From a virus (Duplodnaviria > Heunggongvirae > Uroviricota > Caudoviricetes): a DNA stretch of 64,000 nt. The position numbers and the translations under genes are program-made. Where the stretch lies: the IMG/VR virus record IMGVR_UViG_3300006143_000002; one strand, written 5' to 3'. Below the pieces are notes generated by a model. It ran no database searches. It worked only from the letters and a program-made list of their open reading frames with translations, and was not told the origin of the DNA. Shown here piece after piece: positions 1 to 64,000 of the stretch (positions are counted from its first letter, which is position 1; each line of letters opens with the position of its first letter).

Positions 1-44
1 TAAAAAATTATAGATAGGCTTTATAACCTATCTATATCAACATT

Positions 45-617
45 CTAACTTTCAACATCTATATTATATTCTCCATAAAATTTATTTTTTATATCTTTTA
101 TAAATTTATTTTCTGCTGGTTTCTTTGTATATTTCATTTCAATTATTACTGTTTTAGATTCCAATTCAAAGATAGCACTACCTATATACTCTTTTAAAGT
201 TTCCTTATAGTCTAATTTGTAACTTCTTAAATAATCATCATCTACTTCATTTTGACTATATATCATTTTTAACTTTTCATATTCTACTATTGCTATATCT
301 AATGTACTTCCAATTTTATAACTAGGTGACCATATATTATTTCCTATATCATTATAATTTTTCCAAGCATCTTTTATACATATATTTATTCTATCTAATA
401 TAATACTACTATCAAATAAGGGTGTATCTAAATATAACTGATATACTTTCAATATATTATGTCTTATATCTCCTTCATCTCTATGGTCTTTTTTAAAAAA
501 ATGAATTGTATTATATGCCAACTCTGAATTTGGGTCTAAAGGTATTACAATACTATTTGTATTATCAGGAAAATCTTCTTTATTTATTCTATTGACTAAT
601 ACTTCATTAAATAACAT
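45..617 (-). CDS. hypothetical protein
   Basis: 190-aa minus-strand ORF, no recognisable motif. Confidence 0.4.
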   Translation of the reverse strand: MLFNEVLVNRINKEDFPDNTNSIVIPLDPNSELAYNTIHFFKKDHRDEGDIRHNILKVYQLYLDTPLFDSSIILDRINICIKDAWKNYNDIGNNIWSPSYKIGSTLDIAIVEYEKLKMIYSQNEVDDDYLRSYKLDYKETLKEYIGSAIFELESKTVIIEMKYTKKPAENKFIKDIKNKFYGEYNIDVES

Positions 618-844
618 TATACTTTCTTTCCCCTTTCTTTTATCCTTCTTTTCTTTCTCTCATGTTCTAATATTAGCTGACTATATTCTCTTATATTTTG
701 TGTATAGTGCATTACGTCTAATAATACATTCATTCTTTCTAATTTATGTTCTTCTGACATTGTTGTATCATATTTTATATTAGTGGCACTATCTTTTAAT
801 TTAGATAATATTTCATTAACAATTATCTGTGTATTATTTTCCAT
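617..844 (-). CDS. hypothetical small protein
   Basis: 75-aa ORF, start overlaps the stop of the downstream ORF. Confidence 0.3.
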   Translation of the reverse strand: MENNTQIIVNEILSKLKDSATNIKYDTTMSEEHKLERMNVLLDVMHYTQNIREYSQLILEHERKKRRIKERGKKV

Positions 845-918
845 TATAATCCTCCAAGATATAACTTTATATACTTTTACAATTAAATTCCCTAGAAATC
901 AATTCTGGTAATTCCTGA

Positions 919-1419
919 TTATCTTTCTTCCTCATCCTCTAATTCATTATAATACTCGTCTACTTTTCTTTTAAATTCTCTTTTAACTTTTGCCCTGTTA
1001 AATTTAGGTTTCTTTTGATTATCATATACAGGTATTATAATACAATCATCTAAATTAAATTCTAATGGTATATTTGCAATATCTATTTCTATTATACCAT
1101 CTTCTGATGTATTCAACATCTTTAATTTAAAATGTATTAATTCTTTATTTACAGCTTCTTTTTGTTCATCTGGTAATGAATGTAACCAATCATGATTATA
1201 TCTTTTTATCAATGCTCCATTCTCTATTGTTGCTTTTCCTCCTAAATGTTTTTCTTTTATATGGTGATATGTTATCTCATCCTGTTCTCTTCTATACCCT
1301 CTAATAGTTTTTCTTTTCTCTATTGGTATATATCTTATTCCTGCTTCTTCTATCATACATATCCTACCATAAATCTTTTCTAATCTTTTTCTAACAGATT
1401 TATTATCACTCATATACAT
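919..1419 (-). CDS. HNH endonuclease
   Basis: His-Me finger pattern YHHIKEKHLGG...N...NHDWLH (HH-x6-GG-x-N-x-NH-x3-H). Confidence 0.55.
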   Translation of the reverse strand: MYMSDNKSVRKRLEKIYGRICMIEEAGIRYIPIEKRKTIRGYRREQDEITYHHIKEKHLGGKATIENGALIKRYNHDWLHSLPDEQKEAVNKELIHFKLKMLNTSEDGIIEIDIANIPLEFNLDDCIIIPVYDNQKKPKFNRAKVKREFKRKVDEYYNELEDEEER

Positions 1420-1513
1420 TACCTCTATACTAAAAGTAGTGGTAATCCAAGTATTTATATCAGGGGGTGATTACTTGGAAACAGTCAACTGCTGTCCCAC
1501 TACTTATTATCTA

Positions 1514-1756
1514 TTATTTATTATCTACTATCTTGTTATTTATTATTTCGGTATAAAAATAGTCTAATAATTTTGATTGCACACCAACTCTGTACTCAAG
1601 ATTTTTAATATATTTTTGTCTTTCCATATCTTTTAAGTCAGATGATTTAGCTAATACAATACAAAATCCTAATACAATTATATTTATACATATTATTAGT
1701 TTAATTAGTATTCCCCAAGTAACTTCTCTATTTAACCATTTCTTTATACTATTCAT
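1514..1756 (-). CDS. small membrane protein
   Basis: 80 aa with one strong hydrophobic helix (WGILIKLIICINIIVLGFCIVLA). Confidence 0.35.
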   Translation of the reverse strand: MNSIKKWLNREVTWGILIKLIICINIIVLGFCIVLAKSSDLKDMERQKYIKNLEYRVGVQSKLLDYFYTEIINNKIVDNK

Positions 1757-1767
1757 AATATTACCTC

Positions 1768-4323
1768 TTATTTAACAAATATTAAAACTTTTCCATTTTC
1801 ATATTTTTGCATTACTATACCAAACTTTTCAAATGCCTTTTCTTTATTCTTTACTACTGTTCCATTACTTGTAGCTCTTACATGGTCTCCTGGCTTTAAA
1901 TCCATATCATCTGTTTTAACCCATATCTTACCTACTATACCAACTGGGCATTTTTCATCTTCTTCTAATTCTGCACCACCTAAACACATACCTATTGTAT
2001 TTGAACATATTCCAATTAGATTAAATAAATCTTCTTGTGTTTCTACTTTGTGTACTAATCCATCTTCTCTTAAACAAACTATATCCCCATATTCAATAAT
2101 TTCATCCTTATCTTTTCTAAATATTTCACCATAGTCATTATAAACAGCACCAAAAACTCTCTTTCCTGTTATATCTCCTTTTGCATCTATATTACCATTT
2201 TTATCTAGTGTTATTGGATACTTGTTGTCAGAGCCTTTTGGTCCTACATTTATACTTGTATTAGCATAGATATTGTTTACATTTTCTATATTATTGTTAT
2301 CCATATTTAAGTTTGTATTTATGTGTAATTTATCTTCATTATTCAAATGATAGATTTTATATGTTTTAGTACCATCTGTGAAATATAGGTTTGATGTTCC
2401 ACCCTGATTTTTGATATAAACATCTCCACCATTAAAATATCCATCTCCATCTGCTGTTATATTATTTTTTATATGAAGGTTTGTATCAATGTGTAATATG
2501 TTATTATTATGTTCATGCCATATTCTTGCTGTATTTGCTGCACTATTTCCTGTAAACTTAATTTCAGATATTCCTGTTGTATTCTTCAATTCCATATTTC
2601 CATTAGAATAAGCTGTTACACCATTATTACCATTAGTTCCACCAACTTTAATATAACTATTTGTACTACCACCATTCTCATCTCTTAGGAAAATTGTCCT
2701 ATCTGTTAGTTTTAAATCTACATTATCATCTTGATTACTGTCTAATTGTATTTCATTTCTTTTAAAATAATTATCATCATTTCCATCATCAGGTCCAAAA
2801 TACAATGTACCTATACATCTATTCCTTGCATTTTGCATATAGAATTGAGGATATACATTCATCCTAATTGTATCATTTGCAAGTATATTATAGAATTTAT
2901 TATTTAGGTCATATTCTTGTATTGTTTTTCCTGTTGTTGTATGTGCCTTTTGATTTGTACCATCTTTTATCAATTCCCACTCATGTTTTAAGTCTGGTGT
3001 ATTAGGGTCTGTCATTCTTAAAACATTACCTGTTAATCTTAATGTTGGAGCATTACTATCAAATCTTTTCATATAAACATCATTATATGCTTCTAACTTA
3101 ATATCCCCACTACCTGATTCAATACATATACCTTCTGGGTTATGAATATGGAATATATCATCTTGAAAATTAGAATATATTTGAGCATGGTTCATATCAA
3201 TTTCTACTTTAGAATTTGATGCATATATTTCGATTGCTTCTGTTACATCACCTATACCATATATAACTCCAGTTTTTCCTACTAATTTCTTCTCGCCTTT
3301 TACTAAATCTGGTCTAGAACCTTGTACATAATTTCTTAATAATTCTATATCTTTTTCTGTTAAATCACCTTGTCTATTTCCACTAACACAGGCTAGTTCT
3401 TTTTCTAATGGTGTTGGTGTTTTTACACCATTTACAAAATCAGTCAATAATGCTAAGTCAGCGTCATTTATCTCACCATCATTATTTATATCACCATATC
3501 TCATTAATGTAGCATTTTCTAATGATGATGCTTTTAACACCATTTTAGTAGTATTCTTATCATAAGCTCTTAATATAAATCCAGGCATTGGGTCTTGATA
3601 TGGAGATGGATGTGCTCCTCTTCCTGGAACTACATTGATTTCACCATAACAAACATCCCCTTCTTTAGAGAAATACCAGTCTGGAACTTTATATAACCAA
3701 CTTTGTAAATCCATATAATAAACATCAGCATGTTTTGGGTCTTTTATATAACATCCAACATCTTCTGCTTCTATTCTGGAATACTTTTGAGGGTCTTCCT
3801 CTATATTTGTAAAATCATTACCATCCCATTCTATACTACCTAAATAAAGCATATCTGGGTCTTCATTTCCCTCATCTAATCTTTCATTATAATAAGTTAA
3901 ATACATTCCTTCAAATGTTTTTTGTACACCTACTGTTAAATCTCCTAGTACATTTCCTTTTAATTTATATTTTCCAACTGTAAAATCTCTTCCTAGATTA
4001 TCTCTTCCTAATTTAAAAGCAACATACCATTTACCTGCCTCTGCTGGAGGGTCTATTTGAATTGGTACTGATGCTATAATATCCATACCATTAATAGATG
4101 CCTCGCCTTCTGATATTTGTAATACAGTTTTATTTGTTTTTATATCATTTTCAGCACTCAATACAAAACTTGGATTTTTAATACAGAAATTCTTTTTTGC
4201 AACTCTGGTTACAAATCTTGCTTCATTAAATTCTGTATGTAATTTACCAAAATCTTTAGCATTTGATGATGGAAAACAAGTTATATTTTCTCCATCATAA
4301 TATGATACTGGGTTCTTTGCCAT
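1768..4323 (-). CDS. tail fibre / tail spike protein with an internal dockerin type-I module
   Basis: 851 aa with G/N/T-rich beta-repeat composition. Residues ~277-335 read GDINNDGEINDADLALLTDFV...SGNRQGDLTEKDIELLRNYV, a duplicated Ca-binding loop plus helix. A conserved late motif lies upstream at 4368..4389. Confidence 0.6.
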   Translation of the reverse strand: MAKNPVSYYDGENITCFPSSNAKDFGKLHTEFNEARFVTRVAKKNFCIKNPSFVLSAENDIKTNKTVLQISEGEASINGMDIIASVPIQIDPPAEAGKWYVAFKLGRDNLGRDFTVGKYKLKGNVLGDLTVGVQKTFEGMYLTYYNERLDEGNEDPDMLYLGSIEWDGNDFTNIEEDPQKYSRIEAEDVGCYIKDPKHADVYYMDLQSWLYKVPDWYFSKEGDVCYGEINVVPGRGAHPSPYQDPMPGFILRAYDKNTTKMVLKASSLENATLMRYGDINNDGEINDADLALLTDFVNGVKTPTPLEKELACVSGNRQGDLTEKDIELLRNYVQGSRPDLVKGEKKLVGKTGVIYGIGDVTEAIEIYASNSKVEIDMNHAQIYSNFQDDIFHIHNPEGICIESGSGDIKLEAYNDVYMKRFDSNAPTLRLTGNVLRMTDPNTPDLKHEWELIKDGTNQKAHTTTGKTIQEYDLNNKFYNILANDTIRMNVYPQFYMQNARNRCIGTLYFGPDDGNDDNYFKRNEIQLDSNQDDNVDLKLTDRTIFLRDENGGSTNSYIKVGGTNGNNGVTAYSNGNMELKNTTGISEIKFTGNSAANTARIWHEHNNNILHIDTNLHIKNNITADGDGYFNGGDVYIKNQGGTSNLYFTDGTKTYKIYHLNNEDKLHINTNLNMDNNNIENVNNIYANTSINVGPKGSDNKYPITLDKNGNIDAKGDITGKRVFGAVYNDYGEIFRKDKDEIIEYGDIVCLREDGLVHKVETQEDLFNLIGICSNTIGMCLGGAELEEDEKCPVGIVGKIWVKTDDMDLKPGDHVRATSNGTVVKNKEKAFEKFGIVMQKYENGKVLIFVK

Positions 4324-4367
4324 TTGATTACCTCCTTTAATTTATATACAATCTATGTATTTTATTA

Positions 4368-4389
4368 CCTCATTAATATTTTACCAAAA
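4368..4389 (-). promoter_or_regulatory. conserved late-gene motif TTTTGGTAAAATATTAATGAGG
   Basis: Follows a terminator hairpin, ~40 nt upstream of the AGGAGG-ATG of the 851-aa tail-fibre gene. Confidence 0.45.
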
Positions 4390-4420
4390 TAAATAAGGGC
4401 TTATTTGCCCTTATTCAAAT
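4388..4420 (-). terminator. rho-independent terminator
   Basis: AAGGGCAAATAAGCCCTT hairpin plus a T-tract, after the stop of the 4411..4875 gene. Confidence 0.5.
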
Positions 4421-4875
4421 CTTATTTTTAAATCTTCTATTACTGTTCCTATTAAATAATTATTTGTTATTGCAGAATTAGTTACTTGAGAACCATTTGC
4501 ATAGTACACTGGTATTTCAGAAATGAAATTAAACTTTGCAAGTATTGTATGATTATTCATTTTATGTGCAGTATAATCTGAAAATGTAGATTCTTTTAGA
4601 ATAGAATGATTAGCACCTCCGTATGCAGTTTCAAATATATAACCACCTAAAGAATGTCTAATACTTCCACCAAATTTTTCTATAATTATATTATTTATAT
4701 TATACATACTTTTATCTACAACAATAAATATATGTATTGACTTTCTCAAAGATGTAACATATCCTGAAACAAAATAACTATCTGAAATCAAATAGTCATT
4801 TGGTTTATAATATAAATCGTCAATTAACTTATTATATTTTTCTTCTAAATTATTGTTTTTACAATTTGGTATCAT
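4411..4875 (-). CDS. small tail-associated protein, MIPxCK paralogue 1
   Basis: 154 aa, N-terminus MIPNCK shared with the two downstream ORFs, otherwise divergent. Confidence 0.45.
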   Translation of the reverse strand: MIPNCKNNNLEEKYNKLIDDLYYKPNDYLISDSYFVSGYVTSLRKSIHIFIVVDKSMYNINNIIIEKFGGSIRHSLGGYIFETAYGGANHSILKESTFSDYTAHKMNNHTILAKFNFISEIPVYYANGSQVTNSAITNNYLIGTVIEDLKIRFE

Positions 4876-4891
4876 AATTATATATTCCTCC

Positions 4892-5344
4892 TTATTTCCA
4901 TTTTCCTATTGCCATATATCCGATGGCACAACTTACATATTCGCTTAAAGGACCATTTCTTTGTACTACAACTCTTCCTGGATTTTCTGGTGTACTTCTA
5001 AATTGTGGTAAGTATTGTGTTATATATGTTAAATCAGATGATGGATTATAATCAAAATTATATATATTCCAAAATATTTGTGGTCTATCAAATACATCTA
5101 TATCACTTTTAAAGGGTACTATAAAATTCTTGAATCCTATTGACATACTTCTATACCCCACATTAGTTACCATATCTGTTGTAATCCACCCATTCCATTT
5201 ACAATTTATAATTAAATCTCCATTATCATATTTTCTAGCTCTTTGTTTTTCAATTAAATCTTTACCATTAGAATCAACTTCTGTCCACTCTTTTACTATT
5301 TCTTCATAAGAATTGCTATCACCTATCTTACAAAATGGTATCAT
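4892..5344 (-). CDS. small tail-associated protein, MIPxCK paralogue 2
   Basis: 150 aa, N-terminus MIPFCK, RBS GGAGG upstream. Confidence 0.45.
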   Translation of the reverse strand: MIPFCKIGDSNSYEEIVKEWTEVDSNGKDLIEKQRARKYDNGDLIINCKWNGWITTDMVTNVGYRSMSIGFKNFIVPFKSDIDVFDRPQIFWNIYNFDYNPSSDLTYITQYLPQFRSTPENPGRVVVQRNGPLSEYVSCAIGYMAIGKWK

Positions 5345-5376
5345 AGTTATTATAATCCTCCTCTGACTTGCTGTAT

Positions 5377-5817
5377 CTATAAAACTTTATATCCATAAAC
5401 AGCATGTATTTTATTTAGATTTAAGTCCTCATCTGTTATTTCTTGTCCTTCTCTTTTTCTTCTATTAAATAATATAGTTATTGTTTTTCCTTTTTCATCA
5501 TTCCATTTTCCTTGAATACAAGCAAAATATACATAATTACTTCTTAACTGTGTTACATTTAATACTACCTCATTATCTTGCCATAAAGAATTACTATGCC
5601 AACTAGGGTTATACCAAGTTGATACATTTATTGATTTTGATATATCCCCTACTACTGCTGCTAACCAATCAAATCTTATAAAATCATAATCAATCATAGG
5701 TTTATCTAATACAAATATACTTCCCTCTTGTGCAGGTGCAGCACCAGTAGAATATAATATTTCTTGAGTTATATTTCCCTTTGATAGATTTATATTCCTT
5801 TTACAAAATGGCATCAT
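5377..5817 (-). CDS. small tail-associated protein, MIPxCK paralogue 3
   Basis: 146 aa, N-terminus MMPFCK. Confidence 0.45.
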   Translation of the reverse strand: MMPFCKRNINLSKGNITQEILYSTGAAPAQEGSIFVLDKPMIDYDFIRFDWLAAVVGDISKSINVSTWYNPSWHSNSLWQDNEVVLNVTQLRSNYVYFACIQGKWNDEKGKTITILFNRRKREGQEITDEDLNLNKIHAVYGYKVL

Positions 5818-5829
5818 CTCAATAACCTC

Positions 5830-8028
5830 CTAAATTAATCTATTACATCTATCATAAACTATCCTCATATAATTTCTACCACTTCCATCACTTTTAGCTT
5901 CATTGCTGTCTGCTGTTACATATTCTATATATTGAGAAAAGTTCTCTACTATATTGTTTGTATGGTCAAACTTAACATCATTATTATCAAATGAACCATA
6001 ATCATTTACCTGTTTCTTTGTTGCTACTATTCTATCATACCAATTAGCATAAGGGTATTGTGTTCTTAATATAGTTGTTCCTCTTACTACATTATTTGGT
6101 TGATTATTCCATACTACACCATAAGTATTCCTTACTCTATTTATTAATGCTTTAGAATTATTATAATGTGTTGCATATATTATATCTCCTCTAACTGGTG
6201 TAAATGATGCTGGTGTTATTGTAAATGTTCTAACATTACTCCATTCACTCCAATTATTTTTATCACCTGTATATTTCTTTTTAACTCTTACTCTCAATCT
6301 ATATGTTGTTGCAATAGGAAACCCTGATGCTTTAAATGGTGCAAATATCATTTTCCTTTGATATGTTAAATTACTTGCTAATGCACTTGATATAGATGCT
6401 GCTTGTGTACCTGTTGCTGTCTTACCTGCTGGGTCAGATGTTAATCTGAATACTTTATTATTTACTTCTATTTCTATATCATCATAATGATATGTTTCTA
6501 ATTCAGAACCTTTATCTGGGTCTGCTGGTAATTGAAAACATACTCTAAATTTTGTATTTATCCAATCAGAACCTTCTATTGGATATGTTATTGATGGTTT
6601 TGCTAATCTAGCAGCCATTACAACAAAATCACATTGAGTAGGAGATGTGAAATACCAATAATTACTTGCATAAGCTGGATTTGCTAATTGAGCTTGGTCA
6701 TTTCCAAAATAAGGTGTTATATCTACTTTAGTATGTTGCATTTTTGGTATATCTGCTTTTGGTATTACAAAACTCTTACTTGTTGTATAATATGTTTTTA
6801 CTACTGTTCCTGCTTGATTATATAATCTTATTCTATATCCTTGTGTATAACCAGCATCTGCTGTTGTTGTATCATATACCCAACTTAAATATATTCCTGT
6901 CAAACTGGTATCATTTATTACTAAATCGTCTTTACCTATTCCACTTCCACTTGAGTTATTTTTTCTATATGAAAGATTACCACAAGTTACACCTTTTAAT
7001 GGTTTATATATTACTTTAAAGGTGCAAGTCTTTTCTGCACTTTCCCAATTTGCTGAGTTATTTCTTCTTTTAACATGCATTGTTATTATTTGATTATCAT
7101 AAGCTTTTGGTACAAATCCTCTTAAATTTGCTCCACTTAAAGTAAATGTAGAATTATTACCTGCTGTTCCTACTTGTGTCCAAGCATTTCCTATATTTAC
7201 ACCACTATATGAACAATGTGCTAATGTGTAGAATTGTTGTTCTAGTGCTGCCCAAGCTCTATCATTAATTCCTGATTGTGTAAATGTTATTGTTTGATTT
7301 TGTGCATTTACAGCAGTAGGATTTGCAGATACACCTGTTATAGTAGGTTCTTGATATGTATAAAATGTTTTATGTCCTGTTTGATATTCTGCATGACCAT
7401 CACTAAACCTTATCCTAACATTATAAGAACTTCCATGTCTAAACCCATCACCCCAAGTTGGATAGAAACTACCCCATAAAGAATCTCCCTTACCATTTCC
7501 AAAACCAAAATCTCTTACACCATCTACTCTTGCTATTACCCAACCAAGTCCATTAGTACCACCATTTATCTTATAGTTTACATCTACTTTATCTCTATCT
7601 ACTTTTACTATTTGAGTAGCACTCCATATATCATAGGCAGGAGGAGAATATGGGTCTGGTACATATAATGTTAAAGAGCCAATAGTTACAGGTCCTCTTA
7701 GATTGGCAGAACAATGTCTTCCATTTGTAATATCAGGACATTCCATAGTTACTGAAATTGTATGATTTCCAGCACCTACATTTAAAGAACCTGACATAGA
7801 TATTCCACCACCAACCATTGCAACTGTTGTACTGCCAACCTGGTTACCATCTATGTAAAGTCTTACTGTATCTGACATTGAAGAGTGACCTGATGCAGTT
7901 AATACTTGATTTCCACTGAAAGAAGCACTTATGGTTAAACCTGAATAATTAGCACTTAAAGTTCCAGATACTTTTCTTCTAGGTGCTCCACCAGTATGCC
8001 AACCATTATCACACCAAACATCTGCCAT
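5830..8028 (-). CDS. tail fibre / structural protein (Ig/FN3-like, S/T/G-rich)
   Basis: Start moved to the internal Met (MADVWCDNG). The ORF-track N-terminus overlaps a terminator and the late motif. RBS AAGGAG precedes the ATG. Confidence 0.5.
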   Translation of the reverse strand: MADVWCDNGWHTGGAPRRKVSGTLSANYSGLTISASFSGNQVLTASGHSSMSDTVRLYIDGNQVGSTTVAMVGGGISMSGSLNVGAGNHTISVTMECPDITNGRHCSANLRGPVTIGSLTLYVPDPYSPPAYDIWSATQIVKVDRDKVDVNYKINGGTNGLGWVIARVDGVRDFGFGNGKGDSLWGSFYPTWGDGFRHGSSYNVRIRFSDGHAEYQTGHKTFYTYQEPTITGVSANPTAVNAQNQTITFTQSGINDRAWAALEQQFYTLAHCSYSGVNIGNAWTQVGTAGNNSTFTLSGANLRGFVPKAYDNQIITMHVKRRNNSANWESAEKTCTFKVIYKPLKGVTCGNLSYRKNNSSGSGIGKDDLVINDTSLTGIYLSWVYDTTTADAGYTQGYRIRLYNQAGTVVKTYYTTSKSFVIPKADIPKMQHTKVDITPYFGNDQAQLANPAYASNYWYFTSPTQCDFVVMAARLAKPSITYPIEGSDWINTKFRVCFQLPADPDKGSELETYHYDDIEIEVNNKVFRLTSDPAGKTATGTQAASISSALASNLTYQRKMIFAPFKASGFPIATTYRLRVRVKKKYTGDKNNWSEWSNVRTFTITPASFTPVRGDIIYATHYNNSKALINRVRNTYGVVWNNQPNNVVRGTTILRTQYPYANWYDRIVATKKQVNDYGSFDNNDVKFDHTNNIVENFSQYIEYVTADSNEAKSDGSGRNYMRIVYDRCNRLI

Positions 8029-8058
8029 ATATATAATCTCCTTTCTATAATACTTATT

Positions 8059-8080
8059 ACTCATTAATATTTTACCAAAA
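8059..8080 (-). promoter_or_regulatory. conserved late-gene motif
   Basis: TTTTTGGTAAAATATTAATGAG directly after the terminator of the upstream gene, 25 nt before the AAGGAG RBS. Confidence 0.45.
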
Positions 8081-8112
8081 ATAAAGACTACATTATTTGT
8101 AGTCTTTTTCAT
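8080..8112 (-). terminator. rho-independent terminator
   Basis: AAAGACTACAAATAATGTAGTCTTT plus ATTTTTGG, after the stop of the 8116..8868 gene. Confidence 0.5.
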
Positions 8113-8115
8113 ATT

Positions 8116-8868
8116 CTATAAATCTATCCAACTTGAGCCATTGTATTGTTTTACTGTTATATCTTGTCCATTTCCACTTTTTAATCCTATGGTTTCCCAA
8201 GTACCATTTACTAATTGTTTTACTGGGCTTGGTTGATATTTTGGTATATTAAATGTAAATCCATTTCCTACACCACCTCCAGGATTCCAATAACCACCCC
8301 AGCTAGTGTACCATACACCATAGTTACCAAAATGTAATGTAGTATTTCCTGATGTTTCCTGCATAGTCCATGTTTCTGTAAAATATCCACTTCCATCTCT
8401 GCCTATATTTTGAGCATCTCCGTGAATATTATATTGTGCTTCCCCACCATTTTTAGCTGCATAACAATATACTCTCCAATGATAATAAGTTTCTGTTGTA
8501 CCACCTACATTGTTCCACCACCACTCATACTTTACAGATAAAGTTTTATCATTTGCAGCACTTCTAGTTGCTGTTACTTTAAATGAATTTACTCTAAATT
8601 CTCCTGGAGATGGTTGTGCTGGATTAGGATTAGACATAAAAGCATTTGATGTCCACCTATTTGCACTAGGCTCTCTACACCATCCACCATAGTTTTCAGC
8701 AACCCACCACCAATCAGATGGTTGGTGTCGTCCTACTTTAGCATACCCAGTTCCTGGTCCGTTTCTAATTCTTAATATACTTGATACATCATAAGTAGTT
8801 GTAGACGCATGATTATGATAATGTGTATAACCTGTTGCTCCAAAACTTGTTACCTCTTCTAAAGCCAT
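8116..8868 (-). CDS. Gly/Trp/Tyr-rich tail-tip (putative receptor-binding) protein
   Basis: 250 aa, W/G/Y-rich, lies 3 nt upstream of the 733-aa tail gene in the same operon. Confidence 0.4.
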   Translation of the reverse strand: MALEEVTSFGATGYTHYHNHASTTTYDVSSILRIRNGPGTGYAKVGRHQPSDWWWVAENYGGWCREPSANRWTSNAFMSNPNPAQPSPGEFRVNSFKVTATRSAANDKTLSVKYEWWWNNVGGTTETYYHWRVYCYAAKNGGEAQYNIHGDAQNIGRDGSGYFTETWTMQETSGNTTLHFGNYGVWYTSWGGYWNPGGGVGNGFTFNIPKYQPSPVKQLVNGTWETIGLKSGNGQDITVKQYNGSSWIDL

Positions 8869-8880
8869 ATTATCTACCTC

Positions 8881-11706
8881 CTACTTTGTTACTATCCATA
8901 TATCACCATTTGCTGCTCCTGATGGTGTACTACTCTGTATAAATACTTTTCTACCATTTACAGTCAGATTTGTTGTATTTGTAGTTGTAAAATATCCAGT
9001 ACTATATCTTGCAGCAGATGTTCCTATTGCATAAGTATTATTTGCAGATGGTGTTAATGCTCTTGAAGTAATTGTTCCTGTCATTGTTCCCCCAGAAATA
9101 GGTAAGGCTTCTGTTCCTGTACTTCTAGTAATAGCAAAATTAGATATATTACCTGTTCCGTCAAAAGTTACACTTGCTACTGCTGTTTTAGTAACTACTT
9201 TACTATTTTCTAATGTTGTTGAATATTCTCCTGTTGGTATAGAAATAGTTGTATTATCTGCTGCGTCTGCAATACTTCCATTTATTCCAACTAATTGTAT
9301 TCTATTGTTAGCATCTCTATATGCTATATAAAAAGGTCTGTCATTTTTATTATAATAGTTATTAGTTAATCTTTTCTTAAAATCATCTGTAAGCGTTCCA
9401 TTAAAATATAATATTTCATCAACTTTAGTATAATCAGGTTTAATTGTAACTGTATTCGTTCCACTATCATCTGCTATAGCAAAGTCAACAAAGTTCAAAT
9501 TCTTTCTAAATGCTACATTTGAATTATTGTTTTTTATATCTCTTCTTAATTTAGTTGCTATGTTATCATAACCATCTTGTGTAAATTCCATAGTCAAATC
9601 AAAATTCTTTGTACCATCTGTTTTTAGATTTGTACTTTTTGTTGCATTTATTGAAACATCTCCATCAGTACTTCCTACTGTAAATTCTTTTGTTAATTTA
9701 TCAACTGTTGCTCCTGCAATATGTCCTACTTTATCTGTAACTACTATTTTATTTTGTGGAATATCTGCACCTATTGTATAATCTATATAATCTTCTGATA
9801 TTGCTTTTACATCTGCAGGTGTTAATGTAATACTTTCTCCTGACTTACCATTTACAGATTTTACACTTACACCTAAATCAGCTCTATTCCAACTCGAATT
9901 ATAATAATAAATCCAATCTCCTACTTTATAATTCTTTCCACCAAAAGTATTTGCTGTTGTAACTAACCATGCCTGTGATTCTTTAGGTGTTGCTGATGGA
10001 GCTCCTCCACCATCCCAATTTCCCATTATCCTTACTGCTTTTGTCAATCCTTCTGGTAATTGAGATTCTGGAACTATTCCGTTTACTAAACTTGGTATTT
10101 TAACACCAATATCACTAGGAGTTAATACTGCTGCAGAACCGTCAAGTGTAGTTGTTATTTTAAAACTATTTTTAGATGTATCTAATTTTGCATTTCCTTT
10201 TACTGCACCTGTTATTTCAAATGCAATCTCATGGTCTAATTCTTTTGCATTATAAGCAGTTGTTGGTAAATTTCCATCTGTATCTAATTTCAATGCTTTT
10301 CCTGAAGTTGGTGTATCTGATACTATATTAGAAGCATCTGTTGACATTGTTAAAGATAATTTATCATAACCGAATAAAACTTCTCCAGTAATATCTCCTT
10401 CTAATTTAAGTTTAGTATCGTGGTCTAAATCACTTGCTGTTAAAGCATTTCCTGGCAAATTCTTATCACTATCTACAAGTAATGCTTTTCCTGGAGTTGG
10501 AGATGTTGTAAACATATCATTTAATAAATCTTCTGTTTCTTTCTTATTGTAGTAATTTGATAAATCTTTACCTGCAGCTCCTTCTAATGCATCTAATCTA
10601 TCTGTTATATCTTTATGCTTATGCTTATCTGGGTCTATTGTTAAAGGTATTGTTGTATTTGTATTATTGATAACTGTTCCTTGTCCTGTTGCTCCTCCTG
10701 TAAATGCTAATATAAAATTATCTGTACTCAATGTAAATTTCTTTTTAGATGCTGACCATATTATCTTTGCACCTTTATATTCCATATTAGTTAATTTATC
10801 AATCATTTCTTGTAAAGCATTTGATTTAGCAACTGTACTAAAATCTGATATATCTGCTGCTTTATGAACATGTGATTTTAGTGCAAAATCTGTAGCATGT
10901 AATCCATCTAATTTATCTACATTAAAATTAAATGTAGCTGGTAGTGTACCATCTGCTTGTCCTTGCACAAGTTTATTATATATTGCTTCTCCAGATAATT
11001 GTAAATTTTCTAATTGTAAATTTCCTTCATGCCATACTTTATATCTATGTGCATCTGTCTTATATGGATTATTATCTAATGAAGGTCGTTCATTATAATC
11101 TACAAATATTTCATTATTTAGTACATTCCATTCTCCTCTTATATATGCAGTAGATTGGTCATCTATATATAACTCACCTTCAGATGAAAAAGAACCATTT
11201 GGAAGTATTCTTACCCCTCCACCTAAATAAGAAGATAGCACAAGATTATCATGTTTATCACTTACATATAATCTACCTTTGATTATTCTGTTTGCATCTC
11301 TTATTACTACTGAACCATCTCGTAGTAATCCATTATTATCTACTATTGTCGGATTTTGGTCATCTAAATATACTTCTTCTATGAAATCATGGTCTGTTCT
11401 GTATGCACTTGGATACTTATTATCAGAATATATACAAATCCACCTATTCATCCATAGCCACAATGAATTACTCTCCCAACAATAATATGTAATACCCATT
11501 TCTGGTATTATATTATTTTGTAAATCATTAACTGTATCTACTCCAACATATCCATATAATGTTCTTTTTGAATCAGATTCATCATACCATAGTTGTAGTG
11601 TATCTAGGCACATATACATATTATACTTATTACATTTAGTTCCTAGCAAATCATAATTATTCAATCTAATTATTTTATTTATTGTTGGTGTTGTAACTGA
11701 TGCCAT
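8881..11706 (-). CDS. tail fibre protein
   Basis: 941 aa, T/S/G/N-rich repetitive beta composition typical of phage fibres. Late motif and RBS upstream. Confidence 0.55.
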   Translation of the reverse strand: MASVTTPTINKIIRLNNYDLLGTKCNKYNMYMCLDTLQLWYDESDSKRTLYGYVGVDTVNDLQNNIIPEMGITYYCWESNSLWLWMNRWICIYSDNKYPSAYRTDHDFIEEVYLDDQNPTIVDNNGLLRDGSVVIRDANRIIKGRLYVSDKHDNLVLSSYLGGGVRILPNGSFSSEGELYIDDQSTAYIRGEWNVLNNEIFVDYNERPSLDNNPYKTDAHRYKVWHEGNLQLENLQLSGEAIYNKLVQGQADGTLPATFNFNVDKLDGLHATDFALKSHVHKAADISDFSTVAKSNALQEMIDKLTNMEYKGAKIIWSASKKKFTLSTDNFILAFTGGATGQGTVINNTNTTIPLTIDPDKHKHKDITDRLDALEGAAGKDLSNYYNKKETEDLLNDMFTTSPTPGKALLVDSDKNLPGNALTASDLDHDTKLKLEGDITGEVLFGYDKLSLTMSTDASNIVSDTPTSGKALKLDTDGNLPTTAYNAKELDHEIAFEITGAVKGNAKLDTSKNSFKITTTLDGSAAVLTPSDIGVKIPSLVNGIVPESQLPEGLTKAVRIMGNWDGGGAPSATPKESQAWLVTTANTFGGKNYKVGDWIYYYNSSWNRADLGVSVKSVNGKSGESITLTPADVKAISEDYIDYTIGADIPQNKIVVTDKVGHIAGATVDKLTKEFTVGSTDGDVSINATKSTNLKTDGTKNFDLTMEFTQDGYDNIATKLRRDIKNNNSNVAFRKNLNFVDFAIADDSGTNTVTIKPDYTKVDEILYFNGTLTDDFKKRLTNNYYNKNDRPFYIAYRDANNRIQLVGINGSIADAADNTTISIPTGEYSTTLENSKVVTKTAVASVTFDGTGNISNFAITRSTGTEALPISGGTMTGTITSRALTPSANNTYAIGTSAARYSTGYFTTTNTTNLTVNGRKVFIQSSTPSGAANGDIWIVTK

Positions 11707-11755
11707 TCTACACTCTCCTTTACATAATAAAAAATATTAATGAGGTTTTACATTT

Positions 11756-11777
11756 CCTCATTAATATTTTACCAATT
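11756..11777 (-). promoter_or_regulatory. conserved late-gene motif, part of an inverted repeat
   Basis: TTGGTAAAATATTAATGAGG. A second AATATTAATGAGG copy at 11733..11745 on the other strand forms an inverted repeat ahead of the 941-aa fibre gene. Confidence 0.45.
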
Positions 11778-11789
11778 TTGTATATTCAA

Positions 11790-12605
11790 CTAATTACCTA
11801 ACTTTTCATTCATTTTAGAAGATAAATCTGTTATCAGACTTATAGTAGCCTTCATGTCTAATATTGATATTGCAATATGGTCTAACCAACTTTTCATTTT
11901 ATTATATTCTTCATCTGGTATTCCATACTGTCTATACATATCATCCAATTTTAATTTTAAAAGACTTATATATATTGTAGCATTACCTTGTATCTCTTCT
12001 ATATCTTCGTCTGTTTCTGGTGTATTCTTGTTTGTACTAGATATATCATCTATGCTTAATTGTTTTTCTGTTTCTTCCTCTATATTAAGTTCCCTTGCTA
12101 AATCCTCTCTGTGTATATATTCTATCTCAATACTAACATCATAATCTTCTAATGCAGTTATCAAAGCATTTAATACCCATACAACCTCACCACTATATAC
12201 TGCTGTTATATATTTTGGTTCTCCCATAGGTGTTCTAAATATCTCTAACATACTATTCTGGTTATTTTTATACACATTACTTCTTATATGAATTGGTTCC
12301 GTAAATAGTTTCTCTGAAAAACTTGTATTTGTTTTACCTCCCCAGCTTAATATCATATTTCCTAATGCTATATTAAATTTTGTTTCGAATGCCTCCCAAT
12401 TATTTTCAGTTGCTTGTTCAATCTCATAGCTAAATGAGTTAATAACTTCTCTTGCTAATGATGCCCAAGTTGTTGGTTGTCGTCTAACTAATTTTTGTTT
12501 ATTTCCACAAAAACATTTTAATCCCAACACCTTTGTATAATTATAACCTTCAATATCAAAATTAAACTCATTTGGTCTAATTATTAAAAATTTACTATTT
12601 TCCAT
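11790..12605 (-). CDS. hypothetical protein
   Basis: Start set at MENSKF after RBS GGGGAGG. A TTGACA-17-TAAAAT promoter and a late-motif variant lie upstream. Confidence 0.4.
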   Translation of the reverse strand: MENSKFLIIRPNEFNFDIEGYNYTKVLGLKCFCGNKQKLVRRQPTTWASLAREVINSFSYEIEQATENNWEAFETKFNIALGNMILSWGGKTNTSFSEKLFTEPIHIRSNVYKNNQNSMLEIFRTPMGEPKYITAVYSGEVVWVLNALITALEDYDVSIEIEYIHREDLARELNIEEETEKQLSIDDISSTNKNTPETDEDIEEIQGNATIYISLLKLKLDDMYRQYGIPDEEYNKMKSWLDHIAISILDMKATISLITDLSSKMNEKLGN

Positions 12606-12620
12606 AATAGTATTCCTCCC

Positions 12621-12636
12621 CTTAAATATTTTTACC
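12621..12636 (-). promoter_or_regulatory. late-motif variant GGTAAAAATATTTAAGG
   Basis: Abuts the RBS GGGGAGG of the 11790..12605 gene. Confidence 0.3.
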
Positions 12637-12665
12637 ATAATATATGGTATTTTTACTATGGTGCT

Positions 12666-12694
12666 ATTTTATCATAGATATTTTTATCTGTCAA
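12666..12694 (-). promoter_or_regulatory. sigma-A-type promoter TTGACA-N17-TAAAAT
   Basis: Reverse complement reads TTGACAGATAAAAATATCTATGATAAAAT, upstream of the 11790..12605 gene. Confidence 0.5.
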
Positions 12695-12730
12695 TAGTAA
12701 AATAAAAAATTGCATAATATTTTTATCATG
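12694..12730. terminator. bidirectional hairpin terminator
   Basis: TTGCAT-AATATTTTTATC-ATGCAA flanked by T/A tracts on both strands, after the 12747..13262 gene. Confidence 0.45.
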
Positions 12731-12746
12731 CAATTTTTATCTTAAA

Positions 12747-13262
12747 TTATACATCTACTGATTTACTTTCTTTAATTCTGTGTCTGTGTATTGTGTCCCT
12801 ATGACTTTTAATAAATGCATCAATAGGTTGGTCTGGATATAATTCTTTATATCTATCAACAACAGAATGAAATTGTTTATTTGATATTCCAATCTTTCTA
12901 CAATACTCCCTAATAGGTAATGTATCTTTTAAATAATTTTCAACTGTTTTTGTAATATATTCATTTGAACTTGTTCTTAATATATGTGTACCTCTTTTTG
13001 GTACTTTATTTCTAATATCAAATCTTAAACTTTCAGCCTTCTTTTCTTTTTCAGGGTCTTTTCTACATTCATCACAAATAAATGCTATCATATATGGATT
13101 TTCTCTATTATGAAGAATTGCTCCTGGATTTCCACAGACAACACATTTCTTTACTATTCCACTTCTTCTTACAAAGTGAGCTACTTTAGTTCTTGCATTT
13201 GAATATTGGTCATCTGGTTTAACTATTTCACCTTTCTTTGGTCTTCCAGCTTTTCTTGCCAT
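12747..13262 (-). CDS. putative DNA-binding Zn-finger protein
   Basis: N-terminal AT-hook-like RPKKG plus CxxC...CxxC. Consensus promoter upstream. Confidence 0.4.
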   Translation of the reverse strand: MARKAGRPKKGEIVKPDDQYSNARTKVAHFVRRSGIVKKCVVCGNPGAILHNRENPYMIAFICDECRKDPEKEKKAESLRFDIRNKVPKRGTHILRTSSNEYITKTVENYLKDTLPIREYCRKIGISNKQFHSVVDRYKELYPDQPIDAFIKSHRDTIHRHRIKESKSVDV

Positions 13263-13303
13263 TTTACATTACACCTCCTTATAAGTCTATTTTTCCTAAC
13301 TAT

Positions 13304-13332
13304 ATTATACAATAATTTTGCAATTATGTCAA
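13304..13332 (-). promoter_or_regulatory. consensus promoter TTGACA-N17-TATAAT, with a second TTGACA 9 nt upstream
   Basis: Reverse complement reads CACTTGACAAATAAATACTTGACATAATTGCAAAATTATTGTATAAT. Precedes the RBS AGGAGG of the 12747..13262 gene. Confidence 0.6.
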
Positions 13333-13351
13333 GTATTTATTTGTCAAGTGT

Positions 13352-13831
13352 TTATGTAAAATCTTCCAAGACTTCTTTAGGTATAATATAGAAATCCTTT
13401 GATAAATTGCCTTCTATTTTATTATACCCAACATTATTAGATTCTAACCAATTTTTAAGATTAAAAGAAGTAGTATTATTCTTTAATTCAAATTTAGATA
13501 ATTGTACATTTTTCCAATCATCTCTTAAACTCATATCAATAAACTTACTACAAACAGAAAAATTATAGTTGCTATCGAATATATTAATATCTCCACTTAT
13601 CATATCTATATTAACACTCATATATTTATTACAATTTGGACAAATATGATGCATTTCAAATACATCTTTATTAATATCTTTTAAATCTATAATATATAAC
13701 AAATTTTTAAATGATTTTGTTTGCCAAAGAGTTGCTTCTTCTATGTCTGGAACTAAAATCTTTTTGCAAAATGGACATTCTTTTATTATTCTATCTGTAA
13801 CTGTTTTACTCATTTCATCAAACATACCCAT
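13352..13831 (-). CDS. Zn-ribbon protein
   Basis: CPFCKK...CPNCNKY motifs. Confidence 0.35.
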   Translation of the reverse strand: MGMFDEMSKTVTDRIIKECPFCKKILVPDIEEATLWQTKSFKNLLYIIDLKDINKDVFEMHHICPNCNKYMSVNIDMISGDINIFDSNYNFSVCSKFIDMSLRDDWKNVQLSKFELKNNTTSFNLKNWLESNNVGYNKIEGNLSKDFYIIPKEVLEDFT

Positions 13832-13832
13832 A

Positions 13833-14054
13833 TTATTTTACCTCCTGTTCACTTTTACTTTCAGAAACTAAACCATATAAAATATCTGCATTTACTTTAT
13901 CTTTACCATTTTCTTTAACAACATTACATATTTCAGATACTGTTGTTAAAAAATCAATAGTTCCATCTTCTGTTAAACACCATATTTTTTGATTAGGACT
14001 TGTATCTTCCATTTCTAATACATCATCCAATTTTAACCATATTTTGCTACTCAT
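13833..14054 (-). CDS. hypothetical small protein
   Basis: 73-aa ORF in the early operon. Confidence 0.3.
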   Translation of the reverse strand: MSSKIWLKLDDVLEMEDTSPNQKIWCLTEDGTIDFLTTVSEICNVVKENGKDKVNADILYGLVSESKSEQEVK

Positions 14055-14074
14055 TATAATTCACCTTCTTTCAT

Positions 14075-14281
14075 TTAATTTATTTTATCATAAACTATCA
14101 TTGCATAATGTTCAGTAACACACTCTGTATTCGTTACATTTGAAAATCCATTAACACTTCTTAAATGATGTAATTCTGTACTATATTGTACACTTATTAC
14201 ATTAATATTATTTGCTTCTATAAATGAGTTTACTTCTTTTTCAAATGCATCTGGGTTTATTTTATGTATTATTTTAATCAT
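14075..14281 (-). CDS. hypothetical small protein
   Basis: 68-aa ORF. Confidence 0.3.
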   Translation of the reverse strand: MIKIIHKINPDAFEKEVNSFIEANNINVISVQYSTELHHLRSVNGFSNVTNTECVTEHYAMIVYDKIN

Positions 14282-14292
14282 AATAAAACCTC

Positions 14293-14562
14293 CTATTTAA
14301 TTTCTTGCAATTTAATACCAAACCTCTTTTCTAAATCTGCTATCGCTTTATTTTTAATATCATCTTTATCATCTGTTATTACACCTTTATCAATTAATTC
14401 TTCTATTTCTTCTTCTGTATAATTTAATTTTGAAGAAATCTTTTTACTAAATACATATTGTATATCTTTTATTTGTATTTCTTCAATTTCTTTCGTTGTT
14501 TTATTTAGTTTATAAAATTTATCACCTATTTTATACTTATTACCAATTCTATATTTAGTCAC
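14293..14562 (-). CDS. hypothetical small protein
   Basis: 89-aa K/E-rich ORF. Confidence 0.3.
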   Translation of the reverse strand: MTKYRIGNKYKIGDKFYKLNKTTKEIEEIQIKDIQYVFSKKISSKLNYTEEEIEELIDKGVITDDKDDIKNKAIADLEKRFGIKLQEIK

Positions 14563-15478
14563 TATTTGATTCCTCCCTTAATTTTTCTTGTGTTTCTTTA
14601 GATAATTTATTAAAATCCCAATATGCAGAACGAAAACCTCTAGCCATATCTATTAAGTAGATTTCATTAGTTTCTTTTACATACATGAAATCAATACTCC
14701 AAATACCTTTTAATTTATCATCAAATTCTAATGTATCTATCCAATCAAATATTATATCAGCAACATCATTATATTCAACAAAGTGTACATCTGCTTTTAT
14801 AGTATTGCTGTGTAATTGATTATGAAAAACATCAAATATTATTCTATCATTTTTATTACTTAAATTATCTGCACAATAAAAATAATCCCAATAGTCTTTA
14901 ATATATTCTATCTTCTTTGTTTCCATATTATAGAAAACTCTAATCTCTGTTCTTAAAGGCATACCATTATATATTGTTAATGTATTATGGTTGTTATATG
15001 GTATTAACTCTCTAACAACTAATTCTGTATAACCACCTGTACTATACATACAAGATGCATAGTTTATATTCCATAGTTGTTTTGCTAAATTTTGCTCATT
15101 AGTTATACAGGTACTAAAATCAAACTTATTAGAAAAGCATCCATTTTTAATATTATATAATTTATTTCTTTCCATCTTTTCAAATGTAGGTTTTAATATC
15201 TTATTTATTTTATTCCAATCAACCTTATCTATATCATCTGTTTCTTGCATTATTTCTGTTTCTTCAAATGTAAATATCTGATTTGATATAACTTCTGCAT
15301 GACTAAATTTACCAAAATCTTTAATATGAGGATACCAATTTGAAAAGTTTTCTGGATATTCCCTATCATCATTATATGACTTTTTAGCTAATTCCTTAAA
15401 ATATTCTGATGTATATTTTTGCCTTTCTCTCAACATTATCTTTTCTAAATCTTTTAGGTCAAGTTCTGCCATTCCCAA
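14555..15478 (-). CDS. hypothetical protein (possible ATP-grasp-like C-terminus)
   Basis: 307 aa. The C-terminal EIYLIDMARG resembles ATP-grasp E-x-N motifs only weakly. Confidence 0.3.
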   Translation of the reverse strand: MGMAELDLKDLEKIMLRERQKYTSEYFKELAKKSYNDDREYPENFSNWYPHIKDFGKFSHAEVISNQIFTFEETEIMQETDDIDKVDWNKINKILKPTFEKMERNKLYNIKNGCFSNKFDFSTCITNEQNLAKQLWNINYASCMYSTGGYTELVVRELIPYNNHNTLTIYNGMPLRTEIRVFYNMETKKIEYIKDYWDYFYCADNLSNKNDRIIFDVFHNQLHSNTIKADVHFVEYNDVADIIFDWIDTLEFDDKLKGIWSIDFMYVKETNEIYLIDMARGFRSAYWDFNKLSKETQEKLREESNSD

Positions 15479-15660
15479 TAACCTCCTACCTCATTTTCTG
15501 TATAACAATATTCTCTATTACATTTAGGACATTTATAAACTAATTGTATAGGATTTGTTGTTAAAACAAAACTATCTCTATTTAATGGTATATCACAATC
15601 ATCACAATAAGGTGTTCTTTCAACATAACATTTAGGTTTATATCTAGTTTCTTTTATCAT
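15454..15660 (-). CDS. Zn-ribbon protein
   Basis: CDDCD...CPKCN. Confidence 0.3.
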   Translation of the reverse strand: MIKETRYKPKCYVERTPYCDDCDIPLNRDSFVLTTNPIQLVYKCPKCNREYCYTENEVGGYWEWQNLT

Positions 15661-16103
15661 CTATTTATACCTCTTTCATTCAATAATCTATTTGTAGTTT
15701 CTTGTATTTGATTATTCACATCAAATCTATTATAAAATAAATTTGTAGATATATAAGTTACTAATGATTTTACAACAATTTCAGATATATGTTCTTCTAC
15801 ATAATTAGATACATCTTCTATTTTTTCAACAAGTACCTTATTCTGTAATAAATCATTAGTTATATTTTCAGAAACTTTTTCTTTTAACCCATCTATTACT
15901 TTTTTACCAAACTCTGTTAATTCAGTATATGAATTGTGACTCCAACCACTAACTTCTCTATAAAAACCTTTATCCATTTTATCATTTAAGTAACTTTTTA
16001 CTATTTCTGTTTTCTGCTCATCAGATAATGTTTCAATTAAATTTGCTAAACCCTTATCTAATTCATTTAATTGCTCTGTACTTAAATCTAATTCGACTTT
16101 CAT
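15657..16103 (-). CDS. hypothetical protein
   Basis: 148-aa acidic ORF. Confidence 0.35.
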   Translation of the reverse strand: MKVELDLSTEQLNELDKGLANLIETLSDEQKTEIVKSYLNDKMDKGFYREVSGWSHNSYTELTEFGKKVIDGLKEKVSENITNDLLQNKVLVEKIEDVSNYVEEHISEIVVKSLVTYISTNLFYNRFDVNNQIQETTNRLLNERGINR

Positions 16104-16555
16104 TATAATTCACCTAACTTTCTTTTTACCATTTCACTTAACTCTTTCCCATCAACCTGATTTCCAAATTGTTCTTTTGCTGCTCTCATTACAATACCCA
16201 TATCTTTTATTGAATGGGCATCTACTTGATTTATTATTTTTGCAACTTCTATTTCTAAATCTTCTATTGATATTTGTTCTGGTAAATAACCTTCTAATAC
16301 TTGTATTTCTCTTTCTGTTTGCATTATAAGGTCTTCTCTATTTGCTTTCTTAAATTGTTCTAATGCATCTTGTCTTTTCTTCTTTTCTTTCATTATAATA
16401 TTCTCAATATCAACATCATTTAATTCTTTTTGTATATCTTTTTCTTCTTGTAATACGGAAGCTCTAACACTTTGTATTGTATTCTTAACTATTATATCCT
16501 TATTTCTCATTGCTTCCTTTAAATCGTCTAATAATCTCTCTTTCAAGTTTCTCAT
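16103..16555 (-). CDS. yqeY: GatB/YqeY-domain protein
   Basis: 150 aa. Collinear similarity to bacterial YqeY: N-terminal ...AMRNKD..., KKKRQDALEQFKKANREDL, EIQVLEGYLPEQ, MGIVMRAAKEQFGNQVDGKELSEMVKRKL. Confidence 0.7.
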   Translation of the reverse strand: MRNLKERLLDDLKEAMRNKDIIVKNTIQSVRASVLQEEKDIQKELNDVDIENIIMKEKKKRQDALEQFKKANREDLIMQTEREIQVLEGYLPEQISIEDLEIEVAKIINQVDAHSIKDMGIVMRAAKEQFGNQVDGKELSEMVKRKLGEL

Positions 16556-16654
16556 CTTCCTTTCTTCTTTTTATTTCATATATAAGTATTAGCATATATC
16601 CTATTGGTGCAGGAGATAACAATAATATTAATAATAGTAATTCATACCATTTCA

Positions 16655-16837
16655 TTAGTCTTTATCCTCATCTTTCTTATTTACATATACTGCAATTAAA
16701 TATCCTATAATATAACCCATTACAAATCCAAATAATAATATGAATGGATTTGAATTTGTAACAGCCAATGATGTATATATTATAATTATCATTAAACAGA
16801 TTATAACTACTTTAAAAATATTATTCATTATCATCAC
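16655..16837 (-). CDS. small membrane protein
   Basis: 60 aa, two hydrophobic helices. Confidence 0.3.
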   Translation of the reverse strand: MMIMNNIFKVVIICLMIIIIYTSLAVTNSNPFILLFGFVMGYIIGYLIAVYVNKKDEDKD

Positions 16838-17222
16838 TTTCCTCTTCTGTAAAATTTATTCTAATATTTTTATACCCTGCATTATATAAAGATATTATTT
16901 TATAACCTATATCTTGATACCAATCATTATATGTAGTATTTTTAGGTTTATTTGGTTCTATATTTGTTTGAGTTGCAAATTGATTAGATTCTTCAGTAGA
17001 TATAGATTTACTCTCAGCCATTACACTTGAAAATTCTTTCATAATATCTACCATTTCTCCTTTAATTTGATTTTTTAATTCTTTTTCTTTCTTTTCTTGC
17101 TCAAATCTTTCTCTTTCTCTATCTTCCTCTTCTTGGCATGATTTACAATAATAATGTTCATTCATATCTAATGATGTATGACATTTTGCACAATGTGTTA
17201 TTCCTGGATATGCAAAACTCAT
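16821..17222 (-). CDS. Zn-finger protein
   Basis: CAKCH...CKSCQ. Confidence 0.35.
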   Translation of the reverse strand: MSFAYPGITHCAKCHTSLDMNEHYYCKSCQEEEDRERERFEQEKKEKELKNQIKGEMVDIMKEFSSVMAESKSISTEESNQFATQTNIEPNKPKNTTYNDWYQDIGYKIISLYNAGYKNIRINFTEEESDDNE

Positions 17223-17314
17223 ATTAATCTACCTCCTCTGGGTTATATTCTAAACAAAATTCTTTATCTTTTCTCATAATACAATATTCATAATTCAAGC
17301 AAGTTTTACATTGT

Positions 17315-17785
17315 TCATTTTCTTTCAATATAATCATCCCCTTTTAAAATTCTTTTGTATGTTTCATCGATATGCTTAATATTAATTATTTTGCTAACTT
17401 CATAATTAAGTTCATCAACTAACTTTTGTTTACAATTATTACATAGGTCATCTTCTAAATTCCAATTTTCAGGATACTCATAATCATAATCTTCATTATA
17501 ATCATACTTACCACAAATAAATTCACCTTCTGAATAACTAATAAATTTATCTGTTTTAAACCCATCAAACTCTTTACCACAACAATCACATTTATAAATA
17601 TGTACTTCCTTTTCTGCATATTCTTGTTTTATACTTCTATCATCCATCCAATCAGCAGTAATATTATGTGAACCACATTTTTTACAAATTTGTATTGTTT
17701 CTATTTCTTGAGAATTACAATCTTTACAAAAAGGTACTACTACATTACCAGTTTTAACCTTTACTATATCCTTTCTTAAAAACAT
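17315..17785 (-). CDS. multi-Zn-ribbon protein
   Basis: Several CxxC pairs. Confidence 0.35.
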   Translation of the reverse strand: MFLRKDIVKVKTGNVVVPFCKDCNSQEIETIQICKKCGSHNITADWMDDRSIKQEYAEKEVHIYKCDCCGKEFDGFKTDKFISYSEGEFICGKYDYNEDYDYEYPENWNLEDDLCNNCKQKLVDELNYEVSKIINIKHIDETYKRILKGDDYIERK

Positions 17786-17787
17786 AT

Positions 17788-17988
17788 CTAGTCTTCCTCC
17801 AAATATCTTTTATTATTCCTTAATGCTTCATTGTACCCTTGCCTTTTTAAGTCATCATATTTATTTCTTTTATGCTGATAACAATCTGGGCATAAACATT
17901 CTCCATCTAACCATATTCTATCACCATCCCTAACATCATTTTTACAATTAGGACATTTTACAATTCTATCTAACCAATCACTACTCAT
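17788..17988 (-). CDS. Zn-ribbon protein
   Basis: CPNCKN...CPDC. Confidence 0.3.
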   Translation of the reverse strand: MSSDWLDRIVKCPNCKNDVRDGDRIWLDGECLCPDCYQHKRNKYDDLKRQGYNEALRNNKRYLEED

Positions 17989-18208
17989 CTACACAATCTC
18001 CTTTCAGTAAATTAATAAATGTACTAATTGCATCAGCTAAATCTATATATCTATTATTCAGGAATTTACCAATAAGAGCCATTATATGACATATAACAAT
18101 TAAAATAAATGTAGGTATTGATATTATTATAAAAGCTAGTAATAATAAGATGATTATAATATTACACAATAAATTTATAAAATAATCTTTAAGACTTATA
18201 TTCTCCAT
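17981..18208 (-). CDS. small membrane protein
   Basis: 75 aa, long hydrophobic segment. Confidence 0.3.
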   Translation of the reverse strand: MENISLKDYFINLLCNIIIILLLLAFIIISIPTFILIVICHIMALIGKFLNNRYIDLADAISTFINLLKGDCVDE

Positions 18209-18361
18209 ATATTACTCCTTTTCTAATTAAAATGGTAGGATTACCATTAATATTTTGTATATCAATATTAATGGCATCTCCTTCTTTTAGATTCATTTGT
18301 TCCATTACATCCTGAGGTATTGCTAACCTATTTTTATTTCCAATTCTTCTAATTAGTAACA
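18189..18361 (-). CDS. AbrB/MazE/SpoVT-type swapped-hairpin DNA-binding protein (not in the ORF track)
   Basis: 57-aa ORF MLLIRRIGNKNRLAIPQDVMEQMNLKEGDAINIDIQ... matches the RRIG-N-x-RLxIPKE...GikeGDxV signature. Overlaps the start of the next ORF out of frame. Confidence 0.45.
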
Positions 18362-20818
18362 TTATACTCCTCCATTTGCATAATATTCATTTCTTAATGA
18401 AATAATATTATCTTTTTTCCTTAGTTCAACTATCTTACTGATATTTTCTTTACCAATATTAATATTTTCTTTTATATTTTCACAAGTATAACCTGTTTCT
18501 GTTCTAGTTTTTATTTGTTTTTGCATAATTATACTTTCACCATCTTCTGCTAGTTCACATTGTTTTAAATCAGATAATTTTACAAAATCATTATTTATAT
18601 TATCTAATATTTTCATATACTCAACACATTTATCATCATATTTATCTTTAATAAATTTATAAAAATAATTCGCAGTTGCATTATATAGTTTTCTTAATTC
18701 TACATTTTTACCATTCATAGTCATTTCATAAACAGTCCTCATAGACTTCCAAAAAGAATAATAACTAAATTTAAGCTTTGTCATAAATGTTCCACATTCA
18801 ATTACAACGCCTTCTATATCTGTGTCTATTAATTCATTTTGATTTTTATGTTGTTCATAAAATTCAGTTAATTGCCTATATGTATCAAATTTAATATATA
18901 CTTGCTTATAATCTGTATCTTTTAATTTTAACGATTTAGCAATTTGCATTAATCCATCATAAGGTATCTTCTCAAAATCTACTTTATTATGAATTATATC
19001 TAATAAGACAACTCTACTTTCTTTTTCATCTATAATATGAGGGTCATTTTCTAAATCTATAACTTCAAATGTCATTGACATATTATTATTTTTTAGAAAT
19101 ACTGTAATATTGTCTATTTGTTCTTCTGTAAATGTATTATAAAATAAATTTTTAAAATACATTGCATATTCTCCACAATTTGAAGATTTACTATGAAATT
19201 GTAAATTATCATTATAATAACTTAAAATGCCCAAGAAACCATTATATTTTTTATAAGCAACAACTTCTTCATCTGTATCAAATAATCTCTTTAAATTAAA
19301 TAATCTACATGATTCTTGTTCGTTTATATTAAAGAACTTTTCATAACCTCTTGCTACTATTTTATTATTTACAGTATCTATAAATAAACCTCTTGCTTTA
19401 ACAGTTTCCTTATCCCATTTATCTTTTTCAAATGCTTTACGTGTAAAGTTGAATGATGATATTCCACCTTCTAATACACTTTCTCTTATATTTCTATTAT
19501 TTCTTAATCTATCTACAATATTTTCTATATTTATTTCTTGTGTATTTACTATTTGTTGGTGTTCTTCCCAAGATGTATCCCTATATAAGTCATTTTTTAT
19601 ACTATGGAAAAATATACCCTTATTTGTTAATTCTGCTACTTTTAGATTTCCACCAAATTCAACACCATCCTCTAATGAGAATGATAAAGGTAAATCTCTC
19701 ATTGGTTTTTCTGGTGCAATATATCTATGTCCGTGTATTTGTATTATTGATTTATTTTTCATGTTTTCTGTATATGATTCGTCAATAGGGAATTTGAAAG
19801 CTCCAACACCATGTATCATTTGACTTGTTGATATTAAAGGTAAATTATTTGGGATAGTATTCAATCCCCCATGACATACAAAATATGTTTGTCCTTTAAA
19901 GTTTATATAAGCCATTTGTCCTAGTTTTCTATAAAACTTTCTCATACTTGATGGGTCTATTGATTTAATTTGTGGTAATGTAAAGTTCATAAATTCTTTA
20001 CTTTTAATCTCGCTATCCAGTTCATTTGCCCAATACCAAATAAATCTTTCATGATTTCCTTCTAATAAAAGTACATTACTTTTTTGACATATACTAATAA
20101 TAAATTCTAATACTTCCTTATTTTGTAGTCCTCTATCTAAATAGTCCCCTACAAATATATAAGCATCTTCATCATTTAAAAATTGATGTAAATTTTGAGA
20201 ATTTACTTCTTCTTGATATTCTGTATATGTTTGTTTTAGTATATATTCTTTTAATGGGTTAAAACAACCATGAATATCTCCTATAATATGTATTCTTTTA
20301 TACTCATTAAAATCAAATTCTTTATTACTAAATGTTTCCCAAAACTTATCTCTAGGAATATCTACCCAACCACTTGTCTTTTCTTGAGTTTCAAATCTTG
20401 CATACATTTTATCAATTACTTCATCAGGAACTCTTTTATAGGCATTTCTTTGATGATTTCTTTCTATACATACTTCTTTTGGTACATCTGTAAATGATAC
20501 TACATACTTTCTATATCTATATGATTCACATAATGAATTATATCTACTAAAATCTGTTGAACGGCTATGTGTTGCATCTATTATAGTAAAATCTCCATTT
20601 TTCATTCTTTTCTCTAATAATTCATATAATAATGACCATATATAAGATTCATTTTCTTGTGATATAGTTGCATCTGTTCCATTTTCTGTCAATATTGGTG
20701 CAGATGCCATCATTCTTATATTATCTGGGCTTATTGTATATTGCTCTAAACCATTTTCTTTTATCCAGGTTGATTTACCTGAACCTGGGCATCCCCTTAA
20801 AACCACTAAATTTCTCAT
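18362..20818 (-). CDS. pnkp: trifunctional polynucleotide kinase / metallophosphatase / RNA ligase (bacterial Pnkp-like)
   Basis: P-loop GCPGSGKST. Calcineurin-like motifs GDIHG, GDYLDRG, GNHE. C-terminal covalent nucleotidyltransferase motifs I KYNG, III TFEVID, IV EGVVIE, V KLK in order. Start set at MRNLVV after RBS GAGAGGTAGG. The ORF-track N-terminal extension overlaps the promoter. Confidence 0.75.
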   Translation of the reverse strand: MRNLVVLRGCPGSGKSTWIKENGLEQYTISPDNIRMMASAPILTENGTDATISQENESYIWSLLYELLEKRMKNGDFTIIDATHSRSTDFSRYNSLCESYRYRKYVVSFTDVPKEVCIERNHQRNAYKRVPDEVIDKMYARFETQEKTSGWVDIPRDKFWETFSNKEFDFNEYKRIHIIGDIHGCFNPLKEYILKQTYTEYQEEVNSQNLHQFLNDEDAYIFVGDYLDRGLQNKEVLEFIISICQKSNVLLLEGNHERFIWYWANELDSEIKSKEFMNFTLPQIKSIDPSSMRKFYRKLGQMAYINFKGQTYFVCHGGLNTIPNNLPLISTSQMIHGVGAFKFPIDESYTENMKNKSIIQIHGHRYIAPEKPMRDLPLSFSLEDGVEFGGNLKVAELTNKGIFFHSIKNDLYRDTSWEEHQQIVNTQEINIENIVDRLRNNRNIRESVLEGGISSFNFTRKAFEKDKWDKETVKARGLFIDTVNNKIVARGYEKFFNINEQESCRLFNLKRLFDTDEEVVAYKKYNGFLGILSYYNDNLQFHSKSSNCGEYAMYFKNLFYNTFTEEQIDNITVFLKNNNMSMTFEVIDLENDPHIIDEKESRVVLLDIIHNKVDFEKIPYDGLMQIAKSLKLKDTDYKQVYIKFDTYRQLTEFYEQHKNQNELIDTDIEGVVIECGTFMTKLKFSYYSFWKSMRTVYEMTMNGKNVELRKLYNATANYFYKFIKDKYDDKCVEYMKILDNINNDFVKLSDLKQCELAEDGESIIMQKQIKTRTETGYTCENIKENINIGKENISKIVELRKKDNIISLRNEYYANGGV

Positions 20819-20836
20819 AAAATTTCCTACCTCTCT

Positions 20837-20865
20837 GTTTTTGTTTATTATATAATAAGTTTTAA
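20837..20865 (-). promoter_or_regulatory. consensus promoter (extended family member), drives pnkp
   Basis: Reverse complement reads CTTGACATATTTTAAAACTTATTATATAAT. Confidence 0.6.
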
Positions 20866-20881
20866 AATATGTCAAGTATTT

Positions 20882-21112
20882 TTATAACTTTTTTAAATCT
20901 TCTATTAAATCAGTTCCATTATTACTATGAAATAGTGCATCTAAATCATGGTCAATACATATTTCTTTATTAGAATCAAATAACTCTGTATCTATATTAC
21001 TATTATCTAACCATGAATATAACTCACTTTCCAATAATGTTAATTTACTTCCTATTTCCTCTATCTCTGTAATCAAATCTAGTATTCTTTTTGGTATCTT
21101 CATTATCATCAC
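20882..21112 (-). CDS. hypothetical small protein
   Basis: 76-aa ORF. Confidence 0.25.
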   Translation of the reverse strand: MMIMKIPKRILDLITEIEEIGSKLTLLESELYSWLDNSNIDTELFDSNKEICIDHDLDALFHSNNGTDLIEDLKKL

Positions 21113-21114
21113 CT

Positions 21115-21747
21115 TTATTTATTTCTATCCTTATAAACATCTTCATACATCTTTCTCCACAAATTGTAACCATCTGCTTCTCCACCTCGTTTATAATGTC
21201 CCATCGTTGGTATCCAAATACAATCATAATCATATACTAATTCATAACTATTAGAAGTTATTATAATATGTATATCAATATTTTTTTCTTTACAATCATC
21301 TAATATCAACCTGAATAATGACCTATAAGTAAGCATTAAATCTATACTAACACCACTATCACAACCATCAATTAAAATATATCCTTCTTTAATATTACCA
21401 TCAACTAATTGTCTTACATAATCACCTATCTTTGGAACATTTATATCTACAAGTGTATCAAATACTCTTTGCCCCTCAGAACTTACTATATGTTTTGCTA
21501 ATGACTGCATATCACCTGATAATGTAAAACTATCTGCTTTATGTTTTCCTTCTTCATACACATTTACATTTATATATTTCTTTTTCTGCTCATCTAAATA
21601 ATCACAAATTTGGGTACAAGCATAAGTCTTTCCACTACCATTAGGTCCTGTTAAAACAGTTACCCCTGAATTTATTTCAATATCTTTTACATTATAACAT
21701 TTACCCTCTAATTTAAACTTTATCATTAAAAACTGCCTCCTATACAT
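21115..21747 (-). CDS. P-loop ATPase
   Basis: Walker A VLTGPNGSGKT and a Walker B-like ILIDGCDSG. Confidence 0.45.
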   Translation of the reverse strand: MYRRQFLMIKFKLEGKCYNVKDIEINSGVTVLTGPNGSGKTYACTQICDYLDEQKKKYINVNVYEEGKHKADSFTLSGDMQSLAKHIVSSEGQRVFDTLVDINVPKIGDYVRQLVDGNIKEGYILIDGCDSGVSIDLMLTYRSLFRLILDDCKEKNIDIHIIITSNSYELVYDYDCIWIPTMGHYKRGGEADGYNLWRKMYEDVYKDRNK

Positions 21748-21897
21748 GCTAAAATTCCTATAATACTTATCACTATTGCAGATATTCCAGCAAAATCTTC
21801 CATACCTGCAGCAACATCGTCTTTATATTTATATAATATTCCATTTCCTATTATAAATATTATAATACATATAATTATTCCTAATACTCTATTCATC

Positions 21898-22803
21898 TTA
21901 TTTTCCTCCTTTTTCTTCTGGATTTAATATTATATTCCTTTGTAATTTTGGCTTATCCTTTGCCTTTACATAACTTTCAATAAATACAATTTTACCATCT
22001 TTGTAATGTCTATAATGCCCTTTAACATCAAATTGATGAGAATATTCAAATCCTTCCCTTCTTTTAATCATAGTTTGTACTTTTGATTGAGGTGCTTTAG
22101 ATAAATCATAAAAACTTGTTGTAATAATCTTAGTATTTGATACTTTTTTAGGTCTTTTTCTATTTAAAATAGTATCTTTTACTTCTTCTTTAGACAACTG
22201 TTGTTCATATCTATATTTATTTTTATATAAAGTCATATACCACATTGCACTAATAAATAAACCTGTATATATCATCATCATTGAATTTTGGAACTCATGT
22301 TCTCCATCTATTGCACATGAAGCATTTTCTATAATAATTGTATTGCCAATCCCACTAATATCTCCCAAAGATGATAACAACTTATAATCAACATCTCTAT
22401 ATTTCTGCAATGGAATATTTATTATTTGCTGTTCTGTTATACTTGAAAATATAGTTATGTTTGGAAGATTATCTATAAACTTGTAACTTATAACTATATC
22501 ATTTAACATAACTGAATATACATCACGTTCTAATTCTTCTTCAATTACTCTATATGTTGTTTTGCATTCCTTAGCCATCTTCTTTATAAATTCACTTTTA
22601 CAATTATTTATAAATTCACAAGGTATATTAGAAATAGTTATATATCCTTCTTCAAATACTTTTGGAATATCACTTAATCTAGTATTTGAAATATCTTCAC
22701 AATACCACTTTAAAAATGGTATTGTCTTATTACTTGGAATACTTATTATAGGTAAATTATAATCTATTTTTAAATTTTTATTAAATTGTGCTTTATTACT
22801 CAT
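21898..22803 (-). CDS. hypothetical protein
   Basis: 301-aa ORF, no motif recognised. Confidence 0.35.
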   Translation of the reverse strand: MSNKAQFNKNLKIDYNLPIISIPSNKTIPFLKWYCEDISNTRLSDIPKVFEEGYITISNIPCEFINNCKSEFIKKMAKECKTTYRVIEEELERDVYSVMLNDIVISYKFIDNLPNITIFSSITEQQIINIPLQKYRDVDYKLLSSLGDISGIGNTIIIENASCAIDGEHEFQNSMMMIYTGLFISAMWYMTLYKNKYRYEQQLSKEEVKDTILNRKRPKKVSNTKIITTSFYDLSKAPQSKVQTMIKRREGFEYSHQFDVKGHYRHYKDGKIVFIESYVKAKDKPKLQRNIILNPEEKGGK

Positions 22804-22978
22804 ATCTACACAACTCCTTTAAATATGTATCATAATCTATGCTTTTCAATCTATTCTTAATAAACTTATATCTATCTCTTTGTATATAATCTCCACAATT
22901 TCCATCCTTACTTTCAGTTACATTACAAAATGGAAATTTACTACAAGTTCTGCACTTATTACATATAAAATTACTCAT
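22796..22978 (-). CDS. small Cys-rich protein
   Basis: [13 protein letters not shown]. Confidence 0.3.
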
Positions 22979-23876
22979 AGCTACCTCCTAATCTTGATGG
23001 GTGTCTTAATTTCCTAAATGCCCTTGCTTCTATTTGTCTTATTCTTTCTTTTGTTACACCTAGTTGCCTTCCTGTATCTTCTAATGTATATGGTGCATTA
23101 TTTAAACTTGTTCCATCTTTTATTTTTGGTATATCTTTATAATATATATCTGGTAATAGACCATACCTGTACTTTAATACAAAAGATTCTCTTGTTGTAA
23201 GTGTATTATTCAAATGATATATTAACTTTTGTACTATTCTAGAATTATTTTCTATTTTATCTATCTCATTAAGTATAAATTCATCATTTATTATATCTAC
23301 AGTAGTATTACTATATGTATCATCTATATATTCTTCTATTTTACTTGAATTTTGATTATGTATTATTTTTGCATGGTCAAACAAGTGCATTGTTCTTGCA
23401 AAACCTTTATTTCTATTATCTAACATTCTCATTTGATATTCAATTTCCAAATCTTTATCTTCCATAAAATAATCATTAGGATACTTTTTTCTATAATCTG
23501 CTATTGCTTCCTTTATATATTCTTCGTCTGTTTTACTTTCATATACTTTATGAAAGTAACCTCTATCTGTAATTTTATTTCTATAATATAAGTTAGATGC
23601 TAAACAATTAGAAGAATCACCATCTTTAAAATCAACAACATCTAAACCATCTTTATTATCTACAAAATATTCTGCAACTAAATTAGCAAGGTCTATTAAT
23701 CTAAAACCTTTTCGAGTACCTGTTCTCAAATATACTTTTGTTCTAGAACCTCCCGATGTAGATAAAGTATAATGTTTTAAATATTTACCTGTTGATTTTT
23801 CTCTAACTATACTCATATTAGATACTTCATAATCTTGGTTGTTTTCGATTGTTTTCCACTCTATCATAAACCTCAC
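22971..23876 (-). CDS. sigma-70 region-4 domain protein with an N-terminal NUMOD4-like motif
   Basis: C-terminus [15 protein letters not shown]...[29 protein letters not shown] is a near-textbook sigma region 4.1/4.2. N-terminus [20 protein letters not shown] resembles the NUMOD4 motif of homing endonucleases. Confidence 0.55.
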
Positions 23877-23902
23877 CTTCTTATATTATAATCTTATATA
23901 TT

Positions 23903-23977
23903 TGGCAGGAGTGCTAGGATTTGAACCCAGACAAACAGTTTTGGAGACTGCTGTGCTACCATTAACACTACACTCCT
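23903..23977 (-). tRNA. tRNA-Trp (anticodon CCA)
   Basis: 75-nt cloverleaf folded by hand: 7-bp acceptor AGGAGTG/CACTCCT, D-stem GTGT/GCAC, anticodon stem GCAGT/ACTGT with loop CTCCAAA, T-arm CTGGG-TTCAAAT-CCTAG, discriminator G and encoded CCA. Confidence 0.65.
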
Positions 23978-23986
23978 ATATAGGGT

Positions 23987-24062
23987 TGGAGCTTCATATT
24001 GGATTCGAACCAATGGTCACAGATTTGCAATCTGTTGCCTTAACCAACTTGGCTAATGAAGC
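23987..24062 (-). tRNA. tRNA-Cys (anticodon GCA)
   Basis: 76 nt: acceptor GCTTCAT/ATGAAGC, anticodon stem ACAGA/TCTGT with loop TTGCAAA, T-arm ATTGG-TTCGAAT-CCAAT, encoded CCA. Confidence 0.65.
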
Positions 24063-24086
24063 ATATAATTTGGTGGGTTAAGCCCA

Positions 24087-24875
24087 CTACTCTTCTTCTG
24101 GTACTAATAAAAATTTATCTATAAAATCTCTATCTTTATTAAATAATGGTATTTCTGTATCACAGAATATTCCCTCATCTTTTCTATATACACAAAATCC
24201 TCTTTTCCATTTAGTTTCTAAATTATTCCAATTTATATTGTACTTTTCCATTAACATATCTTGTATATCACTTGTATTTTTCTTATCAAGTTGTTTTTGA
24301 CTAAACTTTGATTGTCCTAGTGATTGTATTGAGTTTCTTGATGCATCTTGTTGCCTCCATAAAAAGTAATTACATACATCTTCCTTTGGTATATTAAATG
24401 CTCTTGCATCAAACATTGCTATACCCATTTTCTTTTGCCATTTATTAAATAAGTCTAAATTCTCTGGTTCATCTGAATTTGCATAACCAGACCAAGCTAA
24501 TACCTTTTGTGTTACAAACTTATTAAAATACATTGTTGCTGCTGATGCTATTACTGAACATACCTTTTGTAATCTATAATCAAAATAACTATCAGTAGTT
24601 AATTTATCCCAGTCTGTTAATAATAAACTTATCTCATCAGACTGTGTATATGCTAACTTGCACCCTTGAACACTCAATATAAGATTTTCACAAACATATT
24701 GCATTACTTGTGATAGTATTTCATCAAATGGTTTATCTAAACCTCTTGTAAATGTGTGGAATGCTTTACCATCTATTCTTACTATAACAGGTGTTCTTTT
24801 TGTAAGTTTAACATCTGATACAGATTCATAATCTTTCATTCTATCACTTAATGTTTTTATCTTTGAATTTGACAT
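24087..24875 (-). CDS. thg1: Thg1-like protein (tRNA 3'-5' nucleotidyltransferase, TLP)
   Basis: Collinear matches to the Thg1 family: VIVRIDGKAFHTFT, KPFD, LAYTQSDEISLLL, FDARAFNIPKEDVCNYFLWRQQDASRNSI, KYNINWNNLETKWKRG. Confidence 0.8.
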   Translation of the reverse strand: MSNSKIKTLSDRMKDYESVSDVKLTKRTPVIVRIDGKAFHTFTRGLDKPFDEILSQVMQYVCENLILSVQGCKLAYTQSDEISLLLTDWDKLTTDSYFDYRLQKVCSVIASAATMYFNKFVTQKVLAWSGYANSDEPENLDLFNKWQKKMGIAMFDARAFNIPKEDVCNYFLWRQQDASRNSIQSLGQSKFSQKQLDKKNTSDIQDMLMEKYNINWNNLETKWKRGFCVYRKDEGIFCDTEIPLFNKDRDFIDKFLLVPEEE

Positions 24876-24918
24876 TATATACTCCTCCTTAAAACTATTA
24901 TTTACTTATTATACCTAT

Positions 24919-24947
24919 ATTATACTATAAGTTTTAAAATATGTCAA
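24919..24947 (-). promoter_or_regulatory. consensus promoter (extended family), drives the Thg1-like gene
   Basis: Reverse complement reads CCTTGACATATTTTAAAACTTATAGTATAAT. Confidence 0.6.
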
Positions 24948-24970
24948 GGGTTTTTTCAAAATTTATTAAA

Positions 24971-25021
24971 AAATTTAAGACAGTTGAAATTTATACTTAT
25001 AAACTTATATCAACTGTCTAT
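24971..25021 (-). terminator. hairpin terminator (9-bp stem GACAGTTGA/TCAACTGTC, 22-nt loop)
   Basis: Follows the stop of the nucleotidyltransferase gene, then TTAAATTTTTTAAT, just before the promoter at 24919..24947. Confidence 0.4.
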
Positions 25022-25057
25022 CTAAAATAGTTTCTAGGGAAACCTGATAAAGAAGAA

Positions 25058-25861
25058 CTATATTGTAAAATCATAATTTAAAGCTTTCTCATTTATATCT
25101 ATCAACCATTTATTTATTTTATGATAATCTGGTGTCTTTTGTAATGTACTTTCATCATAGTATTGGTGTATCTCTTTATCTAATCTGTCAAACATATCAA
25201 ATATTTCTTCTAATGTATATTTTCCTGCTCTTATATCTAATAATAATTTTCTCTCTTCTTCTGGTCTGTAAGAACAATAATCATGTGTTAATAATATTTG
25301 TTTTGCACAATATAGTAATCTTATAGCATGATAAGCAAATTTAGTATCATAACCAAATTTTTCAACTAAATCTTGTCTGCCAGTTCCATTTTGCTTCTTT
25401 ATATCTAGTTTATACCTTTGTGACATTGCAAATCCACAAAACTTTTTATATATTTCCTTAGATAAAAATTCTTTTCTTATACTTCTTAACTCTTTTCCAA
25501 AATCATCTATATGAATTATATCTTCATCTCTACAAAATAGTATATCAATATTATTTGGTACACCTTGCATAGCGTCTCTAACAAATTTATTTATATGGCA
25601 TATTACTATATCAATATCTTCTTTTGTATTATGTTCTCCAAAATTTTTACCACCAGACTTATTATATTCATTTATAGATTTTAATCCTAAATAATATTCT
25701 TTTGGTGGAATACATACACCCTTATAATCAGTATCAGATGTTTCTACATTTGTTCCATATATAACTGAACCTGCTTTAGTTAATAATATTGTTCTGTCTT
25801 CCAACCACATCATATTATCTGGTAGAACATGTTCTATATCTTTAAAACTAACTTTTGCCAT
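25058..25861 (-). CDS. Pol-beta-superfamily nucleotidyltransferase (RlaP / PF10127-like, RNA-repair-associated type)
   Basis: GSVIYGTNVETSDTDYKGV matches the hG[GS]...SDxD nucleotidyltransferase signature. 267 aa. Adjacent to the Thg1-like gene. Confidence 0.5.
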   Translation of the reverse strand: MAKVSFKDIEHVLPDNMMWLEDRTILLTKAGSVIYGTNVETSDTDYKGVCIPPKEYYLGLKSINEYNKSGGKNFGEHNTKEDIDIVICHINKFVRDAMQGVPNNIDILFCRDEDIIHIDDFGKELRSIRKEFLSKEIYKKFCGFAMSQRYKLDIKKQNGTGRQDLVEKFGYDTKFAYHAIRLLYCAKQILLTHDYCSYRPEEERKLLLDIRAGKYTLEEIFDMFDRLDKEIHQYYDESTLQKTPDYHKINKWLIDINEKALNYDFTI

Positions 25862-25872
25862 TTATATCACCT

Positions 25873-26679
25873 CTATTTACTTATATTGAATAAAGCTGAA
25901 GTATTCTCACCCATCATAGTAGTAGGGAATTGTCCATTCCATTTTTCAATCATTTTTTGTTTAATTTCTAATTCTTTTAATTGTAATGTCTTATCTGTTA
26001 TTTGATTATTTTGTAGTTCCATTACTTTTGCATCTTTTTCTGCAATACTTATTTCCTTTTCATTTTGAATTTTTTGTTTTTCTAATTCTGCTTGTGCAGT
26101 TACTACCTCTTGTTGTTTAACTGCTTTTGCTTCTATTGCTGCGTTAAAAGCATCACTAAAATCTATATTTGTTGTATTAAATTCTGTTATAGTAATTCCT
26201 CTACTATCTATTTTATTTGTTAATGATTCTCTAATCATTGAAGATACTTCTGCTCTTTTTGTTATTAACTCTTCTGCTGTATATTGTGCCATTACACTCT
26301 TAACACTCTCTAATATAGCAGGATTTATAACTATATTTTCAAAGTCTGTACCAACCTCTCTATATAATTTATTTGCTGTGTCTTTTCTTACATTATAATT
26401 TAATGCTATTGTTACTGATACTGTTTGTAAATCTTTGGTGCTACTTTCAGATGTAGCATCTATTTTCTTTGTTTTGCAATCTACTAATACAATTTTTTCT
26501 ATAAATGGTATTTTACCATTTAGTCCTTCTTGTAATACATCGTTCTGTACTTTCCCAAATTGGGTCTTTACACCAACACATCCTGTTGGAATTGTTTTAA
26601 ATGAATTAAATAATACTATTACTGCAACTATTAAAATTATACCTAATACAATCCATTTAATTGTCTTTCTGTTTTCCAT
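25873..26679 (-). CDS. SPFH / Band-7 (prohibitin/HflK-like) membrane protein
   Basis: N-terminal TM helix, then GCVGVKTQFGKVQNDVLQEGLNGKIPFIEKI, the start of an SPFH domain, and a C-terminal coiled-coil. Confidence 0.6.
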   Translation of the reverse strand: MENRKTIKWIVLGIILIVAVIVLFNSFKTIPTGCVGVKTQFGKVQNDVLQEGLNGKIPFIEKIVLVDCKTKKIDATSESSTKDLQTVSVTIALNYNVRKDTANKLYREVGTDFENIVINPAILESVKSVMAQYTAEELITKRAEVSSMIRESLTNKIDSRGITITEFNTTNIDFSDAFNAAIEAKAVKQQEVVTAQAELEKQKIQNEKEISIAEKDAKVMELQNNQITDKTLQLKELEIKQKMIEKWNGQFPTTMMGENTSALFNISK

Positions 26680-26750
26680 TTAACATCTACCTCCAAATTA
26701 AATTTTGTTGACAGAATTTTTAAAACAACTCTGTCAACATTAATAACATC

Positions 26751-29597
26751 TTATCTATTTAGTCTAGTAATATCTAAAATTTGATATATTGCATTATCAT
26801 TATTTGCACTTATTAAATCAAAATACTCTACACCTTTTTCTTTTGCTGCATCTTCACTTGTTGCTTTAACATCATAATATTTATTTACAAAGGGATTACC
26901 CTTTAATGATAAAAACTCTGCTTTAACTCTATATGTTGATATTCTATGTACATCTTTAGAATTACCTTGTTTTACATCAGGAGCTGTAACAGGTCCTTTC
27001 TCTGTCCAAAAATCTCTTCCTTGTGCTTTACTTTTATTTATTCTATCTATTCTTGCATTTGTTTTTAATATAGGTGTATATGCTCTTTTATTATTTAATT
27101 GTGCTTGTTTACACCAATCAAGTCTATCTATCATATCTGTATCTACTAATGGCATAAAAATAGAATTTTCTCTTAATTTCTTTCTATGTTTTAATGATTC
27201 TAATGTTTTATCATACACATCGCTATTATCATTTATATTTTTAAGTAATATACTCATTAAATTTAGGTCATCTCTAGTATATTTAACTTCTCTTCTTCTC
27301 ATTCCTATTGCTTTTAATTTATTTTGACAATATGTATCTGTTGATTGAAATGGTTGTAACTCAATTTCATGTTCAACTTCTCTTCTATATTGCTCTAATA
27401 TATCTTCATGGTCGTTTGTTAATCTAACTAATTTATTTTTGTTTTTTGCATAATTAGTTAATACTTCTAAAGCATATATAATTTCATCAAGATGAGAATA
27501 TGTATCCCCAGAAATTCCCATTTGATTACATTTTCTTTCAAATGTATTATTAACTTCATCTATAATGGGTTGGTATCTATCTTCTGATTCTTCTGTTATT
27601 ACTTTTACTATATCTGTTAATTGCTCATCTGTAAAGCCACTTTCTATTATTTTTGTATTATCTGCATTTTGTTCAGTAATATTTTCAAGTTCTTCAGGTA
27701 TATCACCTGTCTTATGTATAATTATTTTTCCATTTTCTTTTAACTCTAAATCTCTTAAAAGTTTGTAGAATACATTTGCACCAAATACACCTTGATATTT
27801 TTTACAAAATTGAATATATACTTCTCTTTTTGTTTTACAATTTTTTAATAATTCAAGTACACTTTCTTTCATCTCATCTGTAAATTGGTTATATTTCTTA
27901 AATTCTAATTTACCTCTTCTGTTTGTTAAAGTATCAAGATATGTAGAATTATAGGAAACATTAAATTTCTTGTTTACTATATCCATACATTCTGATTTTG
28001 TATGGTTACTACATATTGTTTTTACAAATTCATATACTTCATCTGCTATTCCTTTATTAGATTTAGTTGTATTTTTATAACTTCTTGAATTAGCCATTCT
28101 ATTACCTATTTCTTCTTTTGTTTCTGTTCTGTAATTTAATTTTCTACTTTTTGCAAAATATATTAAGTTGTTATAAGTCATTTTAGATTGTAATTCAGGA
28201 AATTTAGATTGTAATATTCTTAATGCTTCTCTTATTGTATTACCATTTACTGCTTTAGCAACATCATCATATATGCTAGAATATATAGATTGTTTTATAA
28301 GCTTAGATTGATTATCTGTAACTTTTGATACTCTACTTGTTTTAATACCTTTTTTAGATAATCTTTGTCTAAATGCTACTATTGTTATATCTTTAAGTAC
28401 ATCTATTTTATTTCTAACTTTTTCTAATATTTCTGCTGATGTATAACCTTTATCTACATAACTTTTAATTAGTTCCCAATCATTATCAGTTAATGCACTT
28501 GCTCTTCCACCTCTTACAGATTCTTTTTTAAATGGTATTTCTTTTCTATGTATAAAATTATGTAATCCTTTATAATTGTAATTTTTAAATTCATCATTAC
28601 TATTTACTATTTCTAATAATTCATTTATTGTTTTATCCCCATTAAATGTTCTTAAATATTCCTCTAATTTTATGGATATAGGGTCAGTTTCTCTTCCCCT
28701 TTTAGGTTTTGGAGCTTTAGATACTTTTAAATCATTTAGTTTAGTAATAAATTGTATATAAGGATATTTATTTGGAAACACTAAATTAAATTTAGCAAAT
28801 ATAGATGCATTATCTGTATCTTCCTTTAATAACTCTTCTATATAAATTTCTTCTAAAAATGAGAATTTACCAATAGATTCTTTTGTATTGAATGCTTTAA
28901 CCATATCTAAATTACTAATCTCTTGTATAAATGTTTTTAAATCACATTTATTAGGAAACATACCAATAAATATATTATATACTTCTTTTAACCCACTACA
29001 ACTTTTTATTAGTCTTTCTATTTCTCTAGCCTCTTCATTTGTAAAAATACTTGAATTGTTTTTGAATTTAATTAAATATTTATTACACATTTCCTCTAGT
29101 TTAGGCATTGTCATTCCTAAATATGTATATTTGTTTTGTATCTTTTCTAAACTTTCTTCTATTGTATATTTATTACCTAATTCTTTTACATACTCTACTA
29201 TATCATTTGTATATCGCATGTTGCCCATCTCCTTTCCTGTTCCTATTAAGTTTAATTTTAATAACTTTTCTTCAAATTCTTTTTCTGTTAAATCTATATG
29301 GCTTTTTGGATATTTATTTCTAAATTCTTCAAATACCTCTTTTATCTCATTATTACTGTTTAAACATTCATAGATAAATTCTATTTCTTCTAATGAGAAT
29401 ATATCAAACTCACCTCTTTCAAAATAAGGTATTCCATTTTCTTTACAATACTGCTTTAAACTATTTATTGTATATTTAGATGATGTGTAAGTATTAACTA
29501 ATACTTTACAATTTTCAATATTCATTGATTTAGATATTCCTAAAATATAATTCTTTATGTCAGCATTGCTTTCAAATATCGAATATAAACCTGCCAT
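26751..29597 (-). CDS. large protein with six or more tandem ~30-60-aa repeats, function unknown
   Basis: 948 aa. Recurring module ...EI/VY..F...(F/Y)P.......F/L..L..., for example KEVFEEFRNKYP, KEVYNIFIGMFPNK, ASIFAKFNLVFPNKYP, REVYIQFCKKYQGV. AT-hook-like KPKRGR. Confidence 0.45.
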   Translation of the reverse strand: MAGLYSIFESNADIKNYILGISKSMNIENCKVLVNTYTSSKYTINSLKQYCKENGIPYFERGEFDIFSLEEIEFIYECLNSNNEIKEVFEEFRNKYPKSHIDLTEKEFEEKLLKLNLIGTGKEMGNMRYTNDIVEYVKELGNKYTIEESLEKIQNKYTYLGMTMPKLEEMCNKYLIKFKNNSSIFTNEEAREIERLIKSCSGLKEVYNIFIGMFPNKCDLKTFIQEISNLDMVKAFNTKESIGKFSFLEEIYIEELLKEDTDNASIFAKFNLVFPNKYPYIQFITKLNDLKVSKAPKPKRGRETDPISIKLEEYLRTFNGDKTINELLEIVNSNDEFKNYNYKGLHNFIHRKEIPFKKESVRGGRASALTDNDWELIKSYVDKGYTSAEILEKVRNKIDVLKDITIVAFRQRLSKKGIKTSRVSKVTDNQSKLIKQSIYSSIYDDVAKAVNGNTIREALRILQSKFPELQSKMTYNNLIYFAKSRKLNYRTETKEEIGNRMANSRSYKNTTKSNKGIADEVYEFVKTICSNHTKSECMDIVNKKFNVSYNSTYLDTLTNRRGKLEFKKYNQFTDEMKESVLELLKNCKTKREVYIQFCKKYQGVFGANVFYKLLRDLELKENGKIIIHKTGDIPEELENITEQNADNTKIIESGFTDEQLTDIVKVITEESEDRYQPIIDEVNNTFERKCNQMGISGDTYSHLDEIIYALEVLTNYAKNKNKLVRLTNDHEDILEQYRREVEHEIELQPFQSTDTYCQNKLKAIGMRRREVKYTRDDLNLMSILLKNINDNSDVYDKTLESLKHRKKLRENSIFMPLVDTDMIDRLDWCKQAQLNNKRAYTPILKTNARIDRINKSKAQGRDFWTEKGPVTAPDVKQGNSKDVHRISTYRVKAEFLSLKGNPFVNKYYDVKATSEDAAKEKGVEYFDLISANNDNAIYQILDITRLNR

Positions 29598-29627
29598 AGA
29601 TACACCTCCTTTTTAATATCTGTAATT

Positions 29628-29656
29628 ATATTACTATAAGTTTTAAAATTTGTCAA
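29628..29656 (-). promoter_or_regulatory. promoter TTGACA-N17-TAATAT (extended family)
   Basis: Reverse complement reads CCCTTGACAAATTTTAAAACTTATAGTAATAT. The -35 overlaps the stem of an upstream 14-bp terminator hairpin. Confidence 0.55.
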
Positions 29657-29699
29657 GGGTTTTTACTAAATTTATTAAATTATTTTTAGTAAAAACCCT
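29657..29699 (-). terminator. 14-bp-stem hairpin terminator overlapping the -35 of the next promoter
   Basis: GGGTTTTTACTAAA-(14-nt loop)-TTTAGTAAAAACCC directly after the ligA stop. Confidence 0.5.
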
Positions 29700-29704
29700 C
29701 TTCT

Positions 29705-31694
29705 TTAAAATAAACTATTATTTTTAGTATTTCCACCTATTAAATCTAAAAATGCTTGTTCTGTAATTATTTCAACACCATATTTTTGGGCATCTTTATT
29801 TTTGCTTGAACCACTATCTGGAGTATTTGTTATTAAATACTTACAAGACTTTATAGCACTTGATAGTTCATATCCATAACTTTCAATATACTTTTCAAAT
29901 GCACTTCTTTTCATTGTATTTAATGCACCTGTTACAGCAACTTTAATTATTTCTTTATTAGATACTTCTTTATACTTTATTCTATTTCCTATATATAATA
30001 TATTTTTTAATTTAGTTGTTTGATTTTCTATTATAGATTTAGTTGTAGCTTCTTTGACAATTTTTAATAACTTGTCACTTAGAATATTATCTATATATCC
30101 TAAACCTTTTATATCATTTATTAGCTGCTTTACTGTATTTGTTTCTTTTGCTAAATCTTTTGCAGTTTTATCACCTAATCTTGGGATATTTAAAGCAATT
30201 AAAGCTTTTTCTACATCTACCTTATTATTATATAGTTTTCCAAAAAATTCTACAGCCTTTCTATCTGTTATACTTAAATTAGATAAGTAAGCCCAGCTAT
30301 CAATTTTTTCTTTAGTTTCTAAACAATATAAATCTGATATACTCATGATTCTAAATTTTACTAAATATTGTTCCATAAGTGTCCAAGCCATACCATCTGT
30401 TTCGCCTATTGTTTCACACCATTGTCTTAAATCACTATATTCTATATTTGGACAATCTTTAAATGCACATTTTAAATCTACACCATCCCAAATTAAAGTA
30501 TGTCCACATATTGAGCATTTTTCTGGTAAATCTACATCTGCTGCTTCTAATGTGTCCATGTGCTTTGGAATAACCTCACCACTTCTGCATACAGAAATTG
30601 TAGCACCAACACCTAAACCATTATCTAATAAATATTGAGCATTATTTCCAGTTACATTATGCACTACTGCACCAGACAATTCTATTGGCTCAATTTCTAA
30701 TACTGGTATATATCTTTGTGTTCTTGATAATTCCCATTTAATATTATTTATTGTAGTTTCTTTTTCTTCTGCTGCAAATTTAAAAGCACACTCATCATAA
30801 ATATATGATTTTGCATCTTCATGATATATAACTTCTGTATTTGAGATTACAACACCATCTAATTCGTATCCCATCGTATATTTAAAACTTTCAAATGTAT
30901 CTTTCATATATTCTTCAAATTTATCTTTTCTATCTAATATAGTGGTAACAGTTTCAATAACATTCTTAAAATTCCACTTCAACCAATCTTTAATGTCTTC
31001 TTTGGCTGGATTTCTTCTACTACATACACTATCTGTAACAATATTATTCATATCCCTTTCTTGTCCTGTTATTTTATAAGTTATAAAATCAATTAATTTT
31101 ATATCATCTATTGAATAATCTTTAGAGTTTATCCAACCAGCACATAAATTTCTTGCATTTTTAGCTTCGGGATATTTATATTTAACCTTTTCCCAGTTTT
31201 CAACAGATATTTCTAATTCTCCTCTTACACCACCTGTAAAATTCTTATCTTCTATTTCATTACCTACAATTATTCTCGCCTTATCTGTAATATCTTTTCC
31301 CTCTTGACCATTACCTCTTGTAACTGCTTTAATCAATTTACCACCTTCATAATAAAATACACCAGTTAAACCATCTAGTTTAGGAGATAAAGATACAAAC
31401 CCATTTTTAAATCTTTCAGGAACTTCATCATAAGTTCTACATTTATCAAGACTTTTTACTAATTGATACTTATGTTTTACTTTATGCCCTGTTTGTTTGT
31501 AACCCCATCCGAGGAACTTGCAATATTTTAGAAGTAGGATTTAATAATCTTAGTCTATCAACCAAATTATCAAACTCTACATCTGTCAATGTTTGTGTAC
31601 CATCTGTATAATACTTCTCAGACTGTTCCTTTATAATTCTTTCTAATTTTTCAATTTCTTCTTTTTCATAATCACCGAATAACACAATAGTCAC
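29705..31694 (-). CDS. ligA: NAD+-dependent DNA ligase (LigA), split into two ORFs by a 1-nt frame shift at a CAAACAAACA repeat (~31486..31500)
   Basis: Upstream 70-aa ORF carries domain Ia (YYTDGTQTLTDVEFDNL...PTSKILQVPRMG). After a +1 shift the frame continues HKVKHKYQLVKSLDK...KLDG (adenylation motif I)...TRGNGQEGKDIT, then a Cys4 Zn finger CSICGHT..C and a C-terminal BRCT-like domain. Total ~663 aa. Confidence 0.65.
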
Positions 31695-32565
31695 ACTCCT
31701 TATTAAATATTCCTTTTTTTATATGATGTCTTATGTGCATAGCCAATTTCATACTCTTACCAAAATTTGGATTAGATTTACCTTTCATAGAACCATCTCT
31801 AATACCAGATTTAAGCTCTGCTTTATATGTATTCCACTTTTCTGATTTTATCATGCCATTTTTAGTAGATATAGATGTTTTTTCTCTTTCCAGTACATTA
31901 CTAAATCTTTCTTTCTGTGCATTTGATAAATTTTGTTTCATACTATCTGTAAAATGTTTACCATACATCGGATTTTTATCTCCTGATAAATCAGATTTTT
32001 TATGCCTTCCCTCCTTGTATGCCAATTTTAAAGATATACTTCTTTTATTTCTTTCACTTTCTGTTTGTATTCTTCCTTTATTATACTTACCCATATCTTT
32101 ACTCTTCAATGTTTCTGATATTCTTTTTCTGGTTTCTTCACTGTGATAATATCCATATAACTCTATTTTTCTTTTCATAGATTCTTTTAACTTATTTCTT
32201 GTTTCTTGTGGTATTTTTCTTTCTTTTGCACTTAAAGACATTTTTTCTTTTGTTGATAGAGTATGTTCATCTTTTGAACCTTTTCCACCATGTTGAATAT
32301 TATAACAATATTCATCTTCTAGAACTTCTTTGGTTATGATTTCATTTTCAAATTTCAAAGCTTCATCATGACTTTCAAAAAATTTTATGATTTCTCTACT
32401 AAAACTTTCTTTCCCATACTTTCTAACTGCATTTAAAAAATGATACCCAGAACCAATATAACCATCATTTATGTTATTTGTACTATGAACACCATAGTAA
32501 TAATAAGGTGTTCCAATCCTTCTTGTGATATAAACAAAATGATACTTTTTCATATAATATTTCAC
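31672..32565 (-). CDS. GIY-YIG homing-endonuclease-like protein
   Basis: N-terminus YHFVYITRRIGTPYYYYGVHST...GYIGSG has GIY-x10-YIG spacing. K/S-rich C-terminus. Lies directly upstream of ligA. Confidence 0.5.
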   Translation of the reverse strand: MKYYMKKYHFVYITRRIGTPYYYYGVHSTNNINDGYIGSGYHFLNAVRKYGKESFSREIIKFFESHDEALKFENEIITKEVLEDEYCYNIQHGGKGSKDEHTLSTKEKMSLSAKERKIPQETRNKLKESMKRKIELYGYYHSEETRKRISETLKSKDMGKYNKGRIQTESERNKRSISLKLAYKEGRHKKSDLSGDKNPMYGKHFTDSMKQNLSNAQKERFSNVLEREKTSISTKNGMIKSEKWNTYKAELKSGIRDGSMKGKSNPNFGKSMKLAMHIRHHIKKGIFNKECDYCVIR

Positions 32566-32584
32566 CTCATTAATATTTTACTAA
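32565..32584 (-). promoter_or_regulatory. conserved late-gene motif (AGTAAAATATTAATGAGGTG)
   Basis: Here the GAGG of the motif doubles as the RBS, 9 nt before the ATG of the GIY-YIG gene. Confidence 0.4.
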
Positions 32585-32614
32585 ATATGTTACTAATGAA
32601 GTACCCTGATAATA

Positions 32615-32920
32615 TCATACACTATCAATATAACCATTACCAAATCTATCTCTTACATCATCTATTATATCTTCAAACCTTACCACATTATGTCTTTTTA
32701 GTAATTTTGAAAATGAGATACTTTTTTCTGTACTAACTATAGCACTCCAGAAATAATGTAATATTCCTTCTGGGTTTCTTTGTTGCATTCTCATTCTAGT
32801 ATATCTTGCACCTTGTGACATTTCAGGTATATTATTTTCTGTACCATATTGTATTGCTGGTTCAAATATGGTTTCATTAAAATAATTTAACATTTCTTCT
32901 TTTCTTTCTTGTTCTAACAT
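32615..32920 (-). CDS. hypothetical protein
   Basis: 101-aa ORF. Confidence 0.3.
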   Translation of the reverse strand: MLEQERKEEMLNYFNETIFEPAIQYGTENNIPEMSQGARYTRMRMQQRNPEGILHYFWSAIVSTEKSISFSKLLKRHNVVRFEDIIDDVRDRFGNGYIDSV

Positions 32921-32921
32921 A

Positions 32922-33137
32922 TTATCTACCCTCCATTTCTTCTTTTAAAAATTTTATAAAATCATCTGAATTCATATCACAATTTACTAATCCATTTATA
33001 TTATCTATAACAAAGTTAATATCTAACTCTAAATCATCAATTAAATAATCTTTAAGTTCCCAATATAATTTATGTACTATCTCTGCATGCTTACCTAATT
33101 TTTTTATTTGTTCTTTTCTATATTTTGGTAATTTCAT
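32922..33137 (-). CDS. hypothetical small protein
   Basis: 71-aa ORF. Confidence 0.3.
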   Translation of the reverse strand: MKLPKYRKEQIKKLGKHAEIVHKLYWELKDYLIDDLELDINFVIDNINGLVNCDMNSDDFIKFLKEEMEGR

Positions 33138-33138
33138 A

Positions 33139-33477
33139 TTAATCTACCTCCAACTTATATACTTTTATATTTTTTGGTTCATATATACATATTATAAAAA
33201 TATTATCATAATCCTTTATATATAATACATAAGATTTACCTCTATTATGATTTCCTTCTGCATAGGAACCACATCTATATCTCCAAATAACACTTGCATA
33301 TAAATTTATCCTAGCAACTAAATCTTGGATTACTTCATCTTTTGTAAATTCATTATACTTTGATGATGTCCATTTTATTATTTTGTTTAGATTAGTTCTA
33401 CTATATTTTAAGTTTTCATAACTTCCTATATCTATATAATTTTTAATTATATCTGAAATACCATCATAATATGCCAT
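33139..33477 (-). CDS. hypothetical protein
   Basis: 112-aa ORF. Confidence 0.3.
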   Translation of the reverse strand: MAYYDGISDIIKNYIDIGSYENLKYSRTNLNKIIKWTSSKYNEFTKDEVIQDLVARINLYASVIWRYRCGSYAEGNHNRGKSYVLYIKDYDNIFIICIYEPKNIKVYKLEVD

Positions 33478-33489
33478 GTTTTGTTCCTC

Positions 33490-33900
33490 CTATAATATAA
33501 CCATTTGCTTAGTTTCTAAAAAGTAGTAAATAACTTCTCCATTTTCACATTTATCTTCTACTCCATCAACTATATCTATTGAAAGAGATGTAGTTAAATA
33601 TTTAATACTATCTAAATGTTCTTTTTCTATATATGCTAATATACTTTTTCTAATAACTTCAATAAACTTTTCAATATCTGCATTAGTTAATTTATCTTTA
33701 TCTAAAAATACTTTATCTAATAAATCATGTGCTTCAATATAGAGTTCTCTATATTTTAATAAACTATCATAATCATCTAAATATTTATATTTATCGGAAG
33801 CACTATAATAATTTTTAAACCAAAATCTATCCCAATAGTTCTTTAAATCTTCTGTATAATCATTATCACTAAAACTTGTTCTTATAATCATTTTAATCAC
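33490..33900 (-). CDS. hypothetical protein
   Basis: 136-aa ORF. Confidence 0.3.
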   Translation of the reverse strand: MIKMIIRTSFSDNDYTEDLKNYWDRFWFKNYYSASDKYKYLDDYDSLLKYRELYIEAHDLLDKVFLDKDKLTNADIEKFIEVIRKSILAYIEKEHLDSIKYLTTSLSIDIVDGVEDKCENGEVIYYFLETKQMVIL

Positions 33901-34024
33901 TTCCTTTTCTTTTTATTGCTTCTTTTACTTAGATTTTTAAAAAATCTATCTTGATATTCTTTTACATTTTTCTTTCTCTGTCTTTCTTGATACTCATAAT
34001 TAATATGTTGTAAATCAGGTTCCA

Positions 34025-34513
34025 TTAATTATCTCCTTTCTTTAATCTTTTCTGTTGTTCTTTTTGTAATTTTTCAACTCTTTCTGCATTTAATTTTACT
34101 TGCTTTTGATTTTCTTCATATTCATTCTTTTTGAAATCTCCAAAATCTATAATTGATTTTATTAGACTTTGTGTTCTACCAAGAAAACTATATACATATT
34201 CTATATTATCATTACAATCATTTTTATTTCTTTTGAAGTTTTTAACATCATTTTTAAATAAATTAAAATTATTCATTAGCATATAGATTATATCTAATCT
34301 TTTTTGATTGTCCATTGCAATATATACAACATCTGCCATAAATGATGGTGGTCCTACCTGACTTAAATTCATACATGCTTTCGCAATATCCTCATTCAAT
34401 TTACTTAAATTTATAGTATTTACTACACAATCTTTTAATTCTACTAAATCTTCTGTTGATAATAAATCTATATCTATATTGTTTATATTTTTAATTATTA
34501 ATTCATTTGCCAT
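34025..34513 (-). CDS. hypothetical protein
   Basis: 162 aa, K/E-rich C-terminus. Consensus promoter at 34557..34585. Confidence 0.3.
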   Translation of the reverse strand: MANELIIKNINNIDIDLLSTEDLVELKDCVVNTINLSKLNEDIAKACMNLSQVGPPSFMADVVYIAMDNQKRLDIIYMLMNNFNLFKNDVKNFKRNKNDCNDNIEYVYSFLGRTQSLIKSIIDFGDFKKNEYEENQKQVKLNAERVEKLQKEQQKRLKKGDN

Positions 34514-34556
34514 TTATAACACCTTCCTACAAATATTATAACATCTTCTTATATCT

Positions 34557-34585
34557 ATTATACTATAAGTTTTAAAATATGTCAA
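34557..34585 (-). promoter_or_regulatory. consensus promoter (extended family)
   Basis: Reverse complement reads CTTGACATATTTTAAAACTTATAGTATAAT. Confidence 0.6.
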
Positions 34586-34593
34586 GCATTTTT

Positions 34594-34628
34594 GAAAATA
34601 AAAATAAGTAGGAATAAACCTACTTATT
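34594..34628 (-). terminator. terminator of the tRNA operon
   Basis: AATAAGTAGG-TTTATT-CCTACTTATT plus TTTTTATTTTC. Confidence 0.5.
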
Positions 34629-34767
34629 TATAATTATTTACCCAAGTAACAAATATACTTTCTTTAAACCACTACTCATATATTTGTTATTTAGATAGGT
34701 TATTATCCTGTGGGATTGGCTTTCTTTAGGCTCTTGAAGTGCTATTCCCACCAAGTTGAACCTGTTA

Positions 34768-34859
34768 TGGCGACATAGCTAGGATTTGAACCTAGGAACC
34801 CATTTCTGGATTGCCAGTTTTCAAGACTGGTGCATTAAACCAAACTCTGCCACTATGCC
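34768..34859 (-). tRNA. tRNA-Ser (anticodon TGA), type II
   Basis: 92 nt: acceptor GGCATAG/CTATGTC, 3-bp D-stem with long loop, anticodon stem CCAGT/ACTGG with loop CTTGAAA, long variable arm, T-arm CTAGG-TTCAAAT-CCTAG, encoded CCA. Confidence 0.6.
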
Positions 34860-34872
34860 CTATTTTTATTTA

Positions 34873-34944
34873 CAGCCATTGTTGGATTCGAACCAACCTC
34901 TCCTTACATTAGTAAAGTAATTTTTCCTACTAAACTAAATGACT
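34873..34944 (-). tRNA. tRNA-like gene, non-canonical (good acceptor and T-arm, aberrant D/anticodon region)
   Basis: Acceptor AGTCATT/AATGGCT, T-arm GTTGG-TTCGAAT-CCAAC. The central region folds as CTTTAC-TAAT-GTAAGG rather than a 7-nt anticodon loop. Confidence 0.3.
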
Positions 34945-35032
34945 ATATTAAAAAGATGCTTGATTTCTGCAGCTCTCAGCATCTTTTTGCCTAATCTCTA
35001 TATAGTGAATTCTGCCTATATATTTTAGACTT

Positions 35033-35103
35033 GCCTTTGAAATGGATTCGAACCATTGACTCCCTGTCGCATACAGGGGATTTTCCCACTAAACTATCAA
35101 AGG
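35033..35103 (-). tRNA. tRNA-like gene, anticodon loop TATGCGA (possible TGC/Ala, with A at position 33)
   Basis: Acceptor CCTTTGA/TCAAAGG, anticodon stem CCCTG/CAGGG, T-arm AATGG-TTCGAAT-CCATT. The D-arm is irregular. Confidence 0.35.
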
Positions 35104-35197
35104 GTATAATGTAAAGTAGGAGTAAATTATATTGACGTCAAATATAAATTTTATATCTAATGCGAGATACTATATTAACCTACTTTATTTTTGCATA

Positions 35198-35259
35198 TCA
35201 CCTGTTATGGATTCGAACCACTTTCTCCTATACATATATTTTCATACATGCAGCAGGTG
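35198..35259 (-). tRNA. tRNA-like fragment (T-arm and acceptor only, ~62 nt)
   Basis: TTCGAAT T-loop with a 6-bp acceptor. Too short for a D-arm and anticodon arm, so probably a pseudo-tRNA. Confidence 0.2.
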
Positions 35260-35264
35260 TTATT

Positions 35265-35339
35265 TGGTCGCAGGGGTTGGATTTGAACCAACATCGTCCG
35301 AAATATGGGCTCAGCTATGCTATATTACACCACCCTGCT
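35265..35339 (-). tRNA. tRNA-like gene, possible CAT anticodon, non-canonical
   Basis: Acceptor (A)GCAGGG/CCCTGC(G) with a 1:72 mismatch, T-arm GTTGG-TTCAAAT-CCAAC, encoded CCA. Anticodon stem CTGAG/TTCGG has wobble pairs and loop CCCATAT. D-arm is poor. Confidence 0.3.
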
Positions 35340-35343
35340 ATAT

Positions 35344-35419
35344 TGGGTGCGAGGGCTGGATTCGAACCAGCGAACTCTAGCTTATGAGGCTAGTGAGATG
35401 CCAACTTCTCCACCTCGCA
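35344..35419 (-). tRNA. tRNA-Met/Ile2 (anticodon CAT)
   Basis: 76-nt canonical cloverleaf: acceptor TGCGAGG/CCTCGCA, D-stem GAGA/TCTC, anticodon stem CTAGC/GCTAG with loop CTCATAA, T-arm GCTGG-TTCGAAT-CCAGC, discriminator C and CCA. Confidence 0.65.
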
Positions 35420-35454
35420 GTATTAAATTATTAGCATTACCTAATTAAAGGCTG

Positions 35455-35526
35455 GTCGAGTACATTGGATTCAAACCAATTCCATCATCCACCTGTTGGA
35501 TGCCGTGCACCATACACCATACTCGA
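35455..35526 (-). tRNA. tRNA-like gene, anticodon loop AACAGGT (non-canonical, no U33)
   Basis: Perfect 7-bp acceptor TCGAGTA/TACTCGA, D-stem GTGT/GCAC, anticodon stem CATCC/GGATG, T-arm ATTGG-TTTGAAT-CCAAT with one extra nucleotide before the acceptor. Confidence 0.35.
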
Positions 35527-35700
35527 TATATATATATACAAATGATTTAAGGTATATCATCAACCACACATCGAGCATTATTTATTTTTCATAGACTAAA
35601 CTATGATTAATCTATTTCATCTCATGCTCTATTTTGTTCACCTTTGAGAACCCTATGAAATAGATTATATATTACTTATACATAATATATAACATCTTTA

Positions 35701-35793
35701 TGGCGATAAGGGAGGGATTCGAACCCTCGATACATAATTAAATGTATGTCTCCTTAGCAGAGAGATGGTTTAAACCTACTCACCCACCTTACC
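35701..35793 (-). tRNA. tRNA-Ser (anticodon GCT), type II
   Basis: 93 nt: acceptor GGTAAGG/CCTTATC, anticodon stem TCTCT/GGAGA with loop CTGCTAA, long variable-arm hairpin ATACAT...ATGTAT, T-arm GAGGG-TTCGAAT-CCCTC, discriminator G and CCA. Confidence 0.6.
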
Positions 35794-36007
35794 ATTATAT
35801 TTTTAAATTGGTGAGATTCATAAACAACTAACTTTAGTCCCAGTAGAACGGATATTACCTTCATATTGCAATTCTCTTGTGTATGGTCATAGCAATACAT
35901 ATCTACAAAGTTTTAGTCCAGATATTCCATACATACTAATATCTAGTTTTATTTTAGTTGATTTGTGTACAACTCTGTTTAGTACCACATACACTTTGGT
36001 ACTTTTT

Positions 36008-36078
36008 CAGGGTATTGCAGGACTCGAACCTTAACTCTCTGCAATAGCAGATTGTTTTACCATTTAAACTATCAACCC
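36008..36078 (-). tRNA. degenerate tRNA-like element (perfect D-arm, weak acceptor and T-stem)
   Basis: GGGTTGA-TA-GTTT-AAATGGTA-AAAC D-arm and T-loop TTCGAGT. Acceptor pairs only 4 bp. Anticodon loop has 6 nt. Confidence 0.25.
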
Positions 36079-36313
36079 ATATATCTGTGAGAGCCTAATC
36101 ACTCTCTAGGGAATTGAAACCCTCCCAACTTGCAAAATTGGTACTTGTCACCCTATTATATTTAATCCAGTGTTTGTGTCCTACAAGATTACTCTTGTTA
36201 TTAAACGATACATAAGATTTTTGAGCTGGTTTTCTTATGCAGTAGAACCATCACTCTACATTTCAAACAGTCAGCTTTGTTCACTAGAGGCTACAACTTT
36301 CTCCGTCATGATT

Positions 36314-36342
36314 ATATTACCACAAGTTTAAATATATGTCAA
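36314..36342 (-). promoter_or_regulatory. promoter TTGACA-N17-TAATAT driving the tRNA array
   Basis: Reverse complement reads GCTTGACATATATTTAAACTTGTGGTAATAT. First tRNA-like gene lies ~230 nt downstream. Confidence 0.55.
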
Positions 36343-36358
36343 GCATTTTTTAAATTTT

Positions 36359-37903
36359 TTATTTAATTTTTTTATAAATTCTACTAAATGCCTCATATTC
36401 ACTTAAACATACTGGCTTAAAATTATTAACATCTACACCAACATTATATGAATTTTTAATCTTTTTTATAATATGGCTATTGCTATGAATATGCCCATAT
36501 AGATGAGTGCTACCATATTCTTTTTGTTTCCATGAAGATATTGGAAAATGAAATAATATGTATTTCTTATTATTGACTGTTATTTCTTTATAATCAACTA
36601 TCTCCTCAAATAAAGACTGGTCAAAATCTTTTCCAATACATATATTATCATGATTTCCTAATATAAGTATCTTTCTACCTCGTAATCTCTTAACAATTTC
36701 ATTAGTTTCTTTACTATTTCTAAATGATAAATCACCTAATATGAACACTAAATCATCATCATGTTTTACTGTACTATTCCATCTTCTTATAAGTTCTTCA
36801 TCATGAATTTTTATATATTCCTTATTAACCTCCATTTTATATTTATCCCAAAGGTCATCTGGTATATTATAAATTTCTTCATTTGTCAAACCTTCATCTT
36901 TTAATTTATTTACTATTGCTTGATGTTGGGTTATTCCACATAACTCCCATCTTTTTGGTTCAAAGTCTAATATATTTTCATGTCCAAAATGTAAGTCAGA
37001 TGTAAAAAATATTTTATCTGAGGTTGGTAACGATAGACCGCTTTTTCTTCTCCATTTATTTCTTTTTGGTGTAAAAATATTTCTTAAATATTTTTCAAAT
37101 ATTTTAACAGAGATTTTACTTAAAAATTCTTTAACCATGTCTTCACTATTTACTTCATTAAAAAACATATTTCTATGTGACTTTAATTGATTTATACTAT
37201 CATTTGCCAAATCTCTTGCTTCTTCTAATGAATATTTGCTTAATTTAGCATTAGTTAAAACTTCAATATTATCTTCCATATAATTATGGGAATTCATAGA
37301 TTTTTTAAAATCAAATGTTTCTATATATTTTTCTGCAAATAAATTTAATCTTAGTATATGATGTAATTGTTTTCCATCATATCCATATTTTTCTATCTTA
37401 TCTCTCAACCCTTCATAAGGATGTTCTAATGCTTCTAATTTATTTAAAGCCATACCATAAGTACAAACTATTAATTTTACTGGATTTGCACTAGAAATCA
37501 TATCAGCATTATCTAATATTTCTAACATATCATTTTTAAATAATGGGTTTAATATTCTAAATTCTGTATGTAATATTTCAAGATATTTTATATTTTGTTT
37601 TCTAAATAATTCTGTTATTAACCTAATATCTTTAACATCTATATGTTCATTATTATCTAATATTATTGTTTCAGATATATATTCATCCTTATTTATTAAG
37701 TTTTCAAAGGTAGGTAATACAATAGCTACTGTATCTATATCAGATTTATACTCATCTGTATATAAATCTAAATTATAATTTTGACTTCCTTGTAAGGCTA
37801 CCATTAAAAACTCATATTGTGGTCTCAATCTTTTTAATTCATTTACATGGTACTTTATACCTTTAAATATATTATTTTTTCTTTGTTTATCTATATCTGC
37901 CAT
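36359..37903 (-). CDS. Pol-beta nucleotidyltransferase (RlaP-like) fused to a calcineurin-like metallophosphoesterase
   Basis: N-terminal ALQGSQNYNLDLYTDEYKSDIDTVAIV nucleotidyltransferase signature. C-terminal metallophosphoesterase motifs SDLHFGHEN, ILGDLSF, GNHDN, GHIH. Lies directly upstream of the tRNA-array promoter. Confidence 0.55.
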   Translation of the reverse strand: MADIDKQRKNNIFKGIKYHVNELKRLRPQYEFLMVALQGSQNYNLDLYTDEYKSDIDTVAIVLPTFENLINKDEYISETIILDNNEHIDVKDIRLITELFRKQNIKYLEILHTEFRILNPLFKNDMLEILDNADMISSANPVKLIVCTYGMALNKLEALEHPYEGLRDKIEKYGYDGKQLHHILRLNLFAEKYIETFDFKKSMNSHNYMEDNIEVLTNAKLSKYSLEEARDLANDSINQLKSHRNMFFNEVNSEDMVKEFLSKISVKIFEKYLRNIFTPKRNKWRRKSGLSLPTSDKIFFTSDLHFGHENILDFEPKRWELCGITQHQAIVNKLKDEGLTNEEIYNIPDDLWDKYKMEVNKEYIKIHDEELIRRWNSTVKHDDDLVFILGDLSFRNSKETNEIVKRLRGRKILILGNHDNICIGKDFDQSLFEEIVDYKEITVNNKKYILFHFPISSWKQKEYGSTHLYGHIHSNSHIIKKIKNSYNVGVDVNNFKPVCLSEYEAFSRIYKKIK

Positions 37904-37905
37904 TT

Positions 37906-38496
37906 TTAATCACCTTCTTGCTTAAATAATGTATCTATTAATTCATAATAATAATCAGATGCATCTTTCATTCTTCTAAAAGAATTCATTATAATTCGTT
38001 GTTCTTCTAATGAAATTAAAGGAATAGTAATATTTGATATATCTGCTACAGTAAGTCTTTTTTGTTTTTTATTCTTAGACAATCTATGTATTTTCTCAAA
38101 CATCTTTGTAGATGTAAGTACTTGATATACATAATCCTCATAAACTATATCTCTATTTACTCTTACAATTATATTTGAACTATCATATACATCGTTTAAA
38201 AAATAAGGTTTTATAAAAGGGTTTGATTTAACAATAAGTGTACAGTATCTATTTGGAAATACTGGAAATACTATGTCTGTTGCTTTCACCATACAATCTT
38301 TACGCTTCTTACTAAAGTTATAAGTTTTAACAGGTGTATCTATTTTTCCACCTATAAATGTTGTAAATAAATCATTATATGAAATCAATCGTGCCTCTGT
38401 TCCAGTATCTGATTCCAATATCTGCTGTCCTTTAAATACATCTGCAATATCACCTAATCTTACATGTGAAATAGTATCAAAGTCTATTTTAATCAC
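37906..38496 (-). CDS. half-size type I R-M specificity-subunit (HsdS)-like protein with a single TRD
   Basis: N-terminal VRLGDIADVFKGQ (TRD start), and C-terminal LISLEEQRIIMNSF resembling the conserved PLPPLEEQ helix of HsdS. 196 aa. Confidence 0.45.
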   Translation of the reverse strand: MIKIDFDTISHVRLGDIADVFKGQQILESDTGTEARLISYNDLFTTFIGGKIDTPVKTYNFSKKRKDCMVKATDIVFPVFPNRYCTLIVKSNPFIKPYFLNDVYDSSNIIVRVNRDIVYEDYVYQVLTSTKMFEKIHRLSKNKKQKRLTVADISNITIPLISLEEQRIIMNSFRRMKDASDYYYELIDTLFKQEGD

Positions 38497-38517
38497 CTTC
38501 CTTCTTGTATAAATTAT

Positions 38518-38808
38518 TTATTTTTCATAAGTTTCAGATTCTTGTATTTCTGGATTTCCTTCCTCATTTTCAATTATTTCAAATCTGTGTATTCTAATCC
38601 AACCATTATCTTGATATGTGGATATTTGTAGTCCTACTCCCTTTTGTATTCCAATTATAATATGTTGTCCATTACTATCTGTACCATCTAACATATCACT
38701 TTCAGTATCAATAATAAAATCAATAAGCTTTTGCTCGTTTCTTTCTCCTGATGTAATATTATTAATTATATCATTTAAGATTTCTTTTATCTTATTCACA
38801 TCTTCCAT
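38518..38808 (-). CDS. hypothetical protein
   Basis: 96-aa acidic ORF. Confidence 0.3.
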   Translation of the reverse strand: MEDVNKIKEILNDIINNITSGERNEQKLIDFIIDTESDMLDGTDSNGQHIIIGIQKGVGLQISTYQDNGWIRIHRFEIIENEEGNPEIQESETYEK

Positions 38809-38820
38809 ATTACTATTCTC

Positions 38821-39498
38821 CTATATATTTATTTTAACATCTTGTGCTTTTAATTTATCTAATGCCTCTTGAAAATAATCCATAGTTAAACCTGTTTCTG
38901 TATCTACATGTATTAAATTATCTCCATACTTATATAAATCAAATATATCATCATCTATAATTAGAAAAGGTATATTTTTAAATGTAAACATTCCACTTCC
39001 TTTAAAATGATAATCTTCTATTTCATCTTCTCTCCAAGATATATAATTTTCTTTTGGTATTCTATTAGTCCTACCACCTATATAGGCTTTAACTTTATTT
39101 ATCTTAAAAACTGTATTCCATTCTGTTGGTGTCAATTCATATCTTCTTGTAGTTGTTAATATAATTGTATATGGTGCAACATCATATAACTTATTTAAAA
39201 ATTCAACTGCTTCCTTTTGAAAACACCATTGTTGCATAAAATTTCTATATTCAAAATCTTTATTTTCATCTTCTTTATGAACTAAAGCATTATGGATTTT
39301 TATTATATAATTACTACCTGCAGTTACACCATCCATATCTAAATATAGTATAAACTTATATTTTTCATCTGTTTCTATTTTATATGGCTCTAATGATTTC
39401 ACTAATTCATCTGGTGTATATCTACTTAATAATTTCTTAAAATCTTTCTGTAATTCTTCATTTGATAAATCCTTAAATTTCATTTTACCAACCTTCAC
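38821..39498 (-). CDS. HAD-superfamily phosphatase
   Basis: Motif I ILYLDMDGVTA (hhhhDxDGV), motif II IILTTT, late DDD. Confidence 0.45.
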   Translation of the reverse strand: MKVGKMKFKDLSNEELQKDFKKLLSRYTPDELVKSLEPYKIETDEKYKFILYLDMDGVTAGSNYIIKIHNALVHKEDENKDFEYRNFMQQWCFQKEAVEFLNKLYDVAPYTIILTTTRRYELTPTEWNTVFKINKVKAYIGGRTNRIPKENYISWREDEIEDYHFKGSGMFTFKNIPFLIIDDDIFDLYKYGDNLIHVDTETGLTMDYFQEALDKLKAQDVKINI

Positions 39499-39853
39499 TA
39501 TCTATTTGTTTCGCTCTGTTTATTGCATTTGCAACTACAAATCTATTACTAATAAATCTTTCTTTAGTCATGACATCTACTACTTGCTCTGGTGTAAATT
39601 CATGTTGATAATCACCACAATATATTATTCTACCTTGAACATTAATATCATCTATTGGATAACCATTTACAAAATCATCTACTTGTAATATTTCACATAT
39701 ATCTTCTGCTTCTACAACTTTAATAACTTTCTCATCTCCTGAAACATCTTCATATATACTTTTATTACAACATAATAGTATTGGTTCTCCACTTGATAAG
39801 TCTACACCATAAAATCCACCTTCACTTGTTCTTGCATAACCTAATTTAACCAT
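39485..39853 (-). CDS. hypothetical protein
   Basis: 122-aa ORF. Confidence 0.3.
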   Translation of the reverse strand: MVKLGYARTSEGGFYGVDLSSGEPILLCCNKSIYEDVSGDEKVIKVVEAEDICEILQVDDFVNGYPIDDINVQGRIIYCGDYQHEFTPEQVVDVMTKERFISNRFVVANAINRAKQIDSEGW

Positions 39854-39868
39854 AATTTTAATCCTTTC

Positions 39869-40258
39869 TTAGATTTCATCTGCATAAAATCTACCAAAAT
39901 TATCTAACCATTCTTCTAATTCTGGTGTCAATATACCATCCTTAGTCATGTGTTTTGCTAAACAAACTAATGTATCATTTACTATCATATCTTTATCAAA
40001 ATCTTCTTCATATTTTGATATAATATTTTCTGCATCTAATAGTTCTCTTTCATAATCATTATTTGCATCTTTTAATTCATCTATTTCTTCTTGTAATTCT
40101 TTAATCTTTTCATCCTTTTCTTCTAATTGTTTTCTTAAATCTTCTATTTCATCTAACTTAGAATACCCTAATATTCCACTATCTTTAATTTCATTATTTT
40201 CCATAAGGAATACTCCTTTCACCAAATTTCCAATCAAATATAACTTTACCATTTTCAA
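39869..40258 (-). CDS. coiled-coil protein
   Basis: E/K-rich heptad region. Confidence 0.3.
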   Translation of the reverse strand: MKMVKLYLIGNLVKGVFLMENNEIKDSGILGYSKLDEIEDLRKQLEEKDEKIKELQEEIDELKDANNDYERELLDAENIISKYEEDFDKDMIVNDTLVCLAKHMTKDGILTPELEEWLDNFGRFYADEI

Positions 40259-40559
40259 CCATTACTACAACACCAATAATATTAAGTCTTATTGCATTTT
40301 CAGAAGCTAAAAATAATGTTATTATACTTTGTACTATATCTAAGCTTCCCATAGCAAATGATTCTAGTATTTCTTCTAATAATTCATCTGGTGTTATAGG
40401 TTTACTTCCTATTGGAATTTCTTCAACTACTTCTTTTTTCATATTATTTTTATTAGCATTAACAATCTTTCTTGCTTTAGTTATATCTATAATATTATTC
40501 TTCTGTTGATTTCTTTTTTCTACCTCTTTTTGATTTTGGTTTTGATTCTGTTTTTCCAC
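40194..40559 (-). CDS. hypothetical protein (start uncertain, overlaps the downstream ORF)
   Basis: 121-aa ORF. Confidence 0.25.
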   Translation of the reverse strand: MEKQNQNQNQKEVEKRNQQKNNIIDITKARKIVNANKNNMKKEVVEEIPIGSKPITPDELLEEILESFAMGSLDIVQSIITLFLASENAIRLNIIGVVVMVENGKVIFDWKFGERSIPYGK

Positions 40560-40935
40560 CTATAAAATCCTCCCCATTATGAGCTTCTAAAAATTTATAA
40601 AAATCAATTAAAAATTCTGCAAAATCTTTCTTTGAATTTAAAGTATCTTCATCTTCCTCATCTTCATAATCTTCGTCTTCATAATCTTCGCTCTCATCTT
40701 CACATTCTAAACAATTATCAGATTCTTTTACTAAAAACGAAGATTCTATTCTAATACTATCTTCAGTTACAATCTTTTCAAATACTAACTTATTTACACC
40801 AAATAAATTTGCCTCTTCTGAAAATAAATATGACGTAACAGCCTCAACTAACATTTTCTGCATACCCTTATGTACATCTGTGTACTCTACTTCATTGCTA
40901 CAATTTCCTTTACAATTACTACATTCTTTGTTCAT
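40495..40935 (-). CDS. acidic Cys-containing protein
   Basis: CSNCKGNC, then an E/D-rich tail. Confidence 0.3.
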   Translation of the reverse strand: MNKECSNCKGNCSNEVEYTDVHKGMQKMLVEAVTSYLFSEEANLFGVNKLVFEKIVTEDSIRIESSFLVKESDNCLECEDESEDYEDEDYEDEEDEDTLNSKKDFAEFLIDFYKFLEAHNGEDFIGGKTESKPKSKRGRKKKSTEE

Positions 40936-41101
40936 TTTAAATCTCTCCTTTAATTTTATTTTTCTTTTAAATCATAAAATGTTTCTTTTATTATAATTCC
41001 TTCATTCTCTGCTTTTGAAACACTCCATCCTTCTTTTAATAAATCTTTTGCACTTACTAGTCCATTTTTATCTGCATATTTTCTAAATATTCCTTCTGCT
41101 G

Positions 41102-41809
41102 TCATTTATTAACCATCTTCCTTTCTTTTGTAAACTCTCCTTGTCTTAACATCTTTTGCAAGTCATGTACCTCACTTAGTTCTCTATCTACACAATTTCT
41201 AATATTACATATTTTATCTTCAAGCATTACATAAAGATTTTCAATTTCCATAGTCCAGTTAGAAAATAAAATATCATTATTCATTAATAAAATAACTTTA
41301 TAGTCTTTATAATATATATCTTTTTTAAATCCTTTAAGTACCTTTTCAAGCTGAACCATAGATACAGGATGTAATAAACCATCAATATTTGAAATTACAA
41401 AATGTCTTATTCCACTTAAACTAAATACATATAGATTATAATATAACCAGAATAATGATGTAACACCACTACCATGCTCTTCTTTTATAAAACATTTAAA
41501 CCAATCATTAACTGTGTATTCACTTCTAAACATTTTAAAATTTTTATCTATTATTTTAATACAAAATTCTTCAAATTCTTTAGAAAATGCATCTGTATTA
41601 GTTATCCTTTCACTAACACCCATTTCAGTTAAATCAAATACATGTCCACACTCTATATACCCTATTTTATTATCTGAATATGGTGTAATTATTTCGCAAG
41701 TATGTTCTTTTTCTGTTAAACTAAACTCAACACTTTTTTGTACTACTTTTAATGATGTATTCCATTCATCCTTATCAAACAATTTTGATAATTCCTTAGT
41801 TAAAAACAT
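41102..41809 (-). CDS. hypothetical protein
   Basis: 235-aa ORF. Confidence 0.35.
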   Translation of the reverse strand: MFLTKELSKLFDKDEWNTSLKVVQKSVEFSLTEKEHTCEIITPYSDNKIGYIECGHVFDLTEMGVSERITNTDAFSKEFEEFCIKIIDKNFKMFRSEYTVNDWFKCFIKEEHGSGVTSLFWLYYNLYVFSLSGIRHFVISNIDGLLHPVSMVQLEKVLKGFKKDIYYKDYKVILLMNNDILFSNWTMEIENLYVMLEDKICNIRNCVDRELSEVHDLQKMLRQGEFTKERKMVNK

Positions 41810-41813
41810 CTAA

Positions 41814-42386
41814 TCACCTCCTACCTCTATTATTTCTTCTTAATAATTCTGCTCTAGATATTAACATAAGATTTTCAATTACTAAGTTATCTGGATTTCC
41901 ATCTTTAGTTACAACTACATAACCTTTAGGCAAATCCTTTTGATTATGCAATTCCCATAAATACTTTTTATATAAATTATTAGGTTTTCTATTTCCTCTC
42001 CAATCTATATTTATATAATAATTCCATTCAACTTTTCCTTTATTTTTTCCTTTTCTATGAGTGCTTTTCCTTTTTACTACTGTTCCTTTTCTTAATGTAT
42101 TATAAGGTAAAAACACTCCTTCTTCACTAGACAAAGGAGATGCTGCTGTATTTTGATATTGTATATATGTCTTACTACATTTTTCTTGACTTTCCTTTGA
42201 CATCCATTCTTTTTGAGGTTTTCCTTTATTAAATGAAGGTTGTCCTTTTATAAATTGATTATCTTTAAATCCTTGGGATATATGTTCTCTAGCCCATTGA
42301 CAATAACACCAATAGCTACAAGTTTTTCTTTCTTTATATTCTGGTTTAGGTTCAAACTCTTTTCCACAAACTATACATTTATTCAT
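41814..42386 (-). CDS. HNH homing endonuclease (HNH_3 type)
   Basis: N-terminal Zn ribbon CIVCGK...C, C-terminal H-N-H region HNQKDLPKGYVVVTKDGNPDNLVIENLMLI. Confidence 0.55.
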   Translation of the reverse strand: MNKCIVCGKEFEPKPEYKERKTCSYWCYCQWAREHISQGFKDNQFIKGQPSFNKGKPQKEWMSKESQEKCSKTYIQYQNTAASPLSSEEGVFLPYNTLRKGTVVKRKSTHRKGKNKGKVEWNYYINIDWRGNRKPNNLYKKYLWELHNQKDLPKGYVVVTKDGNPDNLVIENLMLISRAELLRRNNRGRR

Positions 42387-42447
42387 AAAAACCTCCTTAC
42401 AAGAATTGATTTCTAGGGAATTTTATAGAATAACCAATATATCTTCA

Positions 42448-42687
42448 TTACCTGTTTTCTTTTATTACATCCTTAAAAGTGCTTATAAATATGTATGGTA
42501 TATATAAAATCCAAATTGCAGAAGCAAGAAAAGTACATATAAATATTGTTTTCTTATCTCCTATCAATTCTCTATCTTCATTATTATCTATATCTAATTC
42601 ACTTACTAACATAAATTGTAAAATTTTATATACAATAATTCCAACTACTATATAAAATAATATTCCAGTTATTGTTTCTAATCTCAA
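42448..42687 (-). CDS. small membrane protein
   Basis: Two TM helices. Confidence 0.3.
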   Translation of the reverse strand: MRLETITGILFYIVVGIIVYKILQFMLVSELDIDNNEDRELIGDKKTIFICTFLASAIWILYIPYIFISTFKDVIKENR

Positions 42688-42690
42688 TGT

Positions 42691-42984
42691 CTACACCTCT
42701 TTTCTGCCATATAATCCTTCTAGTTCATTTACTGCTTTTGTATATCTTCTTTTTGCCTGTGTTACTTCTTTTTTATCAACTTTATTCTGTATAAATAAAT
42801 CTTCTAATATAGATACTTCTGCTTCTAAATCTGCAACTTTAGTTATTCCTTCTAATATCATCTCTTCTGTAACTTGTTTATCTATTGCAGTATCTATAGC
42901 TTCTTTATATACATCATCTATCCTACTTTGATTTATAAAATTAATATACTCTTCTGTACTATTAAATGTTCTTATTACTTCCAT
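42691..42984 (-). CDS. hypothetical protein
   Basis: 97-aa ORF. Confidence 0.3.
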   Translation of the reverse strand: MEVIRTFNSTEEYINFINQSRIDDVYKEAIDTAIDKQVTEEMILEGITKVADLEAEVSILEDLFIQNKVDKKEVTQAKRRYTKAVNELEGLYGRKEV

Positions 42985-43138
42985 TTAGGTTCTCCTTTAA
43001 ATTTCATTTAGTATCTTCTTTATACCACCCAAAATTTTCATCAATATGAGTTAGTTTACCTACACCCTTATTTAGAAATTCTTTATCTATTCTATCTGCT
43101 TCTTGTAATGATTTATCTTTATATGTCATAAATACCTC

Positions 43139-43540
43139 CTATACTAATTCTGCAATATCACACTCTAGTACTTCTGCAAGTTTCTTTATTGTTTTTAAAG
43201 TTGGGTTATCTCTATCTCCACTTCTTAACATATCTAAATATCTAACAGTCATTCCTGCTTTAACAGCAATTTGTTTACTAGACATATATTCTCTTTGTGA
43301 TATTATCCTATTTAATTTATCTGCAAAACTTTCTTCCTTATTTGATTTTCTAATTACTTTGTCTGTATTTGAATATAATTTAGGAAGTAACCTAGTTATA
43401 ACAACATCTTTGGTTAAATCTTTTTCTTCATCATCTAATAATGATATTGTTTTTATACTTCTGCCTCCATCTGGTCTATTAAACTCAACTACTGGTTCTC
43501 TCAAAAACATTTTAATTGTATTTACCTCTAACTTTTTCAT
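43139..43540 (-). CDS. XRE-family HTH transcriptional regulator
   Basis: C-terminal HTH SSKQIAVKAGMTVRYLDMLRSG...LKTIKKLAEVLECDIAEL. Confidence 0.5.
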   Translation of the reverse strand: MKKLEVNTIKMFLREPVVEFNRPDGGRSIKTISLLDDEEKDLTKDVVITRLLPKLYSNTDKVIRKSNKEESFADKLNRIISQREYMSSKQIAVKAGMTVRYLDMLRSGDRDNPTLKTIKKLAEVLECDIAELV

Positions 43541-43652
43541 AATTATTCTACCTCCCTTAACTTATCTAACATTCTAGTATTCTCTAATACTATTTCATTT
43601 ATTATATAATTATCTATTTCACTATATTCTGTTAAAACATCCTTATACTCTT

Positions 43653-43681
43653 ATTGTACTATAAGTTTTAAAATATGTCAA
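43653..43681 (-). promoter_or_regulatory. promoter TTGACA-N17-TACAAT (extended family)
   Basis: Reverse complement reads CTTGACATATTTTAAAACTTATAGTACAAT, upstream of the XRE regulator gene. Confidence 0.55.
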
Positions 43682-43698
43682 GCATTTTTTAATAAATC

Positions 43699-44169
43699 TT
43701 ATGAATTATCACTAGATTTTGTTTCAACTACAATATCCTTATTTAATATTAGAATACAATCACAGTCCCAACCATATAATGCAAAATATAAATTATCATT
43801 AATTATAAGTTCTATTGCATCATAATCATCTTTAAGTTTCTCAAAATCAAGAAAATAATCATCTTCTGCTGCAAATTTAGGTTTATCTGCTTGTTGTGGT
43901 AAATCTTTTAATTGAGATACATCTGTAATAGTTAATACTTTAGCGTCGTCTTTCAATGTAAATTTAAACCATCTATTATCTGTATATTTATCAAAATGGA
44001 AGTCATTATCATCTACCCATTCTTTCCAGCCATATCTACAATTAATATTACTAGCCCATAAACCTCCTAATGGTTTATTCCAACCATATTTATTTTCTAC
44101 TTCTTTAAAACTATTCTGTCCGTCAAAATGTCTATGCCCATAGTGTATATAGGTATTCATAATAATCAC
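43699..44169 (-). CDS. hypothetical protein
   Basis: 156-aa ORF. Confidence 0.35.
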   Translation of the reverse strand: MIIMNTYIHYGHRHFDGQNSFKEVENKYGWNKPLGGLWASNINCRYGWKEWVDDNDFHFDKYTDNRWFKFTLKDDAKVLTITDVSQLKDLPQQADKPKFAAEDDYFLDFEKLKDDYDAIELIINDNLYFALYGWDCDCILILNKDIVVETKSSDNS

Positions 44170-44366
44170 TTCCTTTCTTTATAAATCTTTATATATTCTA
44201 TTTAAAGTATTCTTTATTTATTTAACATTATTATAGTTTAATACCAATATTTGCTTGTAGTTCTTTCCAAATAACCTAATCAAATCTTCATCTGTATATT
44301 TAAGTAAGCTTATTATTCTTATTTGTGTTAATAAATCTTGTTTATTATTTCTCATATCTATCGTCT

Positions 44367-44810
44367 CTAATCTTTACTCCAATACCCATAAACACATCTT
44401 GTTCCTTCTCTAGTGCAATCGTATGTATCGTATAATACACCATCTTTTACACAAGTTAAATGTTTACTAGCTTTAATTATTAAAATTCCTTTTGGTAATT
44501 CATTCTCATTTAGATGTACTTTACATCCACTTCCTATTGTCATTAAAGGATGCCATTTCCATTTTAATCTTTCTTCTATATATTTTCTTGATAACGGTTT
44601 TGGTACACCATTTCTAACACTACTACTTTCTTTAAATTTATGCTTTCTTCTTTTACTATGTTCCATGTGATATTTAATAAATTTATCTAAATCTTCATAC
44701 ACCTCTTTGTAATCTTTTCCTGTTGCATTGCATATTGCTCTACATACACAATCTCCAGCACTACCTTTAAAATATTTACTTCTACCACCATCACTATATA
44801 CTACTTTCAC
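44367..44810 (-). CDS. hypothetical protein
   Basis: 147-aa ORF, Cys-rich. Confidence 0.35.
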   Translation of the reverse strand: MKVVYSDGGRSKYFKGSAGDCVCRAICNATGKDYKEVYEDLDKFIKYHMEHSKRRKHKFKESSSVRNGVPKPLSRKYIEERLKWKWHPLMTIGSGCKVHLNENELPKGILIIKASKHLTCVKDGVLYDTYDCTREGTRCVYGYWSKD

Positions 44811-45136
44811 TATATCTCAGCTCCTAATCTATATAATCTTTCATCTATTTCTGTTGTAACATATTGCATCATATTTGAATATACATTATAAATTTTTCCC
44901 AATGTTTTATCTATATTAGCTAATTCTCTTGATGCTGTCATTAAATCTGATACAGCATATACAAAACTATTTCTTAAATCCGATAAAGTTTTTATATTAT
45001 TTATTTTAGATAATTTTAGTATTTCATCTACTGCCTTTGTATATTTTACATCCTCTTTTACTATAAATTCGTCATTGTCCTTAAAAGCCTCATATAAGTT
45101 TGTCAATGTTTGGTCTTCTAATTTTAATAAATCCAT
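44810..45136 (-). CDS. hypothetical protein
   Basis: 108-aa ORF with a consensus promoter upstream. Confidence 0.3.
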   Translation of the reverse strand: MDLLKLEDQTLTNLYEAFKDNDEFIVKEDVKYTKAVDEILKLSKINNIKTLSDLRNSFVYAVSDLMTASRELANIDKTLGKIYNVYSNMMQYVTTEIDERLYRLGAEI

Positions 45137-45236
45137 TTTGATTTACCACCTTTCTTAAATAATTCTTTTATATTGTATGATAATAATTTTAAAAATTGTC
45201 AACATTTAAAATTATTATTTCCTTTTACATCTGTTA

Positions 45237-45265
45237 TTATACTATAAGTTTTAAAATATGTCAAG
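45237..45265 (-). promoter_or_regulatory. consensus promoter (extended family). A weaker TTGACA lies at 45198..45203
   Basis: Reverse complement reads CCTTGACATATTTTAAAACTTATAGTATAAT. Confidence 0.6.
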
Positions 45266-45305
45266 GGTTTTTTCAAAATTTATTAAATTTGTTTAAACCT
45301 AGAGA

Positions 45306-45336
45306 CCAAAAAGATAGCATAAATCTATATGCTATC
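45306..45336 (-). terminator. rho-independent terminator
   Basis: GATAGCATATAGATTTATGCTATC plus TTTTTGG after the 651-aa gene. Confidence 0.5.
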
Positions 45337-45351
45337 AATTTATTATTTATA

Positions 45352-47307
45352 TTATTTCTCTTCTAATTCCTCATTTGAATTATTATCTCTAAATGCTTTT
45401 GGCATATTTGATTGATTATTCAAATTATTCGTATCAGGTGTATCATTTGTTTCTTCATTATTTTCTTCTGTCTCTGGTGCATCCTCGTTTGAATCATCTA
45501 TATCTTCTTCACTATCTGCTTCATCAACATCAGGTGTCTTATCCCAGAATTTCTTCATAGCACCATGTTTTCCTAATTGTCTTGCATATTCATCTGGTAA
45601 TTGGAAATCTTCCTCTGATACTTTTAAGAAATCTCTAACCCAGTCTATCTCATCTACTATCCATTGTTGTAATGTTGATGCAACTTGTTTTACCCAAGAC
45701 TTATTTGAAAGTAGTGAAATAAGATGTTTACACATAGCACCATAACCATTTGGATTTGTTATATTAGAAGGTCTGTTTTCTGGTTTCCCATATTTATATT
45801 CTAATACAGAAGCCATATAAGCAAATCTATACACAAAATCTCCACAATTACAATCAACTTTTATATTCATACCATCCATTGCACCTAGTAAAGCTTTTCT
45901 TACTGTTTCTAATGACATTTTCTTATCTCTTGCCTCATCTACTTCTAAACCTACCCAATATAAAATATCATCTAATTCTATTGTATCAAAATAGTCTCCT
46001 ACTCTATTAGTTATTACTATTGCATCTCTTGTTTTAATTGATGTTGTATCTATATCAACTAAACTAAAACCTTTATAACCTGCTGATTTATTATATCTAG
46101 TTATTGTTTCTGCTTTTGATTTTGCTAATAATTCATTTCTTGATGCTTCTTCTAACTTTTTACTTTCTACTTTCTTTTTATTATTTCTATATGCTATTCC
46201 AATTTCATCTATATATCTTTCAAAACTATCTGTATTTTCAAACTTTTTATTATCAGGATACAATAAATAGAATGTTCCATTTCTATTTTTACTAATAGCA
46301 CTTCTAATAAATATTGTTCTAAACTGTCTGTCTGCATATTCAAATTCTAATTTTGGTTTTCCTGTTTTTGCATACTCTAACCTAGAATCTATCTTTAATG
46401 TCTGTTTAAGTCTATCTTGTAATCTTTCTAAATTATCATATTGTGCTTGTACCCATTCATTTCCTATACTCTCTTTCAACTTTCTACTTTCTGTCAAAGA
46501 TATTTTATTTGCATTATCTAATAATTCTTTTAATTTTGCAATTTCATTTTTCTGCCCTAATGCACTAAACCCATTATCTATATCTTTTTGTAGCTCTTTT
46601 ATTCTTTTTTTCACAGCATCCACACTAACAAAATCAGAATTATCTACTAAATACATATCTCTATTATCTTTTATTTTTCTTACCTTATATCCATTACATC
46701 TTAAATCATTTTCAAATGATTTCTTATCTGGATAATCACTATCTTCTATAACTTTAGAATTACCATCTTCATCTGTAACATATCCATATAGATGTATTCC
46801 TTCTGTTATTCTTTTACTTTCTAATATTTGTATTTTACCCTTACAGTATTTATTTTCTGTTTCAATTAAATTTATAAGAGTATCATAATTATATGGAGAT
46901 ACAAATTTACCTTCATTTTTCTTAAACACATTTAGTAACTTATCTTTTCCAAACTTATTTATTATACTTGGTATATCAGATTCAACTGTATTTGTATGAC
47001 CTTGAACACTTGATATAGAAGATACCATTAAATCAATATCAATAATCTCTTCTGGTTTTATATTTCTATATACGATATATTCTGTATCATTTTGTTCAAC
47101 TAAATTTTCATCATTTTCATCTATTTCAAATGTTATAGTTGCACCACCATATCCATATCCTCTTACTGTACTACACCAGATACCAGCACCTTCAGCCTCA
47201 CTACCCTTACCATAAACAGATAATCTCATTCCACCTTTAATGCCTTCTGTGTTTATTTTTACAGCATTTTGATTAGAGGTATTATGATATAATGTAATAT
47301 TTCCCAT
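45352..47307 (-). CDS. hypothetical large protein with a SWIM-like CxC...CxH zinc motif and an acidic C-terminus
   Basis: 651 aa, CNCGDFVYRF...CKHL. Terminator downstream at 45306..45336. Confidence 0.4.
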   Translation of the reverse strand: MGNITLYHNTSNQNAVKINTEGIKGGMRLSVYGKGSEAEGAGIWCSTVRGYGYGGATITFEIDENDENLVEQNDTEYIVYRNIKPEEIIDIDLMVSSISSVQGHTNTVESDIPSIINKFGKDKLLNVFKKNEGKFVSPYNYDTLINLIETENKYCKGKIQILESKRITEGIHLYGYVTDEDGNSKVIEDSDYPDKKSFENDLRCNGYKVRKIKDNRDMYLVDNSDFVSVDAVKKRIKELQKDIDNGFSALGQKNEIAKLKELLDNANKISLTESRKLKESIGNEWVQAQYDNLERLQDRLKQTLKIDSRLEYAKTGKPKLEFEYADRQFRTIFIRSAISKNRNGTFYLLYPDNKKFENTDSFERYIDEIGIAYRNNKKKVESKKLEEASRNELLAKSKAETITRYNKSAGYKGFSLVDIDTTSIKTRDAIVITNRVGDYFDTIELDDILYWVGLEVDEARDKKMSLETVRKALLGAMDGMNIKVDCNCGDFVYRFAYMASVLEYKYGKPENRPSNITNPNGYGAMCKHLISLLSNKSWVKQVASTLQQWIVDEIDWVRDFLKVSEEDFQLPDEYARQLGKHGAMKKFWDKTPDVDEADSEEDIDDSNEDAPETEENNEETNDTPDTNNLNNQSNMPKAFRDNNSNEELEEK

Positions 47308-47327
47308 TATATAACCTCCTAATTATA

Positions 47328-47786
47328 TTATTTATTTTCTGTTTTTACCTCTTCATCTTCCTTACTCTCTTCTTTTACTTCATCTTTTTTACTATCTGTT
47401 TTCTTTTTAACTGTTTTCTTTTCTTCTTTTTTTGCTTCTTCATCTGCCTTGGATTGAGATTGAGCTTGAGCCTGAGCTTTTGCTTCCTCTTCTGCCTTTT
47501 GCATTTCTTTCATCATTCTTTCTTGCTCTTCCATTATTCTTCTATTTTCTGCTTCTTGCTCTTCCATTTTTCTTTGAAATTCTTCTTGTTTTCTTTGTCT
47601 AACTTCATTATCATCAATACCCTCAATATTTGTTTTGGATATTAATCCTAATGAAATTAACTTATTTACTCTCTGTCTTTCCATATCATAATATGAATCC
47701 ATTATTGGTTCAGATGTTTCTCCTTTTGCTAATGAAACACCACATACATTAATAACCTTATTACTTCTGTTAAAAATTGTAAACAT
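47328..47786 (-). CDS. E/K-rich low-complexity protein
   Basis: 152 aa, AEEEAKAQAQAQ repeats. Confidence 0.3.
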   Translation of the reverse strand: MFTIFNRSNKVINVCGVSLAKGETSEPIMDSYYDMERQRVNKLISLGLISKTNIEGIDDNEVRQRKQEEFQRKMEEQEAENRRIMEEQERMMKEMQKAEEEAKAQAQAQSQSKADEEAKKEEKKTVKKKTDSKKDEVKEESKEDEEVKTENK

Positions 47787-47803
47787 TTATATTACCTCCT
47801 AAT

Positions 47804-48550
47804 TTAAAATACTTTTTTAAAATCACTTCCATCATATAATAAATATGACTTATCCCCATATTTAGAACCACCTCTATATGTAGAATGTGTATCTGTAAAG
47901 AATAATCTAAAACCTTCTTCTTTTCTTTCTGTTATTGTTTCTACAGGAGAATGCCCTACTATTTGATTTGGTATTAACATTTTCTCTCTTAATGCAGATT
48001 GAAACAACTCTCTTTTATCTGTCCATACAGGAGAACTACATAAATCATTACCACCTCTCATGTATGAACAATATTTATAATATACTAAATTATTTAATTT
48101 ATCTTCTTGTAACTTATCTATAACTGGTTTCCAATCTCCATAAGTATCCAACACTTGACATATATAATCATTTGTAAATCCTGCGTGAGAACATACATAA
48201 GTAGTATTTTCATCTATTTCAAATTCTGTATATAAATCAAATAAATTTATATTATTTTCTAATAATCCATTTACTTCCTCTTCTCTTTCATACTGATGTC
48301 CTGAACAAGGAAATTGTAAATAACTCAATTCATGATTTCCAATACAAAAAGTATATTTATCTGGATTAGATTTCTTTAATTCTATAACCTTATTTAATGT
48401 TTGTATAGATTCAACATTAGTTGTATTCCAATCATCTACATAATCTCCTAAAAAGATTACTCTGTCTAAATTATATTCTTTATCTAATCTTCTTACATCA
48501 TCAAATATATATTGATGATTATGTACATCCCCTACAAATAAAACCTTCAT
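47804..48550 (-). CDS. calcineurin-like metallophosphoesterase
   Basis: MKVLFVGDVHNH, FLGDYVDDW, IGNHE. Confidence 0.55.
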   Translation of the reverse strand: MKVLFVGDVHNHQYIFDDVRRLDKEYNLDRVIFLGDYVDDWNTTNVESIQTLNKVIELKKSNPDKYTFCIGNHELSYLQFPCSGHQYEREEEVNGLLENNINLFDLYTEFEIDENTTYVCSHAGFTNDYICQVLDTYGDWKPVIDKLQEDKLNNLVYYKYCSYMRGGNDLCSSPVWTDKRELFQSALREKMLIPNQIVGHSPVETITERKEEGFRLFFTDTHSTYRGGSKYGDKSYLLYDGSDFKKVF

Positions 48551-48560
48551 ATACTACCTC

Positions 48561-49331
48561 CTATAATACTGTATCAAGCCCTGTTATATGTTGTACACTA
48601 TCATCTTTATTTACAAATTTTCCATAGAAACCTTGTGTACCATCATTATTAACATCATAATAGAAACTAGTATTAACATCTATTGATACAATAGGTTCGT
48701 GGTGTGCTTTCCATAAGTAACAGTCTTCTGAATAGAATGTAAGAGTTGACCTTACTATATTTCCTTTATTATTCATATTATGAATATCACTATTATCTTC
48801 AATTTCACTATTAAACATTATATTAAATGTATGATACATATTTAATCCATGTAATACTTTAACCAAAAGTGTTGGTCTTAAATGATAATACCATAATATC
48901 TCTCTAACTAATGCATCGTTAGTTATTCTATCTCTAGTCCATACATCTAATTGCCAATTTACTGTTATTGGAATTACTTGAGCTCTTACTTCTAATCTTT
49001 CTTTAGGGTTATCAGGATTTTGCATAAGAATTTTATCACCTACGAAAGTTTGGCTCATTTGTCTATCAAGATTTAATTGCCAACTCAATCTCTGTAAACT
49101 TATAAATGGCATTACAATTTTATCATTATCCATCTGCCCTAATATATTAAATGCTTGGTCAGGGGAAGCCATTATAACTTTACTGTTTATATCACTTTCT
49201 GTTATAGGTGGTTGTTTAAATCTTGCTCTAAAATCATTTACAAGTGCAATATCATAAGCATAAACTGACACATCACTCTCTTTTATATTAGGTTGTTGCA
49301 AATTTTTATTATCTATATTTGCTTCTGACAT
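48561..49331 (-). CDS. hypothetical protein
   Basis: 256-aa ORF. Confidence 0.35.
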   Translation of the reverse strand: MSEANIDNKNLQQPNIKESDVSVYAYDIALVNDFRARFKQPPITESDINSKVIMASPDQAFNILGQMDNDKIVMPFISLQRLSWQLNLDRQMSQTFVGDKILMQNPDNPKERLEVRAQVIPITVNWQLDVWTRDRITNDALVREILWYYHLRPTLLVKVLHGLNMYHTFNIMFNSEIEDNSDIHNMNNKGNIVRSTLTFYSEDCYLWKAHHEPIVSIDVNTSFYYDVNNDGTQGFYGKFVNKDDSVQHITGLDTVL

Positions 49332-49347
49332 TTATTATCTACCTCCA

Positions 49348-49860
49348 TTAATCTGATATTATTTTTCCTTTTGTTATACTAGATGTTTTCAACATTATAT
49401 AAGCCTTCCACCATTTATTTAATTGAACATGATTGAACTTTCTTCTTATAAATTGTATCATTCCAGTTCCCTTTACAATATTATCCCCATTATCAATAAA
49501 TTTTAAGAATTTAGTTATTGGTGTTCTTGTGTTAGGAATTAAAACCCTATTATCAAAATATATCTCCCATGTTTCTTTTCTTTTTCTTATTTTAAAACAC
49601 TTTTTTATACTAGCCATAATCATATCTGTTGTAATATCTTTTGAACTTATCCATTCTATCCATCTAGCTCTTTTTATATAATTTAATCTAGCATCAATTC
49701 TTCTTTTGTTTGCATCTCTATTCATATAAATAAATATTTTCTCACACAACCAATTCAAAAAATCTCTAATTCTATCTCGTTCGTCATCTGTTAAATTTTC
49801 GAACTGCATTCTTACTAACATATCCCATCTCCTATCCGCTAAATGGACTGTCCTCATCAT
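49348..49860 (-). CDS. hypothetical basic protein
   Basis: 170 aa, K/R-rich. Confidence 0.3.
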   Translation of the reverse strand: MMRTVHLADRRWDMLVRMQFENLTDDERDRIRDFLNWLCEKIFIYMNRDANKRRIDARLNYIKRARWIEWISSKDITTDMIMASIKKCFKIRKRKETWEIYFDNRVLIPNTRTPITKFLKFIDNGDNIVKGTGMIQFIRRKFNHVQLNKWWKAYIMLKTSSITKGKIISD

Positions 49861-50437
49861 TAATAAATGTATAATTATTTTCCCATTCTTTAAACTTCTC
49901 TGGTGTTGTATCTATTACTTCTGTATTAGTTGTATATAGTGAATTTTGTTCTTTAGATGTAACCTCACTTTTTTCTTGACTAACCTTTTCATTATTTACT
50001 AATGTATATTGATTTCTTTGTGGGAATTGGTCTAGTACTGGTGCTAAGGCTACTGTATAACTATCAGGATATTCTAAATTACTTCCTATTCTAGTTATAT
50101 CAAAAAGTCTAGGTCTGTCTGTACCTTTAATAGTTGCTAACATTATTCTGCACCCAACCATTAAATTTGGAGTGTCAAATGGTATATGTGCAATTATTGG
50201 CAATGTATCTCCTAATTCAGATAACCATCCATAAGTATTTAATGTTTCTATTGTAGGATTTTCATTTAGTATTATATTCATTCTAATAGGTTGAGAATAT
50301 TTGAAATTCTTTTCGGAATGTATTGTATATTCTTTATCTGTAACCCATTGATAAGCACAACTTATACCAACTAACTTACACATTTCCTTAAAGTATCTTC
50401 TTTGTAATAGTGCTTCATTTCTAATAAGCATTCCCAT
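49832..50437 (-). CDS. hypothetical protein
   Basis: 201 aa. The late motif abuts the RBS upstream. Confidence 0.35.
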   Translation of the reverse strand: MGMLIRNEALLQRRYFKEMCKLVGISCAYQWVTDKEYTIHSEKNFKYSQPIRMNIILNENPTIETLNTYGWLSELGDTLPIIAHIPFDTPNLMVGCRIMLATIKGTDRPRLFDITRIGSNLEYPDSYTVALAPVLDQFPQRNQYTLVNNEKVSQEKSEVTSKEQNSLYTTNTEVIDTTPEKFKEWENNYTFINDEDSPFSG

Positions 50438-50453
50438 ATCTTATTAACACCTC

Positions 50454-50474
50454 CATCATTAATATTTTACCGAA
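50454..50474 (-). promoter_or_regulatory. conserved late-gene motif
   Basis: TCGGTAAAATATTAATGATGGAGGTG after two hairpins, and abutting the RBS of the 49832..50437 gene. Confidence 0.45.
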
Positions 50475-50477
50475 TAA

Positions 50478-50520
50478 TAATAGGGTGTATTATATACACC
50501 CTGTTTTAAGTGCAATTTAA
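50478..50520 (-). terminator. tandem hairpins (terminator-like)
   Basis: GTGCAAATATTACACTTTAAATTGCAC and AGGGTGTATATAATACACCCT followed by ATTATTATT. Confidence 0.4.
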
Positions 50521-50540
50521 AGTGTAATATTTGCACTTTA

Positions 50541-52655
50541 TTATATAATAATCATACCATCTCTATTTCCCCATATCTCATTTATATCTGGTTCTTTTTT
50601 AACTGGTTGATTTACTACTTCTGTTTTTAACTTTTGCATCTCTTCACTTATCATAGTATTTATATCTTCGTCTTTATCTTTATTATTTCCTTGAGATGTA
50701 TCTGCTAAATGTACTACACCTCTTGTATCTACTGTAAACCCAAATCTTTTATTTATTGCATTTACATTTGATAAATCTCTTATAAATGTATTTCCTGTTC
50801 CATCTTTAGTTAATATTTTCTGGTCTAGATAATCTAATTCATCTAAATTTACAGATAGTACAGCATTATATACAGCTCCACCTAAACTATCTGCAATATC
50901 CTTACCCACTGATTTTATCATCTCACCATTTACCATTTTAACAGATTGCTTAGGATGGTCTACTTTACCAGTACTTTCGTTCTTCTCTAATGATGTTAAT
51001 TCTCTTTGTAATTCATACAAATCTAGCAAATATAGTCTTTTTTCGATTAATGTATTTCTAAACGATGTATATCCAACACATTCTTTTTTCTTTGTATCTA
51101 CAATATCCATAGATACTTCTTTTACTTCAAATCCATCTAATTTTAAACTCTGTAATAACATTAATGATTGGTAACCATCACATGATACCCCAGCAATATT
51201 CCAACCTAAATCATATTTTAAATAATGTATGAAATCTTTTACTTTAATCATTGAAAGCTCGTCATTAGGAGGGCATTTTAATCCTACACTAAATACATGC
51301 CTGAATACCATCTCTTTCATAGTATTAACAGCACCTTCATCGCTAAATCTTTCTTGATTTTTATATCCTAATACTGCAACTGCACTTATACCTGTCATAT
51401 CCCCAGATTTTGATAAGTCACAATGCACATATATTTTCTTAGTATATAATAATTCAGGTACTACTTCTGGCATAAAGAAATCTTTTATTTTAATATTATC
51501 CTTTAAACCTGTTTTGACTATTTCTTGTTTGAATGGATTTATTCCATCTCCTAAACAAGGTTCTATTATTCTATGTGTTATATATTTGTAGCTACTTTGT
51601 ACTGCAATACCACAAGTATCTATTAATGTTCTGTTCAAATCCATTTCAAATCTATGTAACATCTCTAAAGGTATATCTATTACTTCATAACCTTGTTTTT
51701 CTGCCTCTTTTATCTGTTCACTTGTAACATCTAAAGACATTATATAGCTTTCTAATGTATCATTACCAACTGCTAACTTAAACCACTCACCAGAGAATTT
51801 AGATGCAGGTAATACTTCCCATTGCTTGTATCTACTTACATGCATTCCTGGTTGCCCTTCATTATCTTTAATAAATGATTCTAAAACTGCATTTGTAGAC
51901 TTTGCTGAGGATATTAGATACATTCTACCTTGAATACGTCCAGCAGATAAGAAACGAGATGATAAACGAAGATATAACTGATTATATATTGCCATCATTC
52001 CTGTTTGTAGATATTCAACATTATCATTACTTCCAAATGACATCTCATCCATGGCTGCGAACATAACTGCAACAGATAAAGCATGTTCCTCTGTTGAACC
52101 AATATCTAATTTTATATCCTTATTTGGCTGATATACTAAATTTGTTTTTCCTGATATAGTTCCTCTTTCTCTAAACCACGGAGACATCTGTAATGCTTTT
52201 TGAAATTTACCCCACATTGTTTTTTCTGCAAGTTTTAAATTAAGGTTAAAAAATAAGAACCAAATAGTTTCATTTGCACCTAAATAAAATCTATTAGGAT
52301 TTTTTAAACACATTAATTTATATAACTCATAACATAATGAATATGTAGCAACTGTTGATTTACCTGTTCCTGTACTTCCTGTTATAGCCCATTGGTCTAT
52401 AAAATTTGCTGGATTATGTACATATTTTAATTCTTTTAACCATGTTTCATATATATCCTTACCACCATTTGTATAAGGTCCTAATAAGTCATCTCTTGAT
52501 AAAAATGTCCATAAGTCAACAGGTATTTCTTCATAATCTGCTAAATTTATTGCATCATACATTTCAGATGTACCTGTTTCTGATATATCATTTAGTATTG
52601 ATTTAACTGCTTCTAATTCATCTGGTGTTAATGATGAAAATTGTTCTTCTAACAT
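50541..52655 (-). CDS. terL: terminase large subunit
   Basis: Walker A GSTGTGKST, Walker B MFAAMDEMSF, C-terminal RNase-H-like nuclease motif YVHCDLSKSGDMTGISAV. 704 aa. Late motif and RBS upstream. Confidence 0.7.
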   Translation of the reverse strand: MLEEQFSSLTPDELEAVKSILNDISETGTSEMYDAINLADYEEIPVDLWTFLSRDDLLGPYTNGGKDIYETWLKELKYVHNPANFIDQWAITGSTGTGKSTVATYSLCYELYKLMCLKNPNRFYLGANETIWFLFFNLNLKLAEKTMWGKFQKALQMSPWFRERGTISGKTNLVYQPNKDIKLDIGSTEEHALSVAVMFAAMDEMSFGSNDNVEYLQTGMMAIYNQLYLRLSSRFLSAGRIQGRMYLISSAKSTNAVLESFIKDNEGQPGMHVSRYKQWEVLPASKFSGEWFKLAVGNDTLESYIMSLDVTSEQIKEAEKQGYEVIDIPLEMLHRFEMDLNRTLIDTCGIAVQSSYKYITHRIIEPCLGDGINPFKQEIVKTGLKDNIKIKDFFMPEVVPELLYTKKIYVHCDLSKSGDMTGISAVAVLGYKNQERFSDEGAVNTMKEMVFRHVFSVGLKCPPNDELSMIKVKDFIHYLKYDLGWNIAGVSCDGYQSLMLLQSLKLDGFEVKEVSMDIVDTKKKECVGYTSFRNTLIEKRLYLLDLYELQRELTSLEKNESTGKVDHPKQSVKMVNGEMIKSVGKDIADSLGGAVYNAVLSVNLDELDYLDQKILTKDGTGNTFIRDLSNVNAINKRFGFTVDTRGVVHLADTSQGNNKDKDEDINTMISEEMQKLKTEVVNQPVKKEPDINEIWGNRDGMIII

Positions 52656-52668
52656 AAAATACCTACCT

Positions 52669-52689
52669 CCCTATTAATATTTTACCAAA
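52669..52689 (-). promoter_or_regulatory. conserved late-gene motif upstream of terL
   Basis: TTTTGGTAAAATATTAATAGGGAGGTAGG directly after a terminator. Confidence 0.45.
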
Positions 52690-52730
52690 ATTAAAGAAGG
52701 GTATTAGTTACCCTTCTTTATTTGCAATAA
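52690..52730 (-). terminator. rho-independent terminator
   Basis: AAAGAAGGGTAACTAATACCCTTCTTT plus AATTTTGG. Confidence 0.5.
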
Positions 52731-53029
52731 TAATCTTTTTTCCACATCGCTAACTCTTCGTCTAAAGTATTTTGATATTTTACCTTCCAACTATTTACAC
52801 CATTAGCTATTTCTGCTTGGTCTTTATACCAACTTGCTATAGCATCTTCTCTTGGTTGATACCAGCTAAAATCACATATATCCCAACTATCAAATAATTT
52901 CTTGTAGCCTTTTCCATTTGCAATTTCACCTTTATATCGTCTTACTTTCCTATTTGCAATGTTTTTCATTCCTGGAGAGTTGAACTTTCTTCCAGGAAAT
53001 TTCCTATAACTCCTAGACATATCTGTCAC
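52718..53029 (-). CDS. hypothetical basic protein (possible small terminase, unproven)
   Basis: 103 aa, immediately upstream of terL. Confidence 0.3.
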   Translation of the reverse strand: MTDMSRSYRKFPGRKFNSPGMKNIANRKVRRYKGEIANGKGYKKLFDSWDICDFSWYQPREDAIASWYKDQAEIANGVNSWKVKYQNTLDEELAMWKKDYYCK

Positions 53030-53114
53030 CTGCTTTCTGGCAGGGTTTCAATAACCTGCCTAGAAAACACTCATTCTTTTTAACATTATTATCACCTCTT
53101 AATATTATAACATC

Positions 53115-55634
53115 TTATATATCCCATCTTATTGGAATTAAAAATTCTTGTAATTCTGCTTGATGTCCATCTAACATATAATCTATGAAGTCACCTGCAT
53201 CATAATATGAATATGCATCATCAAAGTCCTCATAATCATCACCAGTAAATTCATTTACACCTAATTCAATTAGCTTATTATAAATTCCCTCAACATCTCC
53301 ATTAAATGTATATAATGCCATTCTATGAGTACCATCATGATGTATTAAATTTATTGATAGACTTTCGTCATCACTTGTTTCAAACTCTATTATATCATAA
53401 TCTGCAACTAATGATTTAAAATCGTCCATTCCTCTTAATACTTTTCCTGCATTACCAGTTCCTCTCCAAGTTTGTGCTGTACCTAACATTATAACTAAAT
53501 CATTATCATCTAATTGTCTTTCTATCATAGGTAGTATATTCTCGTTCCAATCTTCTGATATTGCTTCATTATCATTTTCATTGTACATTTCTAAATAGTC
53601 TTGAATTAAGCCATCATAAATATTGTCCATCTCTTCTTGGTTATTTGGGTCTATTCCTAAATTTTCTGCTTCTTCTTGTGCTTCTGCATTTACATCATGA
53701 AACTCCGCTAACCACTCTTTAAAGTCAGGGTCATTCTGGTCAACATACTCACTTTCAGAACTCCATACTTTTGTTCCTTCAACTATCTTTTTACTTTCTG
53801 TTTCTTTTCTTCTCTGAATTTCATTATCAACATCCATATATAACTGGTCTAAATAATCAGCTACTTCTGTATTATCTTCTGTTCCTTCTCTTTTATTAAT
53901 TATATCTGTCATATATGCATCTAAATCTTCTGTTGACATATCTTTATAATTTGGTTCTTCTAAATTTTCTGTTATTTTCTTATTTTCTTCATATTCTTTT
54001 CTATATTCACCTGCCACATCTTCTAGTATATTTATTGTTTCTTTAAATCTATTCTCAAAATCGAAATCAGTATTTTTAATATATTCTACTAAACCTTTTG
54101 AACCACCTTTTATATTTAATGCTGGTATTAAGTATCCTATATTTCCCATTATTTTTGATTTATTAGCAGTTATTAAATCTTCATCATTATCTTTTATTGC
54201 ATCTTGTAATTCTTCTAAATAAATATCTAAATTTTGTAATCTATTATTTATTCTTCTGTCTGCCTCATTTCCATATAAGTCTTTAGATAAGTCACCTTCA
54301 ACTTTTTTACTCTCTTCAAGTTCTTCATTATACCAACTACCATCACATGTTATTTGTTGACTTTCACCTGTTTCAGATGATGTTACTGTCCATCCTATAT
54401 TTCTTGTCAAAACACCATCATCTGTAAATCTTGAAGGATTCAAACCTGCATCTTCAAGTGCTTGTTCTATTTCATAAAATATACCTTTATCATAGGTATC
54501 TCCTTCTGTCAATTTTTTACTTTCTTCAAATTCTTCTTCGTCATCATACTCATATAATTCATCATCTTCTACATAACTTGTATCTACTTTACTTAACACT
54601 GTAACAAAGTTATCAGCCCAACTAAATGCACTATCAGCTTTATAATCATTAAATAGTTCATCTATTGCTTCTTCAATAGTATTATTATCTTCTATTAGAT
54701 TTAAAATATTAGATATAGTTAAATCCATATATGAATTTAGATGATGAGATTTATCAGAATTATTTAAAATATCAACAGCTTTCTTTGGAAAATAGAAACC
54801 ATCAACTAATGTTTTATTATCTCCTTCATCTAACATATCTTTTAAATCTTTGAAAGCATCTCTAGCCTCTTGTGGTATATTTTTCTTTACTCTTTCACTA
54901 TAATCTTTTGCTAATGATTTTTCATTTTCTACATAGTCACCATAAGCATCTTCTTGTAGTTTCTTTCCTTCTATTTGTTTACTTTCTTTTCTCAATGGAT
55001 TTTCCTCCTCATCTTCAACCATTTCAGGTTCTTCTAAACTTTCTTGATTTTCTATATCTTCTGGTTCTTCAAGATTTTCTTCGTGTTCTATATTATCCTG
55101 TACTTCTTCTTTATCTGTCACAGCATTTGTATTTTCAACTCTACCATTCACAACAAAACTATCTGGTACTTTACAACATATAGGGCATGTATCTTCTCCA
55201 CTATCTAATAATGTATCATTTACAAATGTTCCTCCACATATAGGGCATGATAAAATATAATCTCCCTCATATTTATCTGTAAATGGTAATTCTCCTACAT
55301 CTGTATTATCAACTATACCCTGTAATTCGTCAGCTACTTCTTCAAATTCCTCACTTGTTATTTCAGGGTCTGTTACTACTAATATTCCATCTGCAATTCC
55401 ATCAACATTTTCCTCATCTTTCTCTGTTTCTGGTTTATTTGGGTCTTCTCTTGTTGGTGCAGATTTAATTATATTTGCAGTATCTATTGCTTCTTGGTTT
55501 GCATCTTTAACATTTTTATCTATTTTTATTTCTGTATCTTGTTTTCCTATTACATTATCTTCTTCTACTTTTTGTGTTTTTCCTAACATTTGAGCCATAA
55601 GTTCATGTAATGATTTTCCGTTTCCTACATCCAT
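53115..55634 (-). CDS. large acidic protein with a Zn ribbon
   Basis: Start set at MDVGNGK after RBS AGGAGG. The ORF-track extension overlaps the promoter. Contains CPICGG...CPICC and is very D/E-rich. Confidence 0.4.
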   Translation of the reverse strand: MDVGNGKSLHELMAQMLGKTQKVEEDNVIGKQDTEIKIDKNVKDANQEAIDTANIIKSAPTREDPNKPETEKDEENVDGIADGILVVTDPEITSEEFEEVADELQGIVDNTDVGELPFTDKYEGDYILSCPICGGTFVNDTLLDSGEDTCPICCKVPDSFVVNGRVENTNAVTDKEEVQDNIEHEENLEEPEDIENQESLEEPEMVEDEEENPLRKESKQIEGKKLQEDAYGDYVENEKSLAKDYSERVKKNIPQEARDAFKDLKDMLDEGDNKTLVDGFYFPKKAVDILNNSDKSHHLNSYMDLTISNILNLIEDNNTIEEAIDELFNDYKADSAFSWADNFVTVLSKVDTSYVEDDELYEYDDEEEFEESKKLTEGDTYDKGIFYEIEQALEDAGLNPSRFTDDGVLTRNIGWTVTSSETGESQQITCDGSWYNEELEESKKVEGDLSKDLYGNEADRRINNRLQNLDIYLEELQDAIKDNDEDLITANKSKIMGNIGYLIPALNIKGGSKGLVEYIKNTDFDFENRFKETINILEDVAGEYRKEYEENKKITENLEEPNYKDMSTEDLDAYMTDIINKREGTEDNTEVADYLDQLYMDVDNEIQRRKETESKKIVEGTKVWSSESEYVDQNDPDFKEWLAEFHDVNAEAQEEAENLGIDPNNQEEMDNIYDGLIQDYLEMYNENDNEAISEDWNENILPMIERQLDDNDLVIMLGTAQTWRGTGNAGKVLRGMDDFKSLVADYDIIEFETSDDESLSINLIHHDGTHRMALYTFNGDVEGIYNKLIELGVNEFTGDDYEDFDDAYSYYDAGDFIDYMLDGHQAELQEFLIPIRWDI

Positions 55635-55665
55635 TTCAAATCCTCCTAATCTTAATATACTATGT

Positions 55666-55694
55666 ATTATAATACAAGTTTTAAAATATGTCAA
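55666..55694 (-). promoter_or_regulatory. consensus promoter (extended family)
   Basis: Reverse complement reads CTTGACATATTTTAAAACTTGTATTATAAT, between a late motif and the RBS of the 839-aa gene. Confidence 0.6.
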
Positions 55695-55721
55695 GCAATT
55701 TTATAAAATATTTAAAACTAT

Positions 55722-55742
55722 CATCATTAATATTTTACCAAT
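55722..55742 (-). promoter_or_regulatory. conserved late-gene motif
   Basis: TTATTGGTAAAATATTAATGATGA after a terminator. The consensus promoter at 55666..55694 follows. Confidence 0.45.
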
Positions 55743-55790
55743 AACAAAAGTGGTATTACAATCTTTTGAAAGTAATACCACAATTCTACA
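55743..55790 (-). terminator. rho-independent terminator
   Basis: GTGGTATTACTTTCAAAAGATTGTAATACCAC plus TTTTGTTATTGG. Confidence 0.5.
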
Positions 55791-55792
55791 AA

Positions 55793-56161
55793 TTATTTTG
55801 TTTCTTCTGTTTTAGCTTCTTCTAATTCAGGTGTTACTGGTGTGTACCAGCTTGCTTTAAATCCTTTTATTGCAGCTTCTATTAAAATTGTTGCTTCTGC
55901 TTCTGTAATAGTTATTCCTTTTTCTTCTAACCATTCAACAGATGTTTCAAGAGCTTTTTGTAATTTCTCTTTTCCATCTAATGCTTCATACACTTGTTGT
56001 ACATACTTAACTGTTGCTTCCACAACTTCTTTTTTAGTATCTGTATTGATTTTTTCTTCAAATTTATTTTTTATCTTTAATGCTACATAACCTGCAATAG
56101 CTGTAACTATTGTAACTACATAAGGCATTAAAGCTGTTATGATTTGATTTACTTGTTCCAT
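55793..56161 (-). CDS. holin-like single-TM protein
   Basis: N-terminal TM ITALMPYVVTIVTAIAGYVALKI with a charged C-terminus, two genes from the endolysin. Confidence 0.4.
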   Translation of the reverse strand: MEQVNQIITALMPYVVTIVTAIAGYVALKIKNKFEEKINTDTKKEVVEATVKYVQQVYEALDGKEKLQKALETSVEWLEEKGITITEAEATILIEAAIKGFKASWYTPVTPELEEAKTEETK

Positions 56162-56166
56162 ATAAA

Positions 56167-56499
56167 CTACCTCCTATTAAAATAACTTGTTATTTCTTTA
56201 ATAACCTTTACATTTCCCAATAAGGGTTCATTATCATGCCCATTTAATCTTATTCTATCTCCTATTACTAGATATACCCTTGAATTTGAATACATTAAAA
56301 ATTCAAAATAATCTAACAATGTACTACTATTAGGATTATCTGGAAGCTTAGGGTAGTAGTATCCATCGGCATAAATTGCTTCATATACAGATACCCCAGC
56401 TTCCTCACCTACAATTTCATCCCCCAAATGGATTTTACTTTTACCATTTTCAGGTATTTCGCCAAATCTAATATATACTGGTACACTTGCTTGTTTCAT
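56167..56499 (-). CDS. hypothetical protein
   Basis: 110-aa ORF between the endolysin and the holin-like gene. Confidence 0.3.
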   Translation of the reverse strand: MKQASVPVYIRFGEIPENGKSKIHLGDEIVGEEAGVSVYEAIYADGYYYPKLPDNPNSSTLLDYFEFLMYSNSRVYLVIGDRIRLNGHDNEPLLGNVKVIKEITSYFNRR

Positions 56500-56528
56500 A
56501 ATTATATTTCCTACCTCTCTAAATATGA

Positions 56529-57710
56529 TTATTGAACATCTTTCTTATATACCCAAGACATAATCTCTTTTAATAGTATTCCATCTGGATGTGTATTACC
56601 ACTTCCTACTTGCATTATAGTATAAGATTTTCCCTTGATTGAACTTGGAATTGTTTGTCCTGTACAATATCTACCTGCTGATGTCTTTAATGTTACTCTT
56701 TGTCCTTTACTAAATCCTGCAGGTGCTGATGGTTGAGGTGTTGGTGCTGAATTTCCACCTACAATACAACTATCATTTACCCATCCAATATTACCATTGT
56801 TTAATAGATATGGATTATTTGCACCATTTACTATTTTTGTAATAGTACCTGATTTAACAGCTGGATTTAATTTCTTTGTTGACATTGATGATGTGAATAC
56901 ACCATTTATTGAAACATTTTCACCTACATAGTGTCCTTTAGGTTGTGTTGGTGCAGATGGTGTTGAACTTCCACCAACTCTCTTTGTAAAATCTAAACAA
57001 ATCCACCCTGTTCCAGATTTTAGTCTACCCCAATTACCTTGAGTTTCAACTATTGTATAAACACCTCTATCTCTTATACAACCTGTTATCGCATTTCCTG
57101 TTCCAGCTCCACTCCTAATATTTAATGCTCTTGTTGTTATTTGTACTAAATAACTGTCACCATTTACTGCTGGAGCAGGAGCTGGTGTTGGTATAGGTGC
57201 AACAGATGTACCAGATAATTCTGCATACTTTTGTCTAACTATATTCCAAAATCTTTCTAGTCCCATATCAAGTGTTCTATGAGGACAATATTTACCACTT
57301 CTACTTTGATGTGTATTTACAACTTTTGTTCCTATTGTATCTACACCCCATCCATATTGAAGCATAATTCTTGCAGTTAATTCAGCAGCATTTCTTTCGG
57401 CTGCTTCAAATCTTGCTCCTCCTGATTTACTATAACATATTTCTATTCCTATTGTTTGTCTATTTCCAAATCCACCACCATCACCAGCATGCCAAGCATT
57501 TCTATTATGTTCTATTGCTTGAACAGCTCTTACATCATCTACTGCCCAGTGGTATGATACTTTATTATTATTTGTAATCATATATGATACTTCATTTTTT
57601 GCAGAAGCATCATTAGCTGTATTATGAATGGTGATTCCTTGTGGATTCATTTCATAGGGTGCTTTACACCAATATTTACTTGATGGGCATAACATTTTTA
57701 CTATTTCCAT
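56529..57710 (-). CDS. endolysin: N-acetylmuramoyl-L-alanine amidase (amidase_2/PGRP) with three SH3b repeats
   Basis: Amidase_2 motifs GITIHNTAND...YHWAVDD...AWHAGD...GIEI...CPH. Three SH3b-like repeats (SYLVQITTRALNIRSG..., HYVGENVSINGVF..., FSKGQRVTLKTSAGRY...). Start set at MEIVKM after RBS AGGAGG. Confidence 0.75.
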   Translation of the reverse strand: MEIVKMLCPSSKYWCKAPYEMNPQGITIHNTANDASAKNEVSYMITNNNKVSYHWAVDDVRAVQAIEHNRNAWHAGDGGGFGNRQTIGIEICYSKSGGARFEAAERNAAELTARIMLQYGWGVDTIGTKVVNTHQSRSGKYCPHRTLDMGLERFWNIVRQKYAELSGTSVAPIPTPAPAPAVNGDSYLVQITTRALNIRSGAGTGNAITGCIRDRGVYTIVETQGNWGRLKSGTGWICLDFTKRVGGSSTPSAPTQPKGHYVGENVSINGVFTSSMSTKKLNPAVKSGTITKIVNGANNPYLLNNGNIGWVNDSCIVGGNSAPTPQPSAPAGFSKGQRVTLKTSAGRYCTGQTIPSSIKGKSYTIMQVGSGNTHPDGILLKEIMSWVYKKDVQ

Positions 57711-57711
57711 T

Positions 57712-57978
57712 TTACTTTTCCTCCTCTTTCTCACCTTTACTTTTTTCTTTTTCTAAAACCTTTGTAAGTTCTTGAATTGTAGTTTGTAAATCATTTATTA
57801 TCATTCTAACAACCTCTGACCTATCTCCTATATCTAAATAATTCTTTGCCATTCCAAATTGATAAGCTGGATAGGTATGTTCTGTATCAACAATGTGTGT
57901 AATACCATCTTCCTGTACTTTAGTTTTTTGATACCATGTTTTATGAATTTCAAACTCAACATCATTACTTAACCTCAT
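57712..57978 (-). CDS. hypothetical protein
   Basis: 88 aa, E/K-rich C-terminus. Confidence 0.3.
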   Translation of the reverse strand: MRLSNDVEFEIHKTWYQKTKVQEDGITHIVDTEHTYPAYQFGMAKNYLDIGDRSEVVRMIINDLQTTIQELTKVLEKEKSKGEKEEEK

Positions 57979-58003
57979 TGTAGATTACCACCTTTGTTAT
58001 TGA

Positions 58004-58153
58004 TTAACCTTGTGCTTCTTCTTCACTTTCAACACCAATGCCATCTTCAATCTTTTCAGACCAATCATTAGCAGGGTCATTCATACATTGTTGTCCCAAT
58101 TCCTCATTGTACTCAATAATCTCATTAGGTTCTAACCAATTCTTTTCTTCCAT
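58004..58153 (-). CDS. small acidic protein (not in the ORF track)
   Basis: 49-aa ORF MEEKNWLEPNEIIEYNEELGQQCMNDPANDWSEKIEDGIGVESEEEAQG, with RBS GAGGAGG and a late motif directly upstream. Confidence 0.3.
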   Translation of the reverse strand: MEEKNWLEPNEIIEYNEELGQQCMNDPANDWSEKIEDGIGVESEEEAQG

Positions 58154-58177
58154 ATTCTTCTACCTCCTCATAGAATA

Positions 58178-58198
58178 TCTCATTAATATTTTACAGAA
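58178..58198 (-). promoter_or_regulatory. conserved late-gene motif
   Basis: TTCTGTAAAATATTAATGAGAT after a terminator, ahead of the 49-aa ORF. Confidence 0.4.
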
Positions 58199-58235
58199 CA
58201 AAAAAAGAAACTCCTATTTGAGTTTCTTTTAAATC
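58199..58235 (-). terminator. rho-independent terminator
   Basis: AAAAGAAACTCAAATAGGAGTTTCTTTTTTTG. Confidence 0.5.
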
Positions 58236-58435
58236 TCAATCTCTAATTATACTACGTCCCAATAATCTAATAATTCTCTTACTGTACTTATATTTTCTGT
58301 TGGTGGTATTTGCCCTAATGAATCTTCTATAACATTTAGTATATTAGATAATTCTAAATCCTCTGGTAAATTCATTAGAAAATCTACAAATTTTTCAAAT
58401 AATTGTTCTTCATTCATTGATATTACCTCCTTCCA

Positions 58436-59038
58436 TTAACCTAAAGTATATATAATAAATCTTTCTTCTGGGAATATTCTATAACAATTATCTTCTTCTC
58501 TTGCTATAAAATCTTCATCAGATTCTTCTTCATCTTTAAAATCGTCAAAGTCACCATAAGAACCATTTACTAATACATTATCTATTACTGCCATTGGATT
58601 ATAATTGATAAATCCTAATTGCTCATCAATAATTTCCATTAGTTCATCCCATACTAAATCTGGTACTTCTCCCCATGATTCTTTTACCCATCCTGCTCTT
58701 GCATCTAGAGCACTTTTATAAACTTCTGGTGCATTATGGAATATTTCTTCCCATTCTCCCTCATCTAAATAATTTGTGTATCCATTTCCATTCCATTCTT
58801 CTGCCATTTCATAAATATTGCTATTTTCAGTAATATATGTGTCTACTACTTCAAATACTATTTCTCTTATTTCATCATAATCACCATTTGTATAACCAAA
58901 ATTTTCTAAATCTTCAGATGATATAAATGTATCAGTAAATTCATCTGTTGCATCATCCACATCTCTGTATCTCATATCATCATCTAACTCACACCAATTT
59001 TGTATTAAATCTCTTAATTCTTGTTCTTTCTTTTCCAT
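58436..59038 (-). CDS. acidic hypothetical protein
   Basis: 200 aa, D/E/W-rich. Late motif and consensus promoter upstream. Confidence 0.35.
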   Translation of the reverse strand: MEKKEQELRDLIQNWCELDDDMRYRDVDDATDEFTDTFISSEDLENFGYTNGDYDEIREIVFEVVDTYITENSNIYEMAEEWNGNGYTNYLDEGEWEEIFHNAPEVYKSALDARAGWVKESWGEVPDLVWDELMEIIDEQLGFINYNPMAVIDNVLVNGSYGDFDDFKDEEESDEDFIAREEDNCYRIFPEERFIIYTLG

Positions 59039-59072
59039 ATTAAATCCTCCAATTCAATTTTAATCTATACTT

Positions 59073-59101
59073 ATAATACTATAAGTTTTAAAATATGTCA
59101 A
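59073..59101 (-). promoter_or_regulatory. promoter TTGACA-N17-TATTAT (extended family)
   Basis: Reverse complement reads CTTGACATATTTTAAAACTTATAGTATTAT. Confidence 0.55.
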
Positions 59102-59138
59102 GCATTTTTTAAAATTTTTAAAATTTCCTAAACTTTTT

Positions 59139-59159
59139 CATCATTAATATTTTACAGAA
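59139..59159 (-). promoter_or_regulatory. conserved late-gene motif
   Basis: TTCTGTAAAATATTAATGATGA, followed by the consensus promoter at 59073..59101. Confidence 0.4.
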
Positions 59160-59180
59160 CAAAATTAAATATTCATAGAT

Positions 59181-59714
59181 TTAGTATTCATCTACTTTTT
59201 TCAAAAATTTGGTTACTGTATAAATCTCGCCATATTCATCTACAATTTCAACTTTATCTTTATACTTTTTCATAAATTCTTTAAATTGTTCTTTACTTCT
59301 TGGGAAACTGTACTCTTTTAATTCCAACCAACCATCATAAGATTTTTCTTCATTTATTTGTTCAATATCATAATATCCGTCTGGTACTGAATTTAACTTC
59401 CAATGAAAACCACCACCTGAATATGTACCTATTTCTATTTTAATATCTTCTATTTCTGATAGGTACACTTTCTTTAAATGATAGTCTTCAGGTTCATCTG
59501 GATAACCACCATACCAACTTGCTGCATTACAAAATTGCTTATTAAAATTATCTTCATTTATAATATTTTGAGTAATATTAGTAACTTTAGTATATAAATC
59601 CTCTGCAATAATTTCTAATGCTTTATTTATTATACTTTCAGTACCTTTTATTGTTTTTCTTATAGTATTTAATTCTTTATCATCTTTTAATCTCATATAA
59701 TAAGTTGTTGACAT
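59181..59714 (-). CDS. hypothetical protein
   Basis: 177-aa ORF. Confidence 0.35.
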   Translation of the reverse strand: MSTTYYMRLKDDKELNTIRKTIKGTESIINKALEIIAEDLYTKVTNITQNIINEDNFNKQFCNAASWYGGYPDEPEDYHLKKVYLSEIEDIKIEIGTYSGGGFHWKLNSVPDGYYDIEQINEEKSYDGWLELKEYSFPRSKEQFKEFMKKYKDKVEIVDEYGEIYTVTKFLKKVDEY

Positions 59715-59715
59715 A

Positions 59716-59961
59716 TTATCTATCCTTTCTGTATCTATTTAATTTTCTTTCTATTTCATATACAATTTCTGTATTAATTTGTTCTGTACTTATAGGATTG
59801 ACTGTGTACCAATCTTCTCCTAAAAAGAACCTACATAATTCATCTACTGCTGTTTGTGCTGTCATTAGGGAAGGAAACATACCATAGTCCTTCATATCAG
59901 TTAGATGGAATAATCTGTCAAAAGTTTCTCTTTCTGTTTCTTTTCTTTTAGGTATAATCAT
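59716..59961 (-). CDS. hypothetical small protein
   Basis: 81-aa ORF. Confidence 0.3.
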   Translation of the reverse strand: MIIPKRKETERETFDRLFHLTDMKDYGMFPSLMTAQTAVDELCRFFLGEDWYTVNPISTEQINTEIVYEIERKLNRYRKDR

Positions 59962-60362
59962 TACTTACCCTCCTTATGTTCTTTTATTAACTCGTCTATA
60001 TCTCTTTTTAAGTTTTCTATTACTTCTGGTTCTAGTTTAGCAAACATATCATCAATTTCTCTATCATCTATTTCATTTTGTTGTTGTACTTTTAGACTTA
60101 TTAGTTCTAATTCCATATCATTTATCTCATCCTGTCTTTTGTATAAACAATATTTATCCTCTACTTCTTTTTGAGTACCTATATGACAACCCACTGGGTC
60201 AGAAACAAGCATACCATCTACAACTATTAAATTACTTATAACTACTAAAATATCATCGTCTAATTCTTTTTTATTTTTATCTTCATCTATGTATGTTGCA
60301 AACCCCTGTATCAGTACAAAATGGTTTGATGTCAACCTTTTATAAATATCTCCTAAGTGCAT
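59961..60362 (-). CDS. hypothetical protein
   Basis: 133-aa ORF. Confidence 0.3.
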   Translation of the reverse strand: MHLGDIYKRLTSNHFVLIQGFATYIDEDKNKKELDDDILVVISNLIVVDGMLVSDPVGCHIGTQKEVEDKYCLYKRQDEINDMELELISLKVQQQNEIDDREIDDMFAKLEPEVIENLKRDIDELIKEHKEGK

Positions 60363-60372
60363 AATATACCTC

Positions 60373-61128
60373 CTAATCTTCTAAATAATTATTTTCTAAA
60401 TACACATATCCAAAATCTAATAATACTATTAATATAATCCATAATAACCAAAATCCAGTTACAGCACCAGTAACACTTGTTTGTCTATTTCTTATGACTT
60501 CATCAATACTACTATTATAATAAAATTCATTATCTACTATTGTATTATTTTCTATATGTGTAAACAACACACCATTAAAAGATATTGGTATTGCATAATA
60601 TTTATATCTAATATAATAACTTTCCTTTACAGTATCTATATATTTATCATTGTTGAATTTAATTGTATTATAATCAAATATAGAATTTAAAAACTTAAAT
60701 TGATTTACGTGTTTAATTTCACTAGACACATAATCCCATTCCCAGTATGTTTCTGTTGTATAATATGTTTCTGTTTTAGTACCACCATTACCATCTGGAA
60801 CTGTTCTTGTATGTTCTACTTGTCTTGTATGTTTAGTATATTCTTCTTTAACCTTCTTTATATAAAAATATTTTCCATTAATTCCATCATAGGAAACACC
60901 ATCTATTCCCTCAACAATTCCTGACGCTAATACATATCCTATATTTGTTTTTAAAGCATAACTAAACATATCCATATCATTATCTACCTTTAATGATTTA
61001 TAATATTTATCATTTGATTCATCTATACTATTTCTAATTGAACTTGCAATAAAAAATCCAATACCAATTAAAAATAAAGTTAATGCAATAGTAATCATTA
61101 TTTCTCTCTTAGTAACTTTAAATTCCAT
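60373..61128 (-). CDS. membrane protein (N- and C-terminal TM helices), LemA partner
   Basis: TM helices at both ends. Adjacent to LemA, as in LemA/TPM-type pairs. Confidence 0.35.
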   Translation of the reverse strand: MEFKVTKREIMITIALTLFLIGIGFFIASSIRNSIDESNDKYYKSLKVDNDMDMFSYALKTNIGYVLASGIVEGIDGVSYDGINGKYFYIKKVKEEYTKHTRQVEHTRTVPDGNGGTKTETYYTTETYWEWDYVSSEIKHVNQFKFLNSIFDYNTIKFNNDKYIDTVKESYYIRYKYYAIPISFNGVLFTHIENNTIVDNEFYYNSSIDEVIRNRQTSVTGAVTGFWLLWIILIVLLDFGYVYLENNYLED

Positions 61129-61140
61129 TTTAAATTACCT

Positions 61141-61683
61141 CTAATTATCTTTAAATAGATTTCTTGGAGCATCTTCTGATGCATCATATTCAAGATAATC
61201 TGTATCTATTTTTTCAAACCCCATCATATTTAATATCATATTATTTGGAAATTTCTTAATATACTTATTATATTTCTTAACTTGAATATTATAATTATTT
61301 CTATGCTCTGCAATTAAATTTTCGGTTGTAGATAATTCTGTCATCAATGTTTTATAATTTTCATTTGACTTTAATTCTGGATATTTTTCTGCAACTGCAT
61401 TTATTAATACCTGTGCTTCTTCTACTTGTCCGTTACTTGCTTTTGTTCTTGCTTCCACTATTTTGGTCATAGTATCCTGCTCATATTTATTATAACTTTC
61501 AACTGTATCTACTAAATTATAAATTAAATCTTCTCTTCTCTTTTCTTGTATATTAATACTTGATTTACTTTCTTTAATTTGTTCACTTAAACTTATTGCA
61601 GTATTATTTATACCTGCAAACATTCCTATAATTAGTATCAATAATCCAAATGCTATGCCTAACATTATCAAACTCTTTTTCAT
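61141..61683 (-). CDS. lemA: LemA-family protein
   Basis: N-terminal TM, then RREDLIYNLVDTVESY...AEKYPELKSNENY...ENLIAEHRNNYN...YNKYIKKFPNN, the LemA signature. Confidence 0.65.
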   Translation of the reverse strand: MKKSLIMLGIAFGLLILIIGMFAGINNTAISLSEQIKESKSSINIQEKRREDLIYNLVDTVESYNKYEQDTMTKIVEARTKASNGQVEEAQVLINAVAEKYPELKSNENYKTLMTELSTTENLIAEHRNNYNIQVKKYNKYIKKFPNNMILNMMGFEKIDTDYLEYDASEDAPRNLFKDN

Positions 61684-61685
61684 CT

Positions 61686-61952
61686 CTATTCTCCTTCCCT
61701 ACATTGACTATATGTTATTGTAGTGTCTTCATAATCTTTAACATTTATTTCAGTTAAATTAGGTCTTTTTAATAAATCTGCAATTTTTGTTGTAATTACT
61801 GTTTGCATACCTTGACCATTACAAGGGCATTCTGTGATAAAGGGTGCTAACACTCTCTTACATATAGGACATTGCCAACCTTGTTGTGCTCCTAGTTGCA
61901 TATATCCTGATGTATAATTTTTTGTTTCTTCTGTTGTCTTTGAAAATTCCAT
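61686..61952 (-). CDS. Zn-binding small protein
   Basis: CPICKR...CPCNG. Confidence 0.3.
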   Translation of the reverse strand: MEFSKTTEETKNYTSGYMQLGAQQGWQCPICKRVLAPFITECPCNGQGMQTVITTKIADLLKRPNLTEINVKDYEDTTITYSQCREGE

Positions 61953-62155
61953 TAATATACACCTCCTTCATCTGTTATATTACTTATTAATATTTCTTCT
62001 ATTTCATCTTCAGATACATAATAATTTCCTGTAACTGCATTTAATACATAATCTATAACATCTTCTGGACAATCTCCTAAAATATTTATTAGTTGATTTG
62101 CATAAAATGTAACATTTTTAATATCTTCTTTTTCCATCTTATTTGTCCTTTCCAT
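61952..62155 (-). CDS. hypothetical small protein
   Basis: 67-aa ORF. Confidence 0.25.
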   Translation of the reverse strand: MERTNKMEKEDIKNVTFYANQLINILGDCPEDVIDYVLNAVTGNYYVSEDEIEEILISNITDEGGVY

Positions 62156-62369
62156 ATTTTCCTATACTCACATTTAATGGACTTACATCAATAATTCCTA
62201 GTTCATGTTCTTCTATAATTTCTTCATGATTTTTAGTTGTCACTATTTTTGCTCTTCCGTTGTGTACTTTTATTTCTGTTAAATAATAATCATCAAAAGA
62301 TTTTTCAAATTTTACTAAACAACTTCCTGTATAGTATTTTGTATATCCATATACTTCCCTATCTGCCAT
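62139..62369 (-). CDS. hypothetical small protein
   Basis: 76-aa ORF. Confidence 0.25.
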   Translation of the reverse strand: MADREVYGYTKYYTGSCLVKFEKSFDDYYLTEIKVHNGRAKIVTTKNHEEIIEEHELGIIDVSPLNVSIGKYGKDK

Positions 62370-62380
62370 ATCTATACCTC

Positions 62381-63229
62381 CTATATTTCATATTGACATT
62401 TAACACAAGCATCTACATTGTTTGAAAACATCATTCTTTCAATAATCTTTCTATCTTTATTTTTCTTTAATGGTTTAGTTATTTCTATTAATATACAACT
62501 TGTATTTTTAGATTCTACAACTCTATTACATATTATACCATTCTTAAATCTAGCAGAAAGAACACTGTTATTTTCAAAATCATAATTATATTGTTCTTTT
62601 AGTATTTTTATAAGTTCTTCGCAAGACTTACTATTTGCATCATTTTTATTTATAAATGTAGATGCTGCATATACAAGTGCATCTCTTCTTGAATATAAAT
62701 GTTTTAAATAAATATAATCGTATAGTCTTTCTTTTGGTAAATTAAATGCTTTTACCTCAAATATTGATTTTAATAATTTTTGTTTATAAACAGATGTATC
62801 TAATATATGTTCTAAATGTCTATTTTTATTTTTATATTCCTGTTGTTTAATTTCATCTTGCAAAGCATCGTTGAATATACTTACAGCTTTACTTGCAACT
62901 ACACTTGATATATAGCTTATTGTTTTACTTCCCTTTAACAGAGATAGTGTACCATTTCCATTTATAGGTACAAATATTAAATCTATTTCATTATGACTAT
63001 AATACCCTAATGTACAACCTGGTAATTCTCTACATAATGTTCTCACAGTCTGAACCATTGCAGATGAATATACAGCATCATAAGGTTTTTTAAACTCTTT
63101 ACAAAACTCCTTAAACTCTTGTTGTTTTACCCTTACTATATAAGGTTCTGTCTTAATTATTTTTAATTCCTTATCGCTTTCATATATTCCAAAAATCTCA
63201 CTCAATTTAATCATTTCTTGTTTAATCAT
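62381..63229 (-). CDS. divergent Thg1-like paralogue lacking the catalytic carboxylates
   Basis: PYIVRVKQQEFKEFCKEFKKPYD, GYYSHNEIDLIFV, KAFNLPKERLYDYIYLKH align with the RIDGxxFH, SDE and FNIPKE...NYFxWR blocks of Thg1/TLP, but D to K and D to N substitutions sit at metal-binding positions. Confidence 0.5.
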   Translation of the reverse strand: MIKQEMIKLSEIFGIYESDKELKIIKTEPYIVRVKQQEFKEFCKEFKKPYDAVYSSAMVQTVRTLCRELPGCTLGYYSHNEIDLIFVPINGNGTLSLLKGSKTISYISSVVASKAVSIFNDALQDEIKQQEYKNKNRHLEHILDTSVYKQKLLKSIFEVKAFNLPKERLYDYIYLKHLYSRRDALVYAASTFINKNDANSKSCEELIKILKEQYNYDFENNSVLSARFKNGIICNRVVESKNTSCILIEITKPLKKNKDRKIIERMMFSNNVDACVKCQYEI

Positions 63230-63410
63230 TTTTATAACCTCCTCTATACTTTAAATTAAACCTCATTGATAAAACTATCAAATGATTACACTCATTGCAA
63301 CAAATACCATCGTTTACTGGATAAGCATTATTCCCATATCCCTTAAATTGTTTATCACAAATACTACAAATTTTGTCTTCCATATTAACTTCTTCACATA
63401 TCTCATTCAA
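63222..63410 (-). CDS. Zn-ribbon small protein
   Basis: CSICDK...CCNECN. Confidence 0.3.
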   Translation of the reverse strand: MNEICEEVNMEDKICSICDKQFKGYGNNAYPVNDGICCNECNHLIVLSMRFNLKYRGGYKND

Positions 63411-63450
63411 ACGAGAATTGGTTTATAGGTAATTTTAAATAATTTATATA

Positions 63451-64000
63451 TTAATCACCTAGCAATACATTATTCTTTGTTACTTTTCCACCTAAAAACT
63501 CTATTCCAAGTTTCTTAATATAATCCATACAAGCATTTATCTCATGCATATCAACTATAACATCCCCCATTGCTTTCTTAGCATATATTTTATCATATAT
63601 ATTCTCATCATAGGTATCTTTCATAATTAAATTAGTAACTGTAACACTATTTTTACTTGTAATTCTATGACACCTATTAAAACACTGTTCAAATGTTGCA
63701 TAATCCCATAGTATTGATATAAATACTACTTGTGTAGTATTAGGCAATGAATGTCCAGCACCTAATGTTTGTGTTTGTGCAAATATAACACTAAACCCAT
63801 CTGTATTTTCATGTGTATTTATTACATTCATTATTTCATTTCCCATACCACCTACAATTTTTTTAGGGCTATATTCTTTAAAATAATCCATTGCAATATC
63901 TATTGCTTGTGTGAATTGACAAAATACTAATACTTTTTCTCCATTAGATTTAGCCTCATCTAATATATCTTTTAATCTTTCAAATTTTGTAGACTTTTGT
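63451..64000 (-). CDS. SNF2-family helicase, C-terminal part (gene continues beyond the window end)
   Basis: Helicase-C motifs FAQTQTLGAGHSL...VVF..ILWDYATFEQCFNRCHRI (motif VI QxxxRxxRIGQ-like). The reading frame stays open to position 64000. Confidence 0.5.
   Translation of the reverse strand, partial: QKSTKFERLKDILDEAKSNGEKVLVFCQFTQAIDIAMDYFKEYSPKKIVGGMGNEIMNVINTHENTDGFSVIFAQTQTLGAGHSLPNTTQVVFISILWDYATFEQCFNRCHRITSKNSVTVTNLIMKDTYDENIYDKIYAKKAMGDVIVDMHEINACMDYIKKLGIEFLGGKVTKNNVLLGD

Follow-up and report, generated by a model that had tools for sequence, protein, structure and literature searches.

The 64,000-nt stretch of phage DNA analysed here (the window) carries genes for RNA repair and for tRNAs that, in our judgement, probably form a loosely clustered arsenal, not a single operon, countering the cleavage of tRNAs by the host. 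The most likely purpose of such an arsenal would be to keep translation running while the host cuts tRNAs. This reading is built on what the domains are, on their intact catalytic motifs, on the conserved linkage of the genes and on common promoters, and the counter-defence role that we infer from them is plausible. The gene set comes from an uncultivated jumbo myovirus of ~215 kb from an animal gut; a megablast search against the isolate collection gave no match, all protein matches were below 60% identity, and the lineage is absent from that collection. An earlier sequence-only reading had listed a Pnkp-type trifunctional enzyme, a canonical Thg1-like polymerase (TLP) flanked by tRNA-Trp and tRNA-Cys, two RlaP-like nucleotidyltransferases (one fused to a metallophosphoesterase), a promoter-driven tRNA array, a GatB/YqeY protein and a second Thg1-like paralogue. 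All of these features are present at the positions it gave or very close to them, and their family assignments hold by Pfam, PHROG and homolog evidence, with the two qualifications described below for the ligase and the second paralogue. Every feature given with coordinates lies on the minus strand.

The gene at 18362..20818 encodes a three-domain RNA repair enzyme, recognized from Pfam, PHROG, motifs and profile matches, in which a P-loop 5'-kinase is followed by a binuclear metallophosphoesterase and a Trl1/Rnl6-like RNA ligase. Pfam places these domains at residues 23–162 (AAA_33 kinase), 194–387 (Metallophos) and 493–706 (RNA_lig_T4_1), and PHROG 8238 matches the protein over its full length (1e-201). 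The catalytic motifs are complete and stand in the order originally proposed, with the P-loop (GCPGSGKST) followed by GDIHGC, GDYLDRG and GNHE and then by KYNG, EGVVI and KLKF. Translation starts at ATG 20818, and the resulting 818-aa form is present on other contigs. A TTG start at 20875 was rejected, as it sits within the -35 hexamer of the sigma-70-type promoter of the ligase unit (cTTGACAt-17-TATAAT, 20847..20876).

The designation of this enzyme as Pnkp-type applies to only part of the protein. As in the bacterial Pnkp/Hen1 system (Clostridium thermocellum Pnkp), the domain order is kinase, metallophosphoesterase, ligase, and the closest solved relatives of the kinase and phosphatase are 4gp6/4gp7 and 4j6o. 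The bacterial Pnkp model TIGR04075, however, reaches 104 bits where its cutoff is 750, and its alignment is confined to residues 3–321; the phage ligase domain is not of the Rnl4 type, and no Hen1 methyltransferase partner was found within the window. Judged by profile and motif comparison, the kinase and phosphatase halves alone are Pnkp-like and the ligase half belongs with the Trl1/Rnl6-type tRNA ligases. Its profile matches are 9qw7 (7e-23), 6n0v and 6n67 (both ~1e-13), and the alignment covers the full LIG domain of fungal and kinetoplastid Trl1 (Rnl6 clade; PMC6379707), including the Trl1-specific C-module. The protein has ligase motifs I, IV and V; KYNG/EGVVI/KLKF pair with KANG/EGFVI/KYKF in the solved tRNA ligase, and the invariant K691/R694 align with the Trl1 RxxR motif (KxxR versus RxxR). 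Both enzymes are trifunctional heal-and-seal proteins, but the phage order is KIN-phosphoesterase-LIG whereas that of Trl1 is LIG-KIN-CPD, and the phosphoesterase is an MPP in the phage versus a 2H cyclic phosphodiesterase in Trl1. If the phage ligase shares with Trl1 the need for a 2'-PO4, an enzyme of the Tpt1/KptA type would be expected; none was seen within the window.

Two nucleotidyltransferases of the RlaP type accompany the ligase. The stand-alone protein (25058..25861) matches PF10127 with 64 bits and PHROG 388 with 3e-65, and its orthologs adjoin the TLP gene in the related loci L018 and L021. In the second (36359..37903), an RlaP-like nucleotidyltransferase is fused to an aq_1665-type metallophosphoesterase. 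Searched alone against Pfam, the fusion protein has no significant domain, only a sub-threshold match to GatD_N; its assignment comes from matches to PHROG 388 (nucleotidyltransferase) and PHROG 547 (phosphoesterase), from homologs that carry PF10127 together with PF12850/PF00149, and from hhalign, which relates it to the stand-alone RlaP of the window with 94.6% probability. Every catalytic residue of both the nucleotidyltransferase and the metallophosphoesterase is invariant in the fusion family. No full-length match to the fusion occurs in 50,697 phage records, and separate homologs of both halves directly adjoin the ligase gene in 9 of 80 cellular loci. A HAD_SAK_2 "Swiss Army Knife" RNA-repair-associated phosphatase (38821..39498; PF18143, 55.7 bits) is encoded a short way upstream of the fusion, an arrangement kept in L008, L009, L015, L020 and L021.

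The first Thg1-like 3'-5' nucleotidyltransferase, TLP1 (24087..24875), has an intact active site, with matches to Pfam Thg1 (108 bits), to PHROG 4717 (8e-83) and to the Bacillus thuringiensis TLP structure 4KGK (1e-61), the RIDG and SDE motifs being kept. It is co-transcribed from a promoter at 24919..24948 with tRNA-Cys(GCA) (23987..24062), which begins 24 nt beyond the TLP1 stop, and with tRNA-Trp(CCA) (23903..23977); both tRNAs are canonical and have an encoded CCA. TLP2 (62381..63229) belongs to the Thg1 family (Pfam Thg1, 56 bits), as had been proposed, but is a divergent paralogue in which the catalytic carboxylates are replaced. RIDG has become R[VI][KR]Q, SDE has become [HT]NE and WRQQDA is gone in all four clusters; two catalytic carboxylates (Asp) are lost, a loss conserved throughout its small clade, and TLP2 is probably not an active polymerase.

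The tRNA array (34768-36125) is framed by a promoter (TTGACA-17-TAATAT, extended TG, 36314..36343) and an intrinsic terminator whose 11-bp stem precedes a T run (34602..34629). It contains canonical tRNA-Ser(GCU) (35701-35793), tRNA-Met(CAU) (35344-35419) and tRNA-Ser(UGA) (34768-34859), and two conserved non-canonical members, a Leu(CAG)-like element (35453-35525) and a second CAU tRNA (35268-35339) whose A1·G72 mismatch is shared by different phages. Two elements are aberrant and without CCA, one "Ala(UGC)"-like (35033-35103) and one of uncertain identity (34872-34945), and there are 2–3 degenerate T-arm elements, including one at about 35195-35260, so that the original count of about nine tRNA or tRNA-like genes is fair. 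In the leader of the array are a tRNA-like element that is degenerate (36009-36078) and, as a candidate, a conserved structured RNA of ~76 nt (36077-36152). Comparison with L015 reveals conservation and compensatory changes among array members, and L015, L020 and L021 have arrays at the corresponding position, where the fusion gene directly abuts them as it does in the window. In several members the anticodon loop is altered (C33 or A33), and some may be pseudo-tRNAs. In a post hoc comparison, five anticodons out of the six distinct ones in the phage coincide with documented VapC targets (PMC5175351), namely Cys-GCA, Trp-CCA, Ser-UGA, Leu-CAG and CAU.

A scheme can be drawn in which we infer what each enzyme acts on, in what order the steps follow and which host toxins are involved. 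Host ribotoxins would cleave tRNAs, leaving 2',3'-cyclic-phosphate/5'-OH ends, sometimes with nucleotides lost. In the three-domain enzyme the kinase would phosphorylate the 5'-OH, the metallophosphoesterase would strip the 3' phosphate and the Trl1/Rnl6-like ligase would seal the break. RlaP, which requires an RNA 3'-OH, adds 1–2 NMP and rescues over-damaged tRNA (PMC12776372), could put back nucleotides taken by "smart" ribotoxins; in the fusion, the phosphoesterase half may ready the 3' end on which the RlaP half then acts, and HAD_SAK_2 could act as an additional 3'-end healer. Phage tRNAs (Cys, Trp, two Met/CAU, two Ser and the Leu-CAG-like species) would stand in for those beyond rescue, while YqeY might aid tRNA binding and the MazE-like protein described below might neutralise an RNase of the MazF type. 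TLP1 would rebuild acceptor stems truncated at the 5' end, adding nucleotides in the 3'-5' direction on a template. To our knowledge, TLPs do not carry out template-dependent filling of anticodon-loop gaps, and a part for TLP in mending anticodon-nuclease damage is therefore not established. A combined role in healing, filling and sealing tRNAs and in replacing them would agree with published biochemical and comparative-genomic work (PMC12776372, PMC7824862, PMC10264068).

The same genes could instead serve the biogenesis of the phage's own unusual tRNAs, with TLP editing or repairing tRNA 5' ends such as that of the A1·G72 CAU tRNA, RlaP and the phosphoesterase finishing the 3' ends of CCA-less array members, and the ligase processing phage RNAs. 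The shared transcript of TLP1, tRNA-Cys and tRNA-Trp, the abutment of fusion gene and array in four loci, the conservation of several array members without CCA or with odd ends, and the recurrence of the A1·G72 mismatch in different phages are all in keeping with this housekeeping function. We nevertheless consider it unlikely, as in the canonical phage tRNAs the 5' end is perfectly paired and CCA is encoded, no tRNA with an intron or a permutation that would call for a ligase was found, the enzymes occur without adjacent tRNAs in L009, L013 and L018, and a kinase joined to a phosphoesterase is the signature of repair of nuclease-made ends.

It is also conceivable, and in our view quite unlikely, that the enzymes act in general RNA-end metabolism, mending mRNA or rRNA after cleavage by mRNA interferases of the MazF/RelE type or by host RNases, or recycling RNA fragments in host takeover. 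Consistent with such a role, a 57-aa ORF of the MazE/AbrB (SpoVT) fold (18189..18362; Pfam MazE_antitoxin, 27.9 bits, cutoff 24.7; NCBIfam doc_partner and AbrB matches both under cutoff) shows translational coupling with the ligase gene, its ATG sharing 1 nt with the ligase stop codon, and this arrangement recurs in L002, L003 and L005. The kinase and MPP domains have no tRNA specificity of their own, and the architecture of the three-domain enzyme is very broadly distributed (4,905 homologs), in most cases with neither tRNA genes nor TLP as neighbours. Against this, the ligase domain is closest to dedicated tRNA ligases, and TLP and YqeY (16103..16555; Pfam YqeY, 133 bits) are tRNA-directed families. 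The YqeY homolog of L019 (60% identity) lies downstream of the ligase with one small ORF between, and L018 keeps a remnant. Among 80 ligase loci, 23 have tRNA genes within 8 kb, and in the isolated phage Fnu1 the ligase gene is ~900 bp from a 5-tRNA array.

The proposed tRNA-repair arsenal is not a single module, contrary to the original description, and not one operon, since its genes are spread across 23 kb and belong to five or more transcription units, with unrelated genes lying in between that encode a DNA ligase, homing endonucleases, an SPFH protein and an uncharacterised protein of 948 aa. The ligase, the TLP1-tRNA-Cys/Trp unit and the array share the same near-consensus promoter, a class that also drives unrelated genes, and the homing endonucleases and insertions mark the region as plastic. 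Comparison of gene neighbourhoods shows that relatives with 38–76% identity keep or reshuffle the same genes. The layout recurs in L018, L020, L021, L009 and L013 and is conserved as a whole in L020 and L021; RlaP, TLP, ATPase and ligase form a compact core within 5.4 kb in L018, HAD_SAK_2, fusion and RlaP lie inside 5 kb in L009, the fusion is followed by TLP in L013/L014, and ligase, RlaP and TLP are all together in L073. Less in keeping with the arsenal reading, L009, L013 and L018 lack tRNAs next to the enzymes, and in cellular ligase loci TLP occurs within 8 kb in only 3 of 80 and RlaP likewise in 3 of 80. Judged from gene order, the co-localisation exceeds chance, and a functional link is supported by the retained or reshuffled synteny and by the fusion halves being separate direct neighbours of the ligase elsewhere. 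An incidental gathering of independent, non-cooperating auxiliary genes in a jumbo-phage accessory early region would suit the several transcription units, the intervening genes, the shared promoter class and the plasticity, but is very improbable given linkages that recur across arrangements and lineages (L009, L013, L018, L073) and the Rosetta-stone pattern of domain fusion and separate neighbours.

The suggestion that this combination is not a described system does not hold. Phage T4, which encodes Pnkp, Rnl1, RlaP (NrdC.11) and 8 tRNAs (PMC12776372), is the paradigm: it too has RlaP and a tRNA cluster, and the heal-and-seal logic of 5'-kinase, 3'-phosphatase and Rnl1-related ATP-dependent RNA ligase, which in T4 counters the PrrC anticodon nuclease, is the same. 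Here, however, a single polypeptide carries all three activities, its phosphatase being a binuclear metallophosphoesterase where T4 has a HAD (DxDxT) domain and its ligase having a Trl1-type C-module in place of the Rnl1 C-domain, and TLP, the RlaP-MPP fusion and HAD_SAK_2 are extra members. Jumbo-phage RNA repair as counter-defence was set out by Iyer et al. 2021 (Viruses 13:63, PMC7824862, section 3.4.9, Fig. 7a; based on Burroughs & Aravind 2016), whose parts list brings together phage tRNAs, ATP-dependent RNA ligases, PNK, HAD Swiss-army-knife and calcineurin-like phosphatases, RlaP, CCA-adding enzyme and sporadic Thg1. The concept and the parts are the same, to which the present phage adds the RlaP-MPP fusion, the degenerate second TLP and a lineage absent from isolates. 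The nuclease-insensitive replacement tRNAs of T5 and mycobacteriophages (PMC10264068, PMC11555353) resemble the array in its promoter, altered anticodon loops and overlap with VapC targets, but for the tRNAs here insensitivity to nucleases is putative, and some are possibly pseudo-tRNAs. The counter-defence framework being already published (PMC7824862; PMC10264068), the phage is a new example of a previously described kind of toolkit, not a new system.

HAD_SAK_2, the MazE/AbrB-like ORF and a P-loop ATPase are members beyond the original list. The ATPase is a stand-alone 203-aa protein (21115..21726) between TLP and ligase, a position conserved in L018 (61% identity) and L002-L006. Its AF2 model (pLDDT 91) gives generic fold matches only, and its family (283 representatives at E ≤ 1e-10) has the invariant motifs GxNGSGK, SEG and DGxDSG.

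The gene at 18362-20818 (minus strand) encodes an 818-aa protein in which Pfam places an AAA_33 kinase, a Metallophos domain and an RNA_lig_T4_1 ligase, in that order, and which is covered end to end by PHROG 8238, annotated as 'RNA ligase' (1e-201). The kinase domain (AAA_33, 81 bits) contains the P-loop GCPGSGKST and resembles the CthPnkp kinase in a profile search (4gp6/4gp7, 4e-11), while the central binuclear metallophosphoesterase (Metallophos, 59 bits) resembles the CthPnkp phosphatase (4j6o, 1.8e-14), with its motifs GDxHG, GDxxDRG and GNHE invariant in the family. Ligase motifs I, IV and V (KYNG, EGVVI, KLKF) are also invariant and align with KANG, EGFVI and KYKF of 9qw7. The series of catalytic motifs that a sequence-only reading had recognized in this protein is genuine, its residues being invariant across 16 divergent homologs. 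The TTG start proposed in that reading at position 20875 is incorrect. This TTG sits in a TTGACA -35 box and the 818-aa form is the one present on other contigs, so the start is placed at ATG 20818.

The same reading described the enzyme as Pnkp-type, which holds for one part of the molecule. The kinase and phosphatase are closest to Clostridium thermocellum Pnkp, whereas the ligase half matches the LIG domains of eukaryote-type tRNA ligases over their full length (9qw7, 7e-23; 6n0v, 6n67 and 6n0t, about 1e-13). The profile alignment reaches residues 396-416 of the chains in the LIG structures 6n0v and 6n67 (407-434 aa), and covers the Trl1-specific C-terminal module of the Rnl6 clade. In Trl1 this module comprises amino acids 328-406, and it sets the Rnl6 clade apart from Rnl1 (T4) and Rnl4 (bacterial Pnkp) (PMC6379707). 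K691 and R694 of the phage ligase, both invariant in the family, align with the RxxR of Trl1 at the 2'-PO4 site. The CthPnkp ligase domain is neither among the six matches of a search with the ligase domain only (E<=10) nor among the best 60 profile matches, and the bacterial Pnkp equivalog TIGR04075 (NCBIfam) scores 104.2 bits against a cutoff of 750, with an aligned span of only residues 3-321.

Of the features of bacterial Pnkp, the kinase and the metallophosphoesterase recur in the phage enzyme and the Rnl4-type ligase and an adjacent Hen1 do not; no methyltransferase domain was found in any of about 60 scanned ORFs of the window (nearly all of at least 100 aa), and the immediate neighbours of the ligase gene are a MazE-like ORF and small ORFs. 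The difference from the Trl1 holoenzyme is one of arrangement and end-healing domain: Trl1 is LIG-KIN-CPD with a 2H cyclic phosphodiesterase, whereas the phage enzyme is KIN-MPP-LIG (MPP being the metallophosphoesterase) and has no 2H domain. This architecture is common, with 4,905 homologs at E<=1e-10, and is present in Staphylococcus Twort/K-like, SPbeta-like and Fusobacterium phages and in many gut Bacillota genomes.

Two genes carry RlaP-like nucleotidyltransferase domains. The first, at 25058-25861, encodes a 267-aa protein that matches PF10127 with 64.4 bits (cutoff 23), carries the Pol-beta GS...DxD motif in the sequence GSVIYGTNVETSDTD, and belongs to a family found in 1,424 phage records, T4 NrdC.11 among them. 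The second, at 36359-37903, encodes a 514-aa protein that has no significant Pfam domain itself, its sole match being a sub-threshold GatD_N. Its N-terminal half aligns with the window RlaP (hhalign probability 94.6%, E=6e-8), with which it has the GS...DxD and KYGYDxK...H..RL motifs in common, and with PHROG 388 (1.5e-8); residues G39, S40, D55, D57 and D92 are invariant in the family. On these alignments the N-terminal half is best called a divergent RlaP-like domain. The C-terminal half is a metallophosphoesterase of the aq_1665 type (1XM7, 4e-22, also the top Foldseek match), in which D303/H305, G390/D391, G416-N417-H418, H452 and G470-H471-H473 (motifs DxH, GD, GNH[DE], H and GHxH) are invariant. 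More than 100 full-length clusters of the fusion exist, several of them with PF10127 together with PF12850 or PF00149, and the catalytic residues of both domains are all invariant across the family. The AF2 model (pLDDT 89) has two domains with a flexible linker between them. The reading of this protein as a two-domain enzyme, an RlaP-like domain fused to a metallophosphoesterase as originally proposed, is supported by the hhalign and PHROG 388 matches, the domains of its homologs, the 1XM7 match, the invariant residues and the predicted structure. No full-length fusion was found in deposited phage genomes (50,697 records).

In published work (PMC12776372), RlaP extends an RNA 3'-OH by 1-2 nucleotides and rescues tRNA from which nucleotides have been lost. 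Because RlaP uses a 3'-OH whereas ribotoxins leave phosphorylated 3' ends, there is a rationale for joining it to a phosphoesterase, and the fusion offers a concrete hypothesis for the in vivo source of the 3'-OH, a step outside the single biochemical study of RlaP. Directly upstream of the fusion lies a lone single-TRD homolog of HsdS, the type I restriction specificity subunit (37906-38496, minus strand; PADLOC 2e-11, Pfam Methylase_S 23.9 bits), with a similar gene in L009, one of the loci compared with the window; anti-restriction and a decoy role are both possibilities for it.

Of the two Thg1-like proteins (TLPs), TLP1 (24087-24875) matches PF04446 with 108.5 bits (cutoff 29.2), is close to the Bacillus thuringiensis TLP structure 4KGK (1e-61) and belongs to a family found in 162 phage records. 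It keeps the RIDG and SDE metal-binding motifs with their three carboxylates (D of RIDG, D and E of SDE), and with these intact it is a putative active Thg1-like polymerase. TLP2 (62381-63229) is more divergent, with 56 bits against the same cutoff. Besides TLP2 itself the group comprises only three clusters (42-70% identity), and all four have K or R for the first Asp and N for the second; the WRQQDA motif is gone from all of them and other motifs are retained. Such a pattern is that of a paralogue which is maintained but catalytically altered or dead, and not that of a decaying gene. In the proposed tRNA-repair scheme the place of the TLP is the weakest link; a TLP requires a template strand and would therefore suit acceptor-stem damage rather than anticodon-loop damage.

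The canonical tRNA-Cys(GCA) and tRNA-Trp(CCA) begin 24 nt past the TLP1 stop codon, in one promoter unit with it. A larger group of tRNA genes occupies 34768-36125; its description as a promoter-driven array was borne out, the promoter being confirmed and a terminator found at the end. Covariance scores with RF00005 (gathering threshold 29 bits) are 33.9-63.6 bits for six array elements and 59-67 bits for the Cys and Trp tRNAs; the elements at 35195-35260 and 36009-36078 fall below the threshold of 29 bits. Ser(GCU), Met(CAU) and Ser(UGA) are the canonical array tRNAs. A second CAU tRNA (35268-35339, minus strand) has the loop CCCAUAU, with C33 for U33, and a mismatched A1·G72 pair. Locus L015, one of those compared, keeps both, its acceptor and anticodon stems having changed in a compensatory way. 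This tRNA may be initiator-like, or may be a 5'-end editing substrate of the nearby TLP. A Leu(CAG)-like element, called by ARAGORN only, is conserved and has A33 and a short variable loop. The array also contains aberrant or degenerate elements, namely two without CCA and two or three degenerate T-arm elements. The arrays of relatives lie at the equivalent position, and in one of these, at 12148-12512 of locus L020, a tmRNA (tag peptide ANNYAEKVAA) is found within a 13-tRNA array.

Documented VapC targets include anticodons found among the phage tRNAs (PMC5175351). The overlap comprises 5 of 6 distinct anticodons, compared with about 8 targets of about 45, and a post-hoc hypergeometric probability of roughly 3e-4 makes it suggestive only.

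For the whole 229-nt leader of the array the MFE z-score is not significant (-0.6). Covariation appears only in a 76-nt sub-block (36077-36152, minus strand), which is 90% identical in the related locus L021 although the flanking protein is just 57% identical. Among three sequences the helices show compensatory AU/GC changes and the loops GGUGACAAGUACC, GGGAGGGUUUCAAUUCC and GUGAUUAGGC are invariant. The block has no Rfam match and is a candidate small structured RNA. Further copies of the leader or array were sought with exact 22-26-mers, which had no match in viral contigs or in JGI metagenomes.

Three members of the set were absent from the sequence-only reading. The first is a HAD_SAK_2 'Swiss Army Knife RNA repair' phosphatase at 38821-39498 (PF18143, 55.7 bits, cutoff 27.5), in which the HAD motif I DxD is present as LDMDGV; in five relatives the gene has the same place, just upstream of the fusion. 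The second is a 203-aa stand-alone P-loop ATPase (21115-21726, minus strand), conserved between the TLP and ligase genes and counting 283 family representatives, with the ABC-like motifs GxNGSGK, SEG and DGxDSG. Its AF2 model is confident, yet the Foldseek matches are only generic AAA+/ABC proteins, and PADLOC matches (AriA, PtuA, GajA) are restricted to the Walker-A region. The third is a 57-aa MazE/AbrB-fold ORF whose start codon overlaps the ligase stop codon. A CCA-adding enzyme, RtcB, Pth, Hen1 and Tpt1 were all missing from the roughly 60 scanned ORFs. The N-terminus of a 301-aa 'sigma factor' (22971-23876, minus strand) resembles homing endonucleases (PADLOC HEase, 27 bits), and of sigma-70 the protein has the region-4 HTH alone. 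Its gene lies in a block, with the tRNA pair and two other ORFs, that is missing from the otherwise syntenic locus L018; a regulatory role in the module was therefore rejected, and the block is probably a mobile insertion.

The gene linkages recur across relatives. L018 (ligase 62% identical) contains RlaP, TLP, ATPase and ligase inside 5.4 kb; L020 and L021 (fusion 57-60%) reproduce the entire window layout; L009 (fusion 50%) has HAD_SAK_2, fusion and RlaP inside 5 kb; in L013 and L014 (fusion 38%) the fusion is followed by the TLP, and in L019 (ligase 56%) the ligase is followed by YqeY. Among 80 cellular ligase loci, stand-alone homologs of the fusion halves lie immediately beside the ligase in three (N-terminal half) and six (C-terminal half), and ligase, RlaP and TLP occur together in one. 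The occurrence of these proteins as a fusion in one genome and as separate adjacent genes in others is strong evidence for a functional linkage.

The RNA-repair set of the window is nevertheless not an operon, because the region is divided by nine copies of one ~40-nt near-consensus sigma-70 promoter, AAAAA[TC][GC]CTTGACATATTTTAAAACTTATAGTATAAT, all on the coding strand (13333, 20876, 24948, 34586, 36343, 43682, 45265, 55695 and 59102, all minus). Both TTG codons that were taken mechanically as starts, 20875 and 55694, are part of the -35 box. Separate promoter copies serve the ligase, TLP1 with its tRNAs, and the array, and unrelated genes have copies too. Interleaved between the members are a DNA ligase, two homing-endonuclease-like genes, the SPFH protein and a 948-aa ORF.

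Cleavage of tRNA is a widespread anti-phage strategy (PrrC, RloC, PARIS, retrons, VapC, Cas12a3), and to our knowledge phage countermeasures outside T4 are known mostly from comparative genomics. The claim that the present combination is an undescribed system fails, as phage tRNAs accompanied by RNA ligases, kinases, HAD and calcineurin-like phosphatases, RlaP, CCA-adding enzyme and Thg1 have already been presented as counter-defence (Iyer et al. 2021, PMC7824862, section 3.4.9, Fig. 7a). The novelty lies in a further phage lineage whose set is unusually full, in a fusion that isolate genomes lack and in a degenerate TLP paralogue; these extend the established picture and do not change it. The lineage provides an unusually complete and experimentally testable parts list: a single-chain heal-and-seal enzyme, Trl1-like in its eukaryote-type ligase module; two RlaP proteins, one fused to a presumed end-healing phosphoesterase; a putative active Thg1-like polymerase and a degenerate one; and tRNAs matching known nuclease targets.

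A more elaborate scheme, which we consider improbable, is that the fusion would be a dedicated 'trim-and-fill' enzyme for 3'-end repair and that it would join a Trl1-like trifunctional ligase working without Hen1, an active TLP and a second, catalytically dead TLP serving as tRNA-binding partner or decoy in a phage pathway for rebuilding tRNAs from which nucleotides are missing on either side of a break. If true, such a pathway would answer both nucleotide-excising 'smart' ribotoxins and VapC-type nucleases directed at single isoacceptors (Cys, Trp, Met); we know of no phage for which it has been reconstituted. As a side possibility, TLP1 could edit the phage's CAU tRNA at its conserved A1·G72 end, which, if true, would be the first 5'-tRNA editing outside eukaryotic organelles.

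The window has a GC content of ~26%, and all its genes are on the minus strand, among them genes for holin, endolysin and a myovirus tail. Metagenome contigs carry the ligase and TLP proteins in identical form, with 12 index blocks holding contigs of 0.2-1 Mb, and the closest relatives are on contigs of 210-241 kb; it follows that the source is an uncultivated jumbo phage of some 215 kb. A relative was assembled from pig gut. Megablast of 7.5 kb against 50,697 deposited phage records found no nucleotide-level relatives, protein matches in these records are all below 60% identity, and a peptide-pattern scan of IMG/VR with the ligase gave no match. Among cellular genomes, the ligase has its closest homologs (48-50% identity) on contigs L022-L027, which have 26-28% GC and are binned into MAGs of gut Bacilli or 'Tenericutes'; these may point to the host clade, unless they are phage contigs binned wrongly. 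Their GC content and the origin of samples from pig gut and other gut are the only hints to the host.

Some observations concern genes beside or beyond the RNA-repair set. The NAD-dependent DNA ligase gene (29705-31694, minus strand) is frameshifted near 31,490 by one extra C (CCT-C-GG), so that the Ia domain (ORF 31482-31694) and the KLDG adenylation domain are in different frames. The ligase of L018 is continuous (...TPGWGYEQTG...), and the extra base is also present in the independent assembly L004. Splitting by a group I intron or GIY-YIG element was rejected, since KLDG is in another frame and the one extra C is a frameshift; the gene could be a pseudogene, could use a programmed +1 frameshift at a rare CGG codon, or could reflect a shared assembly error. 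An SPFH/Band-7 (prohibitin-like) gene (25873-26679, minus strand) adjoins RlaP, and a LemA protein is encoded further on (61141-61683, minus strand); Fusobacterium phage Fnu1 and locus L059 share the linkage of TLP and SPFH. A third calcineurin-like metallophosphoesterase (47804-48550, minus strand; Metallophos, 47 bits) lies among the tail genes, away from the RNA genes. In L019, a PF00227 proteasome-family protein and a full-length ribosomal protein bL9 (13243-13992 and 15608-16111) are encoded downstream of the ligase-YqeY pair.

Follow-up and report, generated by a model that had tools for sequence, protein, structure and literature searches.

Known systems with which the enzyme reported here can be compared are bacterial Pnkp, the T4 pair Pnkp and Rnl1, and fungal Trl1. 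The ligase of Clostridium thermocellum Pnkp (CthPnkp), a member of the Rnl4 clade, needs Hen1, whereas T4 Rnl1 and the Trl1 ligase domain (Trl1-LIG) each have a C-domain of their own in cis and require no Hen1-like activator for sealing. In phage T4, Pnkp and Rnl1 mend tRNA-Lys cut by PrrC (cited in PMC10946426; PMC7824862), and the T4 pair has also been used in yeast trl1-delta complementation (PMC10946426). The CthPnkp phosphoesterase cuts the P-O3' bond first, which leaves a 2'-phosphate, and the monoesterase reaction that follows is slow with nucleotides as substrate; His189 is needed for the monoesterase activity, and H189D is a pure diesterase (PMC2190708). The name Rnl6 is used in the literature for a fungal clade to which kinetoplastid Trl1 may also belong, and a literature search for it returned only fungal Trl1 papers and ligase papers citing them. 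The literature search (Burroughs and Aravind 2016, NAR 44:8525, not covered) yielded no biochemically characterised fusion of a kinase, a metallophosphatase and an Rnl1/Trl1 ligase, and nothing specific on a phage counter-defence role for a kinase-metallophosphatase-ligase fusion.

The window analysed here, a stretch of 64,000 nucleotides of viral DNA, encodes such a fusion. A preliminary description had placed the gene in a phage, and its surroundings agree: a T4-type portal, a holin, an endolysin and a tail-sheath-stabiliser-like gene lie around it, and related contigs measure 196-241 kb. A protein 99% identical to the window enzyme (P0001) is encoded on a 217-kb phage contig, and a Megablast search with the 10-30 kb part of the window found no match among isolated phage genomes. 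The gene and its immediate surroundings comprise the following features:

18362..20818, minus strand: gene for a predicted trifunctional kinase-phosphatase-ligase of 818 aa (ORF, three Pfam domains, PHROG 8238)
20847..20875, minus strand: candidate sigma-70-type promoter, TTGACA-17-TATAAT, 29 nt upstream of the ATG (putative function)
20324..20818, minus strand: P-loop polynucleotide 5'-kinase domain, residues 1-165 (GSGKST 12-17, D32, R35)
19529..20311, minus strand: binuclear metallophosphoesterase (2',3'-phosphatase) domain, residues 170-430 (GDIHG, GDYLDRG, GNHE, H316, H364)
18365..19501, minus strand: ATP-dependent RNA ligase domain, residues 440-818, with an Rnl1-like adenylyltransferase (K524) and a Trl1-LIG-like C-domain
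18419..18646, minus strand: insertion in the ligase C-domain, residues about 725-800, roughly 70-95 aa, its length varying by clade member
18189..18362, minus strand: AbrB/MazE-like gene, 57 aa (weak PF04014 match)

The ORF list gives a single minus-strand frame at 18362..20875, with its stop codon at 18362-18364. The true start is the ATG at 20818 (MRNLVVLRGCPGSGKST), because the starts of all homologues coincide with it in the alignment, a ribosome-binding site (AGAGGTAGG, read directly from the sequence) lies upstream, and the TTG at 20875 is the -35 box of the promoter. The 837-aa TTG-initiated ORF from 20875 was rejected on this last ground; TTGACA-17-TATAAT at 20875..20847 is the sole 12/12 match to the sigma-70 consensus within 17900..21200. 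The limits first proposed for the gene, 18362-20818, are exact, and only the strand (minus) had been left out. Downstream, the ATG of the AbrB/MazE-like gene shares 1 nt with the stop codon of the ligase gene (TAATG), and its ribosome-binding site, GGAGGAG, lies within the last ligase codons.

Three Pfam domains confirm the order kinase, metallophosphatase, adenylyltransferase given in the preliminary description. The kinase matches AAA_33 (residues 4-143, 1.3e-22) and, among structures, the CthPnkp kinase 4gp7 (1.3e-7) and T4 Pnk 1ly1 (4e-5). The phosphatase matches Metallophos (residues 175-368, 1e-15) and the CthPnkp phosphatase 4j6o (4.9e-8). The NCBIfam model bacter_Pnkp (TIGR04075) scores 104 bits where its cutoff is 750, and does so only through the healing half (profile positions 9-325). 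These profile matches identify the healing half as homologous to bacterial Pnkp, with the CthPnkp kinase and phosphatase as its closest structures, so that the likeness to C. thermocellum Pnkp proposed earlier holds for these two domains (4gp7, 4j6o, TIGR04075 positions 9-325). The equivalent of CthPnkp His189 is H183, a His in 80 of 81 homologues; its retention suggests that the phosphoesterase is probably a full diesterase-monoesterase.

The same comparison fails for the ligase domain. RNA_lig_T4_1 (PF09511) covers residues 474-687 at 9e-33 over its whole profile (1-227; cutoff 28.3 bits). Searched against the PDB, the ligase-domain profile matches the fungal Trl1-LIG 9qw7 at 1.4e-26 over positions 12-302 of 307, the C-domain included, followed by Trl1-LIG 6n0v, 6n67 and 6n0t (about 2e-15 to 3e-14) and T4 Rnl1 (3e-6), and it matches no Pnkp ligase chain in the PDB even at E<=10. 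Nor does the ligase half of TIGR04075 find a match in the window protein, the whole-protein score being 104 against 750 bits. The HMM alignments span 241 residues for T4 Rnl1 and 296-299 for Trl1. The window ligase contains a C-terminal domain homologous to the Trl1-LIG CTD (profile match), which is helical and ends in a conserved IISLRNEY; the Rnl1-specific C-domain, responsible for anticodon-loop specificity on tRNA, is not alignable with the window protein. In the alignment with Chaetomium Trl1-LIG, K524 of the KYNG motif corresponds to the motif I lysine K148, bearing out the proposed lysine nucleophile, while E585 corresponds to E218 (motif III), E669/G670 to E300/G301 (IV) and K681/K683 to K323/K325 (V). 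The ATP is contacted in Trl1-LIG by R99, K120, F121, K148, N150, E218, E300, K323 and K325 (PMC6379707). R99, K120, F121 and N150 align to the invariant R476, K494, F495 and N526, and every counterpart of the contact set in the window ligase is invariant. Profile and alignment results thus assign the sealing half to the Rnl1/Rnl6 branch (T4 Rnl1, fungal Trl1-LIG), closest to Trl1-LIG, the C-domain included. The AF2 model has a pLDDT of 91.8, from an input alignment whose rows are without the SPbeta and Staphylococcus phage proteins. It renders the C-domain insertion as two beta-hairpins (AF2 secondary structure E323-348); the insertion is confined to the closest jumbo-phage clade, and family members of about 720 aa do not have it (alignment columns 840-920).

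This assignment changes the question that had made the locus of interest. The gene had been read as encoding an entire Pnkp of the bacterial type, an enzyme that ordinarily acts together with Hen1, and the lack of a visible methyltransferase was read as either a Hen1-independent sealing mode or a partner elsewhere in the genome. The absence itself stands: no Hen1 or methyltransferase Pfam family occurs among the window ORFs or within 10 kb beyond either end. Motif I does hold a lysine as well, and by the refuting conditions set for it the preliminary description stands. The premise was wrong, since the ligase is of the Rnl1/Trl1 and not the Pnkp/Rnl4 type. With its C-domain in cis, such a ligase needs no Hen1, so the puzzle of the missing partner disappears, and a 2'-O-methylation step is not expected for the window enzyme. 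A Pnkp of the Rnl4 type after all, either in a novel Hen1-independent form or with a Hen1 or other methyltransferase elsewhere, would share the domain order of CthPnkp and would account for the kinase and phosphatase being most similar to CthPnkp structures (TIGR04075 positions 9-325). Moreover, the search for partners took in about 84 kb, and the genome, at roughly 217 kb, offers about 133 kb more. The fold and profile results for the ligase contradict this reading, which we regard as extremely improbable.

Conservation was assessed in 81 homologues of 38-51% identity. All the motifs singled out in the preliminary description (GCPGSGKST, GDIHG, GDYLDRG, GNHE, KYNG, FEVID, EGVVIE, KLK) are present and conserved in this set. 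Kinase residues K15, D32 and R35, phosphatase residues D181, D225, D228, R229, N255, H256, H316 and H364, and ligase residues K524, N526, G527, E585, E669, G670, K681 and K683 are invariant (81/81), as are the metal and phosphate ligands of the phosphoesterase (DxH, GDxxDR, GNHE). The catalytic residues of all three domains are also kept in 22 diverse full-length sequences, including those of SPbeta-like and Staphylococcus phages. In these alignments, the conservation of the motifs lies far beyond chance.

On the evidence of sequence, predicted fold and gene neighbourhood, the jumbo phage most probably encodes an autonomous heal-and-seal enzyme that repairs RNA, with three predicted activities and a putative tRNA substrate and anti-defence role. 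The N-terminal P-loop kinase would phosphorylate the 5'-OH, and the central Mn-type binuclear phosphoesterase would open and remove the cyclic phosphate to leave a 3'-OH. K524 of the C-terminal ligase would then be adenylylated by ATP and the AMP passed to the 5'-phosphate, after which attack by the 3'-OH would seal the break. Further genes of the window bear on this proposal:

23903..24062, minus strand: tRNA-Trp(CCA) and tRNA-Cys(GCA) (ARAGORN), between the Thg1-like and sigma-factor genes
24087..24875, minus strand: Thg1-like 3'-5' nucleotidyltransferase (PF04446; phrog_4717 7.9e-83)
25058..25861, minus strand: RlaP, an RNA-ligase-associated Pol-beta nucleotidyltransferase (PF10127; phrog_388 2.7e-65)
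62381..63229: second Thg1-like gene

The RlaP protein, for whose family biochemistry is available (PMC12776372), is probably the partner that restores 3'-end nucleotides, and the Thg1-like protein is probably a 5'-end tRNA repair partner. Both would act alongside the window enzyme and the phage tRNAs to replace nucleotides lost from either end. Of 80 viral loci, 11 have a Thg1-like gene no more than 10 kb from the fusion gene, and 5 have a linked RlaP gene; with linkage in a minority of loci, the two are optional partners rather than system components. In one small prophage, the fusion gene occurs by itself, and none of the adjacent genes is a repair gene. A YqeY gene is found near the fusion gene, and HAD_SAK_2 elsewhere in the window. 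HAD_SAK, YqeY, the AbrB-like gene and a small ATPase were rejected as parts of the system, as was a 248-aa metallophosphoesterase, each having linkage to the fusion gene in 0/80 viral loci. Altogether, the RNA-repair toolkit of the phage holds the fusion enzyme, RlaP, a second RlaP-like NTase-phosphoesterase, two Thg1-like genes, HAD_SAK and 8 tRNAs. Such a rich set fits tRNA-targeting host defences as a major pressure on jumbo phages.

If its main role were other than tRNA repair, the protein might process DNA ends in replication or recombination, act on phage transcripts as a processing enzyme, or moonlight in virion assembly, as T4 gp63 does in tail-fibre attachment. Pnkp-type kinases and phosphatases, T4 Pnkp among them, also act on DNA ends in vitro; T4 Rnl1 (gp63) also carries the annotation 'tail fiber attachment catalyst', and the window ligase domain is matched by phrog_562 at 2.9e-23. 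However, all three catalytic centres are strictly conserved, more than a role in structure alone would call for, the surroundings consist of RNA-repair and tRNA genes rather than tail genes, and the phage encodes its own NAD-dependent DNA ligase. Such a role is considered highly improbable.

A variant of the heal-and-seal explanation, with the same function, concerns the chemistry of the junction. As in Trl1, a 3'-OH,2'-PO4 end might be handed to an Rnl6-like ligase that prefers or requires the 2'-PO4, and the resulting 2'-PO4 junction would then need removal by a Tpt1/KptA-type enzyme encoded by the host or elsewhere. The homology to Trl1-LIG runs through the C-domain, and the homologous CthPnkp phosphoesterase makes the 2'-phosphate first, with a slow second step (PMC2190708). 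The residues described as enforcing 2'-PO4 recognition in fungi, His227, Arg334 and Arg337 (PMC11404444, PMC12440814), align to H594, K691 and R694 in the HMM alignment, and these positions are conserved (H594 in 81/81 homologues, K691 and R694 each in 80/81). T4 Rnl1 has no requirement for a 2'-PO4 and is without a His at the position of H594 in the HMM alignment. On the other side, Lys replaces the first Arg of the fungal set, H183 is retained in 80/81 and so points to a probable full diesterase-monoesterase, and no KptA/Tpt1 gene was found nearby. A tblastn search with E. coli KptA, run on the window and its flanks as well as on 80 related viral loci, found no homologue (chance-level E>2 only), and the Tpt1 family (PF01885) is absent from Pfam scans and precomputed annotations of the window and flanks. 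The His-Arg-Arg triad is itself a weak predictor, since plant Trl1 is without these arginines yet needs a 2'-PO4, and the fungal LIG shows a preference for it and not an absolute requirement (PMC12440814). Overall, chemistry of this kind seems rather unlikely. The fuller combination, in which the Pnkp-type phosphoesterase would open the cyclic phosphate at P-O3' to give 3'-OH,2'-PO4 and the ligase would be a true phage/bacterial Rnl6 member with a 2'-phosphate pocket, sealing Trl1-style and leaving a 2'-PO4 junction, is quite doubtful. If true, it would provide a natural substrate for the widespread bacterial Tpt1/KptA enzymes and would point to phages as the source of eukaryotic tRNA ligase. 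To our knowledge, bacterial Tpt1/KptA enzymes are widely distributed without a known substrate.

The kinase-phosphatase-ligase fusion is widespread in phages and already catalogued, though under inconsistent labels ('RNA ligase', 'polynucleotide kinase', 'hypothetical protein'). The window protein matches PHROG 8238 'RNA ligase' at 1.1e-201 (protein residues 1-747, profile 1-731 of 737). A search at E<=1e-10 gave 4,905 homologues, the best 120 of which all have the kinase-phosphatase-ligase architecture, and among isolated phages 97 records align over 80% or more of the protein. The present analysis corrects the classification of this family. The family is very large, and its ligase domain is homologous to Trl1-LIG, the C-domain included, which is relevant to where eukaryotic tRNA ligase came from and to whether bacteria and phages have 2'-phosphate-dependent sealing.

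Among known systems, the nearest are the PHROG 8238 members of Staphylococcus Twortvirinae (phage Alsa_2 WNM50693.1, vB_Sau_Clo6), SPbeta-like Bacillus phages (SPbetaL2 WIT27135.1) and Alicyclobacillus phage KKP_3916. They share 38-42% identity over residues 1 to about 700, the three Pfam domains with their order and the same invariant catalytic residues, but are without the roughly 70-95-aa C-domain insertion that the window protein has in common with its nearest relatives from jumbo phages. The bacterial systems Pnkp-Hen1 (Clostridium thermocellum) and Pnkp1-Rnl-Hen1 (Capnocytophaga gingivalis) have a homologous P-loop kinase and a lambda-phosphatase-like metallophosphoesterase in the same order. 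The T4 pair Pnkp and Rnl1 consists of two separate proteins, with a DxDxT (HAD) phosphatase, whereas the window enzyme is a single chain with a metallophosphoesterase. Baculovirus AcNPV ORF86 Pnk/Pnl is likewise a viral single-chain RNA ligase, 5'-kinase and 3'-phosphatase, although its domain order, ligase-kinase-phosphatase, is unlike that of the window protein and its phosphatase is of the DxDxT type. Finally, fungal Trl1 (Rnl6; Chaetomium thermophilum 6N0T/6N67, Candida glabrata 9QW7) is arranged LIG-KIN-CPD and heals 3' ends with a 2H cyclic phosphodiesterase in tRNA splicing. The window protein reverses this order (KIN-phosphoesterase-LIG), employs a binuclear metallophosphoesterase and a kinase nearer to those of CthPnkp and T4 Pnk, and occurs in a context of viral RNA repair.

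Judged from its sequence, the fusion protein is a putative autonomous, trifunctional phage RNA heal-and-seal enzyme that joins a Pnkp-like healing half to a Trl1/Rnl1-like ligase. Its gene lies in one long open reading frame on the minus strand (18362..20875). The start codon is the ATG at 20818, where every homologue in the alignment has its MRxLV N-terminus, and a AGAGGTAGG ribosome-binding site lies just upstream. A TTG at 20875 was rejected as start codon because its three bases open the -35 box of TTGACA-17-TATAAT (20875..20847), a predicted promoter and the sole perfect 12/12 sigma-70 consensus within 17900..21200. Given this start and a stop codon at 18362-18364, the limits assigned in the preliminary description (18362-20818) are exact. 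The stop codon shares one base with the ATG that starts an AbrB/MazE-like gene of 57 aa (18189..18362, minus strand; SpoVT-AbrB fold, weak PF04014). This gene is translationally coupled to the ligase gene via the TAATG overlap, and its GGAGGAG ribosome-binding site sits within the final codons of the ligase (…NGGV). The residues of the NGGV end are kept in the closest clade, possibly owing to the encoded GGAGGAG site.

Pfam domains of the fusion protein
Residues 4-143: AAA_33 P-loop kinase, E 1.3e-22
Residues 175-368: Metallophos, E 1e-15
Residues 474-687: RNA_lig_T4_1, E 9e-33, entire profile covered

The feature first described is real and correctly delimited, and all the motifs quoted for it are found. 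The P-loop lysine and the kinase Asp/Arg are fully or almost fully conserved in 81 viral-contig homologues (38-51% identity), as are the phosphoesterase residues that bind metal and phosphate and motifs I, III, IV and V of the ligase. A 22-sequence alignment to which isolated SPbeta-like and Staphylococcus phages contribute proteins shows the same conservation. By homology with T4 Pnkp/Rnl1, CthPnkp and Trl1, the kinase (K15, D32, R35) would phosphorylate the 5'-OH, the binuclear phosphoesterase (D181, H183, D225, D228, R229, N255, H256, H316, H364) would hydrolyse the 2',3'-cyclic phosphate, and the ligase would seal the break through K524-AMP and then AppRNA.

The protein belongs to a large, already catalogued and apparently uncharacterised phage family. 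PHROG 8238 ("RNA ligase") matches it along its full length (E 1e-201, positions 1-731 of the 737 in the profile), and at least 4,905 homologues at E<=1e-10 occur among 8,000 candidates scored from a collection of 5.8 billion proteins, with identical Pfam architecture in all of the best 120 of the 4,905. Among isolated phages, 97 records span 80% or more of its length. SPbeta-like Bacillus phages (42% identity, labelled "hypothetical protein") are among the best matches listed, together with Staphylococcus Twortvirinae (38%, labelled "RNA ligase" or "polynucleotide kinase") and a phage of Alicyclobacillus. No biochemical study of a kinase-phosphoesterase-ligase fusion was found in the literature searched; an earlier bioinformatic description may exist (Burroughs and Aravind, 2016).

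The likeness to Clostridium thermocellum Pnkp originally proposed is confined to the healing half. There, the kinase and phosphatase find their best PDB sequence matches in the corresponding domains of CthPnkp (4gp7 and 4j6o), and residues 3-321 align with positions 9-325 of the 851 in TIGR04075 (the NCBIfam bacter_Pnkp equivalog), at 104 bits vs a cutoff of 750. For the ligase, all PDB chains were searched with a profile built from 12 sequences of residues 440-818. The profile matches the Trl1 ligases of Candida glabrata (9qw7, 1.4e-26) and Chaetomium (6n0v/6n67/6n0t, ~2e-15 to 3e-14) and the Trl1 ligase domain 9r3w (6.5e-15), in alignments that cover nearly all of LIG, C-domain included, through the conserved "IIKLRNEF". 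T4 Rnl1 (2c5u, 9do4, 5tt6) is matched at ~3e-6 to 3e-5, in its case just along the N-terminal half, and no Pnkp ligase chain appears, even at E<=10. Structural comparison gives the following ranking.

Structural matches of the ligase domain (score; residues aligned)
CthTrl1-LIG (6n0t): 25.4; 296
C. glabrata Trl1-LIG (9qw7): 24.2; 299
T4 Rnl1 (9do4): 23.5; 241
MthRnl (5d1o): 17.2; 256
CthPnkp-C/Hen1-N (4drf): 7.6 (8% identity); 186
Rnl of Pnkp1/Rnl/Hen1 (4xrp_B): 6.9; 182

Ligase clades are set by the module joined to the adenylyltransferase core, with Rnl1 represented by T4, Rnl4 by Pnkp-C/Hen1-N and Rnl6 by Trl1-LIG (Banerjee et al., PMC6379707). By this criterion the domain falls in the Rnl1/Rnl6 branch, nearest Rnl6, and not in Rnl4. 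Its C-domain carries a clade-specific insertion of ~70-95 aa (residues ~725-800; window 18419..18646, minus strand), modelled as two beta-hairpins, present only in jumbo-phage relatives (P0002-P0032) and missing from the ~720-aa family members.

This assignment removes the interest once attached to a Pnkp lacking Hen1, which had placed the ligase in the wrong clade. Rnl4 relies on Hen1, whose N-domain switches on Pnkp ligase activity according to the title of Wang et al. (2012, cited in PMC6379707), whereas the C-domain that Trl1 needs for end joining sits in the same chain (PMC11404444); a missing Hen1 is thus what one would expect and no puzzle. No methyltransferase is annotated by precomputed Pfam within 10 kb either side of the gene in homologue P0001 (99% identical, on the 217-kb contig NODE_15). 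Together with Pfam searches of the other window ORFs of at least about 110 aa and neighbouring-gene annotation for 10 kb past each window end, this covers about 84 kb, in which neither Hen1 nor Tpt1 nor any SAM-dependent methyltransferase family turned up. Among methylase-related matches there is a single one, to a type-I R-M specificity-like (Methylase_S) domain (37906..38496, minus strand), not a catalytic methyltransferase; its 196-aa protein lies near the HAD_SAK_2 gene, with no recognisable methyltransferase adjoining. The prophage-borne homologue P0091 lies among replication genes with zero repair neighbours, which argues that the fusion protein works alone.

In the window, the gene's surroundings are an RNA-repair neighbourhood, unlike the Pnkp-Hen1 kind.

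RNA-related genes of the window
16103..16555: YqeY-domain gene
23903..24062: tRNA-Cys and tRNA-Trp
24087..24875, minus: Thg1-like gene (phrog_4717, 7.9e-83)
25058..25861, minus: RlaP (PF10127)
34768..35793, minus: cluster of six tRNA genes
36359..37903, minus: RlaP-like nucleotidyltransferase fused to phosphoesterase, 514 aa (PHROG matches only)
38821..39498, minus: HAD_SAK_2 "Swiss-army-knife" RNA-repair phosphatase (8.9e-15)
62381..63229, minus: second Thg1-like gene (phrog_4717, 1.1e-20)

RlaP adds 1 or 2 nucleotides onto damaged RNA 3' ends (PMC12776372) and Thg1-type enzymes restore 5' nucleotides; with phage tRNAs, both are described as jumbo-phage counter-measures against host attack on tRNA (PMC7824862). 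Of 80 related loci in IMG/VR, 11 have a Thg1-like gene and five have RlaP no more than 10 kb from the fusion gene, and the remaining window neighbours are linked to it in none; the linkage recurs but is optional. From the T4 precedent and this neighbourhood, the substrate is most plausibly tRNA cleaved by a host anticodon nuclease, and a three-step heal-and-seal enzyme acting on such tRNA is a likely overall reading.

The two Thg1-like (3'-5' nucleotidyltransferase) genes are divergent paralogues within one phage; Thg1 is reportedly only sporadic in jumbo phages (PMC7824862). The 514-aa protein has no Pfam match; its N-terminal part matches phrog_388 (1.5e-8, RlaP-like nucleotidyltransferase) and its C-terminal part phrog_547 (1.7e-44, phosphoesterase). 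It lies beside the tRNA cluster and is a candidate for another RNA-end-repair enzyme, of fused type. This cluster includes two long-arm tRNA-Ser genes and an aberrant "tRNA-???" (34872..34945; two-base anticodon "aa"). Upstream of the fusion gene, beyond one or two short ORFs, lies a small P-loop ATPase of about 203-210 aa (21115..21747, minus; NPHP3_N, weak AAA_14 and fainter ATPase-family hints), without PHROG match and not kept beside fusion homologues elsewhere. A separate 248-aa calcineurin-like metallophosphoesterase (47804..48550, minus; Metallophos 4e-12) adjoins a T4 gp15-like tail-sheath-stabiliser gene and is linked to the fusion gene at none of the 80 loci. In 29705..32920 (minus), an intron or homing-endonuclease insertion seems to have split ligA. 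The ORF for the NAD-dependent DNA ligase (29705..31336) begins at adenylation-domain profile position 65, just downstream of a GIY-YIG/NUMOD3 homing endonuclease gene (31672..32565). Gene calls for the same stretch of the 99%-identical contig NODE_15 give a NUMOD3 gene of 253 aa and a BRCT gene of 286 aa, suggestive of a homing-endonuclease polymorphism. An 81-aa gene at about 59708..59953 (minus), located from a near-identical contig (L092 13277..13522), matches Tad8 (PF25189), which we take to be a Thoeris anti-defence family.

Sealing might depend on a 2'-phosphate, as in Trl1. In fungal Trl1-LIG, His227, Arg334 and Arg337 hold a sulfate mimicking the terminal 2'-phosphate and enforce the 3'-OH,2'-PO4 end preference (PMC6379707, PMC11404444, PMC12440814). 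In an HMM alignment whose numbering agrees with the published R99, K120, K148, E218, E300, K323 and K325, this triad corresponds to H594, K691 and R694, kept in 81, 80 and 80 of the 81 homologues. Such sealing is chemically conceivable, since the homologous CthPnkp phosphoesterase cuts the P-O3' bond first, leaving a 2'-phosphate, and with nucleotide substrates is slow to finish the dephosphorylation (PMC2190708). However, H183, the equivalent of CthPnkp H189 needed for monoesterase activity, is kept, Lys replaces Arg334, and neither the window and its flanks nor any of the 80 related loci has a Tpt1/KptA gene. The triad is also an unreliable predictor, because plant Trl1 without the arginines still requires a 2'-PO4 (PMC12440814). 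Dependence on a 2'-phosphate is improbable.

The locus keeps some value in this 2'-phosphate question and because a huge family of phage ligases is Rnl6-like. At the first triad position, where the fusion protein has H594, T4 Rnl1 (its sequence confirmed against the T4 genome) has no His in the profile alignment, in which it cannot be aligned past residue 197. The ATP and catalytic-metal contacts of Trl1-LIG (R99, K120, F121, K148, N150, E218, E300, K323, K325) all have invariant counterparts in the phage enzyme.

Follow-up and report, generated by a model that had tools for sequence, protein, structure and literature searches.

The TLP-type 3'-5' polymerase (Thg1-like protein) and the RlaP 3'-end nucleotidyltransferase encoded side by side in this phage are probably parts of a conserved RNA-repair module, RlaP–TLP–small ATPase–Pnkp, of a clade of large AT-rich phages; we put the probability of this reading at about 0.6. 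The conserved partner of the TLP, missed by the initial annotation, is a trifunctional Pnkp 3.2 kb downstream, rather than the adjoining tRNA genes. The window, i.e., the whole stretch of 64,000 nucleotides that was analysed, contains the following relevant features, with the evidence for each in brackets.

18362-20818, minus: Pnkp-like kinase, metallophosphatase, and Rnl1-type RNA ligase in one protein of 818 aa (Pfam, PHROG, PDB)
20847-20875, minus: perfect sigma-70-type promoter before Pnkp, TTGACATATTTTAAAACTTATTATATAAT, near-identical to the TLP promoter
21115-21747, minus: small P-loop (ABC-like) ATPase of about 205 aa, between TLP and Pnkp (Walker A GPNGSGKT)
23903-23977, minus: tRNA-Trp(CCA) (ARAGORN and Rfam, 59.4 bits)
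23987-24062, minus: tRNA-Cys(GCA), separated from the TLP stop codon by 24 nt (ARAGORN and Rfam, 66.9 bits)
24087-24875, minus: TLP, 3'-5' RNA polymerase of 262 aa (Pfam, PHROG, PDB matches)
24919-24947, minus: perfect sigma-70-type promoter before TLP, TTGACATATTTTAAAACTTATAGTATAAT (12/12 positions of TTGACA-17-TATAAT)
24978-25019, minus: terminator-like hairpin after RlaP, a 17-bp stem followed by the U-rich UAAAUUUUUU
25058-25861, minus: RlaP-family Pol-beta nucleotidyltransferase of 267 aa (Pfam, PHROG, motif, AF2 model)
25873-26679, minus: Band7/SPFH membrane protein, its gene ending 11 nt before RlaP (Pfam Band_7, 1.9e-34)
34768-35793, minus: second tRNA cluster, with Ser, Met, Ser, and several atypical tRNA-like genes (ARAGORN, Rfam)
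36359-37903, minus: protein of 514 aa joining a second RlaP-type nucleotidyltransferase to a metallophosphoesterase (PHROG, profile, BLASTP)
38821-39498, minus: HAD phosphatase of the "Swiss Army Knife" RNA-repair type (Pfam HAD_SAK_2, 8.9e-15)
62381-63229, minus: catalytically degenerate Thg1-like paralogue ("pseudo-TLP") of 282 aa (Pfam Thg1, 5e-15)

Identity of the repair proteins

The 262-aa protein matches Pfam Thg1 (PF04446) over residues 11-163 (3e-31, 108.5 bits, cut-off 29.2) and phrog_4717 (7.9e-83). It aligns over its full length (1.2e-61) with the TLP of Bacillus thuringiensis (BtTLP, PDB 4kgk), its best solved relative by 50 orders of magnitude in E-value. Its C-terminal half aligns with BtTLP residues 124-238 (4e-25), and the Pfam Thg1C profile taken alone falls slightly under its cut-off (24.2 vs 26.3). 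The sequence blocks quoted in the initial annotation are all present (RIDGKAFH at residues 33-40, SDE at 79-81, FNIPKE...NYFLWRQQD at 160-177, and KYNINWN at 211-217), and the alignment with BtTLP lays them on the Thg1 catalytic core. The carboxylates D35, D80, and E81 coincide, in ungapped alignment, with BtTLP D30, D75, and E76, the counterparts in catalytic role of hTHG1 D29, D76, and E77 (PMC3701042). They are unchanged in an alignment of 17 phage TLPs, and the nucleotide/triphosphate-binding residues are also retained (E17, R33, and H40, for BtTLP E12, R28, and H35). The eukaryotic HINNLYN block is missing: DASRNSIQS occupies the site of DCHINNLYN in the Thg1 of C. albicans. By these comparisons the ORF is a genuine TLP-type Thg1 enzyme and not a tRNA-His-specific Thg1, as the initial annotation had argued in setting it apart from G-1-adding enzymes. 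A TLP occurs in at least 589 viral contigs; the TLPs of the nearest named phages (Fusobacterium phage Fnu1 and the Bacillus Bastille-like phages) share less than 50% identity with this one, and the literature searched describes no experiment on a phage TLP.

The Pol-beta, RlaP-like nature of the 267-aa protein was likewise borne out, by matches to Pfam RlaP (PF10127; 1.7e-17, 64.4 bits, cut-off 23, residues 23-255) and phrog_388 (2.7e-65). PF10127 is present in 120 of 120 RlaP homologues among the matches listed, and the complete GS/DxD/D active site (G31-S32, D43xD45, D84) is 100% conserved across 121 aligned sequences; this site needs three strictly conserved aspartates (PMC12776372). In the AF2 model (pLDDT 88.6) the beta strands extend to about residue 118 and a helical domain follows, i.e., the nucleotidyltransferase (NTase) plus helical architecture. 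The protein falls in a Firmicutes/phage subgroup, with 55-60% identity to Bacillales proteins. A search by sequence of a PDB set that excludes the solved PfRlaP structure matched no solved structure, and the best folds for the model (Hailong HalB and ANT(4')) are distant generic NTases (TM below 0.5, 10-14% identity). The only PADLOC match, at 0.004, was to a 2TM effector that is unrelated, and NCBIfam gave no match. Identity as a CBASS CD-NTase, a toxin, or an aminoglycoside/lincosamide NTase is thus unsupported by PADLOC, NCBIfam, and the PDB fold search, and no match placed the protein in a CBASS or antibiotic-resistance clade devoid of RNA-repair association, the finding that the initial annotation held would count against it. 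The family is defined by such an association, which holds here, since the Rnl1-type ligase of Pnkp lies downstream; another locus (L019) has an RNA ligase and a PNK beside a 66%-identical RlaP. Judged on its domain and motif, the ORF is a genuine RlaP nucleotidyltransferase. The paper that named the family is reportedly that of Burroughs and Aravind in 2016.

The CCA-type 3'-end repair that had been proposed for this enzyme does not fit what is known of the family. The PolyA_pol/CCA head domain (PF01743) has no match in it at E <= 0.01 in Pfam. Characterised RlaPs, all of them Pseudomonas enzymes, add one or two NMPs of any kind to RNA 3'-OH ends; given a tRNA split in its anticodon loop, they favour the 3'-OH at the break over the remaining 3' end, and they rescue the aminoacylation of tRNA missing one nucleotide, acting before ligation (PMC12776372). 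By analogy, this biochemistry argues for nucleotide filling at breaks over CCA repair.

Pnkp carries three Pfam domains in one polypeptide (AAA_33, 1.4e-22; Metallophos, 1e-15; RNA_lig_T4_1, 9.4e-33) and matches the "RNA ligase" family phrog_8238 (1e-201). Its PDB matches are the kinase and phosphatase domains of Clostridium thermocellum Pnkp (CthPnkp), T4 Pnk, and a tRNA ligase, and its ligase domain is Rnl1-type, not of the CthPnkp type. We set its start at the Met at 20818, which matches the 818-aa gene call in L014, a contig of the same phage; the longer mechanical ORF (837 aa) has a "TTG start" that is in fact the -35 box of the promoter at 20847-20875. No Hen1-type methyltransferase was seen beside Pnkp among the ORFs scanned in the window, in L014, or in the relatives L001, L010, and L104. 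The small ATPase occupies the same place in these three relatives; its Pfam matches are NPHP3_N (32.8 bits) and, weakly, AAA_23/SMC_N, and PADLOC returned weak matches to the ATPase heads of PtuA, AriA, and GajA.

Two further genes of the window resemble members of the module. The N-terminal part of the 514-aa fusion matches phrog_388 (1.5e-8) and its C-terminal part the phosphoesterase family phrog_547 (1.7e-44); the RlaP helical domain was recovered with a local RlaP profile (8.7e-9) and by BLASTP (1e-7), and the GS and DxD motifs are visible by inspection. The pseudo-TLP is 26% identical to the TLP over its full length, and BtTLP is the top PDB match of its AF2 model (1.5e-15). Both metal-binding aspartates are replaced (K35, N80) and WRQQD is gone, changes shared by all relatives down to 42% identity. 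To judge from these substitutions, it is catalytically dead.

Gene order, transcription, and tRNA genes

RlaP, TLP, the ATPase, and Pnkp are contiguous in L001 (TLP 68% identical), which lacks the tRNAs, and in L104 (TLP 62% identical). The module is kept in part in L010 (74% identity), with the order TLP–tRNA-Cys–sigma–ATPase–Pnkp, and L105 (64% identity) has Band7–RlaP–TLP. Elsewhere the genes occur apart: in L009 a 69%-identical TLP follows a DNA polymerase, and repair genes are absent within 10 kb; L017 and L018 have a 75%-identical RlaP with no TLP nearby; in the Bastille-like phages TLP and RlaP are about 20 kb apart; and in Fnu1 no RlaP adjoins the TLP.

We surveyed 10 kb on either side of the TLP in 88 viral loci, which are phylogenetically related, and found that by raw count its two commonest neighbour families are a small phosphoesterase, in 28 loci, and RlaP, in 26-27. 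RlaP is within 1.5 kb of the TLP in 9/88 loci, on either side of it. PNK-like kinases occur in 29/88 loci and CCA-enzyme-like genes in 13/88, with true PolyA_pol genes near the TLP in other phages. Overall, 43/88 loci have one or more further markers of RNA-end repair, and about half have none within 10 kb. After dereplication at 70% TLP identity, RlaP lies within 10 kb in 11 of 31 lineages and within 2 kb in five. The RlaP–TLP linkage is therefore not obligatory, as L009, L017/L018, and the loci devoid of any marker demonstrate.

All the genes around the TLP are on the minus strand, and the order of transcription is Band7, RlaP, TLP, tRNA-Cys, tRNA-Trp. Hence the tRNAs sit downstream of the TLP, and the earlier description of the TLP as directly downstream of them had the direction reversed. 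The single operon of RlaP and TLP that had also been proposed is doubtful, because the 182-nt spacer between the two genes contains both the terminator-like hairpin (MFE -19.5 kcal/mol, z = -2.8) and the perfect promoter; RlaP and TLP are probably not one operon, and separate transcription units are predicted. Six perfect sigma-70 matches were observed on the minus strand, where 0.08 are expected by chance, and the promoter before the TLP is near-consensus in L001 and perfect in L009. Since TLP and Pnkp both stand behind copies of one consensus host-type promoter, the layout suggests that they would be expressed jointly and early. RlaP itself looks coupled to the Band7/SPFH gene, starting 11 nt after it, and the Band7–RlaP pair is repeated in L105. 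As a separate observation, SPFH genes are found within 2 kb of the TLP in several unrelated loci.

The two tRNAs next to the TLP have fully paired acceptor stems and carry CCA in their genes, which leaves no need for end editing. Acceptor stems are paired in all eight ARAGORN structures of the window, most of which also encode CCA; on these grounds we rejected a tRNA 5'-editing function, in which acceptor-stem mismatches would call for the TLP. As for the gene order tRNA–TLP–nucleotidyltransferase, it is kept, with both tRNAs, by the same phage in other samples and metagenomes (L013-L015), and more distantly it breaks down: L010 has tRNA-Cys alone, directly after the TLP, and L001, the closest distinct relative, has no tRNA gene within 10 kb of it. 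tRNA-Cys and tRNA-Trp look like a lineage-specific insertion and not a fixed pairing of substrate and enzyme. The coordinated tRNA end-repair unit of the initial annotation survives in that an RNA-repair role of RlaP and TLP fits the context; it does not in that the tRNAs are not a fixed part of it and that a single operon is improbable.

Proposed mechanism and alternative readings

Homology to characterised enzymes points to the following sequence of events. Host ribotoxins or defence nucleases would cut tRNAs, perhaps removing nucleotides at the cut. The phosphatase of Pnkp would strip the 2',3'-cyclic or 3'-phosphate and its kinase would make a 5'-monophosphate. The TLP would then activate the 5'-phosphate and rebuild missing 5' nucleotides where the complementary strand templates them, e.g., in an acceptor stem truncated at its 5' end or at a break within a stem, and the Rnl1-type ligase domain of Pnkp would seal the nick. 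Because it needs a template strand, the TLP could not refill breaks in the unpaired anticodon loop, which is the best-known target of phage-defence nucleases. The two tRNAs, predicted to be co-transcribed with the TLP, would supply replacements. We sought an acceptor-stem cleavage site in the work of Azam et al. on phage tRNAs and found nothing usable. Accounts of bacterial TLPs describe the repair of 5'-truncated tRNA by templated addition (PMC3061083, PMC4820378), an earlier genomic study predicts the cooperation of Thg1, PNK, and ligase (PMC2904730), and a study of jumbo phages lists RlaP, the CCA enzyme, and Thg1 as end-restoring enzymes (PMC7824862).

A more elaborate version, in which a tRNA gap is refilled from both sides, is speculative and in our view unlikely to be right. 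After a nuclease has removed nucleotides, RlaP would add untemplated nucleotides 5'-3' and the TLP templated ones 3'-5', Rnl1-type ligation would close the gap, and the dead Thg1 paralogue would be either a tRNA-binding subunit with no part in catalysis or a decoy. If true, this would be the first defined natural job for phage and bacterial TLPs.

The tRNAs are central to two other explanations. In one, RlaP, TLP, and the two tRNAs form a dedicated operon, whose TLP rebuilds the 5' ends and RlaP the CCA-type 3' ends of the adjacent tRNAs. The four features are indeed adjacent, in an order retained by the same phage in other metagenomes (L013-L015), a tRNA gene lies within about 1.6 kb of the TLP in 13/88 loci, and in another phage lineage the TLP is near a true PolyA_pol/CCA-type enzyme, so that the pairing of 5' with 3' end repair is a real theme. 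This reading is opposed by the missing CCA-enzyme head and the little NTP specificity and break-site preference of characterised RlaPs, the hairpin and promoter between RlaP and TLP, the tRNA-free RlaP–TLP–Pnkp locus of L001, and two tRNAs whose ends are already complete; together they leave this operon improbable. The other would make the TLP a maturation enzyme adding G-1 to phage or host tRNA-His. It draws on the name "tRNA-His guanylyltransferase" in 162 phage records and on the ability of BtTLP to add G-1 in vitro and to complement yeast without Thg1. We consider it very unlikely: the TLP is without HINNLYN, the block with which true Thg1 recognises the anticodon, ARAGORN and Rfam found no tRNA-His gene in the window, and only 3 of about 160 tRNA genes near the 88 phage TLPs are tRNA-His, all three with an encoded G-1 opposite C73. 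According to PMC3061083, bacterial tRNA-His normally retains a G-1 encoded in the genome. With no tRNA-His in the window, no enrichment near phage TLPs, and G-1 encoded, we rejected G-1 addition as the main role of the TLP.

Lastly, RlaP and TLP may be neighbours by chance of a shared early-gene region, with RlaP working alongside Pnkp, in line with the family's classical tie to RNA ligases, while the TLP extends or activates the 5' ends of non-tRNA transcripts or primers. The loose link in many lineages and the separate promoters are in keeping with such an arrangement, as are the non-tRNA substrates of some eukaryotic TLPs and the unsettled role of bacterial ones noted in PMC5041481. It fits poorly with RlaP being one of the two families most often found near phage TLPs, on either side of the gene, and with the recurrence of PNK, the maker of the TLP's 5'-phosphate, which agrees with the bacterial neighbourhoods described in PMC2904730. 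We rate this explanation as a minor contender, and favour the repair module.

Comparison with known systems

The phage TLP resembles BtTLP (PDB 4KGK/4KGM) in its full-length alignment, its three carboxylates, its triphosphate-binding Arg, Glu, and His, and its lack of HINNLYN, and by analogy it is expected to perform templated 3'-5' addition on 5'-truncated tRNA. Unlike BtTLP, it is phage-encoded, is longer by about 26 residues in its variable region (residues 125-150), and is located beside RlaP and near a Pnkp-type ligase. The phage RlaP shares with those of P. fluorescens, P. aeruginosa, and T4 (NrdC.11; PF10127) the GS/DxD/D site, the NTase plus helical architecture, and the association with RNA ligase; unlike those, it goes with an Rnl1-type ligase in a Pnkp fusion and not with RtcB/RtcA. 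Healing-and-sealing chemistry would be common to Pnkp, T4 Pnk plus Rnl1, and C. thermocellum Pnkp/Hen1, given the kinase and metallophosphatase matches and the T4 Rnl1-type ligase. In contrast to those systems, the phage has all three activities, as predicted from the domains, in a single 818-aa protein, which is joined by two further end-refilling polymerases (RlaP and TLP). In the mitochondria of Dictyostelium and Acanthamoeba, too, a TLP rebuilds tRNA 5' ends in the 3'-5' direction on a template, but that 5'-editing corrects mismatches which the genome encodes in the first three pairs of the acceptor stem, and this model is inapplicable to the phage because its acceptor stems are perfectly paired.

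By pairing a TLP with a 5'-phosphate-making kinase, RlaP, and a ligase, the module offers a compact clonable set for asking what bacterial-type TLPs do in nature, and whether reverse polymerisation serves tRNA break repair in phage–host conflict. Its closest precedents are the jumbo-phage toolkits of Anantharaman et al. 2010 (PMC2904730) and Iyer et al. 2021 (PMC7824862), whose treatments of RNA repair name the same parts (tRNAs, Rnl1-type ligase, PNK, calcineurin-like and HAD "Swiss army knife" phosphatases, RlaP, and Thg1) and the same proposed purpose, countering host attack on tRNA. Those passages call Thg1 sporadic and describe neither a contiguous RlaP–TLP–Pnkp module nor an inactive Thg1 paralogue. 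The tRNA-mending kit of this large gut phage is a good but ordinary example of what was predicted for big phages in 2010 and 2021. Because the idea is already in comparative genomics and hundreds of similar loci exist, its value is that of a clean test case and not of a discovery.

Identity of the TLP and RlaP genes

The window is AT-rich (27% GC), its gene content is phage-type by profile matches, and its minus strand carries every long ORF. The genes around the Thg1-like protein (TLP) are arranged as follows.

23903-23977, minus strand: tRNA-Trp(CCA), called by ARAGORN and Rfam
23987-24062, minus strand: tRNA-Cys(GCA), called by ARAGORN and Rfam
24087-24875, minus strand: TLP gene, 262 aa
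25058-25861, minus strand: RlaP gene, 267 aa
25873-26679, minus strand: Band7/SPFH gene, 11 nt before the RlaP start

They are thus transcribed in the order Band7/SPFH, RlaP, TLP, tRNA-Cys, tRNA-Trp. Because all are on the minus strand, the tRNAs lie 3' of the TLP gene, which reverses the initial annotation, where TLP was placed directly downstream of tRNA-Trp and tRNA-Cys.

The 262-aa ORF does encode, as had been proposed, a TLP-type Thg1 enzyme with the Thg1 catalytic core. It matches Pfam Thg1 (3e-31, 108.5 bits for a cut-off of 29.2) and phrog_4717 (7.9e-83), and can be aligned over its whole length with the solved TLP of Bacillus thuringiensis (BtTLP, 1.2e-61). This alignment runs without a gap through its first 117 residues, at an offset of five, so that D35, D80 and E81 correspond to the catalytic carboxylates D30, D75 and E76 of BtTLP (D29, D76 and E77 in human THG1). 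Residues E17, R33 and H40 correspond to those that bind the incoming nucleotide in BtTLP, E12, R28 and H35 (PMC3701042). All six are invariant in 17 phage TLPs. The protein has DASRNSIQS in place of the DCHINNLYN of Candida albicans Thg1, and we therefore group it with the bacterial-type TLPs, for which templated repair of 5'-truncated tRNA is described in vitro (PMC3061083, PMC4820378). A literature search found no experiments on phage TLPs.

The nucleotidyltransferase, initially described as RlaP-like, is an RlaP. It matches PF10127 over residues 23-255 (64.4 bits, cut-off 23) and phrog_388 (2.7e-65), 121 homologues all keep its G31-S32, D43xD45 and D84, and its AlphaFold model (pLDDT 88.6) places a helical domain after an NTase domain. 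Membership of a CBASS or antibiotic-resistance clade was the alternative to consider. The best PDB folds, Hailong HalB and ANT(4'), are generic resemblances (TM below 0.5, 10-14% identity), and profile searches with the 267-aa protein gave no CBASS, defence-system or NCBIfam resistance match. The proposed CCA-type 3'-end activity lacks support: a Pfam search of the 267-aa protein found no PolyA_pol head domain, and the characterised RlaPs, which show little base preference in the one or two NMPs that they add, favour the 3'-OH at the anticodon-loop break of a split tRNA and restore aminoacylation to a tRNA missing one nucleotide before ligation (PMC12776372).

Probable transcription units and conserved gene core

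RlaP and TLP had been assigned to one operon. The 182-nt spacer between them argues against this: it contains a 17-bp hairpin followed by the run UAAAUUUUUU (24978-25019, z = -2.8), then a 12/12 TTGACA-17-TATAAT promoter and an AGGAGG ribosome-binding site. The minus strand has six perfect promoters of this kind, for 0.08 expected by chance, and five of them share a near-identical 29-mer.

Perfect TTGACA-17-TATAAT promoters
13304-13332, minus strand
20847-20875, minus strand, preceding the Pnkp gene
24919-24947, minus strand, in the RlaP-TLP spacer
34557-34585, minus strand
45236-45264, minus strand
55666-55694, minus strand

The hairpin and promoter, with RlaP so close behind Band7, make three separate units likely: Band7-RlaP, TLP-tRNA-Cys-tRNA-Trp and Pnkp. 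From the promoter sequences, we infer a type common to TLP and Pnkp. Among relatives, the promoter ahead of TLP is near-consensus in locus L001 and perfect in L009. The TTG "starts" of two mechanically called ORFs (18362-20875 and 53115-55694) are -35 boxes of perfect promoters, and the true starts of both are thus further downstream.

Pnkp is the partner that the initial annotation overlooked. It lies 3.2 kb downstream of the TLP gene and, by its domains, is a predicted heal-and-seal RNA repair enzyme. It matches phrog_8238 end to end (1e-201), and its kinase and phosphatase domains match Clostridium thermocellum Pnkp structures and T4 Pnk. Between TLP and Pnkp are an HNH/sigma-70-region-4 protein, two proteins without assigned function and a small ATPase.

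18362-20818, minus strand: Pnkp, with AAA_33 polynucleotide kinase (1.4e-22), calcineurin-type phosphatase (1e-15) and T4 Rnl1-type RNA ligase (9.4e-33)
21115-21747, minus strand: P-loop ATPase of ~205 aa, with Walker A GPNGSGKT, an SSEGQ resembling the ABC signature and a Walker B-like ILIDGCDSG

The ATPase also stands between TLP and Pnkp in L001, L010 and L104, and has weak matches to the PtuA, AriA and GajA ATPase heads.

The identical RlaP protein is found on 20 metagenomic contigs, with the same RlaP-TLP order in three of the four examined (L013-L015). In L001, a 213-kb viral contig (68% TLP identity), LigA, the counterpart of the window's 948-aa protein, RlaP, TLP, ATPase and Pnkp stand back to back, and the locus has no tRNA, Band7 or sigma gene. 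The order is RlaP-DUF6076-TLP-ATPase-Pnkp in L104 (62%), Band7-RlaP-TLP in L105 (64%) and TLP-tRNA-Cys-sigma-ATPase-Pnkp in L010 (74%). Hence, the conserved core is RlaP-TLP-ATPase-Pnkp, into which the sigma-like gene, Band7 and the tRNAs are inserted variably; the tRNAs are not a fixed part of the order in related phages. The RlaP-TLP link itself is not obligatory. In L009 (69%), TLP follows a DNA polymerase and its surroundings hold no repair gene. One RlaP of 75% identity is without a TLP within 10 kb, and another, of 66%, adjoins an RNA ligase and a PNK, the setting in which RlaP classically occurs.

Several flanking features were also observed. A Band7/SPFH (prohibitin-like) gene lies less than 2 kb from TLP, on either side, in L105, L063, L108, L112, L115, L155, L185 and L103 (phage Fnu1), a proximity that recurs in several unrelated lineages. 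The 948-aa protein of the window (26751-29597, minus strand), which has no match in Pfam or PHROG, is conserved in L001 (43% identity), where it too lies directly upstream of RlaP; ORFs of 889 aa in L105 and 689 aa in L104 occupy the same position. The NAD-dependent DNA ligase region (29705-32565, minus strand) looks interrupted. Its 543-aa ORF lacks the N-terminal Ia domain, which in L013 is a separate 67-aa gene beside a GIY-YIG/NUMOD3 homing endonuclease (31672-32565 in the window), and the L001 ligase match (3638-6118) is split by ~820 bp. An intron or a mobile insertion may account for the interruption.

TLP loci at large and further repair genes of the window

TLPs are encoded on at least 589 IMG/VR contigs; 88 loci were analysed, each with flanks of 10 kb. 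When neighbouring ORFs were clustered without bias, two families were the most frequent, a phosphoesterase of ~200 aa (28 loci) and RlaP (26 loci). Profile searches identified RlaP-type genes in 27 of the 88 loci (nine within 1.5 kb, on either side of TLP), PNK-like kinases in 29 and PolyA_pol/CCA-enzyme-like genes in 13; 43 loci have one or more further RNA-end-repair markers. With the loci dereplicated at 70% TLP identity, RlaP is within 10 kb in 11/31 lineages and within 2 kb in 5/31. tRNA genes of varied isoacceptors occur within 10 kb in 23/88 loci and within ~1.6 kb in 13/88, and only three are tRNA-His. In GTDB genomes, RlaP is within 8 kb of TLP in 11 of 79 loci, many of which are gut or rumen MAG contigs, possibly phage themselves. 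We read the linkage of TLP with repair genes as recurrent but loose, in counts that come from related loci and stand without a matched random-gene control.

The three tRNA-His genes are ~6 kb from TLP (L031 4264-4338, L046 3840-3914, L079 4224-4297), encode G-1 and C73, and have two U-U mismatches in common, at pairs 4:69 and 5:68 of the acceptor stem. Tracts 0.5-1.1 kb from TLP in L051, L052, L056 and L069 carry CUA-anticodon tRNAs (amber-suppressor type, ARAGORN "Pyl"), which hints at stop-codon recoding in these phages.

The window encodes further RNA-repair parts and an anti-defence gene.

36359-37903, minus strand: RlaP-type NTase-phosphoesterase fusion, the second RlaP of the window (profile matches)
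38821-39498, minus strand: HAD_SAK_2 "Swiss Army Knife" RNA-repair phosphatase (Pfam)
59716-59961, minus strand: Tad8, 81-aa ORF (Pfam Tad8, 2.1e-16)
62381-63229, minus strand: second Thg1-family protein (Pfam 5e-15; 26% identity to TLP over the full length)

The fusion adjoins a second tRNA cluster (34768-35793). Atypical tRNA-like genes lie on the minus strand at 34872-34945, 35033-35103, 35268-35339 and 35453-35525. In one, the anticodon loop is 6 nt long (ARAGORN "anticodon aa"). An "Ala" of 71 nt and a "Leu(CAG)" of 73 nt that lacks a long variable arm are ARAGORN calls below the Rfam threshold, and one tRNA is called by Rfam only.

The model of the Thg1 paralogue has the TLP fold, with BtTLP as best PDB match (1.5e-15). 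Its metal-binding Asp positions are K35 and N80, H40 is replaced by K, and WRQQD by LKHLY. When 1.84 billion representatives were searched exhaustively with a profile, its subfamily came to only five clusters (50% identity) at 206 bits or more, followed by a drop to 121. Both aspartates are replaced in every cluster covering those positions; one match is a C-terminal fragment that stops short of them. The paralogue is conserved and presumably non-catalytic. In L101, it is syntenic with an SNF2 helicase, LemA and Tad8; the Tad8 gene of the window, an anti-defence gene (Type II Thoeris inhibitor), is 2.4 kb downstream of it.

A putative tRNA repair pathway

Given the domain identities and the synteny, we put at about 60% the probability that RlaP, TLP and Pnkp repair tRNAs by the steps below, with the phage tRNAs as a parallel route; we infer the enzymology. 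Host nucleases would cut tRNAs, at times removing nucleotides. The phosphatase and kinase of Pnkp would produce 3'-OH and 5'-P ends, RlaP would refill the 3' side without template, TLP would refill the 5' side given a complementary strand, and the Rnl1-type domain of Pnkp would close the nick; phage tRNAs would replace damaged ones. The model has a real weakness, in that TLP cannot act in an unpaired anticodon loop. Only a break within a stem or an acceptor stem truncated at its 5' end could serve as its substrate, and no nuclease that produces either is known for the host. The initial observation was largely right and its interpretation partly so: RNA repair stands, and the CCA-type activity, single operon and tRNA anchoring fall away.

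Neighbourhoods of Thg1, PNK, RNA ligase and Macro are described in bacteria, with Thg1 also in a caudovirus and a predicted RNA-repair role (Anantharaman, Iyer and Aravind 2010, PMC2904730). In Iyer et al. 2021 (PMC7824862), the jumbo-phage RNA-repair kit comprises tRNAs, Rnl1/Rnl2/RtcB, PNK, HAD and calcineurin phosphatases, RlaP and a CCA enzyme, with Thg1 "sporadically"; the window locus fits this kit. The contiguous RlaP-TLP-ATPase-Pnkp order, the common promoter and the apparently dead Thg1 paralogue are without mention in the accessible sections of PMC2904730 and PMC7824862.
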